Positions 1 to 64,000 of a stretch of 64,000 nt of DNA are shown piece by piece. Position numbers and translations under genes: made by a program. The notes below the pieces were generated by a model that was given only the letters and a program-made list of their open reading frames with translations, had not been told where the DNA came from and made no database searches. The first letter of the stretch is position 1. Every line of letters starts with the position of its first letter. The stretch is from Pelagomonas calceolata (taxonomy: Eukaryota). The DNA lies in the NCBI GenBank assembly GCA_918797485.1, contig CAKKNE010000002.1, positions 4,154,001 to 4,218,000 on the forward strand, read 5' to 3'.

Positions 1-1991
1 TTGGCCTCGAAAGTCACGGGAAGAGCTCGCTCATGGAGCGGCTTGCCCTACGCGACGTGTTCCCGCGTGGGGTGGGCTTCGTGACCAGAATGCCCATTTT
101 GCTGAAATTGCGCCAGGTTAACTTCGAGAACTCGGTCGGCATCCGCCTGATCCGCCTGAGCGGCTCGAGTGTCGTAGAGGAAGTCGAAGAAGAAAAGAAG
201 TTTTACGACATCGGCCAGCGCAACTTTGCGGAGGTCGTCGCTGAGAAGATGCAGCAGTTTATCTCGCAGAGGGGCGGAGGTAGCGGCGACATGCAGGTCG
301 TTATTGACCATAGGATTGAGATCGAGATCCGTGCCGCGGACCTGGTCGACATCGACCTCTTAGATCTTCCGGGCATCGTGAGCATGCCGAAGGATGTTGC
401 CGAAGCATCGCTGCGACTGACGCGCGAGTTTCTGCAGAGAGACGACACGCTGGCGCTGTGCGTTATCGATGATCTTTTGCCGGCCGTCAGATCGTCCCAG
501 GCACTGGGCGAGATCGGGCGAGTCGACGGCCTGGGGGCACGCACCATCGTGGTGCTCACGAAGGTCGACATGTTGCAGGGTCCATCGTCGCAGCAGAACC
601 CGGCCCGCCTGGCGCATCGCCTGGCAAACCCGGCCACAACGGTCGGCTTTGCGCCCAAGGCATTCATCCCCGTCATCAATCGTGGCGAAGACGACGGAAG
701 GTCGCTCTCAGATACGCTCGACGCCGAGGAGGCGACCTTCGCGGAGTGGAAGAGGACAACTCCAGAACTGCCCGCTGCCGACCACTTGGGCCTCACGGGA
801 GTCCTCAAATCTCTCAATTCGCTCATCGAGGAACATATTCGCCAAAAGTGGCTACCTCATCAGCTCGAGAAAGCAACACGTCGACTGCAGGTGGTTCGGG
901 ATGAAATCGACTCGCTTGGCGCGCTGTCTGTGTCAAGAGAGCTCTTCCTTGATCGTTTATGTGAAGTGGTGAGTGAGAAGCTGGCAGAGTTGGACTTGAA
1001 AAATGGTAGCAGCAATCCCGAGATGAAATTCTACTATGATTGGATGGCAAAATTGAACTTTCCAGCTGATATACCACGGGGGGGCGGTCGATTTAATCGT
1101 GTTCGTCGCCGTATGCGGGCGAAGGCCATTTGGAAACTCATCGTGGAAAGCGTGCCTAGTGAGGACTTGGTACGAAAACTGATCAGCTTGGCACTTTCAG
1201 ATTCTCAGTTGCCGGTCAAGATGGACCGTTTCGACCCGAGTATCGGCCGCACGCTGTGCGCATACGCGATGAATAACAACGCCGAAATTGAAACGCTCGC
1301 CAACTTAGGCTTCCGTGAACATTGTTACAGTGAACCGCTGGATGACTATCAGTATCATAATCATGCTGCAGCTGCTGACTCGCGAATTAGGGAAGAGGCC
1401 AAGGATGCGGTCCTCGAACACGTCTTCATGCCATTGGTTGAACGGTCCTTTTGGTCGGGTCTCCAGCTCGATCTTCAGGAGAGCCCTCAATCGCGGGATC
1501 GGCGGAACCACCTCCTCGCTCAGGACGCGGCCCTGGTGCGGCTCATTGATGAGCTGAACCGGTTCCGCGACGGTCAACACTCTAACGCGCAGGCGCCAGC
1601 AGGTGACGGTGGGTCACCAGCAGGCGCCGGACGGGCAACACCTACGGACTCCTCGGGGCGGCGGCGTAACTCGGGGCGGCGGCGTCATCCAAGGGGCAAC
1701 CCGCCGCAATCGCCTTTTGGCCAGTCCAGTTCGACGTTTGGCGGCGGTTCGCCATTTGGAGGCGCCTCGCCCGCTCCCTCCGGCTTCACAGATGCCAGTG
1801 GCGGATTCACATTTGGTCATGGTGGCCCTACATTTAGCGCGTCTCCATCTGCCGCCGCGCCGCCCGCGCCTGGGCCCGCCGCAAGTTTCTCCTTCGGCGC
1901 TACCGCGCCCGCCCCCGCGCCCGGTTTCTCCTTCGGCGCCGCCCCGCCCGCGCCCCCACCCGCCGCCCCTTTCTCCTTCGGGCCCCGATAG
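1..1991 (+). CDS. Dynamin-superfamily (Mx-like) GTPase with C-terminal FG-repeat tail, 5' truncated by the window edge
   Basis: The frame upstream of the ORF's ATG (33) reads GLESHGKSS (P-loop). Downstream are TRMP (switch I), DLPG (G3) and TKVD (G4), a helical stalk-like region, then PFG/FTFG/FSFG repeats. Confidence 0.85.
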   Translation, partial: GLESHGKSSLMERLALRDVFPRGVGFVTRMPILLKLRQVNFENSVGIRLIRLSGSSVVEEVEEEKKFYDIGQRNFAEVVAEKMQQFISQRGGGSGDMQVVIDHRIEIEIRAADLVDIDLLDLPGIVSMPKDVAEASLRLTREFLQRDDTLALCVIDDLLPAVRSSQALGEIGRVDGLGARTIVVLTKVDMLQGPSSQQNPARLAHRLANPATTVGFAPKAFIPVINRGEDDGRSLSDTLDAEEATFAEWKRTTPELPAADHLGLTGVLKSLNSLIEEHIRQKWLPHQLEKATRRLQVVRDEIDSLGALSVSRELFLDRLCEVVSEKLAELDLKNGSSNPEMKFYYDWMAKLNFPADIPRGGGRFNRVRRRMRAKAIWKLIVESVPSEDLVRKLISLALSDSQLPVKMDRFDPSIGRTLCAYAMNNNAEIETLANLGFREHCYSEPLDDYQYHNHAAAADSRIREEAKDAVLEHVFMPLVERSFWSGLQLDLQESPQSRDRRNHLLAQDAALVRLIDELNRFRDGQHSNAQAPAGDGGSPAGAGRATPTDSSGRRRNSGRRRHPRGNPPQSPFGQSSSTFGGGSPFGGASPAPSGFTDASGGFTFGHGGPTFSASPSAAAPPAPGPAASFSFGATAPAPAPGFSFGAAPPAPPPAAPFSFGPR

Positions 1992-2260
1992 GTAAGCGCC
2001 CAAGAGCAGCGGCTACGTACAGTTAAACGGGGGGCGGCGGCGGGGGGAACTTGTGTGGGGGGAGCTACTCCAGGTAGACGCGGACGGCCTCGTACTGCAG
2101 GTTCCGGACGGCCTCCGCGGCCGCGCCCGTCAGCGCCGGGCCGTCGACGGTGGTCTTGGCGCCGTCGTCGTCCTTGGACGCCAGGAGCTCCATCTTGACA
2201 TGATACTAGCGTTGACTCGGACATACTAGCTCCTCCAGAGAGAAGTACAATAAACCAACA

Positions 2261-3223
2261 TTACACAACGCTCTCGCCGCGGCGGTCGTCCTCGTCGTCG
2301 CTACTACCATCGCCGAACTCGTCGAAGAAGCCCAGGGACGCGGGCGCCTCGGTCCGCGGCGGGTGGAGGATGGGCCCCTTCCACGAGTCGAGCGACCCCA
2401 GGGCCGCGTCATAGAAGCCGTCGTCCGCGAGGGCGCAGCGACCCAGGGAGAAGGCCCAGAACCGCCGCGGGTCCACGTTTCCAAAAATAGTGGGGAGCGG
2501 TTGTATACACCAGTCGCCGTCGTCGTCGAGGGGCATATTCCTGTACACAACAAAGGCCATGCCGGGGACGAGTAACGATAGAGCCGACACGAGGAAGAGG
2601 CAGCCCTCCCGCAGGTACGCGCCCGCCTTGGCCGACACGCGGCCGCCGGCGTCGCAGTCGCAGCCCCGACTTACACAGACGAGGACGCTCAGGACGTACA
2701 ACAATAGGGAACCGAGCAGGTAGCCGGGGCAGCGGCACAGCGCCTCGAGGCACGCCGCCGGCTGCTCGCAGCAGGCCACCTCCATTACCAAAGCGATGCG
2801 ATCGCAGACGCGGTCGCAGCCTTCGAGTTTAGTCCGCCGGTGGCGCTCGACGGTCCGCAGCATGCCCTTCTTCTTCCAGTTCCGCGCGAGCGCCGCGTCC
2901 TCGGCCTTGTCGTCCGTGTACACCTCGCCATCATCAAAATCACTCTGCCGGAAGACGTCCGCGCTCGTCGGCGAGACCATCTCGAGCTCGACCGGTGGCG
3001 CGGGCGCTCGCGGCGAGGCTGATACGGGCCGCTCACCTCTCAAAGCCGCGCGCGCCTGCTCGGCCGCCGAGCCGGCCCAGCGCGACTCGCCCGTGCTCGG
3101 GTTGTACAGATACGAACAGCCCGTCGCCGGGTCCGTGAAGGTCTCCCAGGTGTCGCTTTGCGCGGCGACTTTTGTGGGGAGGAGCATGGAGCGCACCACC
3201 GCTGCTGCTCCGAGTTCGGCCAT
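2261..3223 (-). CDS. WW-domain protein with hydrophobic segments
   Basis: WETFTDPATGCSYLYNPSTGESRW is a WW domain; two hydrophobic stretches follow. ATG at 3223 (alternative 3187). Confidence 0.7.
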   Translation of the reverse strand: MAELGAAAVVRSMLLPTKVAAQSDTWETFTDPATGCSYLYNPSTGESRWAGSAAEQARAALRGERPVSASPRAPAPPVELEMVSPTSADVFRQSDFDDGEVYTDDKAEDAALARNWKKKGMLRTVERHRRTKLEGCDRVCDRIALVMEVACCEQPAACLEALCRCPGYLLGSLLLYVLSVLVCVSRGCDCDAGGRVSAKAGAYLREGCLFLVSALSLLVPGMAFVVYRNMPLDDDGDWCIQPLPTIFGNVDPRRFWAFSLGRCALADDGFYDAALGSLDSWKGPILHPPRTEAPASLGFFDEFGDGSSDDEDDRRGESVV

Positions 3224-3433
3224 CCTGGCGTCGGTTCGACGGCCTCTGCACCCTGGCAGTGCACAGGTCGTATATGTGTGCCCAGCACCCTTGCCGCGCG
3301 ACGACACGCAGCCCCTTTTGCACGGTCTTACGTTGGGAGTGATGCGATGAACACAACCACGTGTGCCGCCGAAAGGCAGCCGTTTGCGCGCACGCCGCAA
3401 CTGACAAAAGCTGCCAACTGACGGGTTTTCCCG

Positions 3434-3507
3434 CTGTCGGACGCCATCGACGCGACGCGATGAGAGCAAGGGTCGCAGCGACGGCGTATTCCACGCCATC
3501 GACGCGC
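3434..3507 (-). repeat. Degenerate introner-related remnant (possible GC-AG UTR intron)
   Basis: Two copies of (CC)ACGCCATCGACGCG, shared with the introns at 5698-5799 and 58011-58200. The minus strand reads GCGCGTCGATGG...CGACAG. Confidence 0.45.
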
Positions 3508-3548
3508 GCCATCATCGTAGCTTCAGGACTAATTAAAATGCGCCCCGC

Positions 3549-4268
3549 CTAGGCCGACTGGAGCTTGTCCTGGTAGCGGTAGTGGAGCTCCTGGATGAAG
3601 GCGTCGTCCTCGACGAGCTCGCGGAGCACGTCCTTGAACGTCGCCAGGTCTAGGGACGGCGCCGCCGGCTTTTGAGGTACGACCGGCGCCGGCGCCGGCG
3701 GCGCGAAGAGCGAGGGCGATAGCAACGGCGCCGCGGGCTCGTTGACCGACAAGGCGCCCATCAACGACGCCGCAACTGCAGGAGCGGCCGGTGGCGGCGG
3801 CGGCGGCGGCTGCTGGGCCTCCTCGACGAGCCGCTCCAGAATCTCGCCCATGCGCGCGTGTTCTTCCAGAGAGTGGAACCAGAGGCCCCTGATGCGCGTC
3901 TCATCATCAGATCGACGAAAGATTAAGTATCTGTCAACAACCTCCAGCTCGAAGGTCTCATCGACGTCTTCCACCATATTCGTCATGCTCAGCCGATTCA
4001 GCACTACCAAACGCACCCGCGGATGCGCATTTCGCGCCGCAATGAACAAAGGTCCTTCGACGTCGGCGCGCTCCCACTCCTGGTCCGCCCCGAAGTTGTA
4101 CAACGTCGCATGTGTGGCACTCGCTAATATCTCGACGATGGAAGGATCTACTCTTCTCAACGAATTCAGGGAGTTCGTGGCGGCTTGGGACGCGGCTTTT
4201 TGATTGGCGAAGTTCGTCGTGGCGGCCGGTGGCGACTGGCCGCGTTTTCCTTTGGCTTGGCGCGGCAT
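3549..4268 (-). CDS. DCP1: mRNA-decapping enzyme subunit 1 (EVH1 domain)
   Basis: LRRVDPSIVEIL, ATLYNF, WERADVEGPLF, VLNRLS, YLIFR and GLWFH motifs; C-terminal helix DDAFIQELHYRY. Confidence 0.9.
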   Translation of the reverse strand: MPRQAKGKRGQSPPAATTNFANQKAASQAATNSLNSLRRVDPSIVEILASATHATLYNFGADQEWERADVEGPLFIAARNAHPRVRLVVLNRLSMTNMVEDVDETFELEVVDRYLIFRRSDDETRIRGLWFHSLEEHARMGEILERLVEEAQQPPPPPPPAAPAVAASLMGALSVNEPAAPLLSPSLFAPPAPAPVVPQKPAAPSLDLATFKDVLRELVEDDAFIQELHYRYQDKLQSA

Positions 4269-4529
4269 CTTCTCTTCTTTCTCCTTTCCTCTCTTGCGGA
4301 TCGCTGCGCGCTGCTTCTGGCTGAGCCCAATCTTTGCAGCTCGGGCGTCTGAGGAGGCGCCAAAAGCGGCTTGTGCTCGCGGAGTCTTGTGGCGCGATGT
4401 GGCGTGGCTTGGCGTGGAGTGCGTAGCACTTAACGCTGCCGCGGAGCTTTTGGCGTTCTCTAATGCGTCAGCGATGCAAATTTGGGCCTCTCGCGGACCA
4501 AAAACTCGCTTTCGCGTCGACCAAAGAAA

Positions 4530-4551
4530 GCTAGAGCACTTGTGCGCTAGG
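4530..4551. promoter_or_regulatory. Degenerate CTAG-dyad intergenic element
   Basis: GCTAGAGCACTTGTGCGCTAGG between divergent DCP1 and TPR genes. Confidence 0.4.
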
Positions 4552-4745
4552 TGCTGAAACTTAATCACGCTTTTGCTGCATTTTGTAGCGGTAGCGCGTG
4601 GTGGCTTATTGTCGACGCGGGCACGTTTACAAACGTTTTACAGACGTGCTGTGGCATACCAGAGCACTGGTGCTGACTCCGCGCCCACCCGAGTGCTGTG
4701 CCATCCCTGCTGGGCTGCACTGCACAGGTGCACGCAAGCACAGCT

Positions 4746-5351
4746 ATGCAGTTCACCATCAATGCCCCAACCCTCCCAAAGCGCTACGAGCGCCCCGCCG
4801 CCTTCGCCGCCTTCGACGAAGATCAGCTGCAGGCCGCGCCCCGGGAAGAAAAGCCGCCGCGCGACCGCGAGGCATGTAGAAGAGACGGCTGCACGCTCGC
4901 GGCCGCCGGCCGCTGGGGCGCTGCTTTGGAACTGTTCGACGAGGCGTTAGCTATCGGCGGCGCGCCCGATCCGTGGGTGCTCCACGAGCTGCGGGCGCAA
5001 GCTTTGTTGGGGTTAGACCGGTGCTTCGAGGCGGCGCGGGCCGCGGAAGTATCTATAGCGGGCGCGCCGGACTGGGCGCCGGCGCACGCGACGCGCGCGC
5101 GCGCGTTGCTGAACTTCGGCGAGGTGGAAGGCTCAGTACAATCCTTCCGCCGCGCATTAAGCTGCGCGCCGGGCGACGCTGAGCTTAGAAGGGAGCTCGA
5201 CGAGGTCCTCGTGCTGGAACGGCGCCTGCAGGATTTGAGACGGGAACGCCTCGAGGCCGCGGCGAGCGCGTCGCATGCAGACGTGGCCGAGGTGAACCGG
5301 TGCAAGGCTGCCTTGCGATGCACGACCGATCCTAATAACATGATTACTTAA
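4746..5351 (+). CDS. TPR-repeat protein (TTC33-like)
   Basis: TPR-like helices: AGRWGAALELFDEAL, ELRAQALLGL, PDWAPAHATRARALLNFGEVEGS. Confidence 0.75.
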   Translation: MQFTINAPTLPKRYERPAAFAAFDEDQLQAAPREEKPPRDREACRRDGCTLAAAGRWGAALELFDEALAIGGAPDPWVLHELRAQALLGLDRCFEAARAAEVSIAGAPDWAPAHATRARALLNFGEVEGSVQSFRRALSCAPGDAELRRELDEVLVLERRLQDLRRERLEAAASASHADVAEVNRCKAALRCTTDPNNMIT

Positions 5352-7014
5352 AGCCCTCGACCCCGAACAGCCCCAACGCGAGCGCCACGCCGAAGCCCGT
5401 GCCCCGCTCGTTGTCCGTCGCGGGCCCCGCGAGGTCGACGTGCAGCCACTCGCCGTCCCAGCCCTCCCAGAGGTTCTCATAGATAAAGTTCGCGGCGCAC
5501 GACGACTGCGCGTTCATGCGGTCCTTCACCGAGTTCTTCGAGTCGGCCACTTTGGAAGCAAATTCACTTCTATAAAACTCCGGAGCAAATGGCAGCGGGT
5601 GCACGAGGTCGCCCGTCCGCCTGCCCGCGACGACGGCCTTCCGTTCGAGCTCCTCGGAGTTGGAAAAGACGGCGGCGTGGTTCTTGCCCGTGGCGACCTG
5701 TGTGGAAATCAAATTTCAGGCGCCCGACGCCATCGACGCGATGTTGTCTCCATAACTGCGTCTGCTCGATAGCGTTGAGGTTCCACGCCATCGACGCACC
5801 ATCTGCGCTCCTGTTAATGTGGCCATATCCACAACAATATCGACGCGCTTCCCCGGGAGCACGTTAGGTGCGGTGGCGTGCGCGACGCCGTCCGCGAGGA
5901 CCAATCTCCCTTCAGCGTCGGTGTTGTTGATCTCGCAAGTGCGCCCCCCGAAGAACTTGATTATATCATCGCATCGTAAAGCATCGTTACCGATCGCGTT
6001 CTCCGCGATACATAACACGCAGTGCAACGCGCTCAGTTCGCCGCCGCCCAACGCGCAGGCCGCTTCGAAGCCGGCCAGGCACGCCGCGCCACCCCCCAAA
6101 TCGGCCTTCATGCCCACCATACCTCCAGAAATCTTGAGGCTCAACCCGCCCGTGTCAAAACAAATAGTCTTGCCGACGAGCGCCGCGGCGGGACCCTCCC
6201 GATCAAAGGTCTTCGTGAGGACAACCAATGCCGGCGGCTCCTTCGCGCCCTTGCCGACGCCATAAACGCCACCGTACCCTTTCTCGCGTAGCTCCTCGCC
6301 CACGATCTTTGTGATGGAGATGCCGTCGCCTCTCGACGCCACTGCCTCTGCCTCGGCGACTAATTGAGTCGGCCCCATCTCGTTGGGTGGAGCGTCGTGG
6401 ATGCGCTGCGCGAGTCGGACGGCGTCCGCGGCGACGGCGCAGGCGTTGAGGGTCGCTGCGTCCGCCACGGGCGGCTCGAAGGAGACCGTGACGGTCCTAT
6501 CCTCGTCCTCGTCCTCGTCACTTGCCTTCTTGTTCGTATAAATGGGAAAGGCCTTGGCGACGGCGGCGGCGGCGGCGGCAGGCGTCGACCCGTCCTCGAG
6601 AAGCACGACGACGGCAGCATCTTTGCTGCCGCACGCGCCGCCGACGAGCGACGTGAGGGCGCGCGGCCGGAGGGGCGAGTTGTGCCGCGAGCAGTGCTCG
6701 GGCAGCACCGCCGCCACGACGGTCTCGAGGCCGTCGCCCTTGGGCATCGCCGTCCGGGCGCTCTTGCCGGCATCGCCCGGCGAGCAGCTCTCGACGAGCG
6801 GCTGCCACACGGCCGGCAGCGCGTCATTGTTCAATGCGAGGAGCCGGTCCTTGCGGCCGACGTAGACCGTGGTGTCCGCACTCGTCTGCTTGGCGTCGAA
6901 GCGCAGCGACGTCGTGGCCGCGCGCAGCTGCGTCGTCAGGCGCTGGCGTACGCTTGCACGTGGCCGAAAGGCTGCCGCATGACGCAGGAGCATCGCTGCG
7001 ATGACGAGTTGCAT
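5344..7014 (-). CDS. M17 leucyl aminopeptidase (NPEPL1-like), two exons, N-terminal signal/transit peptide
   Basis: VGKTICFDTGGLSLK, MKADLGG, NNTDAEGRLVLADG, DMATLTGAQ and HVDLAG motifs. Removing intron 5698-5799 joins ...TGAQM to VATGK in frame. Confidence 0.92.
5698..5799 (-). mobile_element. 102-nt GT-AG intron derived from an introner element (one TIR retained)
   Basis: Begins GTGCGTCGATGG and ends TTGATTTCCACACAG, identical to the TIR of the element at 58019-58200. Confidence 0.8.
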
Positions 7015-7099
7015 CGATTACTGCGACAAAGCGTGCCAGCACCGTCGATTGATGGCGACAATGCTGTGCCGGCAGCTCTTTGTGCCACTATATTTTCGA

Positions 7100-7123
7100 G
7101 CTAGCGGCCTGTAAGGCACTAGG
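7100..7123 (+). promoter_or_regulatory. CTAG-dyad intergenic element
   Basis: GCTAGCGGCCTGTAAGGCACTAGG in a divergent intergenic region. Confidence 0.7.
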
Positions 7124-7332
7124 AACCGGCAGCATGCAGCGGCAATTTGCGCCGCAGTAACCCAGCGCAAATCCCTGCTTAGATCAGGCACAGCCCGCAT
7201 TCACCCCTCGTGACGCCTGGCGCCGCTGAGCGACTCTCTTGCCCCGATTCTTTACGAGTTTGTAGCTTGCAGCCCCAACCACTGAAGTGCATCAATTAGC
7301 AATCACTCGCTTACGGAAAAGACTGCGCACGC

Positions 7333-8598
7333 ATGCCGCTGCTACTTCTCAAGCTCCCGGCCGACGTGCACACAAAACTAGCGGCATTCATTCACGCCAA
7401 TGATGCCGCGCGCTTCTGCTTCGCCGGGAAGGAGGCTTATAAGGCCTTCGGGCTCCAGGCCTGGCGCGCCTGTTTGTTCTCGACGCACGGCGGGTTAAGA
7501 ATAGGAAATGAACAAAACGGGTTGCACGCGGCGAGGCGCCTGGCCACGTGCGGCCGCGGCTGCCTCGGGTTCAGGGCTCTGGCCACGGACGGCGGGACCT
7601 TCGACGGGGGCGACAGCCGCTTCTGGGTCGACGCGTTATTTCGGCCGGAGCCCTGGCGCATCTACTGCTCGCGCCAGACGTCTGATCCAATTCTGTGCGC
7701 GGCGACGTTCCTCCCGGAGCGCGAGGCGGAAGACGTCGATTCCAGGGACCGCCACTGGATGTGCGAACTCATCATCGAGACGTGGAGCCTCGAACAATTG
7801 CAGGTCGAGCCCTTCTCGTCGAAGGACTACGCGCTCGGTTCTGTCTTCCTGCGGGTCTGCCACGGGCTGCGGGACGAGGACGTCGTTTCCTTGAACCTGC
7901 AGAACGGCCAGGAGGCAATTACCAAATACAGAGCCAAGATCCTGGAAATCGTGCAAAGGTTCAACACCACCGGCGCGCCGGCGATGCGCATCGGCCTCGA
8001 CAAGACGGTGTTTGCCCAGCGCGGCTCGGTTTCGGTTGATCCTAGAATAGAGGCGCTCGCGTCGAACGCGACGGCCGTCGCGACGACGCTGATAGTCAGG
8101 CGGCCGATCCCCGTGACGTGTCCCGGGCGTTTAGGGATCGTGTTTGGGTGTCGAAGAGCGCCTCGCGTCGGAGACCTCGACGGCCGCCTCAGGCGGGTCT
8201 GCGCGGACGCTACGCCATACATACGCGCGCTGGTCGACGGGCCATCGTCGCACATACTATCTAGAGGTCCGCGCGTGGAGCTGGGGCGGCGGTTGGGAGG
8301 TGTCCGACCCGTTTTACTCGCGGCGAGCTGCTCGCCGGAGCAGGGCGTCTGCTACCAGCTGCTCGGTTCAAACGACGACGCGGACGTCTTCCCGCTCGCT
8401 ATTTTTGGCTTCGGCGGGCGGAATCTCGACGATGCCTTCACGAGCCTCAGAGCGCGTTTTGAGAAACCGGTGACGCTGAAGGGCGTCGTCGTCGCGCTTC
8501 TGGAGGCGGAGCGGCGGCACGACGTGGTTGATCCAAACGTGGACATGGAGTTCGTCGGCTTGGAGGGGTACATGTACGAGGCGCCGCCGGAGACTTAA
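7333..8598 (+). CDS. Hypothetical protein with F-box-like N-terminus (tandem paralog 1)
   Basis: LPADVHTKLAAFI start; shares HGGLRI, WVDxLFxPEPWR and NVDMExVGxEGY blocks with 8881-10131. Confidence 0.7.
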   Translation: MPLLLLKLPADVHTKLAAFIHANDAARFCFAGKEAYKAFGLQAWRACLFSTHGGLRIGNEQNGLHAARRLATCGRGCLGFRALATDGGTFDGGDSRFWVDALFRPEPWRIYCSRQTSDPILCAATFLPEREAEDVDSRDRHWMCELIIETWSLEQLQVEPFSSKDYALGSVFLRVCHGLRDEDVVSLNLQNGQEAITKYRAKILEIVQRFNTTGAPAMRIGLDKTVFAQRGSVSVDPRIEALASNATAVATTLIVRRPIPVTCPGRLGIVFGCRRAPRVGDLDGRLRRVCADATPYIRALVDGPSSHILSRGPRVELGRRLGGVRPVLLAASCSPEQGVCYQLLGSNDDADVFPLAIFGFGGRNLDDAFTSLRARFEKPVTLKGVVVALLEAERRHDVVDPNVDMEFVGLEGYMYEAPPET

Positions 8599-8657
8599 TT
8601 TTTCGGTAATATTGTTGGTTCGGAGGGCTTTAAAGCCCGTTCCTAGGAATCCCGAAG

Positions 8658-8681
8658 GCTAGCGGCCTGTAAGACACTAGC
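8658..8681 (+). promoter_or_regulatory. CTAG-dyad intergenic element
   Basis: GCTAGCGGCCTGTAAGACACTAGC, 200 bp upstream of ATG 8881. Confidence 0.75.
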
Positions 8682-8880
8682 ATTGTAGCAAGCAAGCAAG
8701 CAGCCAAAAAGCGCCGCTGCTCGGCGCCGGCTGCTGTGCTTGACGCGTTTGCCCGTGCATTCGACGCTTCGAACTCTCCGGCACTGCTCCTCAACGCGTG
8801 CGGGCCGCTTCACGTCACACAATCACCAATCACTGTCAGTGGCTCTCGGACACTTATATAGGTGCTCAGCTTAAGAAACC

Positions 8881-10131
8881 ATGCCGCGGACGCGCAGCTC
8901 GATTGCGCGTGCAGCCCCCAAGCCCCACAAATTGCCCACTGACATCTTGACGCGCGTCGCGGCCTACGCGTGCGACGACGAGCTCGCCCGGCTCGCGCTG
9001 TCCGCGAAAAGCGCTCTCGCAGCGTTAGACAACCAGCAGATCTGGGCCGCGGCGGTGCGGACGAATCACGGCGGCTTGCGGATTCGCGCCGACGAGCCGA
9101 GCGGTCTCAAGGCGGCCGCGCGCCTCGCCGAGGCGCGCACGAACAGGGGCCCGGTCTACGGCTGCCACGCGCTCGCGTCGGACGTGACGTCCTACGGCGG
9201 CGGTCCCTACTGGGTCGACGGGTTGTTCCAGCCCGAGCCGTGGCGCGTGTTCTATGGAGCTATGGGGGACGGGCGCGTCCTCTGCGCCGCCACGTTTCTG
9301 ACGGGGGGTACCTACGACCCCGACCGCCAGTGGATGATCGATGCGCTCCTTGAGCTGTTCGATAATTGGGATTTACAGAGGAACTACTCGCAGTGGATCG
9401 GGACGTGTCCGGATACCGTGGAGGCGGTCTTCCTTCGCGAATGCGGCCCCAGTGGAACGGCGGCACGCTGGGGCCAGCGGGTTAGTCAAAAGTGCGAGGA
9501 GATTGAGGGCCGCTTCGAAGCGGGCGAGTCGCGGTCGCGGATCGGGCTAGCCGCGACCGCGTTCGAGGAGCGCGAGGGCGTGACGGTGGACACGCGCGTC
9601 GAGGCGTTGTGCGGCGGCGCGCGCCAGGCGACCGTCGTCGTGACGGCTATCGTAATCCGCCGACCGTCGGACTACGCGACGCGCCCCGGCCGCCTCTTCC
9701 TCGTGTTCGGGTGCCGGCGCCCGCCGCGGGTGACTGACGTCTCCGACGGCCGCCTGAAGCGACTTGCTGGTGATGCGACGGCGTTGTGTCGCACGCTCAT
9801 GGACAACCCGATTCGTAAGTGGGTTGGGGGTATCGCGGGAATGTTGGGGCTCGGATGTACGGCTGCTCGATCTCTGCGGGCAACCCGCCACAAGAGTGAG
9901 GTATACGCATACCAGCTCTTTGGAAGCGACGAGGAAATCTTCCCGCTGGCTATTTGCGGCTTCCGGCAAGACATCGACCCGGAAGTTACGGACTTTCGCG
10001 CAGAGCTCTGGAAACCGGTGGCGATCCAAGGGATCATCGTCGCTGTTCTCGAAGTCGACAATGGCGATCCAGCCATAGGCGTCAACGTCGACATGGAGTA
10101 CGTCGGCGTCGAGGGCTACACCTACGAGTAA
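8881..10131 (+). CDS. Hypothetical protein with F-box-like N-terminus (tandem paralog 2)
   Basis: LPTDILTRVAAY; collinear similarity to 7333-8598. Confidence 0.7.
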   Translation: MPRTRSSIARAAPKPHKLPTDILTRVAAYACDDELARLALSAKSALAALDNQQIWAAAVRTNHGGLRIRADEPSGLKAAARLAEARTNRGPVYGCHALASDVTSYGGGPYWVDGLFQPEPWRVFYGAMGDGRVLCAATFLTGGTYDPDRQWMIDALLELFDNWDLQRNYSQWIGTCPDTVEAVFLRECGPSGTAARWGQRVSQKCEEIEGRFEAGESRSRIGLAATAFEEREGVTVDTRVEALCGGARQATVVVTAIVIRRPSDYATRPGRLFLVFGCRRPPRVTDVSDGRLKRLAGDATALCRTLMDNPIRKWVGGIAGMLGLGCTAARSLRATRHKSEVYAYQLFGSDEEIFPLAICGFRQDIDPEVTDFRAELWKPVAIQGIIVAVLEVDNGDPAIGVNVDMEYVGVEGYTYE

Positions 10132-10144
10132 GTATCACAACATG

Positions 10145-11491
10145 TTATCCGATCCCGCGAGCGACGTGCGCCGCCCAATGCAACGCCTCCCGAAAGCGGG
10201 GTTTCTCGTCCCAGGCCTGCTGCGTCGGCGCCGGCGTCGCCTTGATGCCGCGCTCTCTCCGTATCCGCTCGGCGAGGTCGAAGTCTGGGCCTTCGTCGGG
10301 GTAGCTGGGCTTCGGCGGCACCCACTTCGTCGCGTAGAGCGACTCCTCCTTCCGCCAGGCCTTGACCCAGTCCGCTTCGCCCTCGTACTGCGGAGGCAGG
10401 GGCGCCCAGGTGCCCTTGCCCGTCGGATCGCGGTCGTACGATTGATCTGTCACGCCCATCAGGGACCACGTGTTCAGGTTGCGCAACGTATCTACGACTC
10501 TCGCGTTTCTAGGAGCACAGCAGGGCACGTTGTCCTTTCTCTTCGCGTAGCACGCGCTGCAGTCCCCGGGGCTCCAGCAATTTGCGACCGCGCGACTCAT
10601 GCCCGGCTCCCAGGGCACTGTATAGACCTTGGCCTGCGTCGCGAGCATGGCCGCTGCTTGACTTAGCGGAGAGTGGCCCAGGAACAGGTTCGGAGCCGTC
10701 ACGAGGCCGTGGAAGGTCTCGGCCGGGTCGCCGTTTAACACAAATGTAACATCTTCCTTCACTAATTCCCCGAACTGCTCCACCGAACCTTCGGAGAATA
10801 TGCAGATCTTCGCGTTCTCATCGCTTTTCTTTATGGACCTCACCAAACAAACATACGTAGCATTCGGCACGAGGCCGTCCCTATGCATACCTCGACGCGC
10901 GTGGATCCGATAGTCACACTCGAACTGCTTCGTCGGATGTGCTACGGCATCGTACATCTTCCGTAGTTCCTTCCTCACATTGATATCGGCGACCATGTAC
11001 CATTTTATATCATTTGGCTTCAAGAACCTAGGTACCACACTATTCTTCGCCTTGCCGGCTTCGTAAGTAGAACATCGTTCGTCGGACTTGAGACCACTGA
11101 TGTCATGTGGCATGGGGCTGTGCACGTAGCAGCACCCGCGGTCCGGCACGCGCCTACAAAGCGCGAAGACGGCCATGCGCTGCAGGTATTGTCCCCCGAA
11201 GCCCGCGGCGTGCTGGCCCGCGGGATAATAGGCCTGCACGCGCGGCGGCTTGTTGGCGTCGTAGCGCTCGCCCTTGGGTGGCGGCGGTGGTGGTGGCTTC
11301 TTCACCGCGCGGCCCCCGACGAAGGGCGCCCGCGTCGCCGCCTCGGCCTCGCGCGCCCGCTGCCGTCGCTTCAGAAACTGCTGGCGCTGATTTCGTAGGC
11401 TCGGCGAGAACTGGAGCCGGCGCGTCGTGTTCGCAGCGTCGGTGGCGGTGCTGTGTGTCAGCAGCGTGGCTGCGAGCAAAACGAGCGGCAT
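10145..11491 (-). CDS. Secreted/Golgi protein with glycosyltransferase (GT11/GT23-like) motifs
   Basis: Signal peptide MPLVLLAATLL. IHARRG, IFSEG and TFHGLVTAPNLFLGHSPLSQAAAML resemble fucosyltransferase-type GT-B motifs. Confidence 0.55.
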   Translation of the reverse strand: MPLVLLAATLLTHSTATDAANTTRRLQFSPSLRNQRQQFLKRRQRAREAEAATRAPFVGGRAVKKPPPPPPPKGERYDANKPPRVQAYYPAGQHAAGFGGQYLQRMAVFALCRRVPDRGCCYVHSPMPHDISGLKSDERCSTYEAGKAKNSVVPRFLKPNDIKWYMVADINVRKELRKMYDAVAHPTKQFECDYRIHARRGMHRDGLVPNATYVCLVRSIKKSDENAKICIFSEGSVEQFGELVKEDVTFVLNGDPAETFHGLVTAPNLFLGHSPLSQAAAMLATQAKVYTVPWEPGMSRAVANCWSPGDCSACYAKRKDNVPCCAPRNARVVDTLRNLNTWSLMGVTDQSYDRDPTGKGTWAPLPPQYEGEADWVKAWRKEESLYATKWVPPKPSYPDEGPDFDLAERIRRERGIKATPAPTQQAWDEKPRFREALHWAAHVARGIG

Positions 11492-11611
11492 CGCTGCCCG
11501 CGGCCGCGCTGTCGCGCGCATGGATGGTCCAGCAGGCCCGCGCGCTGCCCGGAGCCTGCGCCACGCTCTCGTGCGTTCGTCCTGCGCCGCCCCACCGATT
11601 TTTGGCTGCTT

Positions 11612-11634
11612 GCTAGTGCCTTACGGCCGCTAAC
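11612..11634 (-). promoter_or_regulatory. CTAG-dyad intergenic element
   Basis: GCTAGTGCCTTACGGCCGCTAAC upstream of minus-strand ATG 11491. Confidence 0.65.
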
Positions 11635-11654
11635 AAGAATCACACACCAACAAA

Positions 11655-12434
11655 TTACTCCGCGCGCAGCTCCCGCGCGAGGCGCTCCGCCTCGAGCGCG
11701 TCCTCGTCGACGCGCCTTTGGATAAACACCGTGCCGTCGCCCCACGCCTCGCGCATGGTGCCCGTCCAGCGCAGCTCGAAGTCGTCGGACGGTAAGGGAG
11801 CCGTCATCGTGATGAAGTAGCAGCCCGGGTCCATGTTCGAGGCCATCCTTGCAAGGGTCTCCATGAGCTTCCGGTCGAAGCATGTGGAATTGGCAAATAC
11901 GACTCGTGATGAAATCCACTCGTCGATCACCGTAGCGTCGCCCCGGATGAAATTGACGTCGACTTCCCGCCTCGTCTCCGACTCCATCTTCTCGCGGATG
12001 TGCAGGTCGAACCTTGGCAGCAGCTTCTGGTCACACAGTTCGTGCAGCCCCTCGAGGATCTCGATGCCCAGCACCTTGTCGAAGTCCCACGAGAGAGCTG
12101 CGGCGAAGACCGCGCGCCCCGCACCGGACCCCAAGTCGCAGAACTTGCCGCCCGGCTGCAGGCCGTCGTTCCGGAGCACCTGAAACAGCCCCGCGAAGGG
12201 GCCGAAACAAATTTCGCCGTACGTCAGCGACGCCGCCACGAAGCCATGCTGTCGCCGTTCTTTCCGGGACGTGCGCTTGCCGACGTGCTGGGGGTAGAGC
12301 TCGTAGAGCTGGTTGTAGAGGTGCTCCTCGGGCGTTGGAGGTGTCGGGTCCGTGAGGCCCTGCTCCTCGAGGTAGCAGCGGTGGTCCCTTATTTTATATG
12401 GAGAGAAGCTGCCCTCGAGCTCGTCGGCGCCCAT
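11655..12434 (-). CDS. DOT1-domain class I SAM methyltransferase
   Basis: LTYGEI, FCDLGSGAGR, GIEIL, FIRGD and VFANSTCF motifs. Confidence 0.8.
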   Translation of the reverse strand: MGADELEGSFSPYKIRDHRCYLEEQGLTDPTPPTPEEHLYNQLYELYPQHVGKRTSRKERRQHGFVAASLTYGEICFGPFAGLFQVLRNDGLQPGGKFCDLGSGAGRAVFAAALSWDFDKVLGIEILEGLHELCDQKLLPRFDLHIREKMESETRREVDVNFIRGDATVIDEWISSRVVFANSTCFDRKLMETLARMASNMDPGCYFITMTAPLPSDDFELRWTGTMREAWGDGTVFIQRRVDEDALEAERLARELRAE

Positions 12435-12474
12435 GGCGCTGTTTTGGGCAGCCCTGTGATGGGCTGCGCTGCGC

Positions 12475-12496
12475 GCTAGTGTGTCGCTACACTAGC
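12475..12496. promoter_or_regulatory. CTAG-dyad intergenic element (variant)
   Basis: GCTAGTGTGTCGCTACACTAGC, 40 bp upstream of ATG 12434. Confidence 0.55.
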
Positions 12497-12596
12497 ACCG
12501 TCTTCCGTTTCTGGGCCGCCAGACCCATTGAAGTTGATTGAACCATGGCAACTACTAAGTTAGTAGTATTAACAACGTTTAGTCAGAACAGAAAAA

Positions 12597-13475
12597 TTAG
12601 TCGAGCACGTCCTCCACGGGCGTCGTCGGCAGCGACACAAGAATCGGGCGGAAAATTGGTGCAGGCAGCGCGGCGTCCGCGCGCTCGACGGCGTAGAGTT
12701 TCAGGCCGTCGACGCGCTGGGCCGCGAAGCCGAGGTCGTCCAGCGCTATGCCATGGAGCGAGTCCGCCCGCCGCCGCAAATTGAAACGCGGCAGCGCGCC
12801 CCAGAAGTACGCTTCCACGTCAGACCGGGGATTGTAGAGGACGAGGCAGACGCCATTCATCGAAAGCAACTCGGCAATCGTCGAAGCCAACGCCTCCATC
12901 GTCGCCGCCGCCACGGTTAAATCAGTAGCTTTTAGGGCGTAGAGGCACTCCGAGGCAATCACGAGGTCCGCCCGTCCATGAACGCGGGCGAACGCTTGAG
13001 CGTTGGCGCGGCCCCAGCTTAATGAAGCCGCTCGCACCGTACCGGAGAAGCCGTCATTACGAAGATGGTCCTCGAGCGCTTTGGACGAGGCGGCAATCAT
13101 CGAGGGCACGTCCGTCGCGTAGGTCTCGAAGCCGCAGAAGGCTGCACATGTTGCGGGGATGGCCGCCGCGCCGCAGCCTAACTCAATTGCGACGCCTCTT
13201 CTCTGGGATTTACCTTCGTGCTTCAGGATGCGGGCCGCCATGACGCTTGCCCCTCGCCACACGGCCCGGCCCGTCGGGTCGCCGCTGTTCGTCTGCGATT
13301 GTGGTGCACGTAACGGGAAGGGCAAACCAGGGATGACCACGTCTACGCCCGGTCGGAGGTGCTCGCACGGGTGCAAAAAGTGCTTCGCGCCGTGCGGGAA
13401 GAGCGGGTGCGGCACGAGCTGCGTGCAGTGCGGGCGCCAGTGGGCCGCGTCCGGCGTGGGCTGGGCGACGAGCAT
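12597..13475 (-). CDS. Methyltransferase family 16 (METTL21-like protein lysine methyltransferase)
   Basis: TGRAVWRGASVMA, IELGCG, ATD, LSWG and DLVIASECLY motifs. Confidence 0.8.
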   Translation of the reverse strand: MLVAQPTPDAAHWRPHCTQLVPHPLFPHGAKHFLHPCEHLRPGVDVVIPGLPFPLRAPQSQTNSGDPTGRAVWRGASVMAARILKHEGKSQRRGVAIELGCGAAAIPATCAAFCGFETYATDVPSMIAASSKALEDHLRNDGFSGTVRAASLSWGRANAQAFARVHGRADLVIASECLYALKATDLTVAAATMEALASTIAELLSMNGVCLVLYNPRSDVEAYFWGALPRFNLRRRADSLHGIALDDLGFAAQRVDGLKLYAVERADAALPAPIFRPILVSLPTTPVEDVLD

Positions 13476-13661
13476 GGTTTCGCGGCGACGGCGTCGGGGG
13501 TCCGAGCAGGCTGGCTGCAAAGCTCACTCAGGTGTGCACACAACTTAGGTAGAGATGCCGTTGCGGAGGATCTGTCTCGAGGATGCTGTGAGCGATTCTT
13601 TGGTTGCAAGGGCCGGAGGATGCCGCAAAATAGGTTAGGATGCTTCCCAAAAATATAATCT

Positions 13662-13685
13662 GCTAGCGTCCAGTAACACACTAGC
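13662..13685 (+). promoter_or_regulatory. CTAG-dyad intergenic element
   Basis: GCTAGCGTCCAGTAACACACTAGC in a divergent intergenic region. Confidence 0.7.
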
Positions 13686-13829
13686 GGAATTGATTTTGCC
13701 GAGAGCACCAGCCCGTAAAAGAGCTAGGCAGGCCGGGGCCGCGCCTCAGTCGAGCCCCGGGCAGCCCCATTGGTCGACGGCAAGCGTCGGAATAGCCGCG
13801 CACCCATACTCGACGCGTTCGGGCAGCCC

Positions 13830-14657
13830 ATGGCGAGCACTGCTGCGACGCACCGCCGCCGCTGGTCCCAGGCCGAGAAGGACGTGTGCGCCGCAGGCGT
13901 GAAGAAGTTCGGGGCGTTCAACCACCGGCGCATCGCACAACTCGTCGGCACGCGCTCCAAGGCGCAGGTCCGCACGTACCTCTACGCGGCGGGCTACCGG
14001 AAGTTGGGGGCCGCTCCGTTCTACACGACGGTCGATCAGCCGCCGCCGCCGCCGCCGCCGCCGTTCGCGACCCATGAGCGACTCGACAATACCGAGGTCC
14101 CAACCATAGACATATTCAACGGTGCCAAGGACCGAAGCGACGATGAGGGCAATACCAACGATGGCGTAGAGCGCCACCAGAAGATTCTCCGTCGAGAAGA
14201 GCAACACCACGTCCCGTTCTGGAGCGCCGCCGAGCTCGCCGCGGACGACTGGACGCCGCCGCAGCGACAGGCCTTCGAGAAAGCCTTTTCGCGGAAGATG
14301 GCCGCACGCTTTGAAGCCACGGACATCACCTCTGCGGATGTCGTCCACGGCCACGGCACGGTCGCGAGACGCCTTTTGTTGCGAGGCGAGGTCCTCGTTG
14401 ACCCCTGCGCTTCTTATATCGAAGGCGCGCCGCCGCCGGCTAGTGACGACCGCGCCGTCGCATACAACGACGCCCACTTCCGCCTGCGGACAGACACGCG
14501 CGCCGCCCCGTCCTACTACCTCAACGAGGCGCGTGATCGAGAACCGAACGTCGAGTGGCGCGTGATTGATCTGGGCCGGCCGGCGCTCGGCGTCGTCGTC
14601 CTACGAGATATCCAGCCGAAGGAGGAGCTCCTTCTATTCTATGAGGCGCCGGACTAA
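13830..14657 (+). CDS. Myb/SANT plus SET-domain protein
   Basis: WSQAEK...GVKKFG...IAQLVGTRSKAQVRTY (Myb); YYLNE...PNV...RDIQPKEELLLFY (SET). Confidence 0.75.
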   Translation: MASTAATHRRRWSQAEKDVCAAGVKKFGAFNHRRIAQLVGTRSKAQVRTYLYAAGYRKLGAAPFYTTVDQPPPPPPPPFATHERLDNTEVPTIDIFNGAKDRSDDEGNTNDGVERHQKILRREEQHHVPFWSAAELAADDWTPPQRQAFEKAFSRKMAARFEATDITSADVVHGHGTVARRLLLRGEVLVDPCASYIEGAPPPASDDRAVAYNDAHFRLRTDTRAAPSYYLNEARDREPNVEWRVIDLGRPALGVVVLRDIQPKEELLLFYEAPD

Positions 14658-14662
14658 TGTAC

Positions 14663-15967
14663 TTATAACTCGTCCTTCCCGCTCGCGAGGAACGCCCTCC
14701 TCTCAGGATAGTCGGCCCCGTGGCGCTCCGCGCTCAGGGCGTCGATTTTTTTGAGTTGAGCCTTCTTCGACCGCGGCTTCGCGTCGCCATTGGCATATTT
14801 TTCGAGCGCGGCCCAGGCGGCGCCGTGGCCGCCGTGCGAGGGTGTGACAGACGCGGTCTTCGCCGACCTTAATGCTGAACCCGCGGCCAGCGACACCAGA
14901 CCCACGGGCACGGTCACGTTGCGCGCGGCCCAGCGCGGGTGGCAGCCCGCTCTTACCAAAGCGTCCGTCGAATCGCGGTTCGAGATCAAAACTTCCGCGG
15001 CACCCGCCTCCTGGGCCCGCCACGCCTTCTCCAAAAACTGGCATCCGCCGCCTCTTCTAGCGATAGCTATGGCACCCGTCAAATCGTCCTTGGTAGGTAG
15101 ACAGCCGTCGCCAACGTCCACAACTTTCCGCTCGATCCCGCGGAAGGGCCGGCCAAATTCTGCTAGTAAATACTCAAACGTCTCTCCCGATACTGTCAGG
15201 ACCCCGCCATCCACTCGATCTTCTTGGACGTACGTCGCGTCGCTCGCCGCGGCCGGCTCGCATAGGCTTTGTGTTTGTTTCGTCTCCGAGGACTCGATAC
15301 AATTGATGGGCACGAACGTCGCTTCGTAGGACGATGCATTCATCTCCTCGAGCAGGGCGTCGCCCTCCCACTCGGCGACCATGGCTACACTAGCCTGCAC
15401 CTCGTGGGCGTCGGGGCCCGGCGCGTGCTGGTTGCCCGGCTCATTGTTTACTAACAGTAATGTTGCTAGAGAAGCGTTGTCTTCCACACTTTCCGCTAGG
15501 TAGGTAGCTTTCGTACCAAACGTACAAGTGCCCCGCTTCGCTACCACTGTATGTGGTTTCGCATTGATCCGTGCGACAATGTCCTCGCTCAAAGAACTAC
15601 AAAGGTCCAGAGGCTCGGCAGCGACAAGAGGCAACCTCCCAACGGGCAAATGTTCCCCAAAATGCCCTCGTAGGTACTGCATCGACGCCGGCCAGCCCTC
15701 GACATAGAGCCTCCCCCAGTGCGCGTTTTTCCTCAATTCCTCTTCAGCCTCCAAATCACCGGGCGCCGCATGGTCCCGCACCTCAAAAGTGAGTTTGGAC
15801 ATCACTTCAGGTAACAGCTTCATCTCGTTGTTCACCGAGAACCAGTTGCCCGGGGCCTCGAGCTGAGCAGCCCCTTCGGGAGCCGGCTCCATCTCCTTGG
15901 GCCGGAAGTAGACGATGGGGGCAGCCCATGTTGTGGTTGCGACGAGGGCGAGCACTGCTTTCGCCAT
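14663..15967 (-). CDS. Secreted protein with two protease-associated (PA) domains
   Basis: Signal peptide; AKRGTCTFGTKA and ARRGGGCQFLEKAWRAQEAGA PA motifs. Confidence 0.8.
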   Translation of the reverse strand: MAKAVLALVATTTWAAPIVYFRPKEMEPAPEGAAQLEAPGNWFSVNNEMKLLPEVMSKLTFEVRDHAAPGDLEAEEELRKNAHWGRLYVEGWPASMQYLRGHFGEHLPVGRLPLVAAEPLDLCSSLSEDIVARINAKPHTVVAKRGTCTFGTKATYLAESVEDNASLATLLLVNNEPGNQHAPGPDAHEVQASVAMVAEWEGDALLEEMNASSYEATFVPINCIESSETKQTQSLCEPAAASDATYVQEDRVDGGVLTVSGETFEYLLAEFGRPFRGIERKVVDVGDGCLPTKDDLTGAIAIARRGGGCQFLEKAWRAQEAGAAEVLISNRDSTDALVRAGCHPRWAARNVTVPVGLVSLAAGSALRSAKTASVTPSHGGHGAAWAALEKYANGDAKPRSKKAQLKKIDALSAERHGADYPERRAFLASGKDEL

Positions 15968-16118
15968 GGTGCGATGGGGCAGCGCTGCGCCGCTGTTACT
16001 GGGCCGCTGGGCTTCGGCCTCTCTCCGGCCGCGTGGCTAGTGGCTTCCTTTCCGCGGGGAACGGTGTGTCGCCGGTGGATGGCTCTCGAGAGCGATCCCC
16101 GCGTGGGAACCCTGCGCG

Positions 16119-16140
16119 GCTAGCGTAGTATGGGCACTAG
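16119..16140 (+). promoter_or_regulatory. CTAG-dyad intergenic element (variant)
   Basis: GCTAGCGTAGTATGGGCACTAG in a divergent intergenic region. Confidence 0.55.
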
Positions 16141-16184
16141 AGAGAACAAAAGAGCAGGAGCCAGCGCAAACAACCCCAGAAATC

Positions 16185-16820
16185 ATGCGTACCGCTGTAT
16201 TTCTTAGCCTCATCGCGGCCGCCAGGGCCTTCGCGCCGCCCTCGATCCTGCGGGCAACGGTCGTTGTCAAGAACGAGGCCGACGCCGCTAGTACTGTGCC
16301 AGAGTCTCATAGAAGGATCCCCGTTGCGCGGCGCGCAGTCATGCCGCGCGCGCTGCGCCGCGCTTCGACGCTGTTGTTGAATACCAAACGTTTCGCCGGA
16401 GGCGCTCAATAGTCATGCAACCCATGCCTATGGCGCCCTCCGCCGACGGAAATCGGCCCCGGCAGAAACGTGCCATCACTAACGCGCGCCCGCACCGCTG
16501 CGCACCGCGCGATACCGACCGCACCCAACACGACATACCACACAGGTGGTTTCCGCTACGACAACTCCGACTCCGTGAGCCCCCTCGAGAAGAAGAAGGC
16601 GCTCCAGGACACGGCGAGCTGGTGCCTCGAGCGCTGCATCAAGCTCGGCCACTGCGAGGTCTTCGAGGACCTCAACAAGATGTCGACGGCCCAGGTGCAG
16701 GACTTCTGCAAGGCCTGCGTGCTCACGGGCGAGGCGACGCAGGACGAGTGCGACGTGTCGATGATGTTTATCGAGGACGGGCCGTGGGCCTCGATCGACC
16801 GCGCGGCCGTGGGCGTCTAG
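16185..16820 (+). CDS. Small Cys-containing plastid-targeted protein, probably two exons (intron ~16291-16545)
   Basis: MRTAVFLSLIAAARA-FAP is an ASAFAP-type presequence. A phase-1 GT...CCACACAG intron joins it to a GC3-rich frame (GFRYDNSD...CLERC...C...CKAC). The donor position is uncertain. Confidence 0.6.
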
Positions 16821-16940
16821 AGGACGCGCATCGCAGTGGTCGCCGCCGCCGTAAGGATCTGTTTCCCTGAGGAGTAGTACGCGCCGAGGGGTCGCGGCGA
16901 CGGCGTGCACGACCACTCTCCGAGTCCCCCCCGGTGAAAT

Positions 16941-16975
16941 TGTTACGGTGCTAGAACTAGTGGGCGGGGCCCCTG
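16941..16975 (+). repeat. 35-bp dispersed repeat, copy 1 (starts TGTTACGG)
   Basis: TGTTACGGTGCTAGAACTAGTGGGCGGGGCCCCTG; 34/35 identical to 33975-34009. Confidence 0.8.
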
Positions 16976-17302
16976 TCTAGGGCCTCTGCCCAGGGCGGGG
17001 GGAGACACCGCCCGCGGGCGAGCGCGCCAGCAAACTCGAGTGCGCGAGCGACGTTCGCGCCGCCGCGACTTCTAGCCGGGACGACGCCGCCGCCGCGCGC
17101 CCGGCGACGAGTGACCGCCGGGCGCCGGGCGAAACCCTCTAGCCGGGTGCAGCAAACCTCGAGCTGTCAACTGCTTCGTTTGGGCCGCGCGCGCACGGCG
17201 CACGGGACAAGGAGGGCTGCCCCAGCGCCAGCATAGAGCCAGCGCCGCCGTCGGACGCCCTCGGCTCAGCAGCAGCGGCTCTACAGTAGGCCAAGCAACA
17301 GC

Positions 17303-20300
17303 ATGAGCTACCAGCCGGGAGATAGAGTAGAGGCCCAGTTCCAGGGCGGCCAGCAGTGGTACGCCGGCACCATTTCTGGAAAGACGGCGACGGGCTACGA
17401 CGTCGACTACGACGATGGAGACAAGGAGCAGAACGTCGCCGTGACACTGATAAGAAGCCAAGTCTCTGATGCGGTAAAAGCGTTGCAAGGCAAACCGGAA
17501 GGGACGCCGAAGAAGCCCATCACTTTGAAAAGGCAGGACTCTGCCGAGGCCACTTCTGCCTTACTCGCCTCGGCCCAAAAGATCAAGGAGGACTCACTAG
17601 AGCAATCAGCAGAAACGCTCGCGAACCTGCGGGCCGCGGCCTCGGAGAGCGAGGCCGAGGCGGGGCTGAAGGCCATGAACGGCCTGCGACGGGCCTCGTC
17701 CGAGGTCGAGGACGAAGGGATTCAGAGGGCTACGAAGGCGATGCGCGAGGTCGCCCGCGAGGACAACACTCATCAAATATTGCGGAAGGCCGCGCTGGAC
17801 GTGTCGGCTGATGATGCCGTGAATACGCTCAAGAAGGTAGTGGCGTTCCAGTCCGATTCGGAAGACGACGACGTCCGCGAGGCGCCGGCGCCGGCGCCGG
17901 AGCGCTTCGACGGGGATTCGGACGATTCTCGCTTGGAAGACCAGGCGCGATCGATCCGGGAGAAGCGTTCCAAGAAAACGAGGTTCGCTCTAGAACGAGG
18001 CACGATACTGTTAGGAAACACGGAGGAAATCCGCCAGGTCCATGATGCTAGACAGAGATATTTACGACCGAGGATTTCTCGACGAGATTTAACAGATGAG
18101 GACATCGCGCCTCCCTCCCAAGACGCGCGTGCCGTACTAGAGGCGTGTTTTGATGGTGATCTGCCAGCACTGAAGAAGGCAGCCAAAAAGTGCGGCTTCA
18201 GCGAAGGCCTTGGGTTGAGGTGTGCGTTAGTTGCTGATCAGAAAGGACGCACAGCGTGCCACTACGCCGCTTTGCAAGGCAGGCACGACGTGCTCCAATC
18301 CTTCGGGGAGGCCTGGCGTGCCCAAGCTTCTGAAGAGTACGACCGCAAGGTGTCTGATCTGCGAGGGCGATTGGTAGAAGCATCTAGAGACTGCCGCCGC
18401 CGGAACGTAGAACATGAATTGCGAGGCGCCTACGAGTTCGCCGCGAGAGAAGCGGATCGGGAACTCAGGCAGAGAGAGTTAAGATGCGAGGCGGCCTGGC
18501 GGACCTGCTGCACGGCGCGGGACGACCTTGGACGGACGCCTCTGCACTATGCCGTGGCGTGCGTCGATGCGGCCCACACGGCGTTGACGGTAAAAGCCTT
18601 GATGACAGGATCGGCAGATTTAGCACTACCGTCCAACGCGCTCGTGAAGAACGGGTCGCTGGGCGAGCCTCCCTTGCTACGAGCGGTGGCGTCGGAGCTG
18701 TTCGCGGATGATTTTGCGGCCCAACGCATCGCTGATAAACTCTTCAAGAACAACGGCGGCGGTGACCGACCGCCTAAGAGAGGCTGGAGGTATGTGGGAG
18801 ACACGTGTCGAAAACATGCCAAGAGGGACAACAAGGAGAACCTTGATGCGGCCTCGAAAGCAAGAGCGGCTCGTAGAACTCCTGTGTTCTTGCGAGTGCA
18901 AGAAGCGGGTAGGTCTAGGGCAGCTTACTTATTCCCGCGGCACGCTCGAATTGATGTGGGCACCGGTGCCCTCTGCGGCGCGCCTCGCAAAGCGATGCCA
19001 CTCATTCAAGCGTCAGCTCCAAAGGAACCGGACGATGTTTTGAGGAGGGAAGCGTTGTTACTGTGGCTGTGGCGAGCTCTAAGGCAAGGCGCGAGGCGAG
19101 CCGCTCGAAGGTACGCGGAGGTCGGCAAAATACATAAAGACGGCCCCGGGAAGACGCGCACGAACGCCGGTGAACTTTTGAGAGCCTTCGAGCGGGCGGA
19201 TCCGAGGGCCGACGGCTGTATTACCTTAGATCAGTTCGACTCGTGCCTAAGGGCTCTGGACGTGCGCCTGGCGTACGGCACGCTGGAGGAACTCGCCGCG
19301 AAGTACGAATTCAAGCCGCCGCGAGATCGGCCCGAGTTGTCCAGAGACCGAAGGTTAAAAGTCGACTACGAGCGGTTGATCGATGATGTGTTGGCTTCGC
19401 AGAAAGATGAAGAAGCGTCTTTGTCTGAGGAGTCCGAAGGGAGCGCACCGTCACGACAGCACTCGTCGTCCGACGAGTCTGATTGCGGTTCTATCAAGCG
19501 CGAACGACTACGGAGGGAGAAGGATCAAGACAGACGTAGGAACGAGAGGCGAGACAGAGTCGGCGCGCCCGCGCCAGCGCCCACCCTCAAGGGCTCGTCG
19601 TCGAGAACCGTCGCGGCGGCCACGTTGAAAGCCGTCGGGAGCGAGTTGGCGATCACCGACGGTAGTAACGCGAGAGCGGGCACGGCCTCGGCTCGAGCGT
19701 GGCTGACGAAGGGTGCCGCCTGGCCCGCCCAGTCCTCCTATTTAGCTGGTTTTGCGGAATTACTAAAGGCGAGGTCCGCGGTCCTCGACGCGCACGATTG
19801 CGCGGGCTTTACGCCGTTGCACTGCGCTGCTTACGCTGACGCGCCTACCGAAGTCTGCGAGTCGTTGCTGAGGCGGGGCGCGACGCGGTCACTGAGGGCG
19901 GACGACGGCGCGTTGGCCGAAGATCTCGCGAAGAACGGCGCCACACGCAGAAGCTTGCGGAGGATGTGTATCAGAGAGTTCGACTTGTCGTTCCAAAGGA
20001 CTTACTTGGAAGAAAGCGATGATGACACGGAGCAAAAAAGACCGAAAAGAGGAAAGGGTTTCTCCGCCGATAGGATGCCGGGCGAGTACCACAATTATAG
20101 GAATGGTGATGATCGGGGCGTCACGAAGAACAAAGGAAGGGCGGCGGCGGCGGTCGCTACTCTAGCGGCGCATGCTTTAGATGCGGTCGACCCAGATCAA
20201 AATAGACGGGGCGGTCGGCCGGGCGCGCCGGGAAGGCACGACGCCTTTGATGCGTGGCGGACGACGCCTGCTGCAAATGCTGCGGTGGACTTTAATACGA

Positions 20301-22045
20301 GAAGGCCGGTCCTGAAGCGGTCGACGTTCTTCGATGCGTGTGCCTTTCCTCTCGACAGATTGGTGGGCGACGGTCGGTTAAGGTCTCCACTACACTTGGC
20401 GGCGGAGGCGGGGTTAAATGAGTTGGTCGCTTCGCTGTTGGCGGGCGACGAGGTCCACCAGGACGGGGACCTGGAGCCGACGGGCGCGCCCACCTTCGAG
20501 ATCAACGGCAAGGATTGTGATGGGTGGACGCCGCTCATGCACGCCTGCTTTCGAGGCGGTTGTGCTCGTAGATCAGTAGCTCGATCGTTGATCGATGCGG
20601 GGGCGGCCGTCGCGCAAAAGAATGTGCGGGGACGCACGGCGTTACACTTAGCTGCTGCTCATGCTAGGGAAGATAACATACAAAGGGAGGACGCGGACAT
20701 TGTAGAATTACTATTGGACGAGGCCCCTCAAATAATAGATGTGCGGGACGACGAGGGCGCCACGGCGTTGTACGCGGCGTGTGCGCGCGGTAGAGTGAGA
20801 TCGGCTGTGGCCTTGTTGAGCAGAGGCGCGGACCCGTGGGGCCGCCACGTCAATACAAGATGCACGGCGTTGCATGCCGCGTGTTCGACGAGATCGATCG
20901 GCGGCGCCGACGCGGCGCGCCTACTATCCCAGTGGTGCTCCGGCGGCGATGCGCATCTGAATTCCTATTTATTAGCTTCGACGCGCGTCGCGCACGACGA
21001 CGAGATTTACGGCGAGAACGACAAGGACCCGCAACAGACCTCTCGTAATAGAGGTACCGCTTCCAATCTAGATCGCGAGTACGAAGTTGTGGGCTTCGCG
21101 CCGTTTCCTTTGGATGCGTCCTCACATAAGTTTAGATTGGACGCCAACGAGCGCGCGTCATCAAAAGATCGGAAACGATTGCTCGCTTGTCCGCTGAACG
21201 CGGCGCGCGACCGGCGCGGGGAAGGTGCGCGAGACGCGGCGCGGTCTCGCGAACAAAGAGAAGCTCTCGACCACGTCTGGGACGCCGCGTTGTGTGGCTC
21301 GTTGCCTCGGTTGCGCGATGCGTTACAACGGGAAGGGGCAGCTAGAGCGGCGTCGTCGTCGGGAGCTCTCGTAAGACCGCCGTGGGCCTTCGTGTCAGCG
21401 CGGGACCGGACGCCGCGGCTGGGACGGACGGCGTTGCATCTTGTAAGTTTGGGTGCAGCTCGAGCCGTCGCCGCGGCCCAGCGCCGTTTAAGGAGAGACT
21501 GCGCCGCCGGCGGCAAAAGTTCAGGAAGGAACCTGCAGTCCAAGCAGTTCGAGGCCGCCGACGACCAGGACCACGCGCGCTGCGCTAGATGTTTGTTACA
21601 AAGAGCGGGCGCGGCCGTCGACGCCGAGGACGCCTCAGCAAGAACGCCCCTGATGTATGCGGCGGCGGCCGGCGCGGGGCGCGTCGTGGCGGTTCTATTG
21701 GAGCACGGCGCGGACGTTAGGGTGTGCGACGAGGCTGGATTGACCGCGCTGCACCTCGCGACGGCCTGGGGACGTACCAAGGTGGCCAATCAGTTGAGAG
21801 CGGCGGGCGCGTCCGGCGGCGCCAAGGACCACCGGGGGCGGACGGCGCACGACGTCGCGGGCCTCGCGGCGAGAGTCGAGATGTACCCCGACGACGTGCC
21901 CGCGGCCGAAGATAGGCGGATGTGCGAGGGCAAGGAGCCCGAGCCGTCCGAGGAGAAGAAGGACGACTCCCCGTCGCCGCGGCGCCGGCACAAGTCCTCG
22001 CGGCGGAGCGACTCCGACTCGGACTACTCCGACGACTTTTCCTAG
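17303..22045 (+). CDS. Large ankyrin-repeat protein with N-terminal Tudor-like and internal EF-hand-like domains
   Basis: GDRVEAQFQGGQQWYAGTI...YDVDYDDGDKE (Tudor-like); many GRTPLH/GRTALH ankyrin motifs; DPRADGCITLDQF (EF-hand-like). Confidence 0.85.
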   Translation: MSYQPGDRVEAQFQGGQQWYAGTISGKTATGYDVDYDDGDKEQNVAVTLIRSQVSDAVKALQGKPEGTPKKPITLKRQDSAEATSALLASAQKIKEDSLEQSAETLANLRAAASESEAEAGLKAMNGLRRASSEVEDEGIQRATKAMREVAREDNTHQILRKAALDVSADDAVNTLKKVVAFQSDSEDDDVREAPAPAPERFDGDSDDSRLEDQARSIREKRSKKTRFALERGTILLGNTEEIRQVHDARQRYLRPRISRRDLTDEDIAPPSQDARAVLEACFDGDLPALKKAAKKCGFSEGLGLRCALVADQKGRTACHYAALQGRHDVLQSFGEAWRAQASEEYDRKVSDLRGRLVEASRDCRRRNVEHELRGAYEFAAREADRELRQRELRCEAAWRTCCTARDDLGRTPLHYAVACVDAAHTALTVKALMTGSADLALPSNALVKNGSLGEPPLLRAVASELFADDFAAQRIADKLFKNNGGGDRPPKRGWRYVGDTCRKHAKRDNKENLDAASKARAARRTPVFLRVQEAGRSRAAYLFPRHARIDVGTGALCGAPRKAMPLIQASAPKEPDDVLRREALLLWLWRALRQGARRAARRYAEVGKIHKDGPGKTRTNAGELLRAFERADPRADGCITLDQFDSCLRALDVRLAYGTLEELAAKYEFKPPRDRPELSRDRRLKVDYERLIDDVLASQKDEEASLSEESEGSAPSRQHSSSDESDCGSIKRERLRREKDQDRRRNERRDRVGAPAPAPTLKGSSSRTVAAATLKAVGSELAITDGSNARAGTASARAWLTKGAAWPAQSSYLAGFAELLKARSAVLDAHDCAGFTPLHCAAYADAPTEVCESLLRRGATRSLRADDGALAEDLAKNGATRRSLRRMCIREFDLSFQRTYLEESDDDTEQKRPKRGKGFSADRMPGEYHNYRNGDDRGVTKNKGRAAAAVATLAAHALDAVDPDQNRRGGRPGAPGRHDAFDAWRTTPAANAAVDFNTRRPVLKRSTFFDACAFPLDRLVGDGRLRSPLHLAAEAGLNELVASLLAGDEVHQDGDLEPTGAPTFEINGKDCDGWTPLMHACFRGGCARRSVARSLIDAGAAVAQKNVRGRTALHLAAAHAREDNIQREDADIVELLLDEAPQIIDVRDDEGATALYAACARGRVRSAVALLSRGADPWGRHVNTRCTALHAACSTRSIGGADAARLLSQWCSGGDAHLNSYLLASTRVAHDDEIYGENDKDPQQTSRNRGTASNLDREYEVVGFAPFPLDASSHKFRLDANERASSKDRKRLLACPLNAARDRRGEGARDAARSREQREALDHVWDAALCGSLPRLRDALQREGAARAASSSGALVRPPWAFVSARDRTPRLGRTALHLVSLGAARAVAAAQRRLRRDCAAGGKSSGRNLQSKQFEAADDQDHARCARCLLQRAGAAVDAEDASARTPLMYAAAAGAGRVVAVLLEHGADVRVCDEAGLTALHLATAWGRTKVANQLRAAGASGGAKDHRGRTAHDVAGLAARVEMYPDDVPAAEDRRMCEGKEPEPSEEKKDDSPSPRRRHKSSRRSDSDSDYSDDFS

Positions 22046-22087
22046 GTATCATAAAGTTAAGCGAGGCTCGATCGGGGGGCAGCACAA

Positions 22088-24181
22088 TCAGGACGTGGCC
22101 TCGGCGATGAGGTCTTCGACCTCGGCGGCCGCGCCGTAGTCGCGAGCCGTCACCGTGCCGCCGGCCGAGAACGTGGTGAACTCGATGGCGACGCCGCAGC
22201 CGCCGACGCGCTCGCAAACCTTCGCCTCGTTGATCGTTATCGTCGGATGGTGGTCGAGCGCGTCGCAGAGCCTGGCGACAGACTGGATGAGCTCCGAAGC
22301 TTTGCTAAACGACGCGAGGGTCACGTCGCGGCGAAGCGCGTTTCCGGTGAACCGCCACGTGTCTGGAAGGTGGCCGAGGGCGGTCACGCGGCGCTCGGCC
22401 GCCCCTACGACGCGGCGAACGAGCGTCGCGGCGCACACCGGGCCGCAGCCGTGCGGCGTCGGCGTCACGATTTTTGCGGAGACGTTGGGGTCGACATCTG
22501 CTAACAGAGAGCCCGTGGCAGCGTCGTAGGTCGTGCCCACGTTCACAACGACCGTGTCAGCGCCGACGTCGCCCGGCTGAACGAGGCCTGGGCAGCCCGC
22601 GGCGGCGAAGACGTAGTCGGCCTCGGCCAGCGTTCTGTGTCTCAAGTCTTCCGGCGTAGACGAGTGACAAACGGTGACCGTCGCGTCGAGGTCGGCGAGC
22701 GTTCGCGCGAGGGGCGCCCCGAGGTGCGGCGACCGGCCCAGCACCGTGACCGCCTTGCCCGCGAAATTTAGGTTCGCGACGTCGTCCAAGTAAGAGGCGT
22801 CGTCGTAGGAGGCGCCCGTCGTGAGCTCGGCGGCAGCGAGCGTCCGCAACGTCGCCTCGACCATCAATGGGTCCCGCACCGAGTCGACATCCGAGTCGAC
22901 GGCGGGCGCAGCGTCGGGGCCGCGCTCGACGAGCACCGCGTCGGCGCGCGCCTCGGCCGCCCGCGCCGCCGCGGCGATCGTCGCCGCCGACGCGTCTTCG
23001 GCCAGCGCCACAATTTCGACGTCGATGCCGTCTCCTGTCAGCAGCGCCTCCTTGGCGAACCAGGATTCGACGGCGCCCGTGGTTTCGTTCGTCGCGATAG
23101 CGGCCCGGTCTTCGCCCCCTGCCGCAGCCTCGGGGTCGCCCGCGCGGACGATGGCCACGCTCGGCGCGCGGCCCGTCATCTTTTGGACGCGCCGCGCCCG
23201 GAGACGAGCGTCGGCCCGCAACGCGCGCGCCACGATGTGGCCCACGGGGACTGTCTCTGGCTCGTCGGCGCCGACGGCGATCACGTCGACCGGAGCCTTA
23301 CCGAGCACACGCTCGAGCTCGGCATCGACGCTCGCCCAGCGATTGCCGTCAATCCGTCCACCGACGGCCGCCTGGCGCAGCGCCGCCGGCGCGCACCGCG
23401 CGGCGACGGCGCCGTGGAAGAGCGCGTCGCGGCCGGCGGCCCCGAAGAGCGCCGTGTCATTGTCGTCGGCAGGCAGGGCGGCGATCTCCTCGCCGGCGCG
23501 AATCGGGTCCGCCGAAGCCGCACGCCAGCCCTCGAACAACCCGTCGAGGAACGCCCCGAGCACCGCCGGGTCGGCGCCCTTGGTAGCAAAGAGCGCCTGC
23601 GAGTAGCCGAGGTCGAGGGATCCGATGCCGCCTGGCGCCGTCGCGCAGACCGGTAGGACGTCCATGGCCGACGTGCTGTCGAACCAGGAGAGCGGCTCCG
23701 TCGTGTGGTAGCACTGGATGCCGTCGACCTCGCCGCCGACGAGCAACGCTTTGCGGTGGGCCTCGTCGACGCGGGACACCTCTTGGACGGCTACGCCGCG
23801 TACCCCTCCCGCGTAGCCGTCGAGCGCCGCCTCCATGAGCTTCAAAGAGTCGACATGCGCCGCGACGCGGCGCAGCGGCTGGCCGCGGCGCCGCGCGACC
23901 GCGAGCGGCGAGCGGTCGAACATGGCGCCAAAGGCCACGAGGGGCGCGTCGGCGGCGAGCGAGTTCTGCTCGCAGACGCCGACGACGACGGTCGCGTCCT
24001 TCATCTGGCTCATCTGGCGCTGATGCGCGACGACGGCGGCGCCCTCGTTGCCTGGGGTGCACGGCGCGACCAGCGACACGTCGAGGCCGCGCGACGCGAA
24101 CATGCCCCGCGCGAGGCCCGTCGCGAGGCCCGCGAACTGGCCGCCTAGGTAATAGTCGAGTTGGAGGATGACCTTTCTCAT
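22088..24181 (-). CDS. Fusion of NMT1/THI5-like substrate-binding domain, FolD-like domain and pterin-4a-carbinolamine dehydratase domain
   Basis: KVILQLDYY..GQFAG....ARGMF..RGLDV (THI5/SsuA); GKAVTVLGRS..LGAP, ATVTVCHS, TPTPHGCGP (FolD); DHHPTI...TTFSAGG.VTARD (PCD). Confidence 0.8.
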   Translation of the reverse strand: MRKVILQLDYYLGGQFAGLATGLARGMFASRGLDVSLVAPCTPGNEGAAVVAHQRQMSQMKDATVVVGVCEQNSLAADAPLVAFGAMFDRSPLAVARRRGQPLRRVAAHVDSLKLMEAALDGYAGGVRGVAVQEVSRVDEAHRKALLVGGEVDGIQCYHTTEPLSWFDSTSAMDVLPVCATAPGGIGSLDLGYSQALFATKGADPAVLGAFLDGLFEGWRAASADPIRAGEEIAALPADDNDTALFGAAGRDALFHGAVAARCAPAALRQAAVGGRIDGNRWASVDAELERVLGKAPVDVIAVGADEPETVPVGHIVARALRADARLRARRVQKMTGRAPSVAIVRAGDPEAAAGGEDRAAIATNETTGAVESWFAKEALLTGDGIDVEIVALAEDASAATIAAAARAAEARADAVLVERGPDAAPAVDSDVDSVRDPLMVEATLRTLAAAELTTGASYDDASYLDDVANLNFAGKAVTVLGRSPHLGAPLARTLADLDATVTVCHSSTPEDLRHRTLAEADYVFAAAGCPGLVQPGDVGADTVVVNVGTTYDAATGSLLADVDPNVSAKIVTPTPHGCGPVCAATLVRRVVGAAERRVTALGHLPDTWRFTGNALRRDVTLASFSKASELIQSVARLCDALDHHPTITINEAKVCERVGGCGVAIEFTTFSAGGTVTARDYGAAAEVEDLIAEATS

Positions 24182-24370
24182 CGCTTCGGACGCGCGAGCG
24201 TATCGAGAGGCCACTGAGTTGCTTCAACTTTGAGAGGAGCTTCTCGCGCTAAAATCGGTGACCTCTAAAAGAAACTCCTCGAAGGAAAGGTCGCCCTGCC
24301 ACGCTCTTACAATCGATAACCAACTATGCGGCTCAAACACGTCGTGAAACTTCTTTGTGTTGTGGCTCAG

Positions 24371-24393
24371 GCTAGTGTGTTACAGGACGCTGC
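24371..24393 (-). promoter_or_regulatory. CTAG-dyad intergenic element
   Basis: GCTAGTGTGTTACAGGACGCTGC in a divergent intergenic region. Confidence 0.6.
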
Positions 24394-24450
24394 TCGCAGC
24401 TATGCCCATAGATGGGTGGCAGAGCCTTGTGATTTTACCGCTCCGCCACC

Positions 24451-25281
24451 ATGTCCATGATGCAAATGCTCATGGCCAGCCACATCTCCGAAGGCCTTGG
24501 TCCTGTGCCTCCGATCCCAGTCGAGGACAAACCCTGGCTCACCGAGGAGGTGGACAAGGGCACGGTGGTGCGCCGCGCGGTGAAAGAGAGGCTGACGCCG
24601 ATGGGTTCCCAGCCGGGATGCATTCATCAAACGGCACGTCTGTGCTTTGACAGCGAGCGGCCGATCACGGCGGTCCGCGCCTGGCTCATCGACAATGTTG
24701 GGGAAAGCGGCGAGCCCGTGATTACCAGCCTGGCCTTCCGATACCGCGGCAGCAGCCGGTTCATACCCGACGCGCCGGATGCGGCCGACGATGCGGCGCG
24801 GCGCGGCCGCGATCCGCAGAACTTTCGGGAGCAGACGGAGACGCTCGCGACCGGGGATTCCATCGTCGCTGTGAAGTGTAGCTCGACGGCGATGGAGTTT
24901 ACGTCAGAAATTACCTTCCAAACGAGCCAAGGCCGTGCAATCGTTTTCGGCTCGCACGGCACCATCATACCGTGGGGCCCGCCCGACGTGATGAGCGCTG
25001 ACGGGGCGCCTCTCGTCGGATTCGTGGCGCTTCGGACGGTCTTAGCGCCGTGGGTCGATTGGCGGAGCCCGAACGTGGAGGCCATTGACGTGTATGGCGG
25101 GGCGACGCTGACGCCTATCGCGTGCTACTTCTCGACCGCCTGGAAGCGACGCCGGTCCCTCGTCCTTCTCAAAGCACTGGTCAAGAAGGACAAGGCCAAG
25201 GCGCCGGGCGCGCTCTGGCCGCGCGTCCTCGACGCGGACTTCGAGGAGGGCCTCTGGCGCCACGTCGTGCGCTGCTTGTGA
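24451..25281 (+). CDS. Hypothetical protein with jacalin-like beta-prism features
   Basis: ITAVRAW...ITSLAFRY...ITFQTSQGR..FG...LVGF pattern. Confidence 0.55.
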   Translation: MSMMQMLMASHISEGLGPVPPIPVEDKPWLTEEVDKGTVVRRAVKERLTPMGSQPGCIHQTARLCFDSERPITAVRAWLIDNVGESGEPVITSLAFRYRGSSRFIPDAPDAADDAARRGRDPQNFREQTETLATGDSIVAVKCSSTAMEFTSEITFQTSQGRAIVFGSHGTIIPWGPPDVMSADGAPLVGFVALRTVLAPWVDWRSPNVEAIDVYGGATLTPIACYFSTAWKRRRSLVLLKALVKKDKAKAPGALWPRVLDADFEEGLWRHVVRCL

Positions 25282-25327
25282 GTTTGTTAGAGAGTCGATG
25301 TAAAAATGTAAAAACCACAAACAATAC

Positions 25328-26872
25328 TCAAACCGAAGAAGCAAGGGGCACGCGCTCCCGGACGCGCGCGCCGCCGCGCCGGCCCGCGGCGCTCATCTTC
25401 GGGTCGCGGAACGGCGCCGGCAGCGCTCCCAACAAATCGCAGGCCGCGGCGCCCGTCGCGGCGGTCCGCCACGTGATCGACCAGCCCGGCTCGCGCCGGT
25501 TCCGGGGCGTCCCGCGCACGACCTCGACCAACCCGGCCGCGAAGTGCCGCGCGCAGTTCTCTCTTGATAACAATTCGGCGAGCGTCGCGTTCGCGGTATG
25601 GTGCGTCCGCTGGTTCAACGCGGAATCCAGAAGGGGCAGGCGCTGCCTCAGTGACGTGAGGACGGTCGCCACGTAGCTGCCCATGCACTCGCCACATAAT
25701 AGATTGTCTGCCACGCCGCGCGAGTTCTCTAACAATTCATTGCGCCACTCTACATGGTCGGTGATGGCGTCGAGCGTCGCCTTGGCCGTCGACACGTTGA
25801 CCGTGACGTGCGTCCTCCCGTCCCTTAACCCGGCCGAGTACCACTGCAGCGCGCCGCCCGGTTCGAGGAGAGGACCGGCCCAGAAGACGACGACGGCCCC
25901 CAGCAGCCAGAGGTGGTTTAAGTTCCTAGAGTAGCTTCCCGTCGTACTTCCGGGCAAATCCAATAAATACTGGAACGTGTTGAACTTGCCGTGATTCATG
26001 AACCGGCCCTGGACCGCCCTGCAACCCGAATCTCGTATTTTAGCTAAGTCGTCGTTCTGCGGTAAGACCTTCCGACACAAGTCTTGAGATAAAGACCGGA
26101 TCGGCCGCGGCCGACACGTATTCGTGCGCACGTCAAATTTCTTCGCGTCGTGCGCGGTTAATGAAGCCGCCTGCAACCGCGCGTAGTTGCCGGCTTCTCT
26201 ACTACAATCTCTCTCTTTGTTAATCACGGCCTCCCGACCTCGAATCTTACCCCGCCAAAACAACTGCGGCCTCCTGTTCTCCCACTTCCGTCGTCGACCA
26301 AGCGCCACCAAGGCACTCCGCTCCCGCTCCCAGTTCCTATATAAATCCCCGAAGTACGGATTCGGCACCAGAACGCCGCACTGCTTTTCGCCGTTCTTCT
26401 TGGCTATCACGAGCTTCGGCAGGTGCGGGTCGCATTCGTGACTGGGGCCACTCGCGCCCTCATCGAACGTATATACGACGTTCTTTATCAGGTCGCTCTT
26501 CTTTCTTAGAACGGAATTCATGAATCGCAGATGCAGCTCGCGCTTCATCTCGCCCAAATAAGCCTTGTGGACAAATAATCTACCTTGCAAGATCCAAATC
26601 GCGTGCGTCTTGTCCAGGAGGGCGCTTCGTAACGCGAGCTTCGTGCTCTTATGGGACTCGTCTATAGAATAGCGTGCCACATCCCGCATCGCGTGGTCGA
26701 GGACACGTCGTTTCGCTGCTTCCCAATCATAACTTTCGTTGCGCCACGACCCGTACGGACTGGCGCGGTCGTAGTCGACGGGTGCGCTCTTTGGTTTTTG
26801 CCACTTCCCTGTTCTAATAAATGCACCATGGCAGGCCGCGGCGCAGAGCAGGAGTGCTGCCCTTACACGCAT
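25328..26872 (-). CDS. Glycosyltransferase family 90 (CAP10-like)
   Basis: Signal peptide; W..R.PQLFWRG, YLLDLPG..GSYSRNL and WY..L motifs. Confidence 0.8.
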   Translation of the reverse strand: MRVRAALLLCAAACHGAFIRTGKWQKPKSAPVDYDRASPYGSWRNESYDWEAAKRRVLDHAMRDVARYSIDESHKSTKLALRSALLDKTHAIWILQGRLFVHKAYLGEMKRELHLRFMNSVLRKKSDLIKNVVYTFDEGASGPSHECDPHLPKLVIAKKNGEKQCGVLVPNPYFGDLYRNWERERSALVALGRRRKWENRRPQLFWRGKIRGREAVINKERDCSREAGNYARLQAASLTAHDAKKFDVRTNTCRPRPIRSLSQDLCRKVLPQNDDLAKIRDSGCRAVQGRFMNHGKFNTFQYLLDLPGSTTGSYSRNLNHLWLLGAVVVFWAGPLLEPGGALQWYSAGLRDGRTHVTVNVSTAKATLDAITDHVEWRNELLENSRGVADNLLCGECMGSYVATVLTSLRQRLPLLDSALNQRTHHTANATLAELLSRENCARHFAAGLVEVVRGTPRNRREPGWSITWRTAATGAAACDLLGALPAPFRDPKMSAAGRRGGARVRERVPLASSV

Positions 26873-26970
26873 CGCTGCCGCGCGCGTCGGCAGTGCTGCC
26901 CCGCGGCGATGGCGTACCGCTATCGCGCCGCGGAGGCAATTGCGCAATATATTTTGTCGAGGCACGGCTT

Positions 26971-26994
26971 GCTAGTGTCTTAACAGACGCTAGC
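26971..26994 (-). promoter_or_regulatory. CTAG-dyad intergenic element (faces the GT90 gene)
   Basis: GCTAGTGTCTTAACAGACGCTAGC. Confidence 0.75.
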
Positions 26995-27002
26995 TGCGCG
27001 GG

Positions 27003-27026
27003 GCTAGCGGCCTGTAAGACACTAGC
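27003..27026 (+). promoter_or_regulatory. CTAG-dyad intergenic element (faces the Gig2-like gene)
   Basis: GCTAGCGGCCTGTAAGACACTAGC, identical to 8658-8681. Confidence 0.75.
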
Positions 27027-27062
27027 AAGCGCGAGCCAGGAGGGTCACCGGAGAGAGTCACA

Positions 27063-28249
27063 ATGTCTGCCCTAGCCGCGCTGCAGCAGCAAACTACCAA
27101 GCTTTACCACGGCACCAGCTGGGAGAACGCGCAGAAAATCTTGCGCGACGGGTTTGAGCCGTCGGAGCGCGGATCACTGGGCAGAGGCGTCTATCTCGCC
27201 GAACCGAGAAAGCTGAGCGCTACGCACGCAACGAGAACTGGCACGGCTCGTCGCGCGGCGCGGTGCTCGAGGTCACGGTACGCCTGCCCCCCAACAAGGT
27301 GAAGCACGTGGACCGCGACGACAAGAGCTGGGCCCGCGAGGGCTACGAGGCGTGTCGCGCCCAGCGCACGCGCGTGTCGCATCAACCCGAATACTGCGTC
27401 GCCGATCCGAAGAAGGTTCGGGTCGCGAGCGTCGAGGAGGTGCCGACGGTCGCGCCGCGGGCTCTTCCGAATTACGGCGCGGGCGCGCGCGCGAACGACC
27501 CTTCGTCGGACGGCGAAGCGGCGGCTGGTGCTGCCGCTCCGTCGGATCCGGAGGATGACGAGGTGCGGACGGGCGTGTTCCATCCCGGCGTGACGTGCGA
27601 CGCCACCGGCGGGCCGATCTACGGCACGCGATGGCACCTTGCAGGCGAGGACTACGACCTGTGCGACGCTGCATACCGCCAGCTCGTGCCGGAAGACCGC
27701 GAACTTTTTGTTCGGGTCGATGAACCGCACACGTTCGTAGACTGGGACTCAGAGGAAGACGAATCTTCCGACGCACAAGGACACGCTGGCGCCGACACTG
27801 ATGATGATGAAGACCACTGGGACGACGGCGATCGGGATGCGCCCGACCAGCTTAGGATTGGGTACGCTTCTCTGGTAGATGAAGAAGACGGCGATCGAGA
27901 AGAGCCGGAGTTCAGGATCGGATATGCTTGTCTGGTAGATGAAGGGGACGATGATGAATCGCGTGGCACGGTCGAGATATATCACGAAGACGGTACTGAA
28001 TCACAAGATGGCGGCAGCGATCGCGTGGAGGATCAATATGACGACGCCAGCTCCGAGGGCGACGGTGGCGCGGAGGATCACGACGACGCTGGCTCCGAGG
28101 GCGACGGTGGCGTGGAGGATCACGACGACGCTGGCTCCGAGGGCGGCGGCTGGGACGGTGGCAACGAAAGCGATTATGGGGGAGGTTACGAGAGCGACGA
28201 TTGCGGCGGCGGCGGTTACGGCGGCGGTTACGACAGCGGCGACTACTAG
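27063..28249 (+). pseudogene. Gig2-like ADP-ribosyltransferase domain, ZZ zinc finger and acidic tail; frameshift near 27205
   Basis: Frame 1: LYHGTS...GF..S..G.LGRGVYLA. Shifted frame: EKAERYA...HG...AVLEVTV...VK...W..EGY...PEYCVADP, then HPGVTCD...PIYGTRWH...DYDLC (ZZ). Confidence 0.7.
28025..28150 (+). repeat. ~42-bp coding tandem repeat, 3 copies (EDHDDAGSEGDGG)
   Basis: GxGGAGGATCACGACGACGCTGGCTCCGAGGGCGACGGTGGC units. Confidence 0.85.
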
Positions 28250-28432
28250 GCTACGACAAGCGACTAAGAAACCTGTGAATTACAAAGTATTCGGAGCGAA
28301 ACCTCACACCATTCGTGTCTGGGTTCGAGCGAGACTCGGGGGGCAGGGTGAAACAACACCCTATCGCCAATCCCAATAGACACAGTGGCGAAGCGTTCGG
28401 GGTCCGTACTACCTGGGGGTGGGTTCAATAAG

Positions 28433-28435
<3 letters not shown>

Positions 28436-28467
<32 letters not shown>
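28436..28467 (+). repeat. (CT)16 microsatellite
   Basis: Read directly from the sequence. Confidence 0.95.
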
Positions 28468-28470
<3 letters not shown>

Positions 28471-28554
28471 GGGAGCCGTAACAATAACTATCCTGCGGGA
28501 GCCCTTGCAAGTCTAGGCGGCTTTGGAATGACAACACAACATTACAACGACGAC

Positions 28555-30534
28555 TCAGAGGTCCCCGCGCACGACCCGAAAATGCGTCAAGTCTTGCAGG
28601 GGCCCGTACGGCCGCGGCGGCGCGAGCGGCGCGGTCAGCGCCTTCAGAGCGCGTTGATGCACGGCCGCCCACCGCTCCGTCAGCTCAATGATCGTAGCGT
28701 CCGGCTTGCGAAAATAGACCCGAAAATCACTTGAATTGAACATGGCCACGCCGTGCCAGGGCTTCCACGCGACGTGGCCCGTGCCAATGGTACACGAGTC
28801 GAACTCGAGGATCGAACAAGCATCGGCACCCTTGGGCCACTCGCCGCTCGCGACCTTCTCTGCGGAACATTTGTATTCTAGGGATAATCTAGTGTGCTTT
28901 CCTGCGAAGTGCACGTTCAGAAAGTCCTGCTCGCCGTACACATATAAACCAGAGTCCTCTGCTAGTGTTTCGTCGAAGGGCTCGGGGCCCGGCTTCAGTA
29001 CTAATACACCTCCACTCAAGTAGTCGTTCGGGGCCGCGAGCGGCTCGCCCCCATCCAAGGCTGAGAATAACTCCGAGACGTCTCTGAGTACAAGTACGTC
29101 GCTGTCCAGGTAAATGACCCGCTCCGCATCAATTGACCAGAGCTGGAGCTTGGCCCACTGGCCCAATCCTAGGGCCGGCAACGCCGACGAGTGGCCCACG
29201 CCCTTTCTGGGACGGACGTCCCGACAGATGAAGCCAAAACTTTGTAAAGCGTTCCTCGCCTCGGCGTCCATATCGTCTCCTAACAAGGCATAAAAAGGCA
29301 CAGATACACCATTCTCCAGTAGAGACTGTTTTAATGTAAGAGCGCCGTGCACGTAGCCCGTATCACTGGACGAGCCGTACAGGATGGTCGCGACCGCCGT
29401 CTCGTATTGAGAAGTTCTTTTTGATAATGAAACCCGATCCCAGATGCGGGCAGGTACTTCTGGTTCTTGGAAGGGCCGGTACGTCACCGTCTTGGCCGCA
29501 TGGTACCACCGCGGCTCGGGACAATAACCTCGGACGCCAAAATACGCCGCCGCCTCGACCCTAAACAAAGAGCGTAACCCCCCGTCCATGGCGCCGCCGC
29601 CGCCCTCCCTTCTAAATGCCGGTTTTAATGATATAGACACTTGACCCCTATGGTCCTCCTCCAGCGTGTTCCAGTGCTGGCCGGCCGCCGTGCTCCACAG
29701 AGCTGAGCCTCCATCCCTTTCACTGGGATAGGCGTCCAGATGGACCGGACCTGCTAAAAAAGCCTTCCAGTGCCACGTTTCGTTTTCGTAGACCTCCACA
29801 CCTAGTTCACAAGCAACGTCGCCTAAAACCAACACCTCGCCATCCCTCGGCCGGTCCAATGATAATCTACATTTCGGTTGAGGTTCCTCTTTAGCCAACG
29901 CGAGACTATTGTCGAGTAGTTCCACAATCTGTGTTGCTTGGCACGCCCGGTCATACAGCAAGCAGCCGGGGAAGGCCTCCTTCCACAACCGCAACCGCTC
30001 CACAGCATGAACCGCCTGCGCGTAGACGTCTCGTCTTGATGAAGGCAGAGTGAACCGCAAGGGAATCTTCTCGCCTCCGTCCTTCTCTCGACGATCAAAC
30101 AACACCAGGCCACCCTTTGATGTCCCTACGACCTCGTCCGCGTCGTCTCCGTCGTAAGGCGGCACCAGATCATCAAAATCACCCGTCAGCTCGAGGTCAA
30201 ACGTGCCCGTCGCTGTCGTGCACCCGTCGGGCGCGTGGGAGACCTCCAGCACTAGTCTGCCTCTTAAATCAATCAAGCCTCGCACCCAGACATTTACGAG
30301 GCCGACGTCCTCCCACGTCACCCTTAATTCAGGGAGTAGCTCCGTGCCATTCTTCGTGAGGAGAGAGCAGTGGAACGTCAGTTCGCCCCAGACGTCCCGT
30401 CGTGTCCCATTCGCGTCGACGCTGCGGATGTGGAGGTCGATGTGTCGTGAGGCCACGGCCAGCAGCTTGGCTTCGATGGTGCACGGCTCCGCGGCGACGC
30501 GTGCGACGCTGGCCAGGAGCAAGGGCAGCCTCAT
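28555..30534 (-). CDS. Secreted glycosyltransferase family 8 (glycogenin-like C-terminal domain)
   Basis: Signal peptide; YVHGALTL..SL, KLQLW, VIYLDSD, GVLVLKP and GEQDFLN motifs. Confidence 0.85.
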   Translation of the reverse strand: MRLPLLLASVARVAAEPCTIEAKLLAVASRHIDLHIRSVDANGTRRDVWGELTFHCSLLTKNGTELLPELRVTWEDVGLVNVWVRGLIDLRGRLVLEVSHAPDGCTTATGTFDLELTGDFDDLVPPYDGDDADEVVGTSKGGLVLFDRREKDGGEKIPLRFTLPSSRRDVYAQAVHAVERLRLWKEAFPGCLLYDRACQATQIVELLDNSLALAKEEPQPKCRLSLDRPRDGEVLVLGDVACELGVEVYENETWHWKAFLAGPVHLDAYPSERDGGSALWSTAAGQHWNTLEEDHRGQVSISLKPAFRREGGGGAMDGGLRSLFRVEAAAYFGVRGYCPEPRWYHAAKTVTYRPFQEPEVPARIWDRVSLSKRTSQYETAVATILYGSSSDTGYVHGALTLKQSLLENGVSVPFYALLGDDMDAEARNALQSFGFICRDVRPRKGVGHSSALPALGLGQWAKLQLWSIDAERVIYLDSDVLVLRDVSELFSALDGGEPLAAPNDYLSGGVLVLKPGPEPFDETLAEDSGLYVYGEQDFLNVHFAGKHTRLSLEYKCSAEKVASGEWPKGADACSILEFDSCTIGTGHVAWKPWHGVAMFNSSDFRVYFRKPDATIIELTERWAAVHQRALKALTAPLAPPRPYGPLQDLTHFRVVRGDL

Positions 30535-30581
30535 CGTCGCTTCACGGCTGCATTTTTGACTCTGTCGAGTTCGCTGTGAAT

Positions 30582-30605
30582 GCTAGCGTCGTGTGAGGCA
30601 CTAGC
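30582..30605 (+). promoter_or_regulatory. CTAG-dyad intergenic element
   Basis: GCTAGCGTCGTGTGAGGCACTAGC in a divergent intergenic region. Confidence 0.7.
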
Positions 30606-30758
30606 GTTGCTCGGCGCTACAGCGTTTACGCGCAAATAAATGCGCATCACTACCGCTGTAGCACGCTAAGGGTTGCCACGCACCCTTGGCTACCAGCTCG
30701 ACGCCGTCGCGCGCAGCGTGAGGCTGCGGGGCAGCCCTACACCTACTAGAACACAGAG

Positions 30759-31466
30759 ATGCCGCCGCCGCCGCGACCACGCCCCCTGACGCCGCCCCAG
30801 TCACCAGACTCGACGGAGACGCCGGCGTCGCCCCCGGACCCGCCGACCTTCCGGTCGCCGGCGTCCGACCGAAGCCCGGCACCGCCCGACGGCGCGGCAC
30901 CGGCAGAAGAAGAGGAAAGAGAACCGATTATCGGCGAGCCGCGGACCGTGCGAAGGGACCACGAGCAGCCCATGACGAATAAAACGTTTCAGGACATACT
31001 CATAGAACAGTTGGAAGCGGCGGCGGAGCTCGGCAACGCGGACGCGATGTACCAGCTGTTTCTGAACGAGAAGATGTGCCCCGAGGATCCAAGTAAAGCC
31101 GATGAAGACCGCGCCGAGGAGTACCTGAAGTACGCCTACGAGAACAATTTGGAGCCCTGGAAGGCCATGCAGATCATGCGGTATAGTAGGTGGGGTTATG
31201 ATGGTGAACTGAATGCGAAGGCGCGAGAATCGGGCGACTTGCGGCCGGGCGCCAAACCGCCGGACTGGCATGAGTGGTCTGGTATTCCGGATCCTTCAAA
31301 TCCTTCGCGGCCCCAAACCAAAGGATCGATGGGCTCCATGAACTCCTTTCGGACGGACCCGTCCGAGGAGCCGCCGCGGTTGATCGAAGACGAAGATAGC
31401 CAGACGACGTGGCTGGAAGATGATGGTTCAGGACGCTTCCCGTCCGTCGAAACTATCGGGAGCTAA
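30759..31466 (+). CDS. Hypothetical protein (single Sel1-like repeat)
   Basis: ATG-initiated 235 aa ORF; AAELGNADAMYQL. Confidence 0.6.
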   Translation: MPPPPRPRPLTPPQSPDSTETPASPPDPPTFRSPASDRSPAPPDGAAPAEEEEREPIIGEPRTVRRDHEQPMTNKTFQDILIEQLEAAAELGNADAMYQLFLNEKMCPEDPSKADEDRAEEYLKYAYENNLEPWKAMQIMRYSRWGYDGELNAKARESGDLRPGAKPPDWHEWSGIPDPSNPSRPQTKGSMGSMNSFRTDPSEEPPRLIEDEDSQTTWLEDDGSGRFPSVETIGS

Positions 31467-31478
31467 CATTGTTGTTTT

Positions 31479-32030
31479 TTACACACGCGCCCGCTTGTTG
31501 CTGTTCTCCTCTGCCGCGGGAACATTACCGGCGGCCTCGGACAGTTGATTGAGCGACAGCTCGAGCTTCTCCATTGCTTCATCGCCGTCCGCCGCGGCTT
31601 CCCGTCTCGCGGCTATTACCGAAGCATCGTCGGCCGCGGCCGCGGCCGGGTGCGCTTGCGTCAGTAGATCCGCGATGGCGTCCCGCCCCTCGCCCCGCGC
31701 GTTGCCCGCCGGCGACAGGCCGTCGCCGTTGCGCACGCTCGCGTCCGCACCGGCGGCCAGCAGCATCCGACACGACTCCACGTCCTCGACGACGTGCAGC
31801 GGCGTGTCGCCGTCCTCGTCGCCGCAATTCAGGTTCACGCCGGGCCTCGCTATTAAGTACTGTAGTAATTCGTGGTGGCCGTACGACGCCGCCGCGTGGA
31901 GGCACGTGTACCCTTGCTCGTCCGGCGTGTGCGGCTGGTGCGCGCCGCCTTCGATGCACCGTCTTACGGTGTCCAGGTCGCCGTCCGACGCGGCGGTCCA
32001 GACGTTTACAGAGGCGTCGTAGGCGGCCAT
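31479..32030 (-). CDS. Ankyrin-repeat protein
   Basis: VWTAASDGD, GYTCLHAAASYG, DGDTPLH. Confidence 0.85.
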   Translation of the reverse strand: MAAYDASVNVWTAASDGDLDTVRRCIEGGAHQPHTPDEQGYTCLHAAASYGHHELLQYLIARPGVNLNCGDEDGDTPLHVVEDVESCRMLLAAGADASVRNGDGLSPAGNARGEGRDAIADLLTQAHPAAAAADDASVIAARREAAADGDEAMEKLELSLNQLSEAAGNVPAAEENSNKRARV

Positions 32031-32296
32031 TGTATGATGTGCAGCCTGCAGTACACTGGCAGCTGTCGCAGCGATGGTGTGACTTTCAGAATCGACTCGG
32101 CACAGTGATAGTTGCTTAAAACAAGTCTTCCTCGCCGTGCCGCCGAAGAGTTTGCGCCGCTGCGTGCAGCCTTTGTGTCGCCGCCCACATGGGCTGCACA
32201 GCTAGATTGAAGGCAGGCGAAGCAAGAACAGACATAAGAGAAGGATCCTTCGCCAGGCGAGTAGTAGCACAACAGCTGGCACAAACCGCGGGTCCA

Positions 32297-32318
32297 CCTA
32301 GCGCACAAGGACACTAGC
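32297..32318 (+). promoter_or_regulatory. CTAG-dyad intergenic element (variant)
   Basis: CCTAGCGCACAAGGACACTAGC in a divergent intergenic region. Confidence 0.6.
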
Positions 32319-32562
32319 TAACCACAGCGCAAACCGGCCGCGCTTATAAGCCCTGTGCGGCGCGCGGCGGGCCTGGGAACTGCCGTCGCGGCGCGAGAGG
32401 CACCTCCCGGACCGCTGCGTGCGCCACCGCGGCGGGAGAGGCCAGCGGCGCGACAGGGGGCTGCCGCCCAGCAGCTGCCCCACCACGCCACCGCCGCGGC
32501 TAAGCAGGTAGGACACGCGGGGCTGCCCGCCAGGAGCTGCCCCTCACACACACTCACTAACG

Positions 32563-33939
32563 ATGCCGAAGAAGAAGAAGGGCAAGAAGGGCAAGAAGGA
32601 GAAGAAGAAGACGCCGCACCAACTGCAGGTCGAGGCCCTGACCCGGGCCTGCGACGAGGCCGAGCGGGTGTATCGGGACACGCGCGACCTCAATGCGCGA
32701 TTGAGCCGAGAGAACGAAGAGAGGCGCTTGACGTTAGCCGAGAAGCGGGCTCTAGCTGATGAGCAGGCCGAGCTCTTCGAGTGTTCGGAGCGGCAGGATG
32801 CGAGGGAGAGGAAACAACAAGCGTCTTCACTAAAACACGAGAAAACGCTGCTCCAAGCGCAAGTCGAGCAGTTACGATTACAGCGAGAACGACGGACGGA
32901 ATTGTATCTCGAGAACGAGACGCTGGAAGGCGACCTGGACCGAGCGCGAGAGGAGGCGAGGAAGGCGCAAGAGGCAGCTGATAACGAGGCCCTGGACCAG
33001 GAGCGCCTCCTCCAGAACGTCGAGACCGACGCCGAAAATGCTTTCAGGGAGGAGCTGTCACAACGAGTCGACAAGCATTTTAAAACTGCCTATCACAACC
33101 TGAACGCGGTCGCGAAAGCCAAGTATCGGCGGACCGAAGTGTTGCGGGAAGAATTAGCCTTCCAGCACGAGGGGATTGTAGCTGTATCGCGGAAGATCGC
33201 CGAGGACTCGCAACGCAAGAGTGAAGTAAAGCACGAGGTCAAGAGTCTCGAGAAGTCGGATCACGATAAAGCCATTCAAACAACTCTGGAGAAGAGGAAA
33301 CGGGACCAGGCCTTGAAGGATGCGGACCGGCTTAATCAGCAATTAACGGAGCTACGGAGTGAAAGTGAAGGGTTCGAGCGGGAGAGTGCTGAGGCTCTAT
33401 CCGTCGTGCCGCCGCCGCCGCCCGGCTCCGATGCTCTACATCATCTAGAGAACGTCCTGCGGGAGCGGGAGGCGGAGCTCTGTGACTTGGAAAGGCGCGC
33501 GGCGACGTGGGAGAAGCGCGCGAGCGCGGCCCGCGCGTGTGCTGTGGATATCCGGAATGGTAGTAGGAGAGCGGGGCCGCCACAAAACTACGACGACGCG
33601 GCTGCGTCGCTGGACGCGGGCGACGGCGCCCATGCGACGCTCGACGCGCGCCTCTGGCGCGGGTGCCACGAGCGGTGGAGTAGTGCTGATGCGGATCTGA
33701 CGGCCGCGCCCGAAACGCTCGACGTCGCATCGGTGTCGACGCTGCCGACACTCTCCAAGTCCGTCGGCGAGCGCACGCGGAAGACGCAGCGGCGGCCGCG
33801 GCCGCGCGCGCCGCGCGTCCAGCCCGCGCAAATTTCCAGGAGGGCGCCCGCCTCTCTGGGTTTCGCGCAGATCAAGGCGTTCCGGAGCATCGCGCGTTTT
33901 GAAAGGGTGCGCGCGGCGACGGACCTGGAACTCGGGTAA
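32563..33939 (+). CDS. Coiled-coil protein with Lys-rich N-terminus (possibly flagella-associated)
   Basis: MPKKKKGKKGKK start followed by a long E/R/L/Q heptad-rich region. Confidence 0.7.
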   Translation: MPKKKKGKKGKKEKKKTPHQLQVEALTRACDEAERVYRDTRDLNARLSRENEERRLTLAEKRALADEQAELFECSERQDARERKQQASSLKHEKTLLQAQVEQLRLQRERRTELYLENETLEGDLDRAREEARKAQEAADNEALDQERLLQNVETDAENAFREELSQRVDKHFKTAYHNLNAVAKAKYRRTEVLREELAFQHEGIVAVSRKIAEDSQRKSEVKHEVKSLEKSDHDKAIQTTLEKRKRDQALKDADRLNQQLTELRSESEGFERESAEALSVVPPPPPGSDALHHLENVLREREAELCDLERRAATWEKRASAARACAVDIRNGSRRAGPPQNYDDAAASLDAGDGAHATLDARLWRGCHERWSSADADLTAAPETLDVASVSTLPTLSKSVGERTRKTQRRPRPRAPRVQPAQISRRAPASLGFAQIKAFRSIARFERVRAATDLELG

Positions 33940-33974
33940 CAAAAAGTGTGTGGCTTATTTTGAGTTGTAGTCGA

Positions 33975-34009
33975 TGTTACGGTGCTAGGACTAGTGGGCG
34001 GGGCCCCTG
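33975..34009 (+). repeat. 35-bp dispersed repeat, copy 2
   Basis: TGTTACGGTGCTAGGACTAGTGGGCGGGGCCCCTG. Confidence 0.8.
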
Positions 34010-34040
34010 GGCAGATGCCGGAAGCCGGCGCAGGTGTCAG

Positions 34041-34979
34041 CTAGCGGCCCTTGAGGTGGGGCCGCTGGGACGCTGCGGGGGGCGCGCAGGTGCCGGCCGG
34101 GAGCCCCCGGAGCGTCTCGTCGAGGTGGCGGTCGCCCAGATGCCAGAGTTTCCGGTCCCAGCGGACGAGGTGTTCCAGGTCCTCGTCGGTCGTCGCGGCG
34201 TGGGCGGACGGGTTCAATTTCTTCTTCGCGTCGAAGGAGAAGCGCCACTGGAGGAGGTGGCCGAGTGCGCAGAGGCTCTCCTGCATGCGCTCGACTGTGC
34301 CGACGAAGAAGAAGAGGTCGAGGTGGCGCGCGGCGCAGCGGAAGGTCTCCTCGGAGGGCTCGGCGGTCTCGAGGATCGCGTAGTAGCCGCAGATTTTGCG
34401 CGTCTGGTAGTTGGAGAGGCAGTATTCCTGGTAGACGCCCCCCGTCGACTCGGCGCAAGTGCCGGTCGTGCGGTGCCGCACGAACTCGCCGAAGGTGGCG
34501 TTGGCGGGGAAGCGGCGGTACTTTTTCCCCTCGCCGAACATGAGATACCCGTAGAGCGACAGGAGGCGCGCGGTCGGCTCGCGCAGCATGGTCATGTAGA
34601 GCGGCCGCGCGCAGTCGACCGTCGCGTGGTAGCCGTAGGCGATGTGCCGCGCGAAGACGCGGTACGGCCGCGCGAACGCGCGCAGTGCGCGTATCCGCGC
34701 CTTGTTCTGCACGACCAGCGCGTCGCGGAGCTCGCCCTCGTGCCCCGTGTCCGGCACGAGGAACGCGTCGCCGTACGCCTGCCGGAAATAGCTCTCCACC
34801 GTAGTGCCGCCGCACTTGTGCAGGTGCACGAAGAACAGCTTCACGGTGCATACCGCGCAGCCGCGCTGCGCGTTGAAGTCCCGGAGCTTGGCGACCGCGA
34901 GGCTGTCCGCCTCCGGCGCCGGCCGCGCGGCGGGCATCCCCCACGGCCACACCGCCAGGGCCCAGGCGGCGCGCCGCAT
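34041..34979 (-). CDS. Sulfotransferase (Sulfotransfer_2-type)
   Basis: 5'-PSB motif FFVHLHKCGGTT, 3'-PB motif TMLREPTARLLSLY, and FVGTVERM.ESL. Confidence 0.85.
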   Translation of the reverse strand: MRRAAWALAVWPWGMPAARPAPEADSLAVAKLRDFNAQRGCAVCTVKLFFVHLHKCGGTTVESYFRQAYGDAFLVPDTGHEGELRDALVVQNKARIRALRAFARPYRVFARHIAYGYHATVDCARPLYMTMLREPTARLLSLYGYLMFGEGKKYRRFPANATFGEFVRHRTTGTCAESTGGVYQEYCLSNYQTRKICGYYAILETAEPSEETFRCAARHLDLFFFVGTVERMQESLCALGHLLQWRFSFDAKKKLNPSAHAATTDEDLEHLVRWDRKLWHLGDRHLDETLRGLPAGTCAPPAASQRPHLKGR

Positions 34980-35516
34980 GGCGGGATCCGCCGCCTGCGG
35001 GCCACCGCGGGAGCCGCAACGGAACTGCACTCGTCACGGCAGTGGCAGCATCGCGGTGCGAGGTGCCGGTGTCGTAGCGGACGCCAAGCCTGCCGGGCGA
35101 CACCTCGCCGTCGAAGGTATTCGTCGGCTCCGGTAGCCTCGGCGGCACGGATCGCACAGCACAGCACGGAGGGGCAGCACAGCACGGATATTGCCAAAAT
35201 CCAGCCAAGCCAACTCCAACTCTAGAGTCTAGGATCTCGACGGTGCGGGGTTCTCTGGAAACGCAACGGCAGTCTTCCACTCGAAGGACATTGGTGCCTC
35301 ACCTACCGCTCCGTTGCGCGGGATCCGCCGCCTCGTCGTCGGCTTCGCGCGCGCCCGCGCCGTCATGCTGATGCTGATGCCGACGGCCTACGGGCTCCTG
35401 AGCGTCCGGCGCCGCCTCGGCCGCGCGCCCCAGTGGAAATACCTCATCTGGGGACCCGTGCTGCTCGCGCGTGTCTTTGCCGGGGACCACGCGCTGCTGC
35501 GAGTTTGACCATAAAC

Positions 35517-36455
35517 TTACCCGAAGCCGCCACTAGTCGGCTTCTTCTTGCGCTTCGCGCGTTTCGGAGGGGAAGGAGGCGCCTCCTCCGTCGAGCCGGT
35601 CCGCACGAAGTTCGATAACCGCTTCAGGGCGTCGCCGTAGCGCTCGGAGGCCATGAGCGTGAGGCCCGCGTATTGCGTGGCACCCTTGCGCAGCAAGTCC
35701 TCGATGGATTTGCTATGCGTTTTCTCGAGCGGTGTCCGGAGCCAGGCGTCGTAGCCGTACGTTACCAAGAGTTCTTCACCCGCGGAAACGTCTTCGGCGA
35801 GCACGAGGCCCATCAGTGGGATACACAGCGGCACGAGGCACGCGTTCGCCCGCGCGACGGACTCACCAAGGTACCTTTCTATATCACCGTCGTCGGCGCA
35901 TAAAGCTCCGTCATTCGCAAGATGGCCGAGGAACCCCGGAACCGCCTCCTTGGCCGGGTTGGCCGCGACCCAGAACCGCGGACAAGGATCGGGAATGGCG
36001 CTCGTTTTCACACCTGGCGGAAAAACAAAGTACTGGCGGCTCCCTGCAGCTTGGGCCTTCTGAAAGTCCTGGAAGTAGTCGCTGTCGGCCTGGTCGATCA
36101 TGAGCGCTTTCCCCGTGTCGTCGACCGTTAGGTCGGGCCTATATAACGTGACGAGCGTACCCATCTCGAGGTCTTTCGTGGCAAACAACCCCGTGCCGTG
36201 GATGTCGCTTTGCCGCGCTTCCACAAGCTCACTGAGCTCGGCTATGCCGATCTGTTCCGCGACATTGCTCCATTCGTTCGCCAGGAGCGCGGCGCCGGCT
36301 TGGCCCCACTGTACGGGGTCGACGGCTTGTTCCTTGGCGTCGTCGTCGTCGAGCAGGCGCCGCTTGCCTCTGACCGGTGCGACGCGCCCTTGACGCTGCG
36401 GCGGCGGCACGAGGCTCGCGCAGAGGCGTGCAGTGAAGAGGAGGCGCAGCAGCAT
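35517..36455 (-). CDS. SET-domain protein with signal/transit-like N-terminus
   Basis: SDIHGTGLFATKD, GHLAND, NA and GEELLVTYG motifs. Confidence 0.8.
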   Translation of the reverse strand: MLLRLLFTARLCASLVPPPQRQGRVAPVRGKRRLLDDDDAKEQAVDPVQWGQAGAALLANEWSNVAEQIGIAELSELVEARQSDIHGTGLFATKDLEMGTLVTLYRPDLTVDDTGKALMIDQADSDYFQDFQKAQAAGSRQYFVFPPGVKTSAIPDPCPRFWVAANPAKEAVPGFLGHLANDGALCADDGDIERYLGESVARANACLVPLCIPLMGLVLAEDVSAGEELLVTYGYDAWLRTPLEKTHSKSIEDLLRKGATQYAGLTLMASERYGDALKRLSNFVRTGSTEEAPPSPPKRAKRKKKPTSGGFG

Positions 36456-36458
36456 GGC

Positions 36459-36755
36459 TCACTTCTTCTCGTCCTGGCTGTCGCTCGGCTCCGGCGGCGG
36501 CCGCTTCGTCACGAGCTTTGCGAGCTCGGCTTCGTACGCCTTTTTTACCGCCTCGGCGCTCTGCGCGCGGTCGTTCGTGGCCGGCTCGAGTCCGCCGCAC
36601 CACGGACCCTGGCCGTCGACGCAGGCGAGCACCGCTTTTGCCGGTCGACTCGGACACGCAACCGCGACCGCTGCAACGCGCAGCGCGACGCGTCGGTCCA
36701 GGCTGAGCGCGGACGCGCCGGCGGCGACCAGCAATACGCGCGTAAGCGCACGAAT
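36459..36755 (-). CDS. Small putative plastid/thylakoid-targeted protein; apparent start codon is ATT
   Basis: (I/M)RALTRVLLVAAGASA-LSLDRRVAL...PAKA resembles signal peptide plus twin-Arg lumenal peptide. No ATG at the expected position. Confidence 0.4.
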   Translation of the reverse strand: MRALTRVLLVAAGASALSLDRRVALRVAAVAVACPSRPAKAVLACVDGQGPWCGGLEPATNDRAQSAEAVKKAYEAELAKLVTKRPPPEPSDSQDEKK

Positions 36756-36845
36756 CTTGCACGACGGTTGCTGCAGAGCTGCACACTGCTGCAGCAAGTC
36801 TTTCCTGGCACCGCTGCGAGGCAAAAAAGGCTTCAGCTGCAGCGA

Positions 36846-36869
36846 GCTAGCGGCGTGTAAGACACTAGG
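36846..36869 (+). promoter_or_regulatory. CTAG-dyad intergenic element
   Basis: GCTAGCGGCGTGTAAGACACTAGG in a divergent intergenic region. Confidence 0.75.
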
Positions 36870-37018
36870 AAATATCGCGTTCTGGACGCAAACCTGCCCT
36901 CTGAAGCAGCAGCGGTGCATCATAGGCTGTAATTGCTGCGGTCGTAACCCCACAAATCTCACTGATCACTACTGCGGCGCCTGAGCATCACTGCGACCCG
37001 TGAGCATCACGAGCCCCC

Positions 37019-38194
37019 ATGCGCCTTCTCTCCGCCCTCGTCCCGCTCGCGACCTCGCGCTACCGGCCATTCCAAATCTTCGACGGCGACGCCATACGCA
37101 GCGTTAAACAACTGCGTGAGGTCTTCGACGAGCGCTTCTCAAAACCTCGCGAATCGCACCCGGACCGGTTCAGCTGGGACCCGTGGCACGTCACGCGGCG
37201 CGCCGAGGACGCGCCGACGGCGCGCGTCGCCGCCGCGCCGGAGGTCATAGAAGAAGAGACGGACTCCATCGAAGAGGCCGTCGCAGCAGCCGGAAGAGCA
37301 GAGCGCGGCGCCGCGAGCGACGAGGGCAGTATCCAGGGAGAAGGCTCGGGCCTCCAGTACTCCATGCTGCGCACGCCGGCGGCGGCCTACTTCCCCGAGG
37401 AATTATTCGAAGAATTTTGTGAGGAGCTCGCGGCGTTCGGGCAGAAGCATCTCGGGTGCGATGCCTTCACGCCGCCGTGGCTGGCCTGCTATACCGACGG
37501 CCACGAGATGGCCTGGCACAGCGACGCGAGCCACGGCCCCTTCGCATTCGTCGTGAATTTAACACCAAACGGGTGCCACGCGCGCGCGGAAAGTGAAAAG
37601 CCGGGCTGGTTCGAAGGCGGCGAGACCGTGTTATTACGGCCCGAAATCCTAGATTACTGGCGGGGCTTCGACGGCTCCCGGGGCCTCGAGGCCGATTCTA
37701 TAATAGAACGCGTCGACCCGGCGCCCTTCGGGCGCGTCGTCTGTTTTGATGGAAGGGTGCCACACTCCGTTTCGCGGGTCCGCGGCACGCGGGACCCGCG
37801 GCGCGGGCGCCTCGTGCTGACGGGCTGGTTCTCGGCGCCGCGGCCGAGCGCCGTCGGCGGTTTGGCGGAGGACGGCGCGCCTTCTGAGGAGGCGGCGGAA
37901 ATTCTCGACGCCGCGCTCGCCGTGGCCTACGACGCGATGGACGAGCTCGAGCTCGCGCGCGTCGCGGGCTTCCTCGGCGTGCGCGTGGCGGTGACCGCCG
38001 CCGGGGTTGTGAAGAGCGTCGACGCCTTGTGCGACACGCTGCGCGTCGATAGCGGGGAGCAGCGGCCGCTCGACGACGACGAGGTCCCCGACGACGTGTC
38101 GACGCGGGAGCTCATCGCCGCGGCGCTCGGCGAGGCGGAGTTTCCTCCCGCTTCCGAGGCGAGCACGTTCACGCTGCCGCTCGCGTTCGATTAA
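37019..38194 (+). CDS. 2OG-Fe(II) oxygenase
   Basis: WHSD (HxD), FEGGE, FDGRVPHSV and RLVLTGW motifs. Confidence 0.8.
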   Translation: MRLLSALVPLATSRYRPFQIFDGDAIRSVKQLREVFDERFSKPRESHPDRFSWDPWHVTRRAEDAPTARVAAAPEVIEEETDSIEEAVAAAGRAERGAASDEGSIQGEGSGLQYSMLRTPAAAYFPEELFEEFCEELAAFGQKHLGCDAFTPPWLACYTDGHEMAWHSDASHGPFAFVVNLTPNGCHARAESEKPGWFEGGETVLLRPEILDYWRGFDGSRGLEADSIIERVDPAPFGRVVCFDGRVPHSVSRVRGTRDPRRGRLVLTGWFSAPRPSAVGGLAEDGAPSEEAAEILDAALAVAYDAMDELELARVAGFLGVRVAVTAAGVVKSVDALCDTLRVDSGEQRPLDDDEVPDDVSTRELIAAALGEAEFPPASEASTFTLPLAFD

Positions 38195-38228
38195 CTTTAT
38201 CTGTGATCACACAAGAGTTATATTTACA

Positions 38229-39095
38229 CTAGGGTAGCCGCATATGCCTATTCACGTCCTTGTAGAGCAAGTATCTAAAATCAGAAGGACCGCCGGCATA
38301 ACACGCCTGCGGGCAGAACGCCCTTAACCACAGGAAGTCGCCCGCCTCGACCTCGACCCAGTCCTGGTTCAGGTTGTACACGGCCTTGCCCTCCAAAATA
38401 TACAAGCCGTGCTCCATGACGTGCGTTTCTTCGAAGGGGATGCAAGCCCCCGGTTTAAAGGTCACGAGCGTCACGTGCATGTCGTGCCGCAAATCGGCGG
38501 GATCCACGAACCGAGTGGTACACCATGAGTTATTCGTGTCGGGCATGGGTTGCCTTTCGGTAGCTTGGTCCGACGTCACTATCATATCAGGTTTGTCGAG
38601 GCCGGGCGCGGCCTCGTAGCGCTTGCGGATCCACACAAACGACGCGCCTTCGTCGCTACGAAGGTTCCACCGCGCACCGGGTGGAAGATAAGCGAAGCCG
38701 CCTTCACGCATCTCGTGCGTTCCTTCATGATCGAGTGTTATCGAGCCTTTGAGCACGAACAGCACGCCTTGGACGCCCTCGTCCGGCTCCCCATCTCCAG
38801 AACCGCCCGGCTCCAGCTCCACCACATACTGCGAAAAGGTCTCCGCGAAGCCGGACAGGGGCCGCGCGAGGACCCAGCTCCTTGCTTTATTCCACCCGGG
38901 TAGCGGGCTCGTGACGATGTCCCTTAACACACCTCGCGGCAGGACCGCATAGGCGTCTGTGAACTTCGCGCGGCCCGTCATCAGGTCCGTCTGCGGCGGG
39001 AGGCCGCCGGGCGGCGCGGCGTAGGAGAGCGTGCGTGCGCATTGGCGCCTGGGGAGTGCTTGTGCGGCTCGCACGACGGCGCGGCGGAGGAGCAT
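38229..39095 (-). CDS. allE: (S)-ureidoglycine aminohydrolase (YlbA/AllE bicupin) with mitochondrial-type presequence
   Basis: GGLPPQT, RDIVTS.LP.W, ARPLSGFAETFSQY, ETHVMEHGLY, WLRAFCPQACYAGG and YLLYKDVNRH. Confidence 0.9.
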   Translation of the reverse strand: MLLRRAVVRAAQALPRRQCARTLSYAAPPGGLPPQTDLMTGRAKFTDAYAVLPRGVLRDIVTSPLPGWNKARSWVLARPLSGFAETFSQYVVELEPGGSGDGEPDEGVQGVLFVLKGSITLDHEGTHEMREGGFAYLPPGARWNLRSDEGASFVWIRKRYEAAPGLDKPDMIVTSDQATERQPMPDTNNSWCTTRFVDPADLRHDMHVTLVTFKPGACIPFEETHVMEHGLYILEGKAVYNLNQDWVEVEAGDFLWLRAFCPQACYAGGPSDFRYLLYKDVNRHMRLP

Positions 39096-39304
39096 CGCTC
39101 TTTTTGTGTTTAATCCGTGACGTTAGTGACTGCTGCGGCCTCTCAGACGGATTCGCGCGCGATTGCAGTGTTTTAGCACCCTGCTCTCGATGCGCTGCGA
39201 GGCGCTCTGCTTCCTGGCCTCCGATCGCCGGACGCTTCACAACAGAGGGCAACTCACCGACGCAATGTTCGGGGAACGTATCCCACGTAACGCGAGCCCT
39301 CGCA

Positions 39305-39326
39305 TCTAGCGTCCGATTCCACTAGC
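39305..39326 (+). promoter_or_regulatory. CTAG-dyad intergenic element (variant)
   Basis: TCTAGCGTCCGATTCCACTAGC in a divergent intergenic region. Confidence 0.5.
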
Positions 39327-39504
39327 TTGGCAATCAAAAATGAGGGAGAGGCTGCCCCTCTGCTCGCGACAGGCCTCAATCGCGTGGCTGTCGGCAACAC
39401 GCAGTAGTTCGCAAGCACAGTAGTTGCTGCGACGCGACGAAGACGCGCCGTACGCCGCGCAAAAACGAGCAGGCACTCTGCCACCTGCCGCCCAGGGCAG
39501 TAAA

Positions 39505-40434
39505 ATGCAGACGCCGCTCGCGTCGCGGGCGTGCGCGGCGGACTCGTCCTTTCTTGCTGAAGCTACCGGGACGCCACGGCTGCCGCCGGCGGAGGACGAC
39601 GAGCCATCAATAGAGGAGGCGCTCTGGCGCATCTTCACGCGCTACGCGGACGCGCGAAGGCCGGACCGGCTGCCTTCTAGACAATTCCTCGCGTTCTGTC
39701 GCGACTGTCAGCTGCTGCGAGGGAAGGAGGACCGCGCGGCCGCCGAGGTCTTGGTGAGGACGCGCCTCCAAGGGCGCCAGAACCATCTCACTTTTGTAGA
39801 CTTCGCAGAGATCCTCGCGGCGTTTTCTCAAAGCATTAGAAAGGGCGAGGACGCCTTCCGCGATGTACTACTGGAGCACGTCCTCCCGCTCGCGAAGCGG
39901 CGCACCGTTGGACCTGTGGACATGACCGGCGACGTCGCGAATTTGTTGAAGAGGTTTAGAAGACCGCTCGACGGCGCCTTCGCGCGGCTCGGCGAGAAGG
40001 ACCTGCCGGCATTCCTCGACTTCTGTCGAATAAAACGCCTCCACGAGGCGACGGGCCCCGGCGCGGCGTCTCCTTTATCCATCCGCGCCGCGGGCGAGTG
40101 CTACCTCGCCGCGACGCGGCCGGGCTACCGGCGCATGACCCGTTCTATGTTCGATGAAGCGCTTGCCCGCCTCGCGGACGCGGCGTACCCATCAAACATA
40201 ACGTTGCCGGACAAGCTGCGCGCCTTGCTCGTGCAGCTCTGGCGGAGCGACGGCGCGCCGCAGCCAGGGTCGCCGCGCAAGGGCGACGACCTCGCGCGCG
40301 CCGTCGTGGACATGTGGCGCGGCGACGACTACCGGGACTACCTCGCTGTGGGGGGGGCGGTTGCTAGTGGCGTCCCGGCGCTGGAGCGGCTGTCGCCGGC
40401 GCGGCAGAGTCCGGGGGTAAGGAGAGTACATTAA
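39505..40434 (+). CDS. Hypothetical protein (p25-alpha/EF-hand-like helices)
   Basis: LWRIFTRY, QFLAFCRDCQL and LTFVDF segments. Confidence 0.6.
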   Translation: MQTPLASRACAADSSFLAEATGTPRLPPAEDDEPSIEEALWRIFTRYADARRPDRLPSRQFLAFCRDCQLLRGKEDRAAAEVLVRTRLQGRQNHLTFVDFAEILAAFSQSIRKGEDAFRDVLLEHVLPLAKRRTVGPVDMTGDVANLLKRFRRPLDGAFARLGEKDLPAFLDFCRIKRLHEATGPGAASPLSIRAAGECYLAATRPGYRRMTRSMFDEALARLADAAYPSNITLPDKLRALLVQLWRSDGAPQPGSPRKGDDLARAVVDMWRGDDYRDYLAVGGAVASGVPALERLSPARQSPGVRRVH

Positions 40435-40458
40435 TGAACTTACACGCGCGGACGCCTC

Positions 40459-41388
40459 TCAGTAATCTCCAAGATCAACATCGGATTTCCAGACCTGATT
40501 CGGCGCGGCTTTCTCAGACCAGATCTCGATGTCTCCAATCCTTGCTATACCCGGACTATAGTTGTACAAATGGATCGACGAGAGCGGGTTGTATGCGACC
40601 GGCAGCCCCCGGGCGGCCGTCTCACCATCTACGGAAATGTCAACTGTGCCCGAGCAAGAATTCACCGACTCATGATTGAACGTCGCATCGACGATATACG
40701 GGGTGTTGGGCGCCACGTCCTCGACGAGCGTTTGAGTTGCCCTACTTTCCTCAGCAATACGATAAAACCAAATGAGGGAGATAATTCCGTGTTCGTTTAG
40801 GCGAAATCTCGGGCCACCAATGAAGTCATTCACCACGTGTGATCTGTGATTTGGACGCGTAGGTGCGCTGGGCCCGCAGAGTAGTGCATAGCCCACCGAT
40901 ACGCCACCCGGTGTATGCTCTACACTACACTCCACGTAGCTCATTGCCACTCGGTATCGCGTCACGAGCAGATTTGGGCCTCGCAGAAGACGAGCAAATC
41001 CCCGGTGTCCCCTGGGCTCTGTGAGCTCGAGGCACGATCCAACGCCGTGGAAGGGCTTCACTTCAGCATTGCCAGCAGTTCCATTACCAACCCAAAGCCA
41101 CTCCCCAAATCCCCGCTCCCACTTCTCGCAGAAGTAGTGCGTCTCGCCAACAAGCAGGGCGTCGAGGCACGCTCGCGTCGTCGGGGGGTTCGGGACGGTC
41201 TTGCCGCGCCGTTTTATTGCTGTGGTGAGCAGGCACGACTGCGCCTCGCGCAGCGGTTTCGCAACCACTGCGAGCTCCGCTATGGTCTCTGTGGGCAAGA
41301 AATCCACAACGGCCGCGCGCGCATCGTCGCGTCTCCAGAGCACGAGAAGTGGGGTGCCGCGGCGCCTCGTGGAGCGGGTCGCAACCAT
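40459..41388 (-). CDS. Hypothetical protein
   Basis: ATG-initiated 309 aa ORF filling the space between neighbours; beta-rich C-terminal half. Confidence 0.6.
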   Translation of the reverse strand: MVATRSTRRRGTPLLVLWRRDDARAAVVDFLPTETIAELAVVAKPLREAQSCLLTTAIKRRGKTVPNPPTTRACLDALLVGETHYFCEKWERGFGEWLWVGNGTAGNAEVKPFHGVGSCLELTEPRGHRGFARLLRGPNLLVTRYRVAMSYVECSVEHTPGGVSVGYALLCGPSAPTRPNHRSHVVNDFIGGPRFRLNEHGIISLIWFYRIAEESRATQTLVEDVAPNTPYIVDATFNHESVNSCSGTVDISVDGETAARGLPVAYNPLSSIHLYNYSPGIARIGDIEIWSEKAAPNQVWKSDVDLGDY

Positions 41389-41487
41389 TGTGAGTTTGAG
41401 TCTGCGCTGTAGAAGTGCGATTTACCAGCGCTGCTTGTCAGAGCGAGCCGCGCGCGTTCTTTGCGACTTGGGCAAAAAGCTGAGCTT

Positions 41488-41512
41488 GCTAGTGTGTCTT
41501 TTGGACGCTAGC
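41488..41512 (-). promoter_or_regulatory. CTAG-dyad intergenic element
   Basis: GCTAGTGTGTCTTTTGGACGCTAGC in a divergent intergenic region. Confidence 0.65.
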
Positions 41513-41709
41513 TCCGTGAGCAAGCGCGTAAGCGGGGTTGCACGGGCTTTTAGACCACGCACGCGAGGTATAAAGACCAATATAAAGAGATCATCGCGGC
41601 GCAGCCAGCAATCTCAGCGCCAAAAGACATAGCGGCCGTCAAACACGTCCCGACACACTGAGCTGCAACTTGCCCTCGCGCAGCGCGTCGACGCGGTGCG
41701 CGCGACAGA

Positions 41710-44058
41710 ATGATGCGCCGAGCGGCCTGCCTGCTCCTCCTCCAGCACGCAAACACACTGCTCCATGCGCCACCAACGCGACGAGTCAACACCCGCCACT
41801 ACTCGACGACGGAAGAGACCACAACAAAGTTCGCCGGCGAGCACGGCCCCGCCGACTCTGAGCAGTGGCTCGCGCGGCAGGGCCTCGTGCAGCCCGGCGC
41901 GTCGCCGGAGATCCACGAGATCGCGCGGAAGGCTAGAAGGAAGAAGAAGGGAACGAAGGCTCTCGCGTTACGGCCCAAAAAGGCAAGGTGGGGCGACGCG
42001 GACAAAATCCGAGACTTGCCCGTCGAGGGCGGCTGGTCGCAATCACGGCAACGCGGCGCCTCGACAAAAGCGACGGACGCCGTCGAGGGCGAGAAGGCTC
42101 GACGGTGCTCGCAGATTTTGGTGGCCACGTCGGGCGTCGCGAACGAACTGCGGGACGCGCTCTCGAAGGCCAAGGCGGACTTCGGGGCCATGGCCGAGGC
42201 CATGTCGCTGTGTGAGGTCACTTCCGCTAAGAAAGGCGACGTCGGTTGGTTGGATGGGAAAGATGTCGTCGATGATGCTACTGAGGCATTATTACCTTTA
42301 ACAGCTAGACTTGAACTGATGGGCAAACCCCTGAAGCCCGGCGACGTTTCTGTCGTGCAGTCCCATCTCGGCTACCACGTCATAAAAATAGATGATATCA
42401 TGCGGGACTTATCTTTAGTAACGAAGAAACGCAAAAACGCCATTGATAAAGGAATAACGTTGGAGGAGGCCTGCGCGGGCAAGACCTACGCCATGGTCAC
42501 GATGGGCTGCCAGATGAACGCGGCCGATTCGGAGCGGCTGGAGGGCGGTCTATTGGATCTTGGGATGACCGAAGCTTCGGAACCTAAAGACGCGGACGTT
42601 ATCATATTAAATACGTGTTCGATCCGGGAGCACGCCGAGGCCAAGGTCTACTCGTATGTGGGGCCGCAAGCTAAACGTAAGAGGGATGGCGAAGACGTGA
42701 CTATTGTCGTGGCCGGCTGCGTCGCGCAGCAGGAAGGCGCTCGATTGCTGAGACGAGCCCCGGAAGTCGACGTGGTCATGGGGCCCCAATATGCTAATAG
42801 ACTAGCTGATGTCTTGGAGGGCGTGATGCTGCGCGGCGAGCAAGTCGAGGCTACTTCGGCGTCGTACGGCGCGCTGGACCACGGCGGCTCGACGACTTCT
42901 CGAAGAAGTAGTGATGTGGTAGCGTGGGTCAACGTGGCCCACGGCTGCAACGAGCGGTGCACGTATTGCGTCGTGCCGAACACGCGAGGCGTCGAGCAGT
43001 CGCGGACGCCGGAAGATATCCTGCGGGAGATTGATTCTCTGGGTAGAAGCGGCTACCGGGAGGTGACGTTACTAGGGCAGAACGTCGACGCGTATGGTAG
43101 AGATATGCGTCCTAGACGTACTTTCTCTGATCTACTGGAGGCGGTGGCGGACGTCGCTCGCAAACACGATAACATGCGGGTGCGCTTCGTCACGTCGCAC
43201 CCGCGGTACATTACTAATGAAGTGATAGACACGGTCGCGTCTCATACAGATGTATTGATGCCCGTGTTCCACATTCCCGCGCAATCGGGCGACGACGAAG
43301 TTCTAAGGCTGATGGGCCGCGGGTATACTTCTGAGAGGTACTTGCGAGTCGTCGCATCAATAAGGGAGCGGCTGCCGGACGCGACAATTAGTGGAGACTT
43401 TATCGTGGGCTGCCCGGGCGAGTCTGATGAGGCCTTCGAGAAGACTTTAGATCTGATGGATTCCGTCGTGTTCGACGCGTGCATGACGGCGGCCTATTCC
43501 CCGAGACCAGGGACGCCCATGGCCCACTGGGACGGCGCGTCCGTTGCGTTTGAGACGCTCGGGGTTGAGTTACGAAAGCTCAAGAGTGTTGATGAAGCTA
43601 GGGAGAGTGTGCACGCGCGTTTCAAAGTACTGGCGCAGCAGAAAGCTAAAGCGAATAAGCACGACGATGATGCGGCGTGGGATTCTGTGGTCGTGGCAAA
43701 GCGGGAAGCTCTGGAAGCGTTAGATCGGGCTGAAAAAGCGCCGCCGTCGGCCTTCCATCCCTTGTCGGGCGTCGGGCCGGCCCAATGCCCCGACGAGGTC
43801 AAGGAGGAACGCTTGCAACGTATTAATGAGAAGGCCGACGCCCACGCTTTACAGAGGTCGGAGCGCTACGTCGGGAGAATAGAACCGGTCTTGGTGGAAT
43901 CTAGGAACACGCGCGTGCCGACGCAAGTCGTGGGAAGGACGCGGGGCAACAAGCTCGTCTTCTTCGAGGGCGACGCGGAGGAACTCGTCGGGCGGACGGT
44001 CGACGTGCGCATTATTGAAGCGAACACATTCTCGCTGGTCGGGGAGAGGGTAAGCTAG
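41710..44058 (+). CDS. miaB: tRNA methylthiotransferase MiaB with N-terminal parvulin-like domain, organelle-targeted
   Basis: TMGCQMN, NTCSIRE, GCVAQ, radical SAM CxxxCxxC (CNERCTYC), LLGQNV, TSHP, SPRPGTP and a C-terminal TRAM domain. Confidence 0.92.
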   Translation: MMRRAACLLLLQHANTLLHAPPTRRVNTRHYSTTEETTTKFAGEHGPADSEQWLARQGLVQPGASPEIHEIARKARRKKKGTKALALRPKKARWGDADKIRDLPVEGGWSQSRQRGASTKATDAVEGEKARRCSQILVATSGVANELRDALSKAKADFGAMAEAMSLCEVTSAKKGDVGWLDGKDVVDDATEALLPLTARLELMGKPLKPGDVSVVQSHLGYHVIKIDDIMRDLSLVTKKRKNAIDKGITLEEACAGKTYAMVTMGCQMNAADSERLEGGLLDLGMTEASEPKDADVIILNTCSIREHAEAKVYSYVGPQAKRKRDGEDVTIVVAGCVAQQEGARLLRRAPEVDVVMGPQYANRLADVLEGVMLRGEQVEATSASYGALDHGGSTTSRRSSDVVAWVNVAHGCNERCTYCVVPNTRGVEQSRTPEDILREIDSLGRSGYREVTLLGQNVDAYGRDMRPRRTFSDLLEAVADVARKHDNMRVRFVTSHPRYITNEVIDTVASHTDVLMPVFHIPAQSGDDEVLRLMGRGYTSERYLRVVASIRERLPDATISGDFIVGCPGESDEAFEKTLDLMDSVVFDACMTAAYSPRPGTPMAHWDGASVAFETLGVELRKLKSVDEARESVHARFKVLAQQKAKANKHDDDAAWDSVVVAKREALEALDRAEKAPPSAFHPLSGVGPAQCPDEVKEERLQRINEKADAHALQRSERYVGRIEPVLVESRNTRVPTQVVGRTRGNKLVFFEGDAEELVGRTVDVRIIEANTFSLVGERVS

Positions 44059-44111
44059 TATGTTTGAAAGTCTGTTGACCAGACGCCGTCGCCGCGACCA
44101 GTATAAACCTA

Positions 44112-45131
44112 TTAAATGTTATCGCTCGGCCGCGCCGGCGACCGGATGCGGATCGCAGAGTGCGGATGCGGCCCCGTGGGGATGGGTTCGCGCCGCTTCG
44201 GCGAGGGCGCGGGCTCGTCGAAGCACGGGCAGAGGTACATGCCGACCGCCCGCGCTGCCCGCTTCAGCGTTCTAATACAGGGGTTTTTGTGCGGGCGCAT
44301 CATGCCGATGGTCGGCGCGAGGTTGTGCTCGACGGCGTAGCCCAGACACCCCAGAGCCGTGACCGGCGGCGCCAATGCGGCCGTGTAACACACGAGGAAC
44401 CAGATCAGCGTCCTTGTACTGAGAGTTGGACCCATCACGTAATGAGCAATCAGCAACAGCGAGGGGAAGTACACGATACCCACCAGCCCGCCCAGACATA
44501 AATGCCGCGCGGGCGCCCAGCGCCAACATCTGTGAGTACCAAGAAACGGCAGAAATATGCGCCATCTTCCGCACGTCTCCAGTCGTATCGGTTTAAACCA
44601 GCCCGCTTCCACGGCCTCGGGCATGGCCACGGGCATCATCATGAAAATGAGCAGGGGCGACATGATCAAAGAGCCCCACCCAACACCCACGAGCTCGGGC
44701 CCGTCCGAGTCGTAGGGGCCCTGCTTCAGGACTGCGAATAATAGTCCAAACATGACGATGGGGCCGACGATGGACGCGACGACGTTCAAAATGACCTGGA
44801 CGACCACAAATTTCGAGCAGAGCACCGCCGAGACGCTCTCCGCGTAGGCCTCCTCCGGAAATAGGGCTAACGTCGAGCTCGCGCGCACGCGCGCCGGCGG
44901 CCTCAGCCGCGGGTCGACGTTTGCCGGCGACCGCGCCTCGTCGAGCCGCAGGTCGATCGCGGTCGGCGAGAGCGCTTCTGCTGCCCGCGGGTCTGGCGGC
45001 TCGGACCGCGACCGGCGCCGGAACCGCGTTGGGGTGGTGAGCTCCTCTTTGCTTTCGTTCGCTGCGCCCGGTGACTGCCCCTCCTCGAGCGCGCCTTCCG
45101 GTGCCTCCTCCGTCGACTCCTGAGCACCCAT
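44112..45131 (-). CDS. Multi-pass membrane protein with N-myristoylation-like start
   Basis: MGAQES start; about four hydrophobic segments. Confidence 0.7.
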   Translation of the reverse strand: MGAQESTEEAPEGALEEGQSPGAANESKEELTTPTRFRRRSRSEPPDPRAAEALSPTAIDLRLDEARSPANVDPRLRPPARVRASSTLALFPEEAYAESVSAVLCSKFVVVQVILNVVASIVGPIVMFGLLFAVLKQGPYDSDGPELVGVGWGSLIMSPLLIFMMMPVAMPEAVEAGWFKPIRLETCGRWRIFLPFLGTHRCWRWAPARHLCLGGLVGIVYFPSLLLIAHYVMGPTLSTRTLIWFLVCYTAALAPPVTALGCLGYAVEHNLAPTIGMMRPHKNPCIRTLKRAARAVGMYLCPCFDEPAPSPKRREPIPTGPHPHSAIRIRSPARPSDNI

Positions 45132-45582
45132 GGCAGCAATGGAACCGATTCAGCTGGCGGCCATGCACGCGCTTTGGATGGTGCCGCCGCTAGGCAATGG
45201 CTTATTTTAGATTCATGTGGCTGCCGATAGATGTATTCGCGTCCTGGGGCAGCGCGCGGCGCGTGTCTGGCTTGTCGGACGAATCGTTGCCAACAGGCGC
45301 CGGGTTTTTTTGGCGCGACGCGCCTTTTTGATTCTACGGGTCCCGTTCGCGCGCAAATGAGTCCTCTAGTGCGGTGTTGGGTTTCGCCTGAAAAACCCGC
45401 CACCGCAGCTTATTGGCCATGGACGCCAGGCGCCAATACGAAGCCAAATAAATGCCGGTGGTGCAGTATCTTGCCGCAGAGACATCGGCAGTATGCCATT
45501 TCCATCGATCTTGAGCGCTGGTGCAAAGCTGGCTGGCTTGCATTTGCCCTGAGCTGCAATAAGCACATTATTATCTTGCAGG

Positions 45583-46572
45583 ATGCGCAGCGACGACGCG
45601 CGTAGCGCTGGCGACGCGACGAACGCCCCGCCGCGCTGCGCGTCGCCGCGATCCGCCAGCCACGCCGCGCTGCTGGAGGACGAAACCCCCGCCGTGTGCG
45701 GCGCCGGCGACGCGAGCCCGGCCAGCCACGCGCTGCTGGAAAACGACGCCGCCGCAGACGGCTGCTGCTGCTGCCGGAACGAGCGCTGCACGAACCACGC
45801 CAAGGTGCTCACCGTAGCATTGGTGCTCTTCCTGAGCATCACCTGCGCGCAGTTCGGCCTCGCGTTACTCGCGAGGAGCAACACGCTGCTCGTGGACTGC
45901 GCGTCGATGTTGGTCGACAGCGCGACGTACGCGGGGAACCTCTGGGCCGTCTGCCGCGAGACCAACGATCCCGAGGACGCCGCGCGGGGCGCCCTGGTGA
46001 CGTCGGGCCTCTCTATTTTGGTGCTCGCGGCGATCACGGCCTGGGGCCTGTCCGGCGCGGTCCAGGACTTGAGAAGGAGGCACCCGCCCGACCGGGTGAA
46101 CGCCGAGATCGTGCTCATATTGGGGATCTTCGGCCTCGTGTTTGATGCCGCGACGCTGTTGGCGTTTCGCGCCTGGGGCCATACTGAGGAAGACGATGAA
46201 ACGGGCATCGAATTAGTGGGCACGGGCGAAGAACACGACTTTGAGGACATTGAAAGGACGGCCGACGAGATGAACATGTGTTCCGCCTTCTCGCACGTGG
46301 CCGCCGACACGATTCGGTCGGTGACGTCGGTGTCGCTGGGCCTCTTGATCATGCTGCGGCCCGATCTGAACGGAGCGAAGTGGGACGCCTACGCTACTTT
46401 AATTGTTACGGCGACGGTGCTGCTCGGGTCGGTCCACCTGGCCGTGGACTGGTGCCGCGTCGCGCGCGGGCTGGCTCGGGCGCGGCGGCGGGCGGAGATC
46501 CTGTCGAAGTTGACGCCGCGGCGAGTCTTCGAGGAATCGAAGGACAGCGAAGAATGTGGTAGTCTTGTGTAA
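45583..46572 (+). CDS. Cation diffusion facilitator (CDF) family transporter
   Basis: S..LLVDCASMLVD and NMCSAFSHVAAD motifs; about six TM segments. Confidence 0.85.
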   Translation: MRSDDARSAGDATNAPPRCASPRSASHAALLEDETPAVCGAGDASPASHALLENDAAADGCCCCRNERCTNHAKVLTVALVLFLSITCAQFGLALLARSNTLLVDCASMLVDSATYAGNLWAVCRETNDPEDAARGALVTSGLSILVLAAITAWGLSGAVQDLRRRHPPDRVNAEIVLILGIFGLVFDAATLLAFRAWGHTEEDDETGIELVGTGEEHDFEDIERTADEMNMCSAFSHVAADTIRSVTSVSLGLLIMLRPDLNGAKWDAYATLIVTATVLLGSVHLAVDWCRVARGLARARRRAEILSKLTPRRVFEESKDSEECGSLV

Positions 46573-46584
46573 ACAACATGTGTC

Positions 46585-47871
46585 TTAGTAGTTGAATTCG
46601 CCGCCTACTTCGATGACAAACAGCTTCATCCCCGACGCGTTCAGCCGGTCCACGAGCGCGCGCCCCATCGCCGCCGCCGGCGTGGACACGCCGCCGGCCG
46701 CGCACTTCTCGCGGTCGAGCGCCAGCGTCAATGCAGCTTCCGTCGACATTCTTGCGGTCGCCTTGTAGCCGCCGTCGCCCGCGTCGCCGCTCTCGACGCG
46801 AGCGACGGCGATGCCCGCCGGACCCGCGGCGTAGACCTCCGAGGCGAACTTGCCCGCGTCGCGCGCCTCCCGCGAGGGCCCCTGGCCCGGCGTCGGCAGC
46901 ACGTACTTCTTCAGCAGGTAGCGCGTCGGCGGGAAGAGCACGAGCACCGCGCCGACGCCGAGAAGAACGTACTCGCCCAAGGCCCCGACCGCGTACACAT
47001 TGCCAGAGTTCTCCTCGTAGGGGATAACGTCGCGGCCGAGCAGCTCCATGGACCTTCGAACCACGGGCGCGTTGGCCGCCGCCATCACAAAGGGCCCCAT
47101 CCACAGCTTCCTCAACTCGTCGTACTCCACAATTTTCGCGGTATCTCTCGTCTCCGGCCCGCAGACGTCGTTCAAGGGGTAACTGCCCTTCGCCAGCGTC
47201 TCCGCCACGAGACCTTTCGCTTCCTCCGTCATCAGCTCGTCGGCATAGCCCAACAACGCCAACCCGGTGTAGATCGTGCCACCGCTGATACCGCCGCCTT
47301 CGAAGCCGCGCGTCAATAAGCGCGCGCGCTCGGGCTGCGCGTTGTACCTCTCCTGGTACGCGTCCGACGCCAGCAGGTAGCCCAGGTCCGACGGGATCGA
47401 GTCGTAGCCGCACGAGTGCACGATCAATGCACCCGTCTCCTTCGCCTTGGCGTCGTGCCTGCTTAGAGACGCTCTATGTAAAGCTACTTCGCCCGTCACG
47501 TCCACATAGTGCGTCCCATGCCGCGCGCAGGCTTCGACGACGGGTAGGGCCTTGGTGATGTACGGCGAGCCGGCGTAGTTGAGGAGCACCTTCGTCTGCG
47601 CCACCATGGCATCGACCGACGCCGCGTCGGTGGCGTCGGCGACGATGATCGGCACCGCGGCCTCAAGAGCTTCGAGTCTCGCGCGGCTGCGGCCGGCGAT
47701 CGCCCACTTGAGCCCGCTCGTCGCGTAACGGTCCGTGAGGTACTCGACCGCGAGGCGGCCGGTGAATCCGCTCGCGCCGTAGACGACGACGTCGTACGCT
47801 GGTGGTGCCGTAGACGACTGCACGCTGGTGGATGCCATCAGTAGGGTGGTGGCGCGCCGGATGAGACGCAT
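46585..47871 (-). CDS. Saccharopine dehydrogenase-like oxidoreductase (SCCPDH family)
   Basis: YGASGFTG, WAIAGR, YVDVTGE, CGYDSIPSD, SGGT, GYKATA and GGVSTPA motifs. Confidence 0.9.
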   Translation of the reverse strand: MRLIRRATTLLMASTSVQSSTAPPAYDVVVYGASGFTGRLAVEYLTDRYATSGLKWAIAGRSRARLEALEAAVPIIVADATDAASVDAMVAQTKVLLNYAGSPYITKALPVVEACARHGTHYVDVTGEVALHRASLSRHDAKAKETGALIVHSCGYDSIPSDLGYLLASDAYQERYNAQPERARLLTRGFEGGGISGGTIYTGLALLGYADELMTEEAKGLVAETLAKGSYPLNDVCGPETRDTAKIVEYDELRKLWMGPFVMAAANAPVVRRSMELLGRDVIPYEENSGNVYAVGALGEYVLLGVGAVLVLFPPTRYLLKKYVLPTPGQGPSREARDAGKFASEVYAAGPAGIAVARVESGDAGDGGYKATARMSTEAALTLALDREKCAAGGVSTPAAAMGRALVDRLNASGMKLFVIEVGGEFNY

Positions 47872-48282
47872 GTTTGCTATGCGTGTGCTGCGTGTCGTGT
47901 GTTGCTGTGCAGCGCGTCAGCTCTGGGTGTTGCAAGGTTTTGCACCCGCCAACGCGAAAGCAATGCCGACGAACGTCGCAGGCGTCCTCAGGTGACGCGA
48001 ACGAGCCCACGCAGGGCTGATTGAGCGGTGGCGTGCTAGTTGCGCCTAGCCAGAGCAGGCTGAGGCTGCAGCTGGCAAGCCTGAGCGAGGCAGCAGTCTT
48101 GGCGCACTCGTCGCACCAACCAACGCGCTGCACACGCGAAAACTGCTGCGTGTGTCGCCGACGACGCTCTGCAGGCTCGTGCCGGCTCCCGCGCGCCGCC
48201 GGCGCGGAGCTGAACACAGTCTTGGACGCAGTGCTGCTGCAGCAAGGCAGGGCTCCCGCGGACGGCACCAAGGCTAGAAAAA

Positions 48283-49527
48283 ATGAGCGGCCTCGTCGCC
48301 GCGCGACCGCGCCCGCCCCAGCGAAACCAGAAGAAGGCACCAGTCGCACAACGCGCGAGCGACGAAGACATCGCCGCCGTCCTCGCCAACGTAGCAAAAC
48401 TCTGCGGCCCGGCGACGACGCTGCCGCAGCGTTATAGAGAAGCCTACGGCGTGGCGCTGGACGCGCGCGCCCTGGGCTTCGGCAAGCTCGGGGCCCTCTT
48501 GAGTCTCGGCGAGCGCCGCGGCCTCTTCGCCGTCGAGCGCACGGAGCGACGAGAGGACGGCACGTCCGGCTCGTGGTGCCTCCGGCCCGTCGGCGCGGAA
48601 ATTACTGAAAACGCATCCGACGGCGGCTCCGTCGGTTTATTAGGATTCTACCACTACGCGCGGCCGCCCTGGACCGAGCCTGCGCGCGACGCGACCGCGG
48701 CGTGGCTCCGCGCGCTCTGTGCGCAGCATGGTCTGGGCGGCCGCGTGCGCGTGGCCACGGAGGGCGTGAACGCGACCGTATCTGGTTCTACCAGTGAATT
48801 GGACGCGTTCCAGGCGACGCTCTCCACCACTGAAGGGTGGCATAGCGTCCTCTTCAAGCGCGAGCCCTGCACGTCTCACCAATTGTGGCCCGCGCTGTCG
48901 TGCTGGACCGCCGACGAGTTGTGTGGTTTTGGCGCGGACGAATCGACGCGGGAAAGATTGGACGCCGTCGGGCCCGGTATTTTGTTGGAGCCGCGCGCGT
49001 TCCGGGCGCGCATGATGGAGAAGGACGCCGTTTTAGTAGATGTGCGCAACGCCTACGAAACGACCATCGGCGCCTTCCCCGGCGCGCTCGACCCCAAGAC
49101 GCGGACCTTCGCGGATTTTCAACAATGGTTGGAGAAAGACGAGACGCAAATCGCTTTAAAAGATAAGGACGTCCTCATGTACTGCACGGGCGGCGTTCGG
49201 TGTGAAAGAGCATCGGCGGCGTTACGGGCGGCCATGCCCGAGCAAAAAGAACGGGTCTTCCATCTGCAGGGCGGCATCGTTTCGTACATGGACGAGGGAC
49301 TGGAGGGCTTCGCGGGCGCGAACTACGTGTTTGATCGGCGGAACCGCCACGGCGCGGCGCCGCGCGGGTCGGATCAAGTTCTTGGGAAGTGCCTGGCGTG
49401 CCGCAAGCCGTGGGACGTGTACCGCGGGTCGGCGACGTGTGCGAAATGCAAGGTGCGCGTGCTGCTCTGCGACGCTTGTTTGTCTTCCCGTGATCATGAA
49501 GCGCTCGTCTGCGATTTATGCTCTTGA
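48283..49527 (+). CDS. TrhO/YceA (TSTD2-like) rhodanese protein with N-terminal LOTUS-like domain
   Basis: GRVRVATEGVNATVSG, DVRNAYE..IG.F, MYCTGGVRCE, LQGGI and YVFDRR motifs; Cys-rich C-terminus. Confidence 0.85.
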   Translation: MSGLVAARPRPPQRNQKKAPVAQRASDEDIAAVLANVAKLCGPATTLPQRYREAYGVALDARALGFGKLGALLSLGERRGLFAVERTERREDGTSGSWCLRPVGAEITENASDGGSVGLLGFYHYARPPWTEPARDATAAWLRALCAQHGLGGRVRVATEGVNATVSGSTSELDAFQATLSTTEGWHSVLFKREPCTSHQLWPALSCWTADELCGFGADESTRERLDAVGPGILLEPRAFRARMMEKDAVLVDVRNAYETTIGAFPGALDPKTRTFADFQQWLEKDETQIALKDKDVLMYCTGGVRCERASAALRAAMPEQKERVFHLQGGIVSYMDEGLEGFAGANYVFDRRNRHGAAPRGSDQVLGKCLACRKPWDVYRGSATCAKCKVRVLLCDACLSSRDHEALVCDLCS

Positions 49528-49807
49528 CGGTATGCCTCAGCGTCTCTCACCGATCGTCGGCGTTCGTTTTCTAGAGTCGCGGCCCGGTGCCACCCCCATG
49601 CCCGAGGCACGCGCTACTCGGCGCCCAGAGGAACGACGAGCGGTCCGACTTGTGTGTGGATGCCCCCCCGCGCCGGCCGGGCCGAGACTGACGACATACG
49701 CGCTCCGCGCAGGTCCTCGATCTTTCTTTTGTTTGTGGGTAACTGTCTGTTTTTCTCCAGTAGCTGCTCGCACGGGTTTAGGATTGCGTACACGCCGCAA
49801 AACCCGT

Positions 49808-49831
49808 GCTAGTGTCTTACAAGACGCTAGC
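49808..49831. promoter_or_regulatory. CTAG-dyad intergenic element (most symmetric copy)
   Basis: GCTAGTGTCTTACAAGACGCTAGC; 20/24 positions match its own reverse complement. Confidence 0.75.
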
Positions 49832-49876
49832 TAGCCGCGTTTTTGCAAGCTGCCATTGCGCCGTCGGATTGTGAAC

Positions 49877-49947
49877 ACAGACACGCCTCTGCTGTCAGTA
49901 TAGCTCACGCTACAGACACGATCCTCTGCTGCCAGTTATAGCTCACG
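49877..49947 (+). repeat. Imperfect ~35-bp tandem duplication in the 5' region of the GT61 gene
   Basis: ACAGACACG(AT)CCTCTGCTGYCAGT(T)ATAGCTCACG twice. Confidence 0.75.
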
Positions 49948-49979
49948 ACGCCCGCGATTTGCTAAAGCACCCATCAAAA

Positions 49980-51791
49980 ATGCGCCGCGGACGCACACAA
50001 CCAAGCAGCCGCGCGCGGAGCGGAGGGACAAGCGACGACGACGCGAAAGCAGCCGCTTCCAAAACGGGCATGCTCGCGCCGCTCCTCTTCCTTGCAATTG
50101 GTGTTGTCTTCGTGGTGTCGACGCTCTACCAGCCGCAGCATACGCACGTCATGCCCGTGGCGAACACCGTCGAGCTGCGCTCTCTGATAAGGGAGCAGAA
50201 CGCGACGATCCGCGCGCTCGCGCGGCGCGTGGCGCACGCGTCGGAGCAGCGCGAGACGCACGCGCAGCGCATCGACGCGCACGCGGACCGCGTCGAGGCG
50301 GCGCTCGCCGCGAAGTTGGTTGCGGAGACGGAGCTCGCGGTTGCCAGGGCCGACGCCGCCGCGGCGCGCAAAGAACTTGTGGAGATGCGGCAGCGGCTGC
50401 GTGATAACCATGCGCCGTTATCAACGGCACCGGTCGCACGACAGACACTGACAACAAAAGCGGAGACGAAGTGCGACGATCTCTTCGGCGAGGGTTTAGT
50501 AAGGAGCTACCGCGACTCCAAAAAGGTCTGGTGCGGCGGCGGTTCCACAACGATCGAGTGCTACGAGCACGTCTACGCGCACAACGGGCGGATAGGGCAT
50601 TTCTGCCGCGCGTCCAATCTATTGGTGGACTTTTCCAAGGTGGGCGGACGGCACTCGACCACCACGAAACCGCAGCGGGGCCCGAACATGTACCACTCCT
50701 TTGCGCCAGGTGCATTGCAGGCCCAGTGCGCGCGAACGAAGCACTGGTCTCTACAGAAGGCCATGCCCCACGCGAAACTGATGCTCCCTAAGCTCGAGGA
50801 GGTCCAGAGCTTTTCAAACGATGTAGAACGCGTGCAGACGCCTACTTATCTACTAGCTAGAGACGAGGACTCGGAAAATATGTTTCATTCCACTGCGGAC
50901 CACTTGAATGCGTTTTTAGTATCAGAGGTGCTCCAGTCTGATAGAGACAAGTGGCAGACCGTGCTGTTTGATCGGATGCCGGACGGGCCCTTCCACAGTC
51001 TGATCGAGAAGACGTTTTCTCCGAAAAACAAGCTGAAACGAGCCGCGGACTACCAAGGCAGAAAAGTATTATTTGAGGAGTTGATTATTCATCTCGAGTC
51101 CCCTGCCGGTATTGTGTTCCCGAAGGTCGCCGGTCCGAAGGGTATTATGACCTGTACACAATCATCATTGTGGTTGGGGTTCCGCGCGGCTGTGTTGCGA
51201 GGCTTCGGGTTGTTGGACGTGCCTCCACCAACAGTGCCGCACGCTGTGCTGTCTGTTAGAAGACGAACCGGTGGAAAAAATACCGGTAGGGTTTTTGCGG
51301 ATGAGGCCGCGCTCACAAAAATACTGAAGGAAGGAAATGCGATGACGTCCGAGGTCGTCGATCTGGGTTCGTTGCCCTTCGACCGGCAGATCGCTCTGAT
51401 GCGGCGGACGAACATATTGATTGGGGCCCACGGTGCCGGTTTGATGCACGTTTTGTTTCTCGCCGAAGAAGCTGTTTTGTTGGAGATCCACCCGTCCTAC
51501 AGGTTAGATAGGCACTTTAGGTTGGCCGCGCGCATGGCGGGGAAGATCTATCTGCCGCTGCGATCGACTCAACCGGTGACCTGCAAGGGCACCTCGGACG
51601 CGGTGCCCGTCGACGCGGGCGAGTTCCGGCGAGCGCTCGACGCGGCCGTGCGGCTGGCGCGGTCGTTTGATGATGGCGTCGCCGAGTGCGGCTTGTCCTG
51701 CGACGCGCGCGTGCTGGCCTTGGATAGCGGGAACGCGAAGTTCCTGCCGCCGGGCGCGCGGCCGCTCGCGACGCGGTTCCCGTGCGGGTAG
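49980..51791 (+). CDS. Glycosyltransferase family 61 (EOGT-like), type II membrane protein
   Basis: N-terminal TM; NMFH...D and QIALMRRTNILIGAHGAGLMHVLFL motifs. Confidence 0.88.
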   Translation: MRRGRTQPSSRARSGGTSDDDAKAAASKTGMLAPLLFLAIGVVFVVSTLYQPQHTHVMPVANTVELRSLIREQNATIRALARRVAHASEQRETHAQRIDAHADRVEAALAAKLVAETELAVARADAAAARKELVEMRQRLRDNHAPLSTAPVARQTLTTKAETKCDDLFGEGLVRSYRDSKKVWCGGGSTTIECYEHVYAHNGRIGHFCRASNLLVDFSKVGGRHSTTTKPQRGPNMYHSFAPGALQAQCARTKHWSLQKAMPHAKLMLPKLEEVQSFSNDVERVQTPTYLLARDEDSENMFHSTADHLNAFLVSEVLQSDRDKWQTVLFDRMPDGPFHSLIEKTFSPKNKLKRAADYQGRKVLFEELIIHLESPAGIVFPKVAGPKGIMTCTQSSLWLGFRAAVLRGFGLLDVPPPTVPHAVLSVRRRTGGKNTGRVFADEAALTKILKEGNAMTSEVVDLGSLPFDRQIALMRRTNILIGAHGAGLMHVLFLAEEAVLLEIHPSYRLDRHFRLAARMAGKIYLPLRSTQPVTCKGTSDAVPVDAGEFRRALDAAVRLARSFDDGVAECGLSCDARVLALDSGNAKFLPPGARPLATRFPCG

Positions 51792-51811
51792 TTTTTTGTT
51801 ATTTAATAAGT

Positions 51812-52870
51812 CTACTTAGGACAGGTGTGCGTGCACTCCGGGCAGTACGCGACGTCGCACCGCTCGCAGTACCGGGACTCGCGGCACTCCTCGCAGAACG
51901 GAAGCTCACACTCTTCGCAGTAATATACGTCGCGGCACTCTTCGCAGAAGGGACACCCGCAATCGTCGCAGAACCGCACGGGGCGACACTCTTCACAAAA
52001 CGGCTCCCCACAATCCTCGCAGAAGCTCGTGAACCGACAATCGTCACAAAATTGTTCGTCGCAGATCGAGCAGAACCAGGTCGGGCGGCAGTCTTCGCAG
52101 TAAGGAGTCTTACAGAGCGAGCAAAAGCCAACCATCTTACAATTGTCACAAAAACCTTTAAAGCACTCGCCGCAATGCATAACGAGCCGACAGTCCTCGC
52201 AGTACGGATTATGGCAACTACTACAGTAACGCACGCCCCAGCAATCCTCGCAGGAGGCCCTCTCGCACATGCTGCAGGGGTTGAGGTGGTCCCCATTTTC
52301 ACAAACTAGACAGAACACGGAGGCGCAGTCGTCGCAGCGCTTGAGGATATGCCCGGGACAGGCGGGAGTCTCGCACCGCTTTTCGGCCATGAGAGCACAC
52401 ATCTCACTGTGCCTCCCGCCCCAGTCGCGCACCTGGCAGGACTCCGAGCAGTAGCGCCGCCTCATGCACCCGCCGCACACGGGAAAGCGCTCCTCGGAGA
52501 GGGGGCCTCTTCGAACGCAGACTTGGCAGACGCGCCGCAATATCCTCCGCTGTCGACGAGTCATCTCCGGTGGCGCCGCTCTCGTCACGCGCGTCTCGGC
52601 GACACGTGTCGCAAGCGCGTCGATGCGGGCGGCCGCGGCCATCGCGGCCGAGGCCGCGGCGGCCGCGGCTGCGTCGTCGCAAATCGCGCAGTCGCGGCCG
52701 CGGCCATGCTCGCAGAGCGTGACGGTCCTCCCGCTATCCGCGCACTCGCGACATCGGCGCACGGCTCTCGCGGACCACTGTTTTTTGCCAAATGCAACGC
52801 GAGGTTTGTAGTTGCCACAGGCGCTACAACTCTTCGTCGGATCGTGTTCTGCCTTACTCTCGGATGCCAT
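51812..52870 (-). CDS. Multi-zinc-finger protein: N-terminal CxxC finger, MYND finger, CxxC repeat array
   Basis: CGGCMRRRYCSESCQVRDW..H...C (MYND), then ~19-aa repeats FCxxC...(Y/F)CE(D/E)CR. Confidence 0.8.
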   Translation of the reverse strand: MASESKAEHDPTKSCSACGNYKPRVAFGKKQWSARAVRRCRECADSGRTVTLCEHGRGRDCAICDDAAAAAAASAAMAAAARIDALATRVAETRVTRAAPPEMTRRQRRILRRVCQVCVRRGPLSEERFPVCGGCMRRRYCSESCQVRDWGGRHSEMCALMAEKRCETPACPGHILKRCDDCASVFCLVCENGDHLNPCSMCERASCEDCWGVRYCSSCHNPYCEDCRLVMHCGECFKGFCDNCKMVGFCSLCKTPYCEDCRPTWFCSICDEQFCDDCRFTSFCEDCGEPFCEECRPVRFCDDCGCPFCEECRDVYYCEECELPFCEECRESRYCERCDVAYCPECTHTCPK

Positions 52871-53046
52871 GATTGCGAGCTTGTCAATAAAAGGTAGCCT
52901 TGTGGGATTGGCGCCTAGACCGGCTGCACGACTGCAGACGCGCTTACAGTCGCTGCGTCTTATGGTGAGAGACTGCTTGACAGCGTAGCGTCTCTTGAAC
53001 AGACGTATCCACGACGATACCGCCCACAAACGAGACCCAGGCGCTT

Positions 53047-53069
53047 CCTAGTGTCTTACTACCGCTAGC
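53047..53069 (-). promoter_or_regulatory. CTAG-dyad intergenic element
   Basis: CCTAGTGTCTTACTACCGCTAGC in a divergent intergenic region. Confidence 0.7.
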
Positions 53070-53210
53070 TTTATGTTTTGGCCCATTTTTGAGACCGCGA
53101 GGCAGGGAGGGGGTGTCGCGGGTCGGGCGAATTAGTAATGTTATCTGCTTGATTCGCAGCGGAGTTGTGCGAGCCGTGCGAGCCGGTGACCCAGCAGACC
53201 ACACCGCACA

Positions 53211-54524
53211 ATGCTGCGGGTCGTGCGCTGCTTGCGCTCCGCTGCTCGAAGCGCTCGCGCGCGGCCGCTGGGCGCGTCGTACGGCGTCGCGGCGGTCAAT
53301 CTGGGCTGCGCAAAGAGATTCCGCGCCAGCGCCGCGGACGCCGCACGAAACGCGGCGGACGTGCGCGACCTGCTGCGGACGCGGCTCTCGTTGACCGATG
53401 CGGAGGTGGACCGGATGGTGCGGCATCGGCCCCTGGGCGCCCTCGCGACCGTGGCGCCGAAGCTCGTCTGGCCGCAGCGACGCCTCGGTCTGGACGAGGC
53501 GCAGCTGAAGAAGGTCGTGTTGTTGAATCCATCGCTGCTAAGCAAAAGCATCGAGGACAACCTGGCGCCAACGCTCGACTGGTTGCAGGCGCGTCTCGAC
53601 CTGGATGACGAGCAGCTGAGGAAGATGATTGTGGCGCTTCCGGCACTGCTGGGCTATAGCGTCGAGGACAACGTGGAGCCGAAGCTTCAGTGGTTACAGC
53701 GGCGCCTCGATCTGGACGAGGCGCAGTTGAGAAAGATAGTGCGTTTGGATCCGTCTCTGCTTAACAAAAGCGTCGAGGAAAACTTGGAGCCGAAGCTCTA
53801 CTTCTTCGAGCGGGAGCTACTACACGGCTCGCGCGCAGAGCTGCGCGATTGGGTGGTGAAAAAATCACCCTGTCTTTCCTACAGCCTGACCAACCGCTAC
53901 CGCCCGCGCCTCGAGGCGTGCCGCGCCGCCGGCGTCGACGCGAAACGCGTCCTCTCGTACGCCACGAACTCGGATGAAATCTTCTGCAAGCACACGGGCA
54001 TAGATCCCGAGGACCTCACGGCGATCCGCGAGAGCCAAACGCTCATCCTCAACGACTTCTCGGCCGCGCGCGTCGTGCCGTGCGAGACGGGCGGCAAAGA
54101 GCTCGTCGCGTCCGGCGCTTTCCCGGCGGGCGCCGTATTGTTTCGCTTCGCCGGCGAGCTGAGCCCGGTCAACATCGGCGACCGGTCGCTGCAGGTCGGC
54201 CGCGCGGCGCACCTGCTGTCGGTGCCGCCGGAGGAGCCCTGGGTTTATTTGAACCACTCGTTCGAGCCAACGGTCTCACTGATTGTGGACCCGATCACGC
54301 CCGTCGCCACGGCGCGGACCACGGAGGACTTGGTCGACGGCGCGGCGCTCACGATCGACTACACGCTCCACGAGTGGGAGATGAGTGGTGACGGCTTCGT
54401 CTGCAGCGAGTCCGGCCGACGCGTCCGCGGCTTCAAGCATCTCACGGCGAGCGAGCGGGAGGCGGCGCTGCCCCGCGCGGCGCCGCACATCCGGGAGATG
54501 CACCTCGCCGCGGCGGAAGACTAA
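53211..54524 (+). CDS. mTERF-repeat protein fused to a C-terminal SET-like domain
   Basis: Repeats of P.LL..S(I/V)E.N(L/V).P.L.WL..RL.LD..QL and SYSL..R..PR (mTERF); YLNHS..P...G..LTIDY (SET). Confidence 0.82.
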   Translation: MLRVVRCLRSAARSARARPLGASYGVAAVNLGCAKRFRASAADAARNAADVRDLLRTRLSLTDAEVDRMVRHRPLGALATVAPKLVWPQRRLGLDEAQLKKVVLLNPSLLSKSIEDNLAPTLDWLQARLDLDDEQLRKMIVALPALLGYSVEDNVEPKLQWLQRRLDLDEAQLRKIVRLDPSLLNKSVEENLEPKLYFFERELLHGSRAELRDWVVKKSPCLSYSLTNRYRPRLEACRAAGVDAKRVLSYATNSDEIFCKHTGIDPEDLTAIRESQTLILNDFSAARVVPCETGGKELVASGAFPAGAVLFRFAGELSPVNIGDRSLQVGRAAHLLSVPPEEPWVYLNHSFEPTVSLIVDPITPVATARTTEDLVDGAALTIDYTLHEWEMSGDGFVCSESGRRVRGFKHLTASEREAALPRAAPHIREMHLAAAED

Positions 54525-54584
54525 ATGTTTTGGTGTTTGTCACCGGCTACCCCACGCCATCGATGCGGAACTAGACAGGAACTA

Positions 54585-55883
54585 CTAAATGTCCCCCACG
54601 AACTCCGCGCCCTCCTGGGACCGCTGGTACCACTTCGCGCAGTTCAGGAGTGTTGGCACGACGATGACGAGTGCCGCCGCGCCCGAGTGGACCCCGTCGC
54701 CGGCGCCGGCCCAGCCGTCCACTATGGAACCGGGGATGAGCGGCGGCGTATACTTTACCAAGTAGGCCAAAAACGCCGAGAGCGCGAGGAGCTTGCCCAG
54801 GAAAAACGCGTCCGAGTCGAGGGCCCAGGCGTCTCCTAAATCTTCCCAACCGAGCAAGGACGCTGTTGTGGAGGACGGCGCCGCCGTTACCAGTGAAGGT
54901 GTTTCCGTTTCCGCCGCCTCGGCCTCGACGCCTTGTGTCAATCGAGCGTACAACGCCTCCGCGTCGCTGCGGCCGTCGCTCAACGTCCAGCCCGACGCGA
55001 CGGCCAGCCGATACATGGCGAAGGCCATCGTCGTATTTCCCAAACATGTGCAGCCCGCCTGGAGCGCGACGCACCACGACAGCTCGGGCGCGTTGTAGAA
55101 AAGATGGTAGCAGCACGCGACAATTCCGGACGTATGCAAGGGCAGCATGCCCCAGGTCACGCCCTTCCACTCTTTTCTACCAATAACGTCGGCGTAGCGC
55201 CAGGCGAGGCCCATGGCCACGAGCCATTCCACTAATGAGGAGGTGTGGATGATCCAGGTCGGGATCGACAGGGCGTTTATCGGTTCATTTACATTGTCGA
55301 GATTGCCTACACCATTAAGCCAGGGCGCGTGGGCCGCGGCGTCCATCGTCATCAGGTTCCCGGCGACGACGACGAAGCAAGATAGGATCGCGAACCCTGC
55401 CCAATAGGTCGCCGCGGTTCGTAATCTGTCAGGATCATCCTTTCCCGCGAGAGCGTCCCGAAAACCTAATACAACCACACAATTCGTGGCCGCGAGTAGA
55501 GATTCTGCCGCGCCATGCAACCAATCGGCGTCGGCCAGCGACGCGCCATACAGCGCACCGGCGCCGATCGCCGCCGGGATGGACCCAAACACAAACGCTA
55601 GGAGATAAGTCAAGCCGAAACACACACCTTTGGGTGCTTGCGTCTTCGGGTGCTTCAGCCAGTAGAGCATCGCGAGCCACGGCAATAAAGAGGCGCCGAA
55701 CAAACTGCCGGCGAGCTCGTCGGCCGTCGACGTGAGGGCGCTGTTCGCGGCGAGGGTGTGGGTCGTCAACTCGATGGCGTCCAGCGGTACGGCTCGTAAG
55801 GGCTGCATGGGCCTGAGGCGGCGGACAGGTGTGATGAATGCATGCGATGCGGCTGCCAGGAGGAGCAGTGCTTTGGCAGCCAT
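54585..55883 (-). CDS. Plastid membrane protein with DUF3593 and DUF2499 (Ycf49-like) domains
   Basis: ASHA-F presequence; LFGASLLPWL, LADADWLHGAAES and NALSIPTWIIHTSSLVEW motifs. Confidence 0.85.
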   Translation of the reverse strand: MAAKALLLLAAASHAFITPVRRLRPMQPLRAVPLDAIELTTHTLAANSALTSTADELAGSLFGASLLPWLAMLYWLKHPKTQAPKGVCFGLTYLLAFVFGSIPAAIGAGALYGASLADADWLHGAAESLLAATNCVVVLGFRDALAGKDDPDRLRTAATYWAGFAILSCFVVVAGNLMTMDAAAHAPWLNGVGNLDNVNEPINALSIPTWIIHTSSLVEWLVAMGLAWRYADVIGRKEWKGVTWGMLPLHTSGIVACCYHLFYNAPELSWCVALQAGCTCLGNTTMAFAMYRLAVASGWTLSDGRSDAEALYARLTQGVEAEAAETETPSLVTAAPSSTTASLLGWEDLGDAWALDSDAFFLGKLLALSAFLAYLVKYTPPLIPGSIVDGWAGAGDGVHSGAAALVIVVPTLLNCAKWYQRSQEGAEFVGDI

Positions 55884-56022
55884 GGTCTACGGGTCGAGCA
55901 GTGATCGATGCCGGCTGCGGGCTGTGTCTGACAGTGAGCAGACGTTTGATAAGTGATCACTGCGTACCACAACCGTGCTTTGCGCACGACGTGCGGCTCG
56001 TGCCGCAATTATGGCAGGTGAA

Positions 56023-56044
56023 GCTAAGCGGTCTAAGACACTAG
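56023..56044 (+). promoter_or_regulatory. CTAG-dyad intergenic element (variant)
   Basis: GCTAAGCGGTCTAAGACACTAG upstream of ATG 55883. Confidence 0.6.
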
Positions 56045-56185
56045 AGGTGATTCTGCGCGGAGACTTACGCCGCCGCCGCGAGGCCTACTCAAGAACGATC
56101 ACGAGTTCTTATCCGGACTCGTATCATCTACTCGTATCGACCACGACGCCCGCGGGCTCACTGCGCGCAAGACGATACGGCCGAG

Positions 56186-56470
56186 GTGGCGCTCACCGAA
56201 GCGCAGGAAGACGCGCTCAGAAAGGTCTTCAATCGCGTCGATATTTCGGGCGACGGACACATCTCCGTGATAGAAGCCATCAAGGCGCTCCGCGGCGCAC
56301 GAAGTTCGACGGGCATCGAGGCCGACTTCGCGCGGCTGCTGGGCCTCGACGACATGACGCGCATCCACCAGGAAGACGGCACGAGAGATAAGCTGATGCT
56401 GGCGTTCGGCGCGCTCGACGCGGACGGCGACAAAAAGCTATCATACGAGGAGTTCCGCCGCCGCGGCGCG
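56186..56470 (+). pseudogene. EF-hand pair gene fragment lacking a clear ATG
   Basis: DISGDGHISVIE and DADGDKKLSYEE EF-hand loops; frame begins at GTG and decays into a C-tract. Confidence 0.55.
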
Positions 56471-56742
56471 TGGTGGCGAGCGCGGCGACGGCGCGGGACC
56501 CCGTGCTGGCGCTCGATCCGTAGCCCCCCTCCCCCCCCCCCATCTTACCCTAATGCACATAAAAATTGCCTAGCTCTAAAACAAAACCGGCGTCTCGCGA
56601 GCCCGCGAAATCCACCTCGCATGCTCCACTTGTCCACCCTAACGACGCTACTTTGTAATCCAGTTTATAATAAATAAATAAATACCTACTCCTCATACGC
56701 CAAGACCTACTCCTCGCCACGGCGTCGCGGCCGTCGTAGAGC

Positions 56743-56766
56743 GCTAGCGGAATGTAAGGCACTAGC
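56743..56766 (+). promoter_or_regulatory. CTAG-dyad intergenic element
   Basis: GCTAGCGGAATGTAAGGCACTAGC upstream of ATG 56927. Confidence 0.75.
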
Positions 56767-56926
56767 AATCATCACAGGTGTAGCTTTGTTTTTGTTGCTA
56801 GCCCAGCAGCGGTCAAAAAGCTATGCGTTTCGCACCGTTTGATACCCCCCGGTAGTAGCCAAGTTGAGCTGCAGTAGCGTGGGGACGAATGGGGCGAACG
56901 CAGCAGCATTGCTTGTGATCGCAGCG

Positions 56927-58331
56927 ATGCTCGCATTCCTGCTCCTAAGTTGTGCACAAGCGCTCAACCCCGCAGCGCTCGCCCGCGAGGCGCTCGTCGA
57001 GTACCGCGCCAACGAACGCATCGCGCCCGACAAGGTGCTGGCGAAAGTGCTCCGAACTAATCCGTGCACGGACGGCGAGCGCCGCGCGGCGGCCGACGCA
57101 TTCCTAGGTACCGCGGCCCGGCTGCGGCGCTACGAGTGGCTCTGCAAAGACGTGCACGGGGATGCTGAAGAAATAGCGGCGTCACTGCTCCAAGCGAGGG
57201 ACGAGGACCGGACCACGACGGAGTGGCCGTCGGACCCGAACGAACGGCTGAGCGTCGAGAGCGGCGCGCCGCTCTGGCTCTGCGCGCGCTGGCGGCGCGA
57301 TCTGGGCGACGACGAAGCGCGAGCCGTCGCGTTCGCGTCGACGAGCCGCGGGCCTGTCACGTTGCGCGTGAGAGACGAGGTTGCCATAGACGCCGTCGAG
57401 GCGTCCCTCGGCGTGCGAACCGCGAGACCGCCTCGAAACATTGGTGCGCCCCGCGCGCTGACGCTGACCGAGGGCCGGCCGCCCGGCGGCGTCTGGGCGC
57501 TGCCCGGCTGGGAGGAGGCGTTGTTTGAGGTGCAGGACGCGGGCTCGCAAGCAATTGTGGAGGCGTGCGGCGATGGCTTCGGCACGGCCCTGGATATGTG
57601 CGCGGGCAACGGCGGCAAGTCCATACCGCTCGCGGCGCGCTGCCGAGAGCTCTGGTGCCACGACGTCGACACCGAGCGCCTGAAGCGCCTCCGCGCGCGG
57701 GCGCGCCGCGCCGGCGTGTCTGTTCAATGTACGGATGGAACTCTTCCGGATGCGACGTTCGACCTCGTCCTCGTCGACGCGCCCTGCAGCGGGTCGGGCG
57801 TTTTGAGGCGGCTCGGCCGCACGATGAGCTTCGACGTAGCTGATGGTGACGAAGAGGATCTCGCCGCGCGCCGGCGCAGCCGCGACCGAGTAGTCCACGC
57901 GCGCGCGGACGATGCGCTTGCTGATTTCGCTCGCTTGCAGCTCTCGCTGTTGCGCAATGCCGCGGCGCGGTGCGGCGATCGGCTCGTCTACGCGACGTGC
58001 TCGACGCTCCGCGAGGAGCTGTGTGGAAATCAATTTTACGGCGCGTTCGTGCTGAATCGCCGCGTCGACCTCCACGCCATCGACGCGACGTTGTCGGTTC
58101 CTCACCGCCCGACGGAGCCAGCGCAGCCACGTCATCGCCGAGAAATGACTTAGTGAAGAATTATCGGGTGCACCCGACACACCGGTTGATTTCCACACAG
58201 GCGAGGAGAACGAGGACGTCGTGGCGGCGTTCGACGACGAATCCTTCGAGCTCCTAGACACGCGACGGCTCCTGCCCGGCCCGTGGCACGACGGGTTTTT
58301 TGTGGCGCGGTGGCGACGGCGGTCTGTGTAA
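56927..58331 (+). CDS. RsmB/NOL1/NOP2/Sun-family RNA m5C methyltransferase, two exons (intron 58011-58200)
   Basis: EVQDAGSQ, LDMCAGNGGKS and LVDAPCSGSG; splicing restores YATCSTLREENE...HDGFFVARW. Confidence 0.9.
58019..58200. mobile_element. Introner element (non-autonomous DNA transposon), 182 bp
   Basis: Perfect 15-bp TIRs CTGTGTGGAAATCAA / TTGATTTCCACACAG; 8-bp TSD GCGAGGAG at 58011-58018 and 58201-58208. Confidence 0.93.
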
Positions 58332-58367
58332 GAGTGTTTTCTGTGACCCCTTTTACCAAGATGATCC

Positions 58368-59663
58368 TTACCCAAAGTCCCGCACGTCTGACGGCGGCCC
58401 ACCCCTGTCGATCGCAGCCCTAATAACGTTCTGCAGCTCCATGGCCGTCGGCCTTTCCACAAACTCCGCGTGTCTCCTATAAGCCCCTCTTCCAATATCC
58501 ACGAAGATCTCGTAGGGCGCCGGGTAGCGCCGCGAGACGACGACGCGCACGGGAGGCGTCCCGCCGCGGACCATGAGCGGCCGCAGGCAATACGCCTCCG
58601 TCGCGTCGAAGTACTCGCGCGGCGGCTCCGCTCCGCCCGGCTCGTCGTGCCGATGGTTCAACACAACAACGGGTAAATTCTTGAATGCCGCCGCTCGGAA
58701 CACCCGCCGCGTGGCCACCATGTCCTCGTTGGAGAACGGCGCGAAGACAACATATAAAGTCGACTCGGGCGTCTCCTCTTCATTGGCTTGCCCGAAGTTT
58801 AGGAGCAGCGGCTCCGCGGTGATGCCCGCTTCCTCCGCGAGGCGCGTCGTGCCGGCCGCGTCCAACAGCACCAAGTTATCGTAGGGTAACCGCGAGAGGG
58901 CGTTCTTGGACCAAGCTAAGACAGCGGAGCCATCGATCGTTTTTTGAGCTGGATCTAAACCCTCCACGCGCGCCTCGATCAAAACTTTCCGCTTCCCTTC
59001 GAGCACGGCAGCCACCGTCGCGTCGCACGCGTGCCGCGCCGCCTCCGCGAGGTCTAGGGCCACACCGTCCGGCACGGCGGGCCGCGCCTCGCCGGCGCCT
59101 CCTTTCGGATTCAGGGCCTCCGCGAGGCCGTCGGGCAGGTCCGACGACGGCATTGACGGCTCCCGGGCCTCGGGCGTGCCGCGCTCTTCCCTCAGCTTCG
59201 AGAGCTCTTCACCAAGACTGTCCGTCGGCTCGTCGGGCGCGCGGCTCTTCTTCCGGCGGCCGAAGAGGCCCCTTTTTTTGGTTTCGTCGGCGCCCGGCTC
59301 GTCCGCGGCGGCGGCCGGTGGTGTCTCCGCCTCCGCGGCCGGCGAATCGCCGCCGCCGCCGAATAGCGCATCCATGCGCGCGCGCATCGCCGCGTCGTCG
59401 TCGTCCGCTGCGGCCGGCGGTACCGGCTCTGGCGGCGCCTCGGCGGCCGGCGGTTCGGCGGCCGGCGGCTCCGCGGCCGGCGCCTCGCCGCCCCCGAACA
59501 TCGCCTCCATACGTGCGCGCATCTCGGCGATGCGCTCTGCTTCGGCGTCACTCTCCGGTGGCCTCTCATCGTCCACTGCTCGCAACGCTGGTGTACGCTG
59601 TGGCAGCGGTGGCCGCAGGACAAAGGATTGCACGCATGCGCATGCCGCGAGCAAGAGTTTCAT
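58368..59663 (-). CDS. Plastid-targeted DUF1995-like protein (paralog A)
   Basis: MKLLLAACACVQS-F presequence; VVFAP, PVVVLN, YCLRPL and RRYPAPYE motifs. Confidence 0.7.
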   Translation of the reverse strand: MKLLLAACACVQSFVLRPPLPQRTPALRAVDDERPPESDAEAERIAEMRARMEAMFGGGEAPAAEPPAAEPPAAEAPPEPVPPAAADDDDAAMRARMDALFGGGGDSPAAEAETPPAAAADEPGADETKKRGLFGRRKKSRAPDEPTDSLGEELSKLREERGTPEAREPSMPSSDLPDGLAEALNPKGGAGEARPAVPDGVALDLAEAARHACDATVAAVLEGKRKVLIEARVEGLDPAQKTIDGSAVLAWSKNALSRLPYDNLVLLDAAGTTRLAEEAGITAEPLLLNFGQANEEETPESTLYVVFAPFSNEDMVATRRVFRAAAFKNLPVVVLNHRHDEPGGAEPPREYFDATEAYCLRPLMVRGGTPPVRVVVSRRYPAPYEIFVDIGRGAYRRHAEFVERPTAMELQNVIRAAIDRGGPPSDVRDFG

Positions 59664-59933
59664 CGTCTGGCGATCTGTGCGCGGTGCGTTTTGAGTCGTG
59701 CGCAAGTTCTATACGTTTGCGTTGCGCTTGGCGCCGCGCGCGTGCCCGATCCAACTCTGAGATGCCGGCCGATGGAGAGCGGCTGATGGAGAGCGGCACC
59801 CAAACCGCTCCAAAATTGCCTCACGAATCGATAAAAAGCCTCCGTTGCGCTTAACGGGTGCCGAGCGATGCGTGCCTAGTTTGCTTGCGCTTCCCGACGT
59901 GCCCGCGGCAGAGGACCTGCCTGCAGCACAACA

Positions 59934-60770
59934 ATGCGAGCTGTCTACCTCTGCGCGGTCGCAGCAGCCCTGCGGCCCGCGCCACGGACGCGACGACGGA
60001 CGCGCCTCGGGTCGTCGACCGACGTCGACGACTTCCGGCAGCGCCTGGAGGCCGGCGCCTTCTTCCTCGACGACGGCCGACACGACGTCATCGCGTGCGA
60101 CACGCGGCAGGCCGCGCAGCATGCTGGGGAGGCGCTAAAGGCGGCCGTGCTCACGGGCGAGCGGCGTTGTGTGATTGACTGCCGCGTCGACACCTTCGAC
60201 TCGACGTCGCGCCGCTTCGCCGCCGACGACACGGCGAGATGGATAAGACGCTGCGCGAACGAGGTCGCGTTCTTCTTCGAGACCTGCACGCTGCTCTACC
60301 CGCAAGCCGCGTCCGGCGCGGCGCCGACGGCGGCCGGGCTGCCCGTCGAGCCCCTCCTCAAAAAATGGGGGCAGGTCATGGACGGCTCCGAGGACCACGG
60401 TTTGGCACCGACGGACTGTTTCTTCGTCGTGTCGCCGTCGACGTTTGACGAGCTCGTGGCGCTGCGACGGTTGTACCGAGCGGCGATGGCGGCGCGGGCG
60501 CTCATCGTCGTCGTGAACCACGGCTTCGAGGCGCCGCCGCCCGAACTCGAGGAGGCTTCGGAAGTCTACCGGCTCCAGCCCCTCGATATCGAGGAGCCAT
60601 CCACAGGGAAAGTCGCGCGCGTCTGCGTGTCGCGGCGCTTCCCCGCATCATATGAAGTTTACGCTGCACGCGGAAAACAGTACGAGGCGTCGAATCGGGG
60701 TGTGTTCAAACAAAAACCGGACGACGCCGTCGTGCGGGCCGTGGCAAGACAGGTCCTAGATGAAAGTTGA
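59934..60770 (+). CDS. Plastid-targeted DUF1995-like protein (paralog B)
   Basis: Signal peptide; collinear similarity to 58368-59663 (AAVL.G.R, EPLL...GQ, NH, Y.L.PL, VSRR.PA.YE). Confidence 0.7.
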   Translation: MRAVYLCAVAAALRPAPRTRRRTRLGSSTDVDDFRQRLEAGAFFLDDGRHDVIACDTRQAAQHAGEALKAAVLTGERRCVIDCRVDTFDSTSRRFAADDTARWIRRCANEVAFFFETCTLLYPQAASGAAPTAAGLPVEPLLKKWGQVMDGSEDHGLAPTDCFFVVSPSTFDELVALRRLYRAAMAARALIVVVNHGFEAPPPELEEASEVYRLQPLDIEEPSTGKVARVCVSRRFPASYEVYAARGKQYEASNRGVFKQKPDDAVVRAVARQVLDES

Positions 60771-60919
60771 CGGAATGTGTATACGCCACTCCCGGACCGG
60801 CGGCCCTCAACTGTTTTAAGTAAGACATAGTAGATAGTTACCCGCTCTTCTTTAGCTTCAGTTTCTTCTCCTGCGTGGGGAAAGCGACTGGTGGAGTCGA
60901 CGCCAGCGCGACGATGGCG

Positions 60920-63172
60920 TCACGAAGAGTCAAAGGACGCGGGAGGCAGCACCTTCTTCTTCTTCTTGGATTTGGACGAAGTAGACCCCATGTCGACATA
61001 CGCCTGCTGGTTGTTGATGGGCACGTAGGCCTGGCCCGTCCGTTGTTGCGCGTGTTGGAGGATAGAGAGCGAGCCGGCACCCGCGGACATCTTGATACTG
61101 CGTTGCCGTTCCGCCTCGCGCGCCGCGAATTTTTCGGTTTTCTTCTTGCCGGGGCCCTTCCCATGAAATTTGTGGCACATCTGCCGGAAAGCTTCTTTGC
61201 GCGTGAGTAATTTGCCGTCGGCGTCCCTATATTCTAATTTAATAGGCTTGAAGGCAATATCAGCGTTCTGCGCCGCCAACCTTTGGGCTTCGGCCATATC
61301 TTCACCGGAAGTGCCGTCGCTCTTGAAGTCCCGACGATCGCGCGCTCGGCCAATGCTCGCCTCGACGTGCTGCGTCTGGACGTCTCCGGTCTGCCTCAGT
61401 AAACCCATGGTCGCGGCCATGCCATCTCGAGCGAGCGGTTGTTTATGTAAGAAATCCACCAATTCGCCGCGCGCCTCCGCCTCGGCCGCCTCGACGCTCT
61501 CGTCGTCTGAAGGAGGTGCTTCTTCCATCACTACATCATCAGTCGTTTTCTCTTCCTTGGCCTGGGCGCGTTCCTCCAGTCGCGCTCGTAGTCGAGCCGT
61601 GAATTCGGTTGTTGACGTGAACACTAAGGCGTCCGTGGGCTCCGCGGTGTCTTCGGGAGCCTCCTCCTTGACACGAGCCGCCAGCGCCGCCGCGCCGGCC
61701 TCGCCCGTCGGTTTTTCACTTTTGAGCCTTCTAGCGCGATCTAAGGCGGCCCGCAATTCCGCATCATCTTCGTCCTCGCCGAGACCGCTCACGTACTTCT
61801 GCGAAGACTCCTGTTCAGTGACGGGAGCGTCGGGGATGGCGCGCGCGGCTTGCGCTGTAGACTTCACCTCATCCACGGACGCCCCGAGGCCCTTGCCGAG
61901 GTTGTTTTGCGCCGTCTTCTGCGCCGCCGCCCAGTTCGCCTTTCGGCGCTGGTCGTCGCCGTCGTCCGCCTGGACCCGTCGCGATCGCGATCCTCGTTCC
62001 CCATCGACCTCCTCGAGGCCGTCGAGGATGGACCCGGTCGACGGCAGCGCCTTCCTGGAAGCTTTCCGAGCTTTCTTTTCCTTCTTCCTAAATAACTTCC
62101 GGGCTTCGTCTCGCGTCAGGTAGTCGTTCTGCGTCTCGAACGCGGCGGAAGACGCGTCGACGCCGCCCCAGCGGCCCGTACGTAAAGTACTGGTGTCATT
62201 CGTGTCCATCTTGGCGTTCGGAGCTTTGCCCATCCTCTGAGCTAACGCAGCGATGTCCGCGCCCGACAAATGCGACTGATCCTTAGCAGACAACCCGCCA
62301 CTACTACCAATCTTCAGCTTGTGGGCCTGCTTCGTCCGATCATCATATTTCGCCATCACAGAACCCCCAGCAGTAGTGCCAGTGGCATACTCGAAATCAT
62401 CTGCCACGTCACCGCCCATGTGCAAGGCTTGCTCCTCCTGCAACTCGACGCGCTTCCGCCGGATCTTGTCGTCTTCGGCGCGATTGACGTTCTGGAGCGT
62501 GTGCTGCGACTCCTTCTTCAAACCGACCAATTTCCCATGTTCGTTGCGCTCCAAAATGTGTTCGTCCTCCAGCGTCAGAATCATCTCGTCGCCGACTTTG
62601 AGCGCTTCCGCGGAGTGGGCGGCCACATTCAAGCCCTCTAAATCGTTAGATGTATAAGCTCGCTCTTGATCCAACTGGAGTCTCCGTCTTCGTTCCGCCT
62701 CCAAGGCTACGAGCTGCGGGTCCTCCTTCTGGCGCCGTTGGCGCTGGACCCACGCTTTTGCATCATCTACCTCGTCTCCTAGCGTCGATTCGGGGAGTTT
62801 GGCCGAAGCTTCTCGTCTTCTCTTCGCCTTGGCTAATTCCGCTTCGATGTCCGCCAATCGTCTAGCTTCTAGTCTCTCAGCTCGAGCGAGCTCGAAGTTG
62901 CGCTCGGCCTGCTCGCGAGCTTTGGCTGCGGCGCTCGACACTTCCGCGTTGAGGGGCTTTAATCCAAGTTTCGCTCTCAGCGCGTTCGTGTCGTCGACGG
63001 TCATGGAGACCTCGCCGTCGGCGCTCGTGGAGACCTTGACGCTCTCCGCTAATTTAGCGTAGTCGACGCGCTCCGGTGCTGGCGCGGCCTTGGGCGGCTC
63101 GCGGCGCGGGCGGCGGTCTCGGCTGCGCGAGCGGCTGCGCGAGCGGCTGCGCTTGCGGTCGCGGCGGCCCAT
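60920..63172 (-). CDS. SART1: U4/U6.U5 tri-snRNP-associated protein 1 (SART1/Snu66)
   Basis: RS-rich N-terminus; HIND motif SMTVDDTNALRAKLGLKPL; ILTLED; LEYRDADGKLLTRKEAFRQMCHKFHGKGPGKKK. Confidence 0.93.
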   Translation of the reverse strand: MGRRDRKRSRSRSRSRSRDRRPRREPPKAAPAPERVDYAKLAESVKVSTSADGEVSMTVDDTNALRAKLGLKPLNAEVSSAAAKAREQAERNFELARAERLEARRLADIEAELAKAKRRREASAKLPESTLGDEVDDAKAWVQRQRRQKEDPQLVALEAERRRRLQLDQERAYTSNDLEGLNVAAHSAEALKVGDEMILTLEDEHILERNEHGKLVGLKKESQHTLQNVNRAEDDKIRRKRVELQEEQALHMGGDVADDFEYATGTTAGGSVMAKYDDRTKQAHKLKIGSSGGLSAKDQSHLSGADIAALAQRMGKAPNAKMDTNDTSTLRTGRWGGVDASSAAFETQNDYLTRDEARKLFRKKEKKARKASRKALPSTGSILDGLEEVDGERGSRSRRVQADDGDDQRRKANWAAAQKTAQNNLGKGLGASVDEVKSTAQAARAIPDAPVTEQESSQKYVSGLGEDEDDAELRAALDRARRLKSEKPTGEAGAAALAARVKEEAPEDTAEPTDALVFTSTTEFTARLRARLEERAQAKEEKTTDDVVMEEAPPSDDESVEAAEAEARGELVDFLHKQPLARDGMAATMGLLRQTGDVQTQHVEASIGRARDRRDFKSDGTSGEDMAEAQRLAAQNADIAFKPIKLEYRDADGKLLTRKEAFRQMCHKFHGKGPGKKKTEKFAAREAERQRSIKMSAGAGSLSILQHAQQRTGQAYVPINNQQAYVDMGSTSSKSKKKKKVLPPASFDSS

Positions 63173-63390
63173 TGCTTGTTTCTTACGGCGTTACCGTGCG
63201 CTTCTTAACGTGCGCTTGCGCCGCGCGGCGCTCGCCTCAGGCTGGTCTGAGGGTTTTGTTGCCGGCGCTTCGGCGGCGCGCCAAAAAGCAAGCAGAGCGC
63301 GAAGCACAGCGATGAATGAGGTCTGCAGTCGTATGAGCGCTTGCCTTGCTTTCGTCGAGGCTGCGCCGCGCTTTGCTTGTGCTTGGGCTT

Positions 63391-63414
63391 GCTAGTGTCT
63401 TACAAGCCGCTAGC
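63391..63414 (-). promoter_or_regulatory. CTAG-dyad intergenic element
   Basis: GCTAGTGTCTTACAAGCCGCTAGC in a divergent intergenic region. Confidence 0.75.
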
Positions 63415-63791
63415 TCAACTTGCCGAGAAGTCGCACGTCGTGCCGCCGCGCCCTCGCACGAGCTCGGCGAACGAGTCGTAGCGCTACGACGTGGGCCGCT
63501 AGGGCCACGTTTTGATTGGCTCGTCCGCCTCATGAGCCTCCTTGACAGCTCGGTAAATTGAGCGGCAGCGGCTGCCGCGGAGCGACAGCGGTGCCCGACG
63601 CGTTTTGACTACGGACGCCGGCGCGGCCTTCCAGCGAGGCGGCTCCCACGACGCCGCGGCGCGTCTCCTTTTCGCTGGGGCAGCCCCCGGTCCGCGACCG
63701 CCCGCGCCCGCCGCGGGGCCGGCTCTCACCCAAAAAGAGCGCCACCCGCGCGACCAGCCTGCGCGCGCGCCCGCCCGCGCGCGCGAGGGCC

Positions 63792-64000
63792 ATGGGCGGC
63801 GGTGCGAGCACACCGGTCGCGCCCGCGCCGGGCAACCAGCGCCAGCGCCAGACGAGCGACGCGCTGAACCAGATGCCGCTGGAGGAGGTCCAGGAGGTCG
63901 TCACGGTCCGGTCCCGCTTGTCCAGGATCCGGTTGTCGTTTATAAGGCCCTCGTTGTCGCCGCCGGAGGACGGCACGGGGTTATTACCCCAAATGCGCAA
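63792..64000 (+). CDS. Partial ORF with N-myristoylation-like start, runs off the window
   Basis: GCCATGG context; MGGGAST...; open to the window end. Confidence 0.5.
   Translation, partial: MGGGASTPVAPAPGNQRQRQTSDALNQMPLEEVQEVVTVRSRLSRIRLSFIRPSLSPPEDGTGLLPQMR

Follow-up and report, generated by a model that had tools for sequence, protein, structure and literature searches.

For yeast Reb1, poly(dA)/(dT) is described near the sites in a direction-specific pattern, and symmetric action whatever the motif orientation is reported as well (excerpts of PMC8163841). The binding site of human Staf/ZNF143 (SBS) has a fixed length of 18 bp, carries CCCR at positions 3-6 and is read by C2H2 fingers. 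It is over-represented in head-to-head promoters, where it covers a subset of the divergent pairs and one site suffices for two-way transcription (PMC3082894, in part). The oomycete motifs INR (YCAYTYY), FPR (MWTTTNC) and DPEP are 7-16 bp long, strand-biased and positioned at the start or downstream of it; each occurs in 7-18% of genes (PMC3599244, in part). Among mobile elements, the Helitron 3' end consists of CTRR followed by a host T, with a GC-rich 16-20-bp hairpin 10-12 nt before CTRR (PMC2817418, in part).

The promoter architecture of pelagophytes appears to be unstudied, and we found no description of the element reported here in the literature searched. Two further sequences are partly alike in their letters. 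The motif of Toxoplasma AP2XI-5 is a hexamer site, GCTAGC, while the termini of CACTA transposons share the letters CACTA with the element.

Copies of the element in the window

The window, i.e. the whole stretch of 64,000 nt that was analysed, comes from Pelagomonas calceolata. The original prediction listed 20 coordinates, each of which holds a copy: 19 are clear and one is weak. Ten copies are perfect and 17 have at most one mismatch, compared to 0 and 0-1, respectively, in each of ten order-4 Markov simulations. The tetramer CTAG is not over-represented in the window (134 observed vs 135.5 expected); the signal resides in the pairing of CTAGs. Eighteen pairs were 16-19 bp apart, ten of these at 18 bp.

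A matrix was made from 19 window copies, with the weakest one, at 56023..56045 (+ strand, divergent gap), excluded. The building copies scored 16-39 bits and the excluded copy 11 bits. In leave-one-out scoring 14 of the 19 kept at least 19 bits; the copies at 4530, 24371, 39305, 12475 and 16119 dropped to 8-14 bits. With the threshold of at least 14 bits, we observed 19 matches in the 8.7 kb of 5' gaps of the window (0.04 expected in shuffles) and none in 54 kb of genes or in 1.2 kb of convergent gaps. The predicted 5' intergenic location is upheld, and equal frequency in coding DNA or in convergent gaps was not what we found. A weaker look-alike in coding DNA, at 40363, scored 13.4 bits. Another, noticed earlier in a convergent gap at 2205, is weak enough to fall below 8 bits. 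Taken together, the Markov simulations, the shuffles and the placement exclude chance or base composition as the origin of the copies.

Sequence, polarity and borders of the element

The consensus is GCTAGCG-KC-Y-TGTAAG-R-CACTAG-C-AAG, a polar pseudo-palindrome of 24-28 bp. The element had been described as dyad-symmetric, with conserved half-sites and a drifting spacer of 9-12 bp, a description that has to be revised. The spacer is conserved and carries TGTAAG; with 7-bp halves its length in the window copies is 8-11 bp. Among 34 half-site pairs outside the selected matches, a CG half was joined to a CA/TG half in 31, three were TG+CA and none was CG+CG. The polarity of the pairs and the TGTAAG spacer argue against a plain symmetric homodimer site; a homodimer palindrome with a free spacer is ruled out by the polar halves and the conserved spacer.

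The width of the element, with its two CTAG halves and variable spacing, is 22-25 bp, and the distance from CTAG to CTAG is 16-20 bp. In 119 distinct flanks the unselected positions 9, 10 and 24-28 also match the consensus, and the flanks drop to background beyond about 28 bp.

A hairpin or RNA element was considered and rejected. The folds of two single copies were, on both strands, no more stable than those of shuffles (z from -0.2 to -1.2), Rfam gave no match at the gathering score in the window and 13 outside loci, and transcripts, as far as their 5' ends are listed, begin downstream of the element. The position where a Helitron would have its hairpin, before CTRR (PMC2817418), is that of the element's own spacer, and the same folds gave no such hairpin.

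Placement relative to genes

In the window, for which gene models were made by hand and not curated, copies occupied 14 of the 17 divergent gaps, 5 of the 9 tandem ones and none of the 17 that were convergent, and coding DNA had none. In divergent gaps are located the weak copy at 4530..4551 (-), between a DCP1 gene and a TPR gene (16 bits, 8.9 in leave-one-out), the copy at 7100..7123 (+), between an M17 aminopeptidase gene and paralog A (7333), and the one at 63391..63414 (-), before a SART-1 gene. The same holds for 16119..16141 (+), 24371..24394 (-; weak, with a degenerate G-half), 30582..30605 (+), 32297..32318 (+; short), 36846..36869 (+), 39305..39326 (+; weak and short), 41488..41512 (-; long) and 53047..53069 (-). 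Tandem gaps hold the consensus copy at 8658..8681 (+), 199 bp before paralog B (8881), the copy at 11612..11634 (-), 20 bp past the stop codon of the upstream gene, and an unoriented copy with both halves TG/CA at 12475..12496, before a DOT1-like gene. They also hold the copies at 49808..49831 (-), whose G-half is toward the gene, and 56743..56766 (+). The genes found at these copies agree with the expectation that unrelated genes stand behind the element.

A location upstream of most genes, as predicted, is true of the window, where a gap that holds a copy borders 33 of the 43 gene starts. It does not extend to the loci outside, where unselected gaps had a copy in 9 of 20 divergent cases and in 5 of 28 tandem ones, a tandem count that introns may inflate. 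In both sets the element is commoner in divergent than in one-way promoters, and the share of divergent gaps that carry it is 45-82%. Since 3 of the 17 divergent window gaps have no copy, the element is not required. In six element-free gaps the matrix gave nothing above 4.2 bits, and a de novo search there for a second promoter class, by counts of 8-12-mers, produced mainly GC-rich and introner words.

Taken per base, the lack of copies in the convergent gaps of the window does not by itself reach significance (P=0.09), these gaps being short; the outside loci add P=0.016. Two copies were seen inside a predicted convergent gap of one outside locus (L014). The median distance from the element to the ATG is about 170-180 bp on either side, and the element is central in 35 of 41 divergent cases. 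In tandem gaps of at least 500 bp it is closer to the ATG than to the stop codon in 7 of 8. Orientation may have a small influence: among 24 tandem gaps, 17 have the CACTAG half toward the gene (P=0.064).

The element could also be the site of a factor that licenses replication, marks recombination hot spots or insulates tightly packed genes, and that merely shares open promoter DNA. Its orientation is largely free, it can stand 20-60 bp past the stop codon of the upstream gene, and short A/T tracts, present at its edges (see below), are compatible with replication origins too. We regard such a role as very improbable. Eukaryotic origins are usually much sparser than the density observed here, about one copy per 3-8 kb (0.12-0.30 per kb), and both the empty convergent gaps and the tracking of the ATG in long gaps point to promoters.

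RNA 5' ends near the element

The RNA 5' ends cover positions 4,000-16,500 (12.5 kb) in two runs of one sample and are 20 of 28 rows; they derive from poly(A) RNA-seq and are not capped ends. Five element edges had listed ends nearby in this small sample, at 35, 43, 38, 28 and 15-18 bp. The pile-up of DCP1 at 4494 (-; run X21, 7 molecules) is 35 bp from the edge, and an end at 12431 is listed for the copy at 12475. The copy at 13662..13685 (+) has ends on both sides, nearly mirror-placed: 13623 (-), 38 bp to the left (runs X21 and X22), and 13714 (+), 28 bp to the right (run X21). For the copy at 16119, the + strand has listed ends at 16157 and 16160, whereas that of the - strand, at 15995, is 123 bp off; a half-site of 10 bits is located at 16036-16059. 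Two of the listed ends, 12345 and 16304, fall inside genes. The informative ends number four, and P is about 0.05 for three of them being within 45 bp. At three genes the 5' leaders, of 116-226 nt, reach nearly to the element. These data, from a small sample with ends on both sides at 13662 and one end at 123 bp for the copy at 16119, would be in keeping with the predicted two-way role close to transcription start sites.

Such ends might be expected of a two-way core promoter element in lieu of TATA/Inr, one whose factor would itself bring in the pre-initiation complex and place the start on either side at a constant short distance. Along with the distances, the mirror placement at 13662 and the long leaders, this reading is favored by the words near the element: among 322 flanks we found no signal of TATA at a fixed offset, and the strongest fixed-offset words were TTTT/TTTTG at 5-27 bp. 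We nevertheless hold it unlikely, as the start distances vary from 15 to 43 bp with one at 123 bp, and poly(A) RNA-seq ends differ from capped ends. Furthermore, the orientation bias of the element is weak, while core elements are typically strand-biased (PMC3599244, in part).

Flanks, A/T tracts and retention

At 4-30 bp from its edges, the element has A/T tracts on one side in 60 of 163 flanks and on the other in 65 of 159; farther out the counts were 20 of 162 and 19 of 159. The tracts showed no preference for the gene-facing side (40/152 vs 5/24). Around 164 sites we detected no CG, GC or WW periodicity of nucleosome length, and neither a phased profile nor a phased CG pattern.

In paralogs A and B, with 40% amino-acid identity, the element is identical at 22 of 24 bases and stands 209 and 199 bp upstream, respectively; the promoter DNA outside it aligns poorly. 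At L008 and L020, both selected for a match, two lineages whose coding DNA is about 83% identical have it in the same position, between the members of an orthologous gene pair.

The copies could also be ends or remnants of mobile elements that insert into open promoters and require no function in the host, or that supplied the sites, which were co-opted afterwards. For a factor site, the element is unusually long, information-rich and uniform, and the genome is one with active introner elements (Guerin et al. preprint, section 17, in part). A GC-rich module of 30 bp is common to 5 of 164 sites, 2-65 bp from the G-half and in one orientation, and small groups of loci have common flanks (L001/L090, L080/L081, L014/L053). 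The inverted pair at 26971..26994 (-) and 27003..27026 (+), 8 bp apart in a divergent gap, resembles a TIR element of 62 bp, and its folding is strong (z -7.4). Against this, no target-site duplication of constant length, from 2 to 9 bp, was detected among 157 sites. The best counts were 17 vs 10.3 at 2 bp and 7 vs 2.8 at 3 bp, with 0 at 8-9 bp. The larger repeat context that would mark the copies as remnants is confined to the minority with common longer flanks; most flanks are unique. In a search for inverted termini around a common internal sequence, just one of five close pairs was inverted and the flanks were at background. The base following CACTAG is T in 2% of 119 sites, contrary to the CTRR|T rule of Helitrons. 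The absence of duplications, the rarity of T and the one inverted pair led us to reject MITE or Helitron identity. Finally, the mostly single copy per promoter and its retention in paralogs of 40% identity point to selection. A mobile origin of either kind seems to us quite unlikely.

Occurrence beyond the window

A metagenome scan returned 122 loci with the pattern, 44 of these matches having no adjoining gene call; L078 and L118, duplicates of L002 and L037, were dropped before the counts. The named proteins among the loci were those of Pelagomonas calceolata, on five chromosome-sized contigs, as anticipated for an element spread genome-wide. Predicted coding DNA, 60% of the 287 kb of outside loci, had none of the 122 pattern matches and none of the 23 further copies. 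Of the latter, 21 face a gene start, and one (L064:4205) is itself the pattern match, at a contig end. From the density and a genome of 32.4 Mb, we estimate 4,000-10,000 sites.

Two scans of viral contigs gave no matches, and viral origin or use of the element was rejected. Three matches occurred in prokaryotic genomes. Each follows the consensus at the unselected positions, and the GC content is 60-66%; all three looked like mis-binned algal contigs. One protein from these matches was looked up and had no named relative. Read depth in run X3 hints at about 180 near-identical copies of the sequence at 8658, a figure too crude to serve as evidence.

Discussion

The element is probably bound by a general promoter factor, which would keep the promoter open and let RNA polymerase II start on either side. 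One protein or a heterodimer would read both halves, GCTAGCG and CACTAGC, jointly with the TGTAAG core between them and would tolerate 16-20 bp from CTAG to CTAG. By analogy with yeast Reb1/Abf1 or human ZNF143, it may act as a barrier or an activator, with a near-symmetric output from an asymmetric site, so that a single copy could serve two head-to-head genes.

A bolder version is tentative and, in our estimate, somewhat doubtful. In thousands of promoters of one of the ocean's most abundant algae, a single 24-28-bp bipartite two-way core promoter might replace TATA/Inr. It would be read by a lineage-specific factor, possibly a domesticated transposase, set starts 15-45 bp to either side and enable the head-to-head packing of genes.

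If the estimated number holds, the element would rank with the most widespread promoter elements known from an alga. It offers a handle for finding the master promoter factor and for predicting gene starts, could be built into Pelagomonas expression cassettes, one- or two-way, and, given the three mis-binned-looking contigs, may serve as a marker of algal contigs. It also bears on how compact genomes share promoters.

Comparison with known systems

Two likenesses are leads only. The element has the GCTAGC letters in common with the AP2XI-5 motif, yet the 5' gaps of the window show no enrichment of GCTAGC on its own; compared to CACTA termini, there is no conserved sequence after CACTAGCAAG. 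With the ends of MITEs (TIRs) and Helitrons, it shares the nature of a short dispersed repeat, inverted CTAG halves and a CTAG end, but has no TSD, common body or CTRR|T (PMC2817418, in part).

The oomycete motifs are, like the element, lineage-specific promoter motifs of TATA-less stramenopile genes, and the TTTTG/TTTTGC tract adjoining the element is similar to FPR. The element differs in being upstream of RNA ends, two-way and unrelated in sequence: its consensus is not YCAYTYY, MWTTTNC or SAASMMS (INR/FPR/DPEP), as given in PMC3599244.

Sites of Reb1/Abf1 and the element are alike in being asymmetric, in occurring in promoters of unrelated genes and in having A/T tracts close by, although the tracts of the element, unlike those of Reb1 sites, have no bias to the transcribed side (PMC8163841, in part). 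The element is much longer and bipartite, with RNA ends 15-43 bp away. To our knowledge, it has no sequence likeness to the Reb1/Abf1 motifs.

The 18-bp SBS consensus of ZNF143, with CCCR at positions 3-6, is not matched by that of the element, which differs further in its 22-25 bp, variable spacing, two CTAG halves and presence in 45-82% of divergent gaps. Nonetheless, the SBS as described in PMC3082894 resembles the element in being long, asymmetric and enriched at divergent promoters.

Occurrence and placement in the window

The element, or a weak form of it, was present at all 20 coordinates named in the original prediction. We found ten perfect copies of GCTAGYG-N(8-11)-CRCTAGC in the window; if one mismatch was allowed, the number rose to 17. 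Ten Markov simulations gave no perfect copy and 0-1 under the looser criterion. CTAG alone occurred at the expected frequency; its pairing at 16-19 bp was the only feature that stood out.

The window has a GC content of 63% and densely packed genes; the best named match of the one window protein searched was from Aureococcus anophagefferens (65%). Its sequence is present in both poly(A) RNA and DNA runs from a single organism. With gap classes defined by our own gene models, copies were seen in 14 of 17 divergent gaps, 5 of 9 tandem gaps and none of the 17 convergent gaps. With the cut-off set at 14 bits (matrix of 19 window copies), 19 matches fell in 8.7 kb of 5' gaps, where 0.04 were expected, and none in 54 kb of genes or in 1.2 kb of convergent gaps, in agreement with the predicted 5' intergenic placement; the absence from convergent gaps, taken per base, was not significant alone (P=0.09). 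The functions next to the element were unrelated, as had also been proposed: among the 37 proteins scanned were DCP1, an M17 peptidase, DOT1-like, cupin, MiaB-like radical SAM, mTERF and SART-1 proteins, and others.

The element was absent from the gap between two head-to-head DUF1995 paralogs (58368-60770) and from a 537-bp tandem gap (34980-35516), in which a small unannotated gene or exon may hide. Downstream of the copy at 36846, a probable minus-strand gene (36459-36780) had no ATG at its apparent N-terminus; translation may begin at another codon, an exon may have been overlooked, or the sequence may contain an error. The MiaB-like protein (41710-44058) carries an N-terminal rotamase domain, and one ORF (22088-24181) fuses NMT1/THI5-like, tetrahydrofolate dehydrogenase C-terminal and pterin-4a-carbinolamine dehydratase domains. 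A ureidoglycine aminohydrolase (38229-39095), whose best named non-pelagophyte matches are bacterial (about 68-69%), is a possible case of transfer from bacteria.

High-copy introner-like repeats were seen at about 5696-5800, 58020-58200 and 3440-3510; the copy near 5.7 kb was covered to a very high depth by reads of DNA runs, and the one near 58 kb matched several outside loci. A different repeat of 33 bp, in which two CTAGs lie close together and the tail is GC-rich, has two window copies (16942-16974 and 33976-34008), situated 120 bp and 36 bp past a stop codon, respectively; none was found in 120 loci.

Structure and orientation of the element

Written in one orientation, the consensus is (A)GCTAGCG-K-C-Y-TGTAAG-R-CACTAG-C-AAG, and the element is polar. 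Among the 34 half-site pairs outside selected matches, 31 joined CG with CA/TG, three joined TG with CA and none joined CG with CG; the dyad symmetry originally proposed was therefore not borne out. Nor does the spacer drift, as had been thought, since it holds a consensus. When CTAG-to-CTAG spacings of 6-44 bp were considered, each of the 32 cases found fell at 16-20 bp, with 17 at 18 bp. Two single copies, on both strands, folded no better than shuffles.

The median distance to the ATG did not differ between the CACTAG side (about 170 bp) and the other side (180 bp; P=0.31). Of 41 divergent cases, 35 had the copy in a central position, and in 7 of 8 tandem gaps of at least 500 bp it was closer to the ATG. 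Among 24 tandem gaps, 17 had the CACTAG half pointing towards the gene (P=0.064). AAAA or TTTT tracts lay 4-30 bp from the edges in 60/163 and 65/159 flanks, compared to 20/162 and 19/159 in the next 26 bp outward, and 47 of 322 flanks had TTTT in the interval that begins 5 bp from the edge (11.6 expected). These tracts had no preference for the gene-facing side, and no nucleosome-scale periodicity was visible in the sequence around the element.

Distribution outside the window

An exact scan of metagenome contigs gave at least 123 stretches (122 loci) in 2 of 64 parts, for an estimated 4,400 or so in all. Megablast matched these loci to the window in introner repeats only; thus, the loci are other genomic sites. 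With 20 locus proteins asked, 7 of 18 clusters included named Pelagomonas calceolata proteins (identity in four pairs was 99.4-100% for three and 91% for one). The window probably comes from this species or one very closely related to it. The named proteins were spread over contigs of five different chromosome-scale lengths, which fits the predicted genome-wide spread; the genome preprint (Guerin et al., bioRxiv 10.1101/2021.10.25.465678) reports six chromosomes. In 119 distinct contexts, positions left free by the pattern still showed a consensus (C in 83% at 9; C 73%, A 68% and A 73% at 24-26), and composition returned to background past about 28 bp.

Genes at the loci were predicted with a window-trained model; two duplicate loci were dropped, leaving 287 kb, 60% coding. 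None of the 122 pattern matches fell in a CDS, while 71 faced a gene start, 6 adjoined nothing but a gene end, one was convergent and 44 were without a neighbouring gene call. Similarly, none of 23 further copies (about 1 chance match expected; one of these copies is in fact a pattern match located where a contig ends) was in a CDS, and 21 faced a gene start. In unselected outside gaps, the element was present in 9 of 20 divergent and 5 of 28 tandem gaps but in none of 49 convergent gaps, the convergent absence having P=0.016 per base. The equal frequency in CDS and convergent gaps that would have spoken against the original prediction was thus not seen. We consider it quite improbable that sites placed in this way are non-transcriptional.

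The density of the element was 0.12-0.30 per kb. Judging from the unselected gaps, it marks a large share of genes, though probably a smaller share genome-wide than the window, and the original wording of "most genes", suggest.

No element matches were found in viral contigs. Contigs of three marine prokaryote MAGs (L123, L124 and L125; 60-66% GC) carried consensus copies, and two of them, L124 and L125, had identical flanks despite being labelled bacterium and archaeon. All three are probably mis-binned Pelagomonas DNA.

Conservation and the question of mobile origin

Two tandem paralogs, at 7333 and 8881, encode proteins that are 40% identical. Despite the poor alignment of the two promoters (170 of 416 columns), the elements agree in 22 of 24 bases, at nearly equal distance from the ATG. 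An orthologous divergent gene pair from two lineages (L008 and L020, both chosen for carrying the match; 82-85% nucleotide identity) has the element in the same place, with differences confined to the spacer.

It is unlikely that the element is a mobile remnant. No target-site duplications, which the original prediction had named as adverse evidence, were found around element sites, the CTRR|T rule of a Helitron end fails, and only 1 of 5 close pairs is inverted. On the other hand, 5 of 164 sites have in common a GC-rich module of 30 bp, situated to the side of the G-half (GCTAGCG) (L002:1344-1373, L008:747-776, L014:4120-4150, L019:1434-1463 and L119:273-301). It lies 2-65 bp from the G-half, in one orientation in all five, was never seen without the element, and may be either the site of another factor or a vestige of copying. 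Three further site pairs share flanks. The only copies found in a convergent gap are two at locus L014, where that gap is rich in repeats. These features could represent second factor sites, paralogous promoters or copying traces, and they speak against dismissing a transposon origin outright. L014:3700-4300 and L053:1-110 have in common a repeat with a variant element and a 24-bp palindrome; the L014 repeat contains telomere-like TTAGGG units.

RNA 5' ends

Stranded raw poly(A) RNA reads (two runs of one sample) were inspected in the region 4,000-16,500, and the "end" rows among 20 of the 28 begin/end rows were read as RNA 5' ends. Such ends lay on the minus strand at 4494, 12431 and 13623 (35, 43 and 38 bp from the element edge) and on the plus strand at 13714 (28 bp) and 16157/16160 (15-18 bp). 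The copy at 13662 was thus flanked by two divergent ends. Another minus-strand end, 15995, was 123 bp from an element, and those listed at 12345 and 16304 were internal. Only four ends were position-informative, three of them within 45 bp (P about 0.05). The tie to the element is suggestive, not proof; ends in poly(A) RNA-seq data are not the same as capped ends.

That the element is itself a direct two-way core promoter seems rather unlikely. We think it probable that it is the site of a general promoter factor. A protein would recognise the two halves together with the core; it could keep the region open, with A/T tracts helping, and so might allow initiation on either side.

Comparison with known systems

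The element is real and genome-wide, and appears to be an undescribed promoter element. No description was found in the literature searched, and neither 12-base core string occurred in papers among the matches listed, whose titles point to molecular studies on other subjects; the main text of the genome preprint contains neither "promoter" nor "motif". Since subscription papers lay outside this literature, novelty is probable, not certain. The element would work like the Reb1/Abf1 sites (PMC8163841) and the ZNF143 site (PMC3082894), although its sequence places it outside either family. The oomycete INR/FPR/DPEP motifs (PMC3599244) are unlike it.
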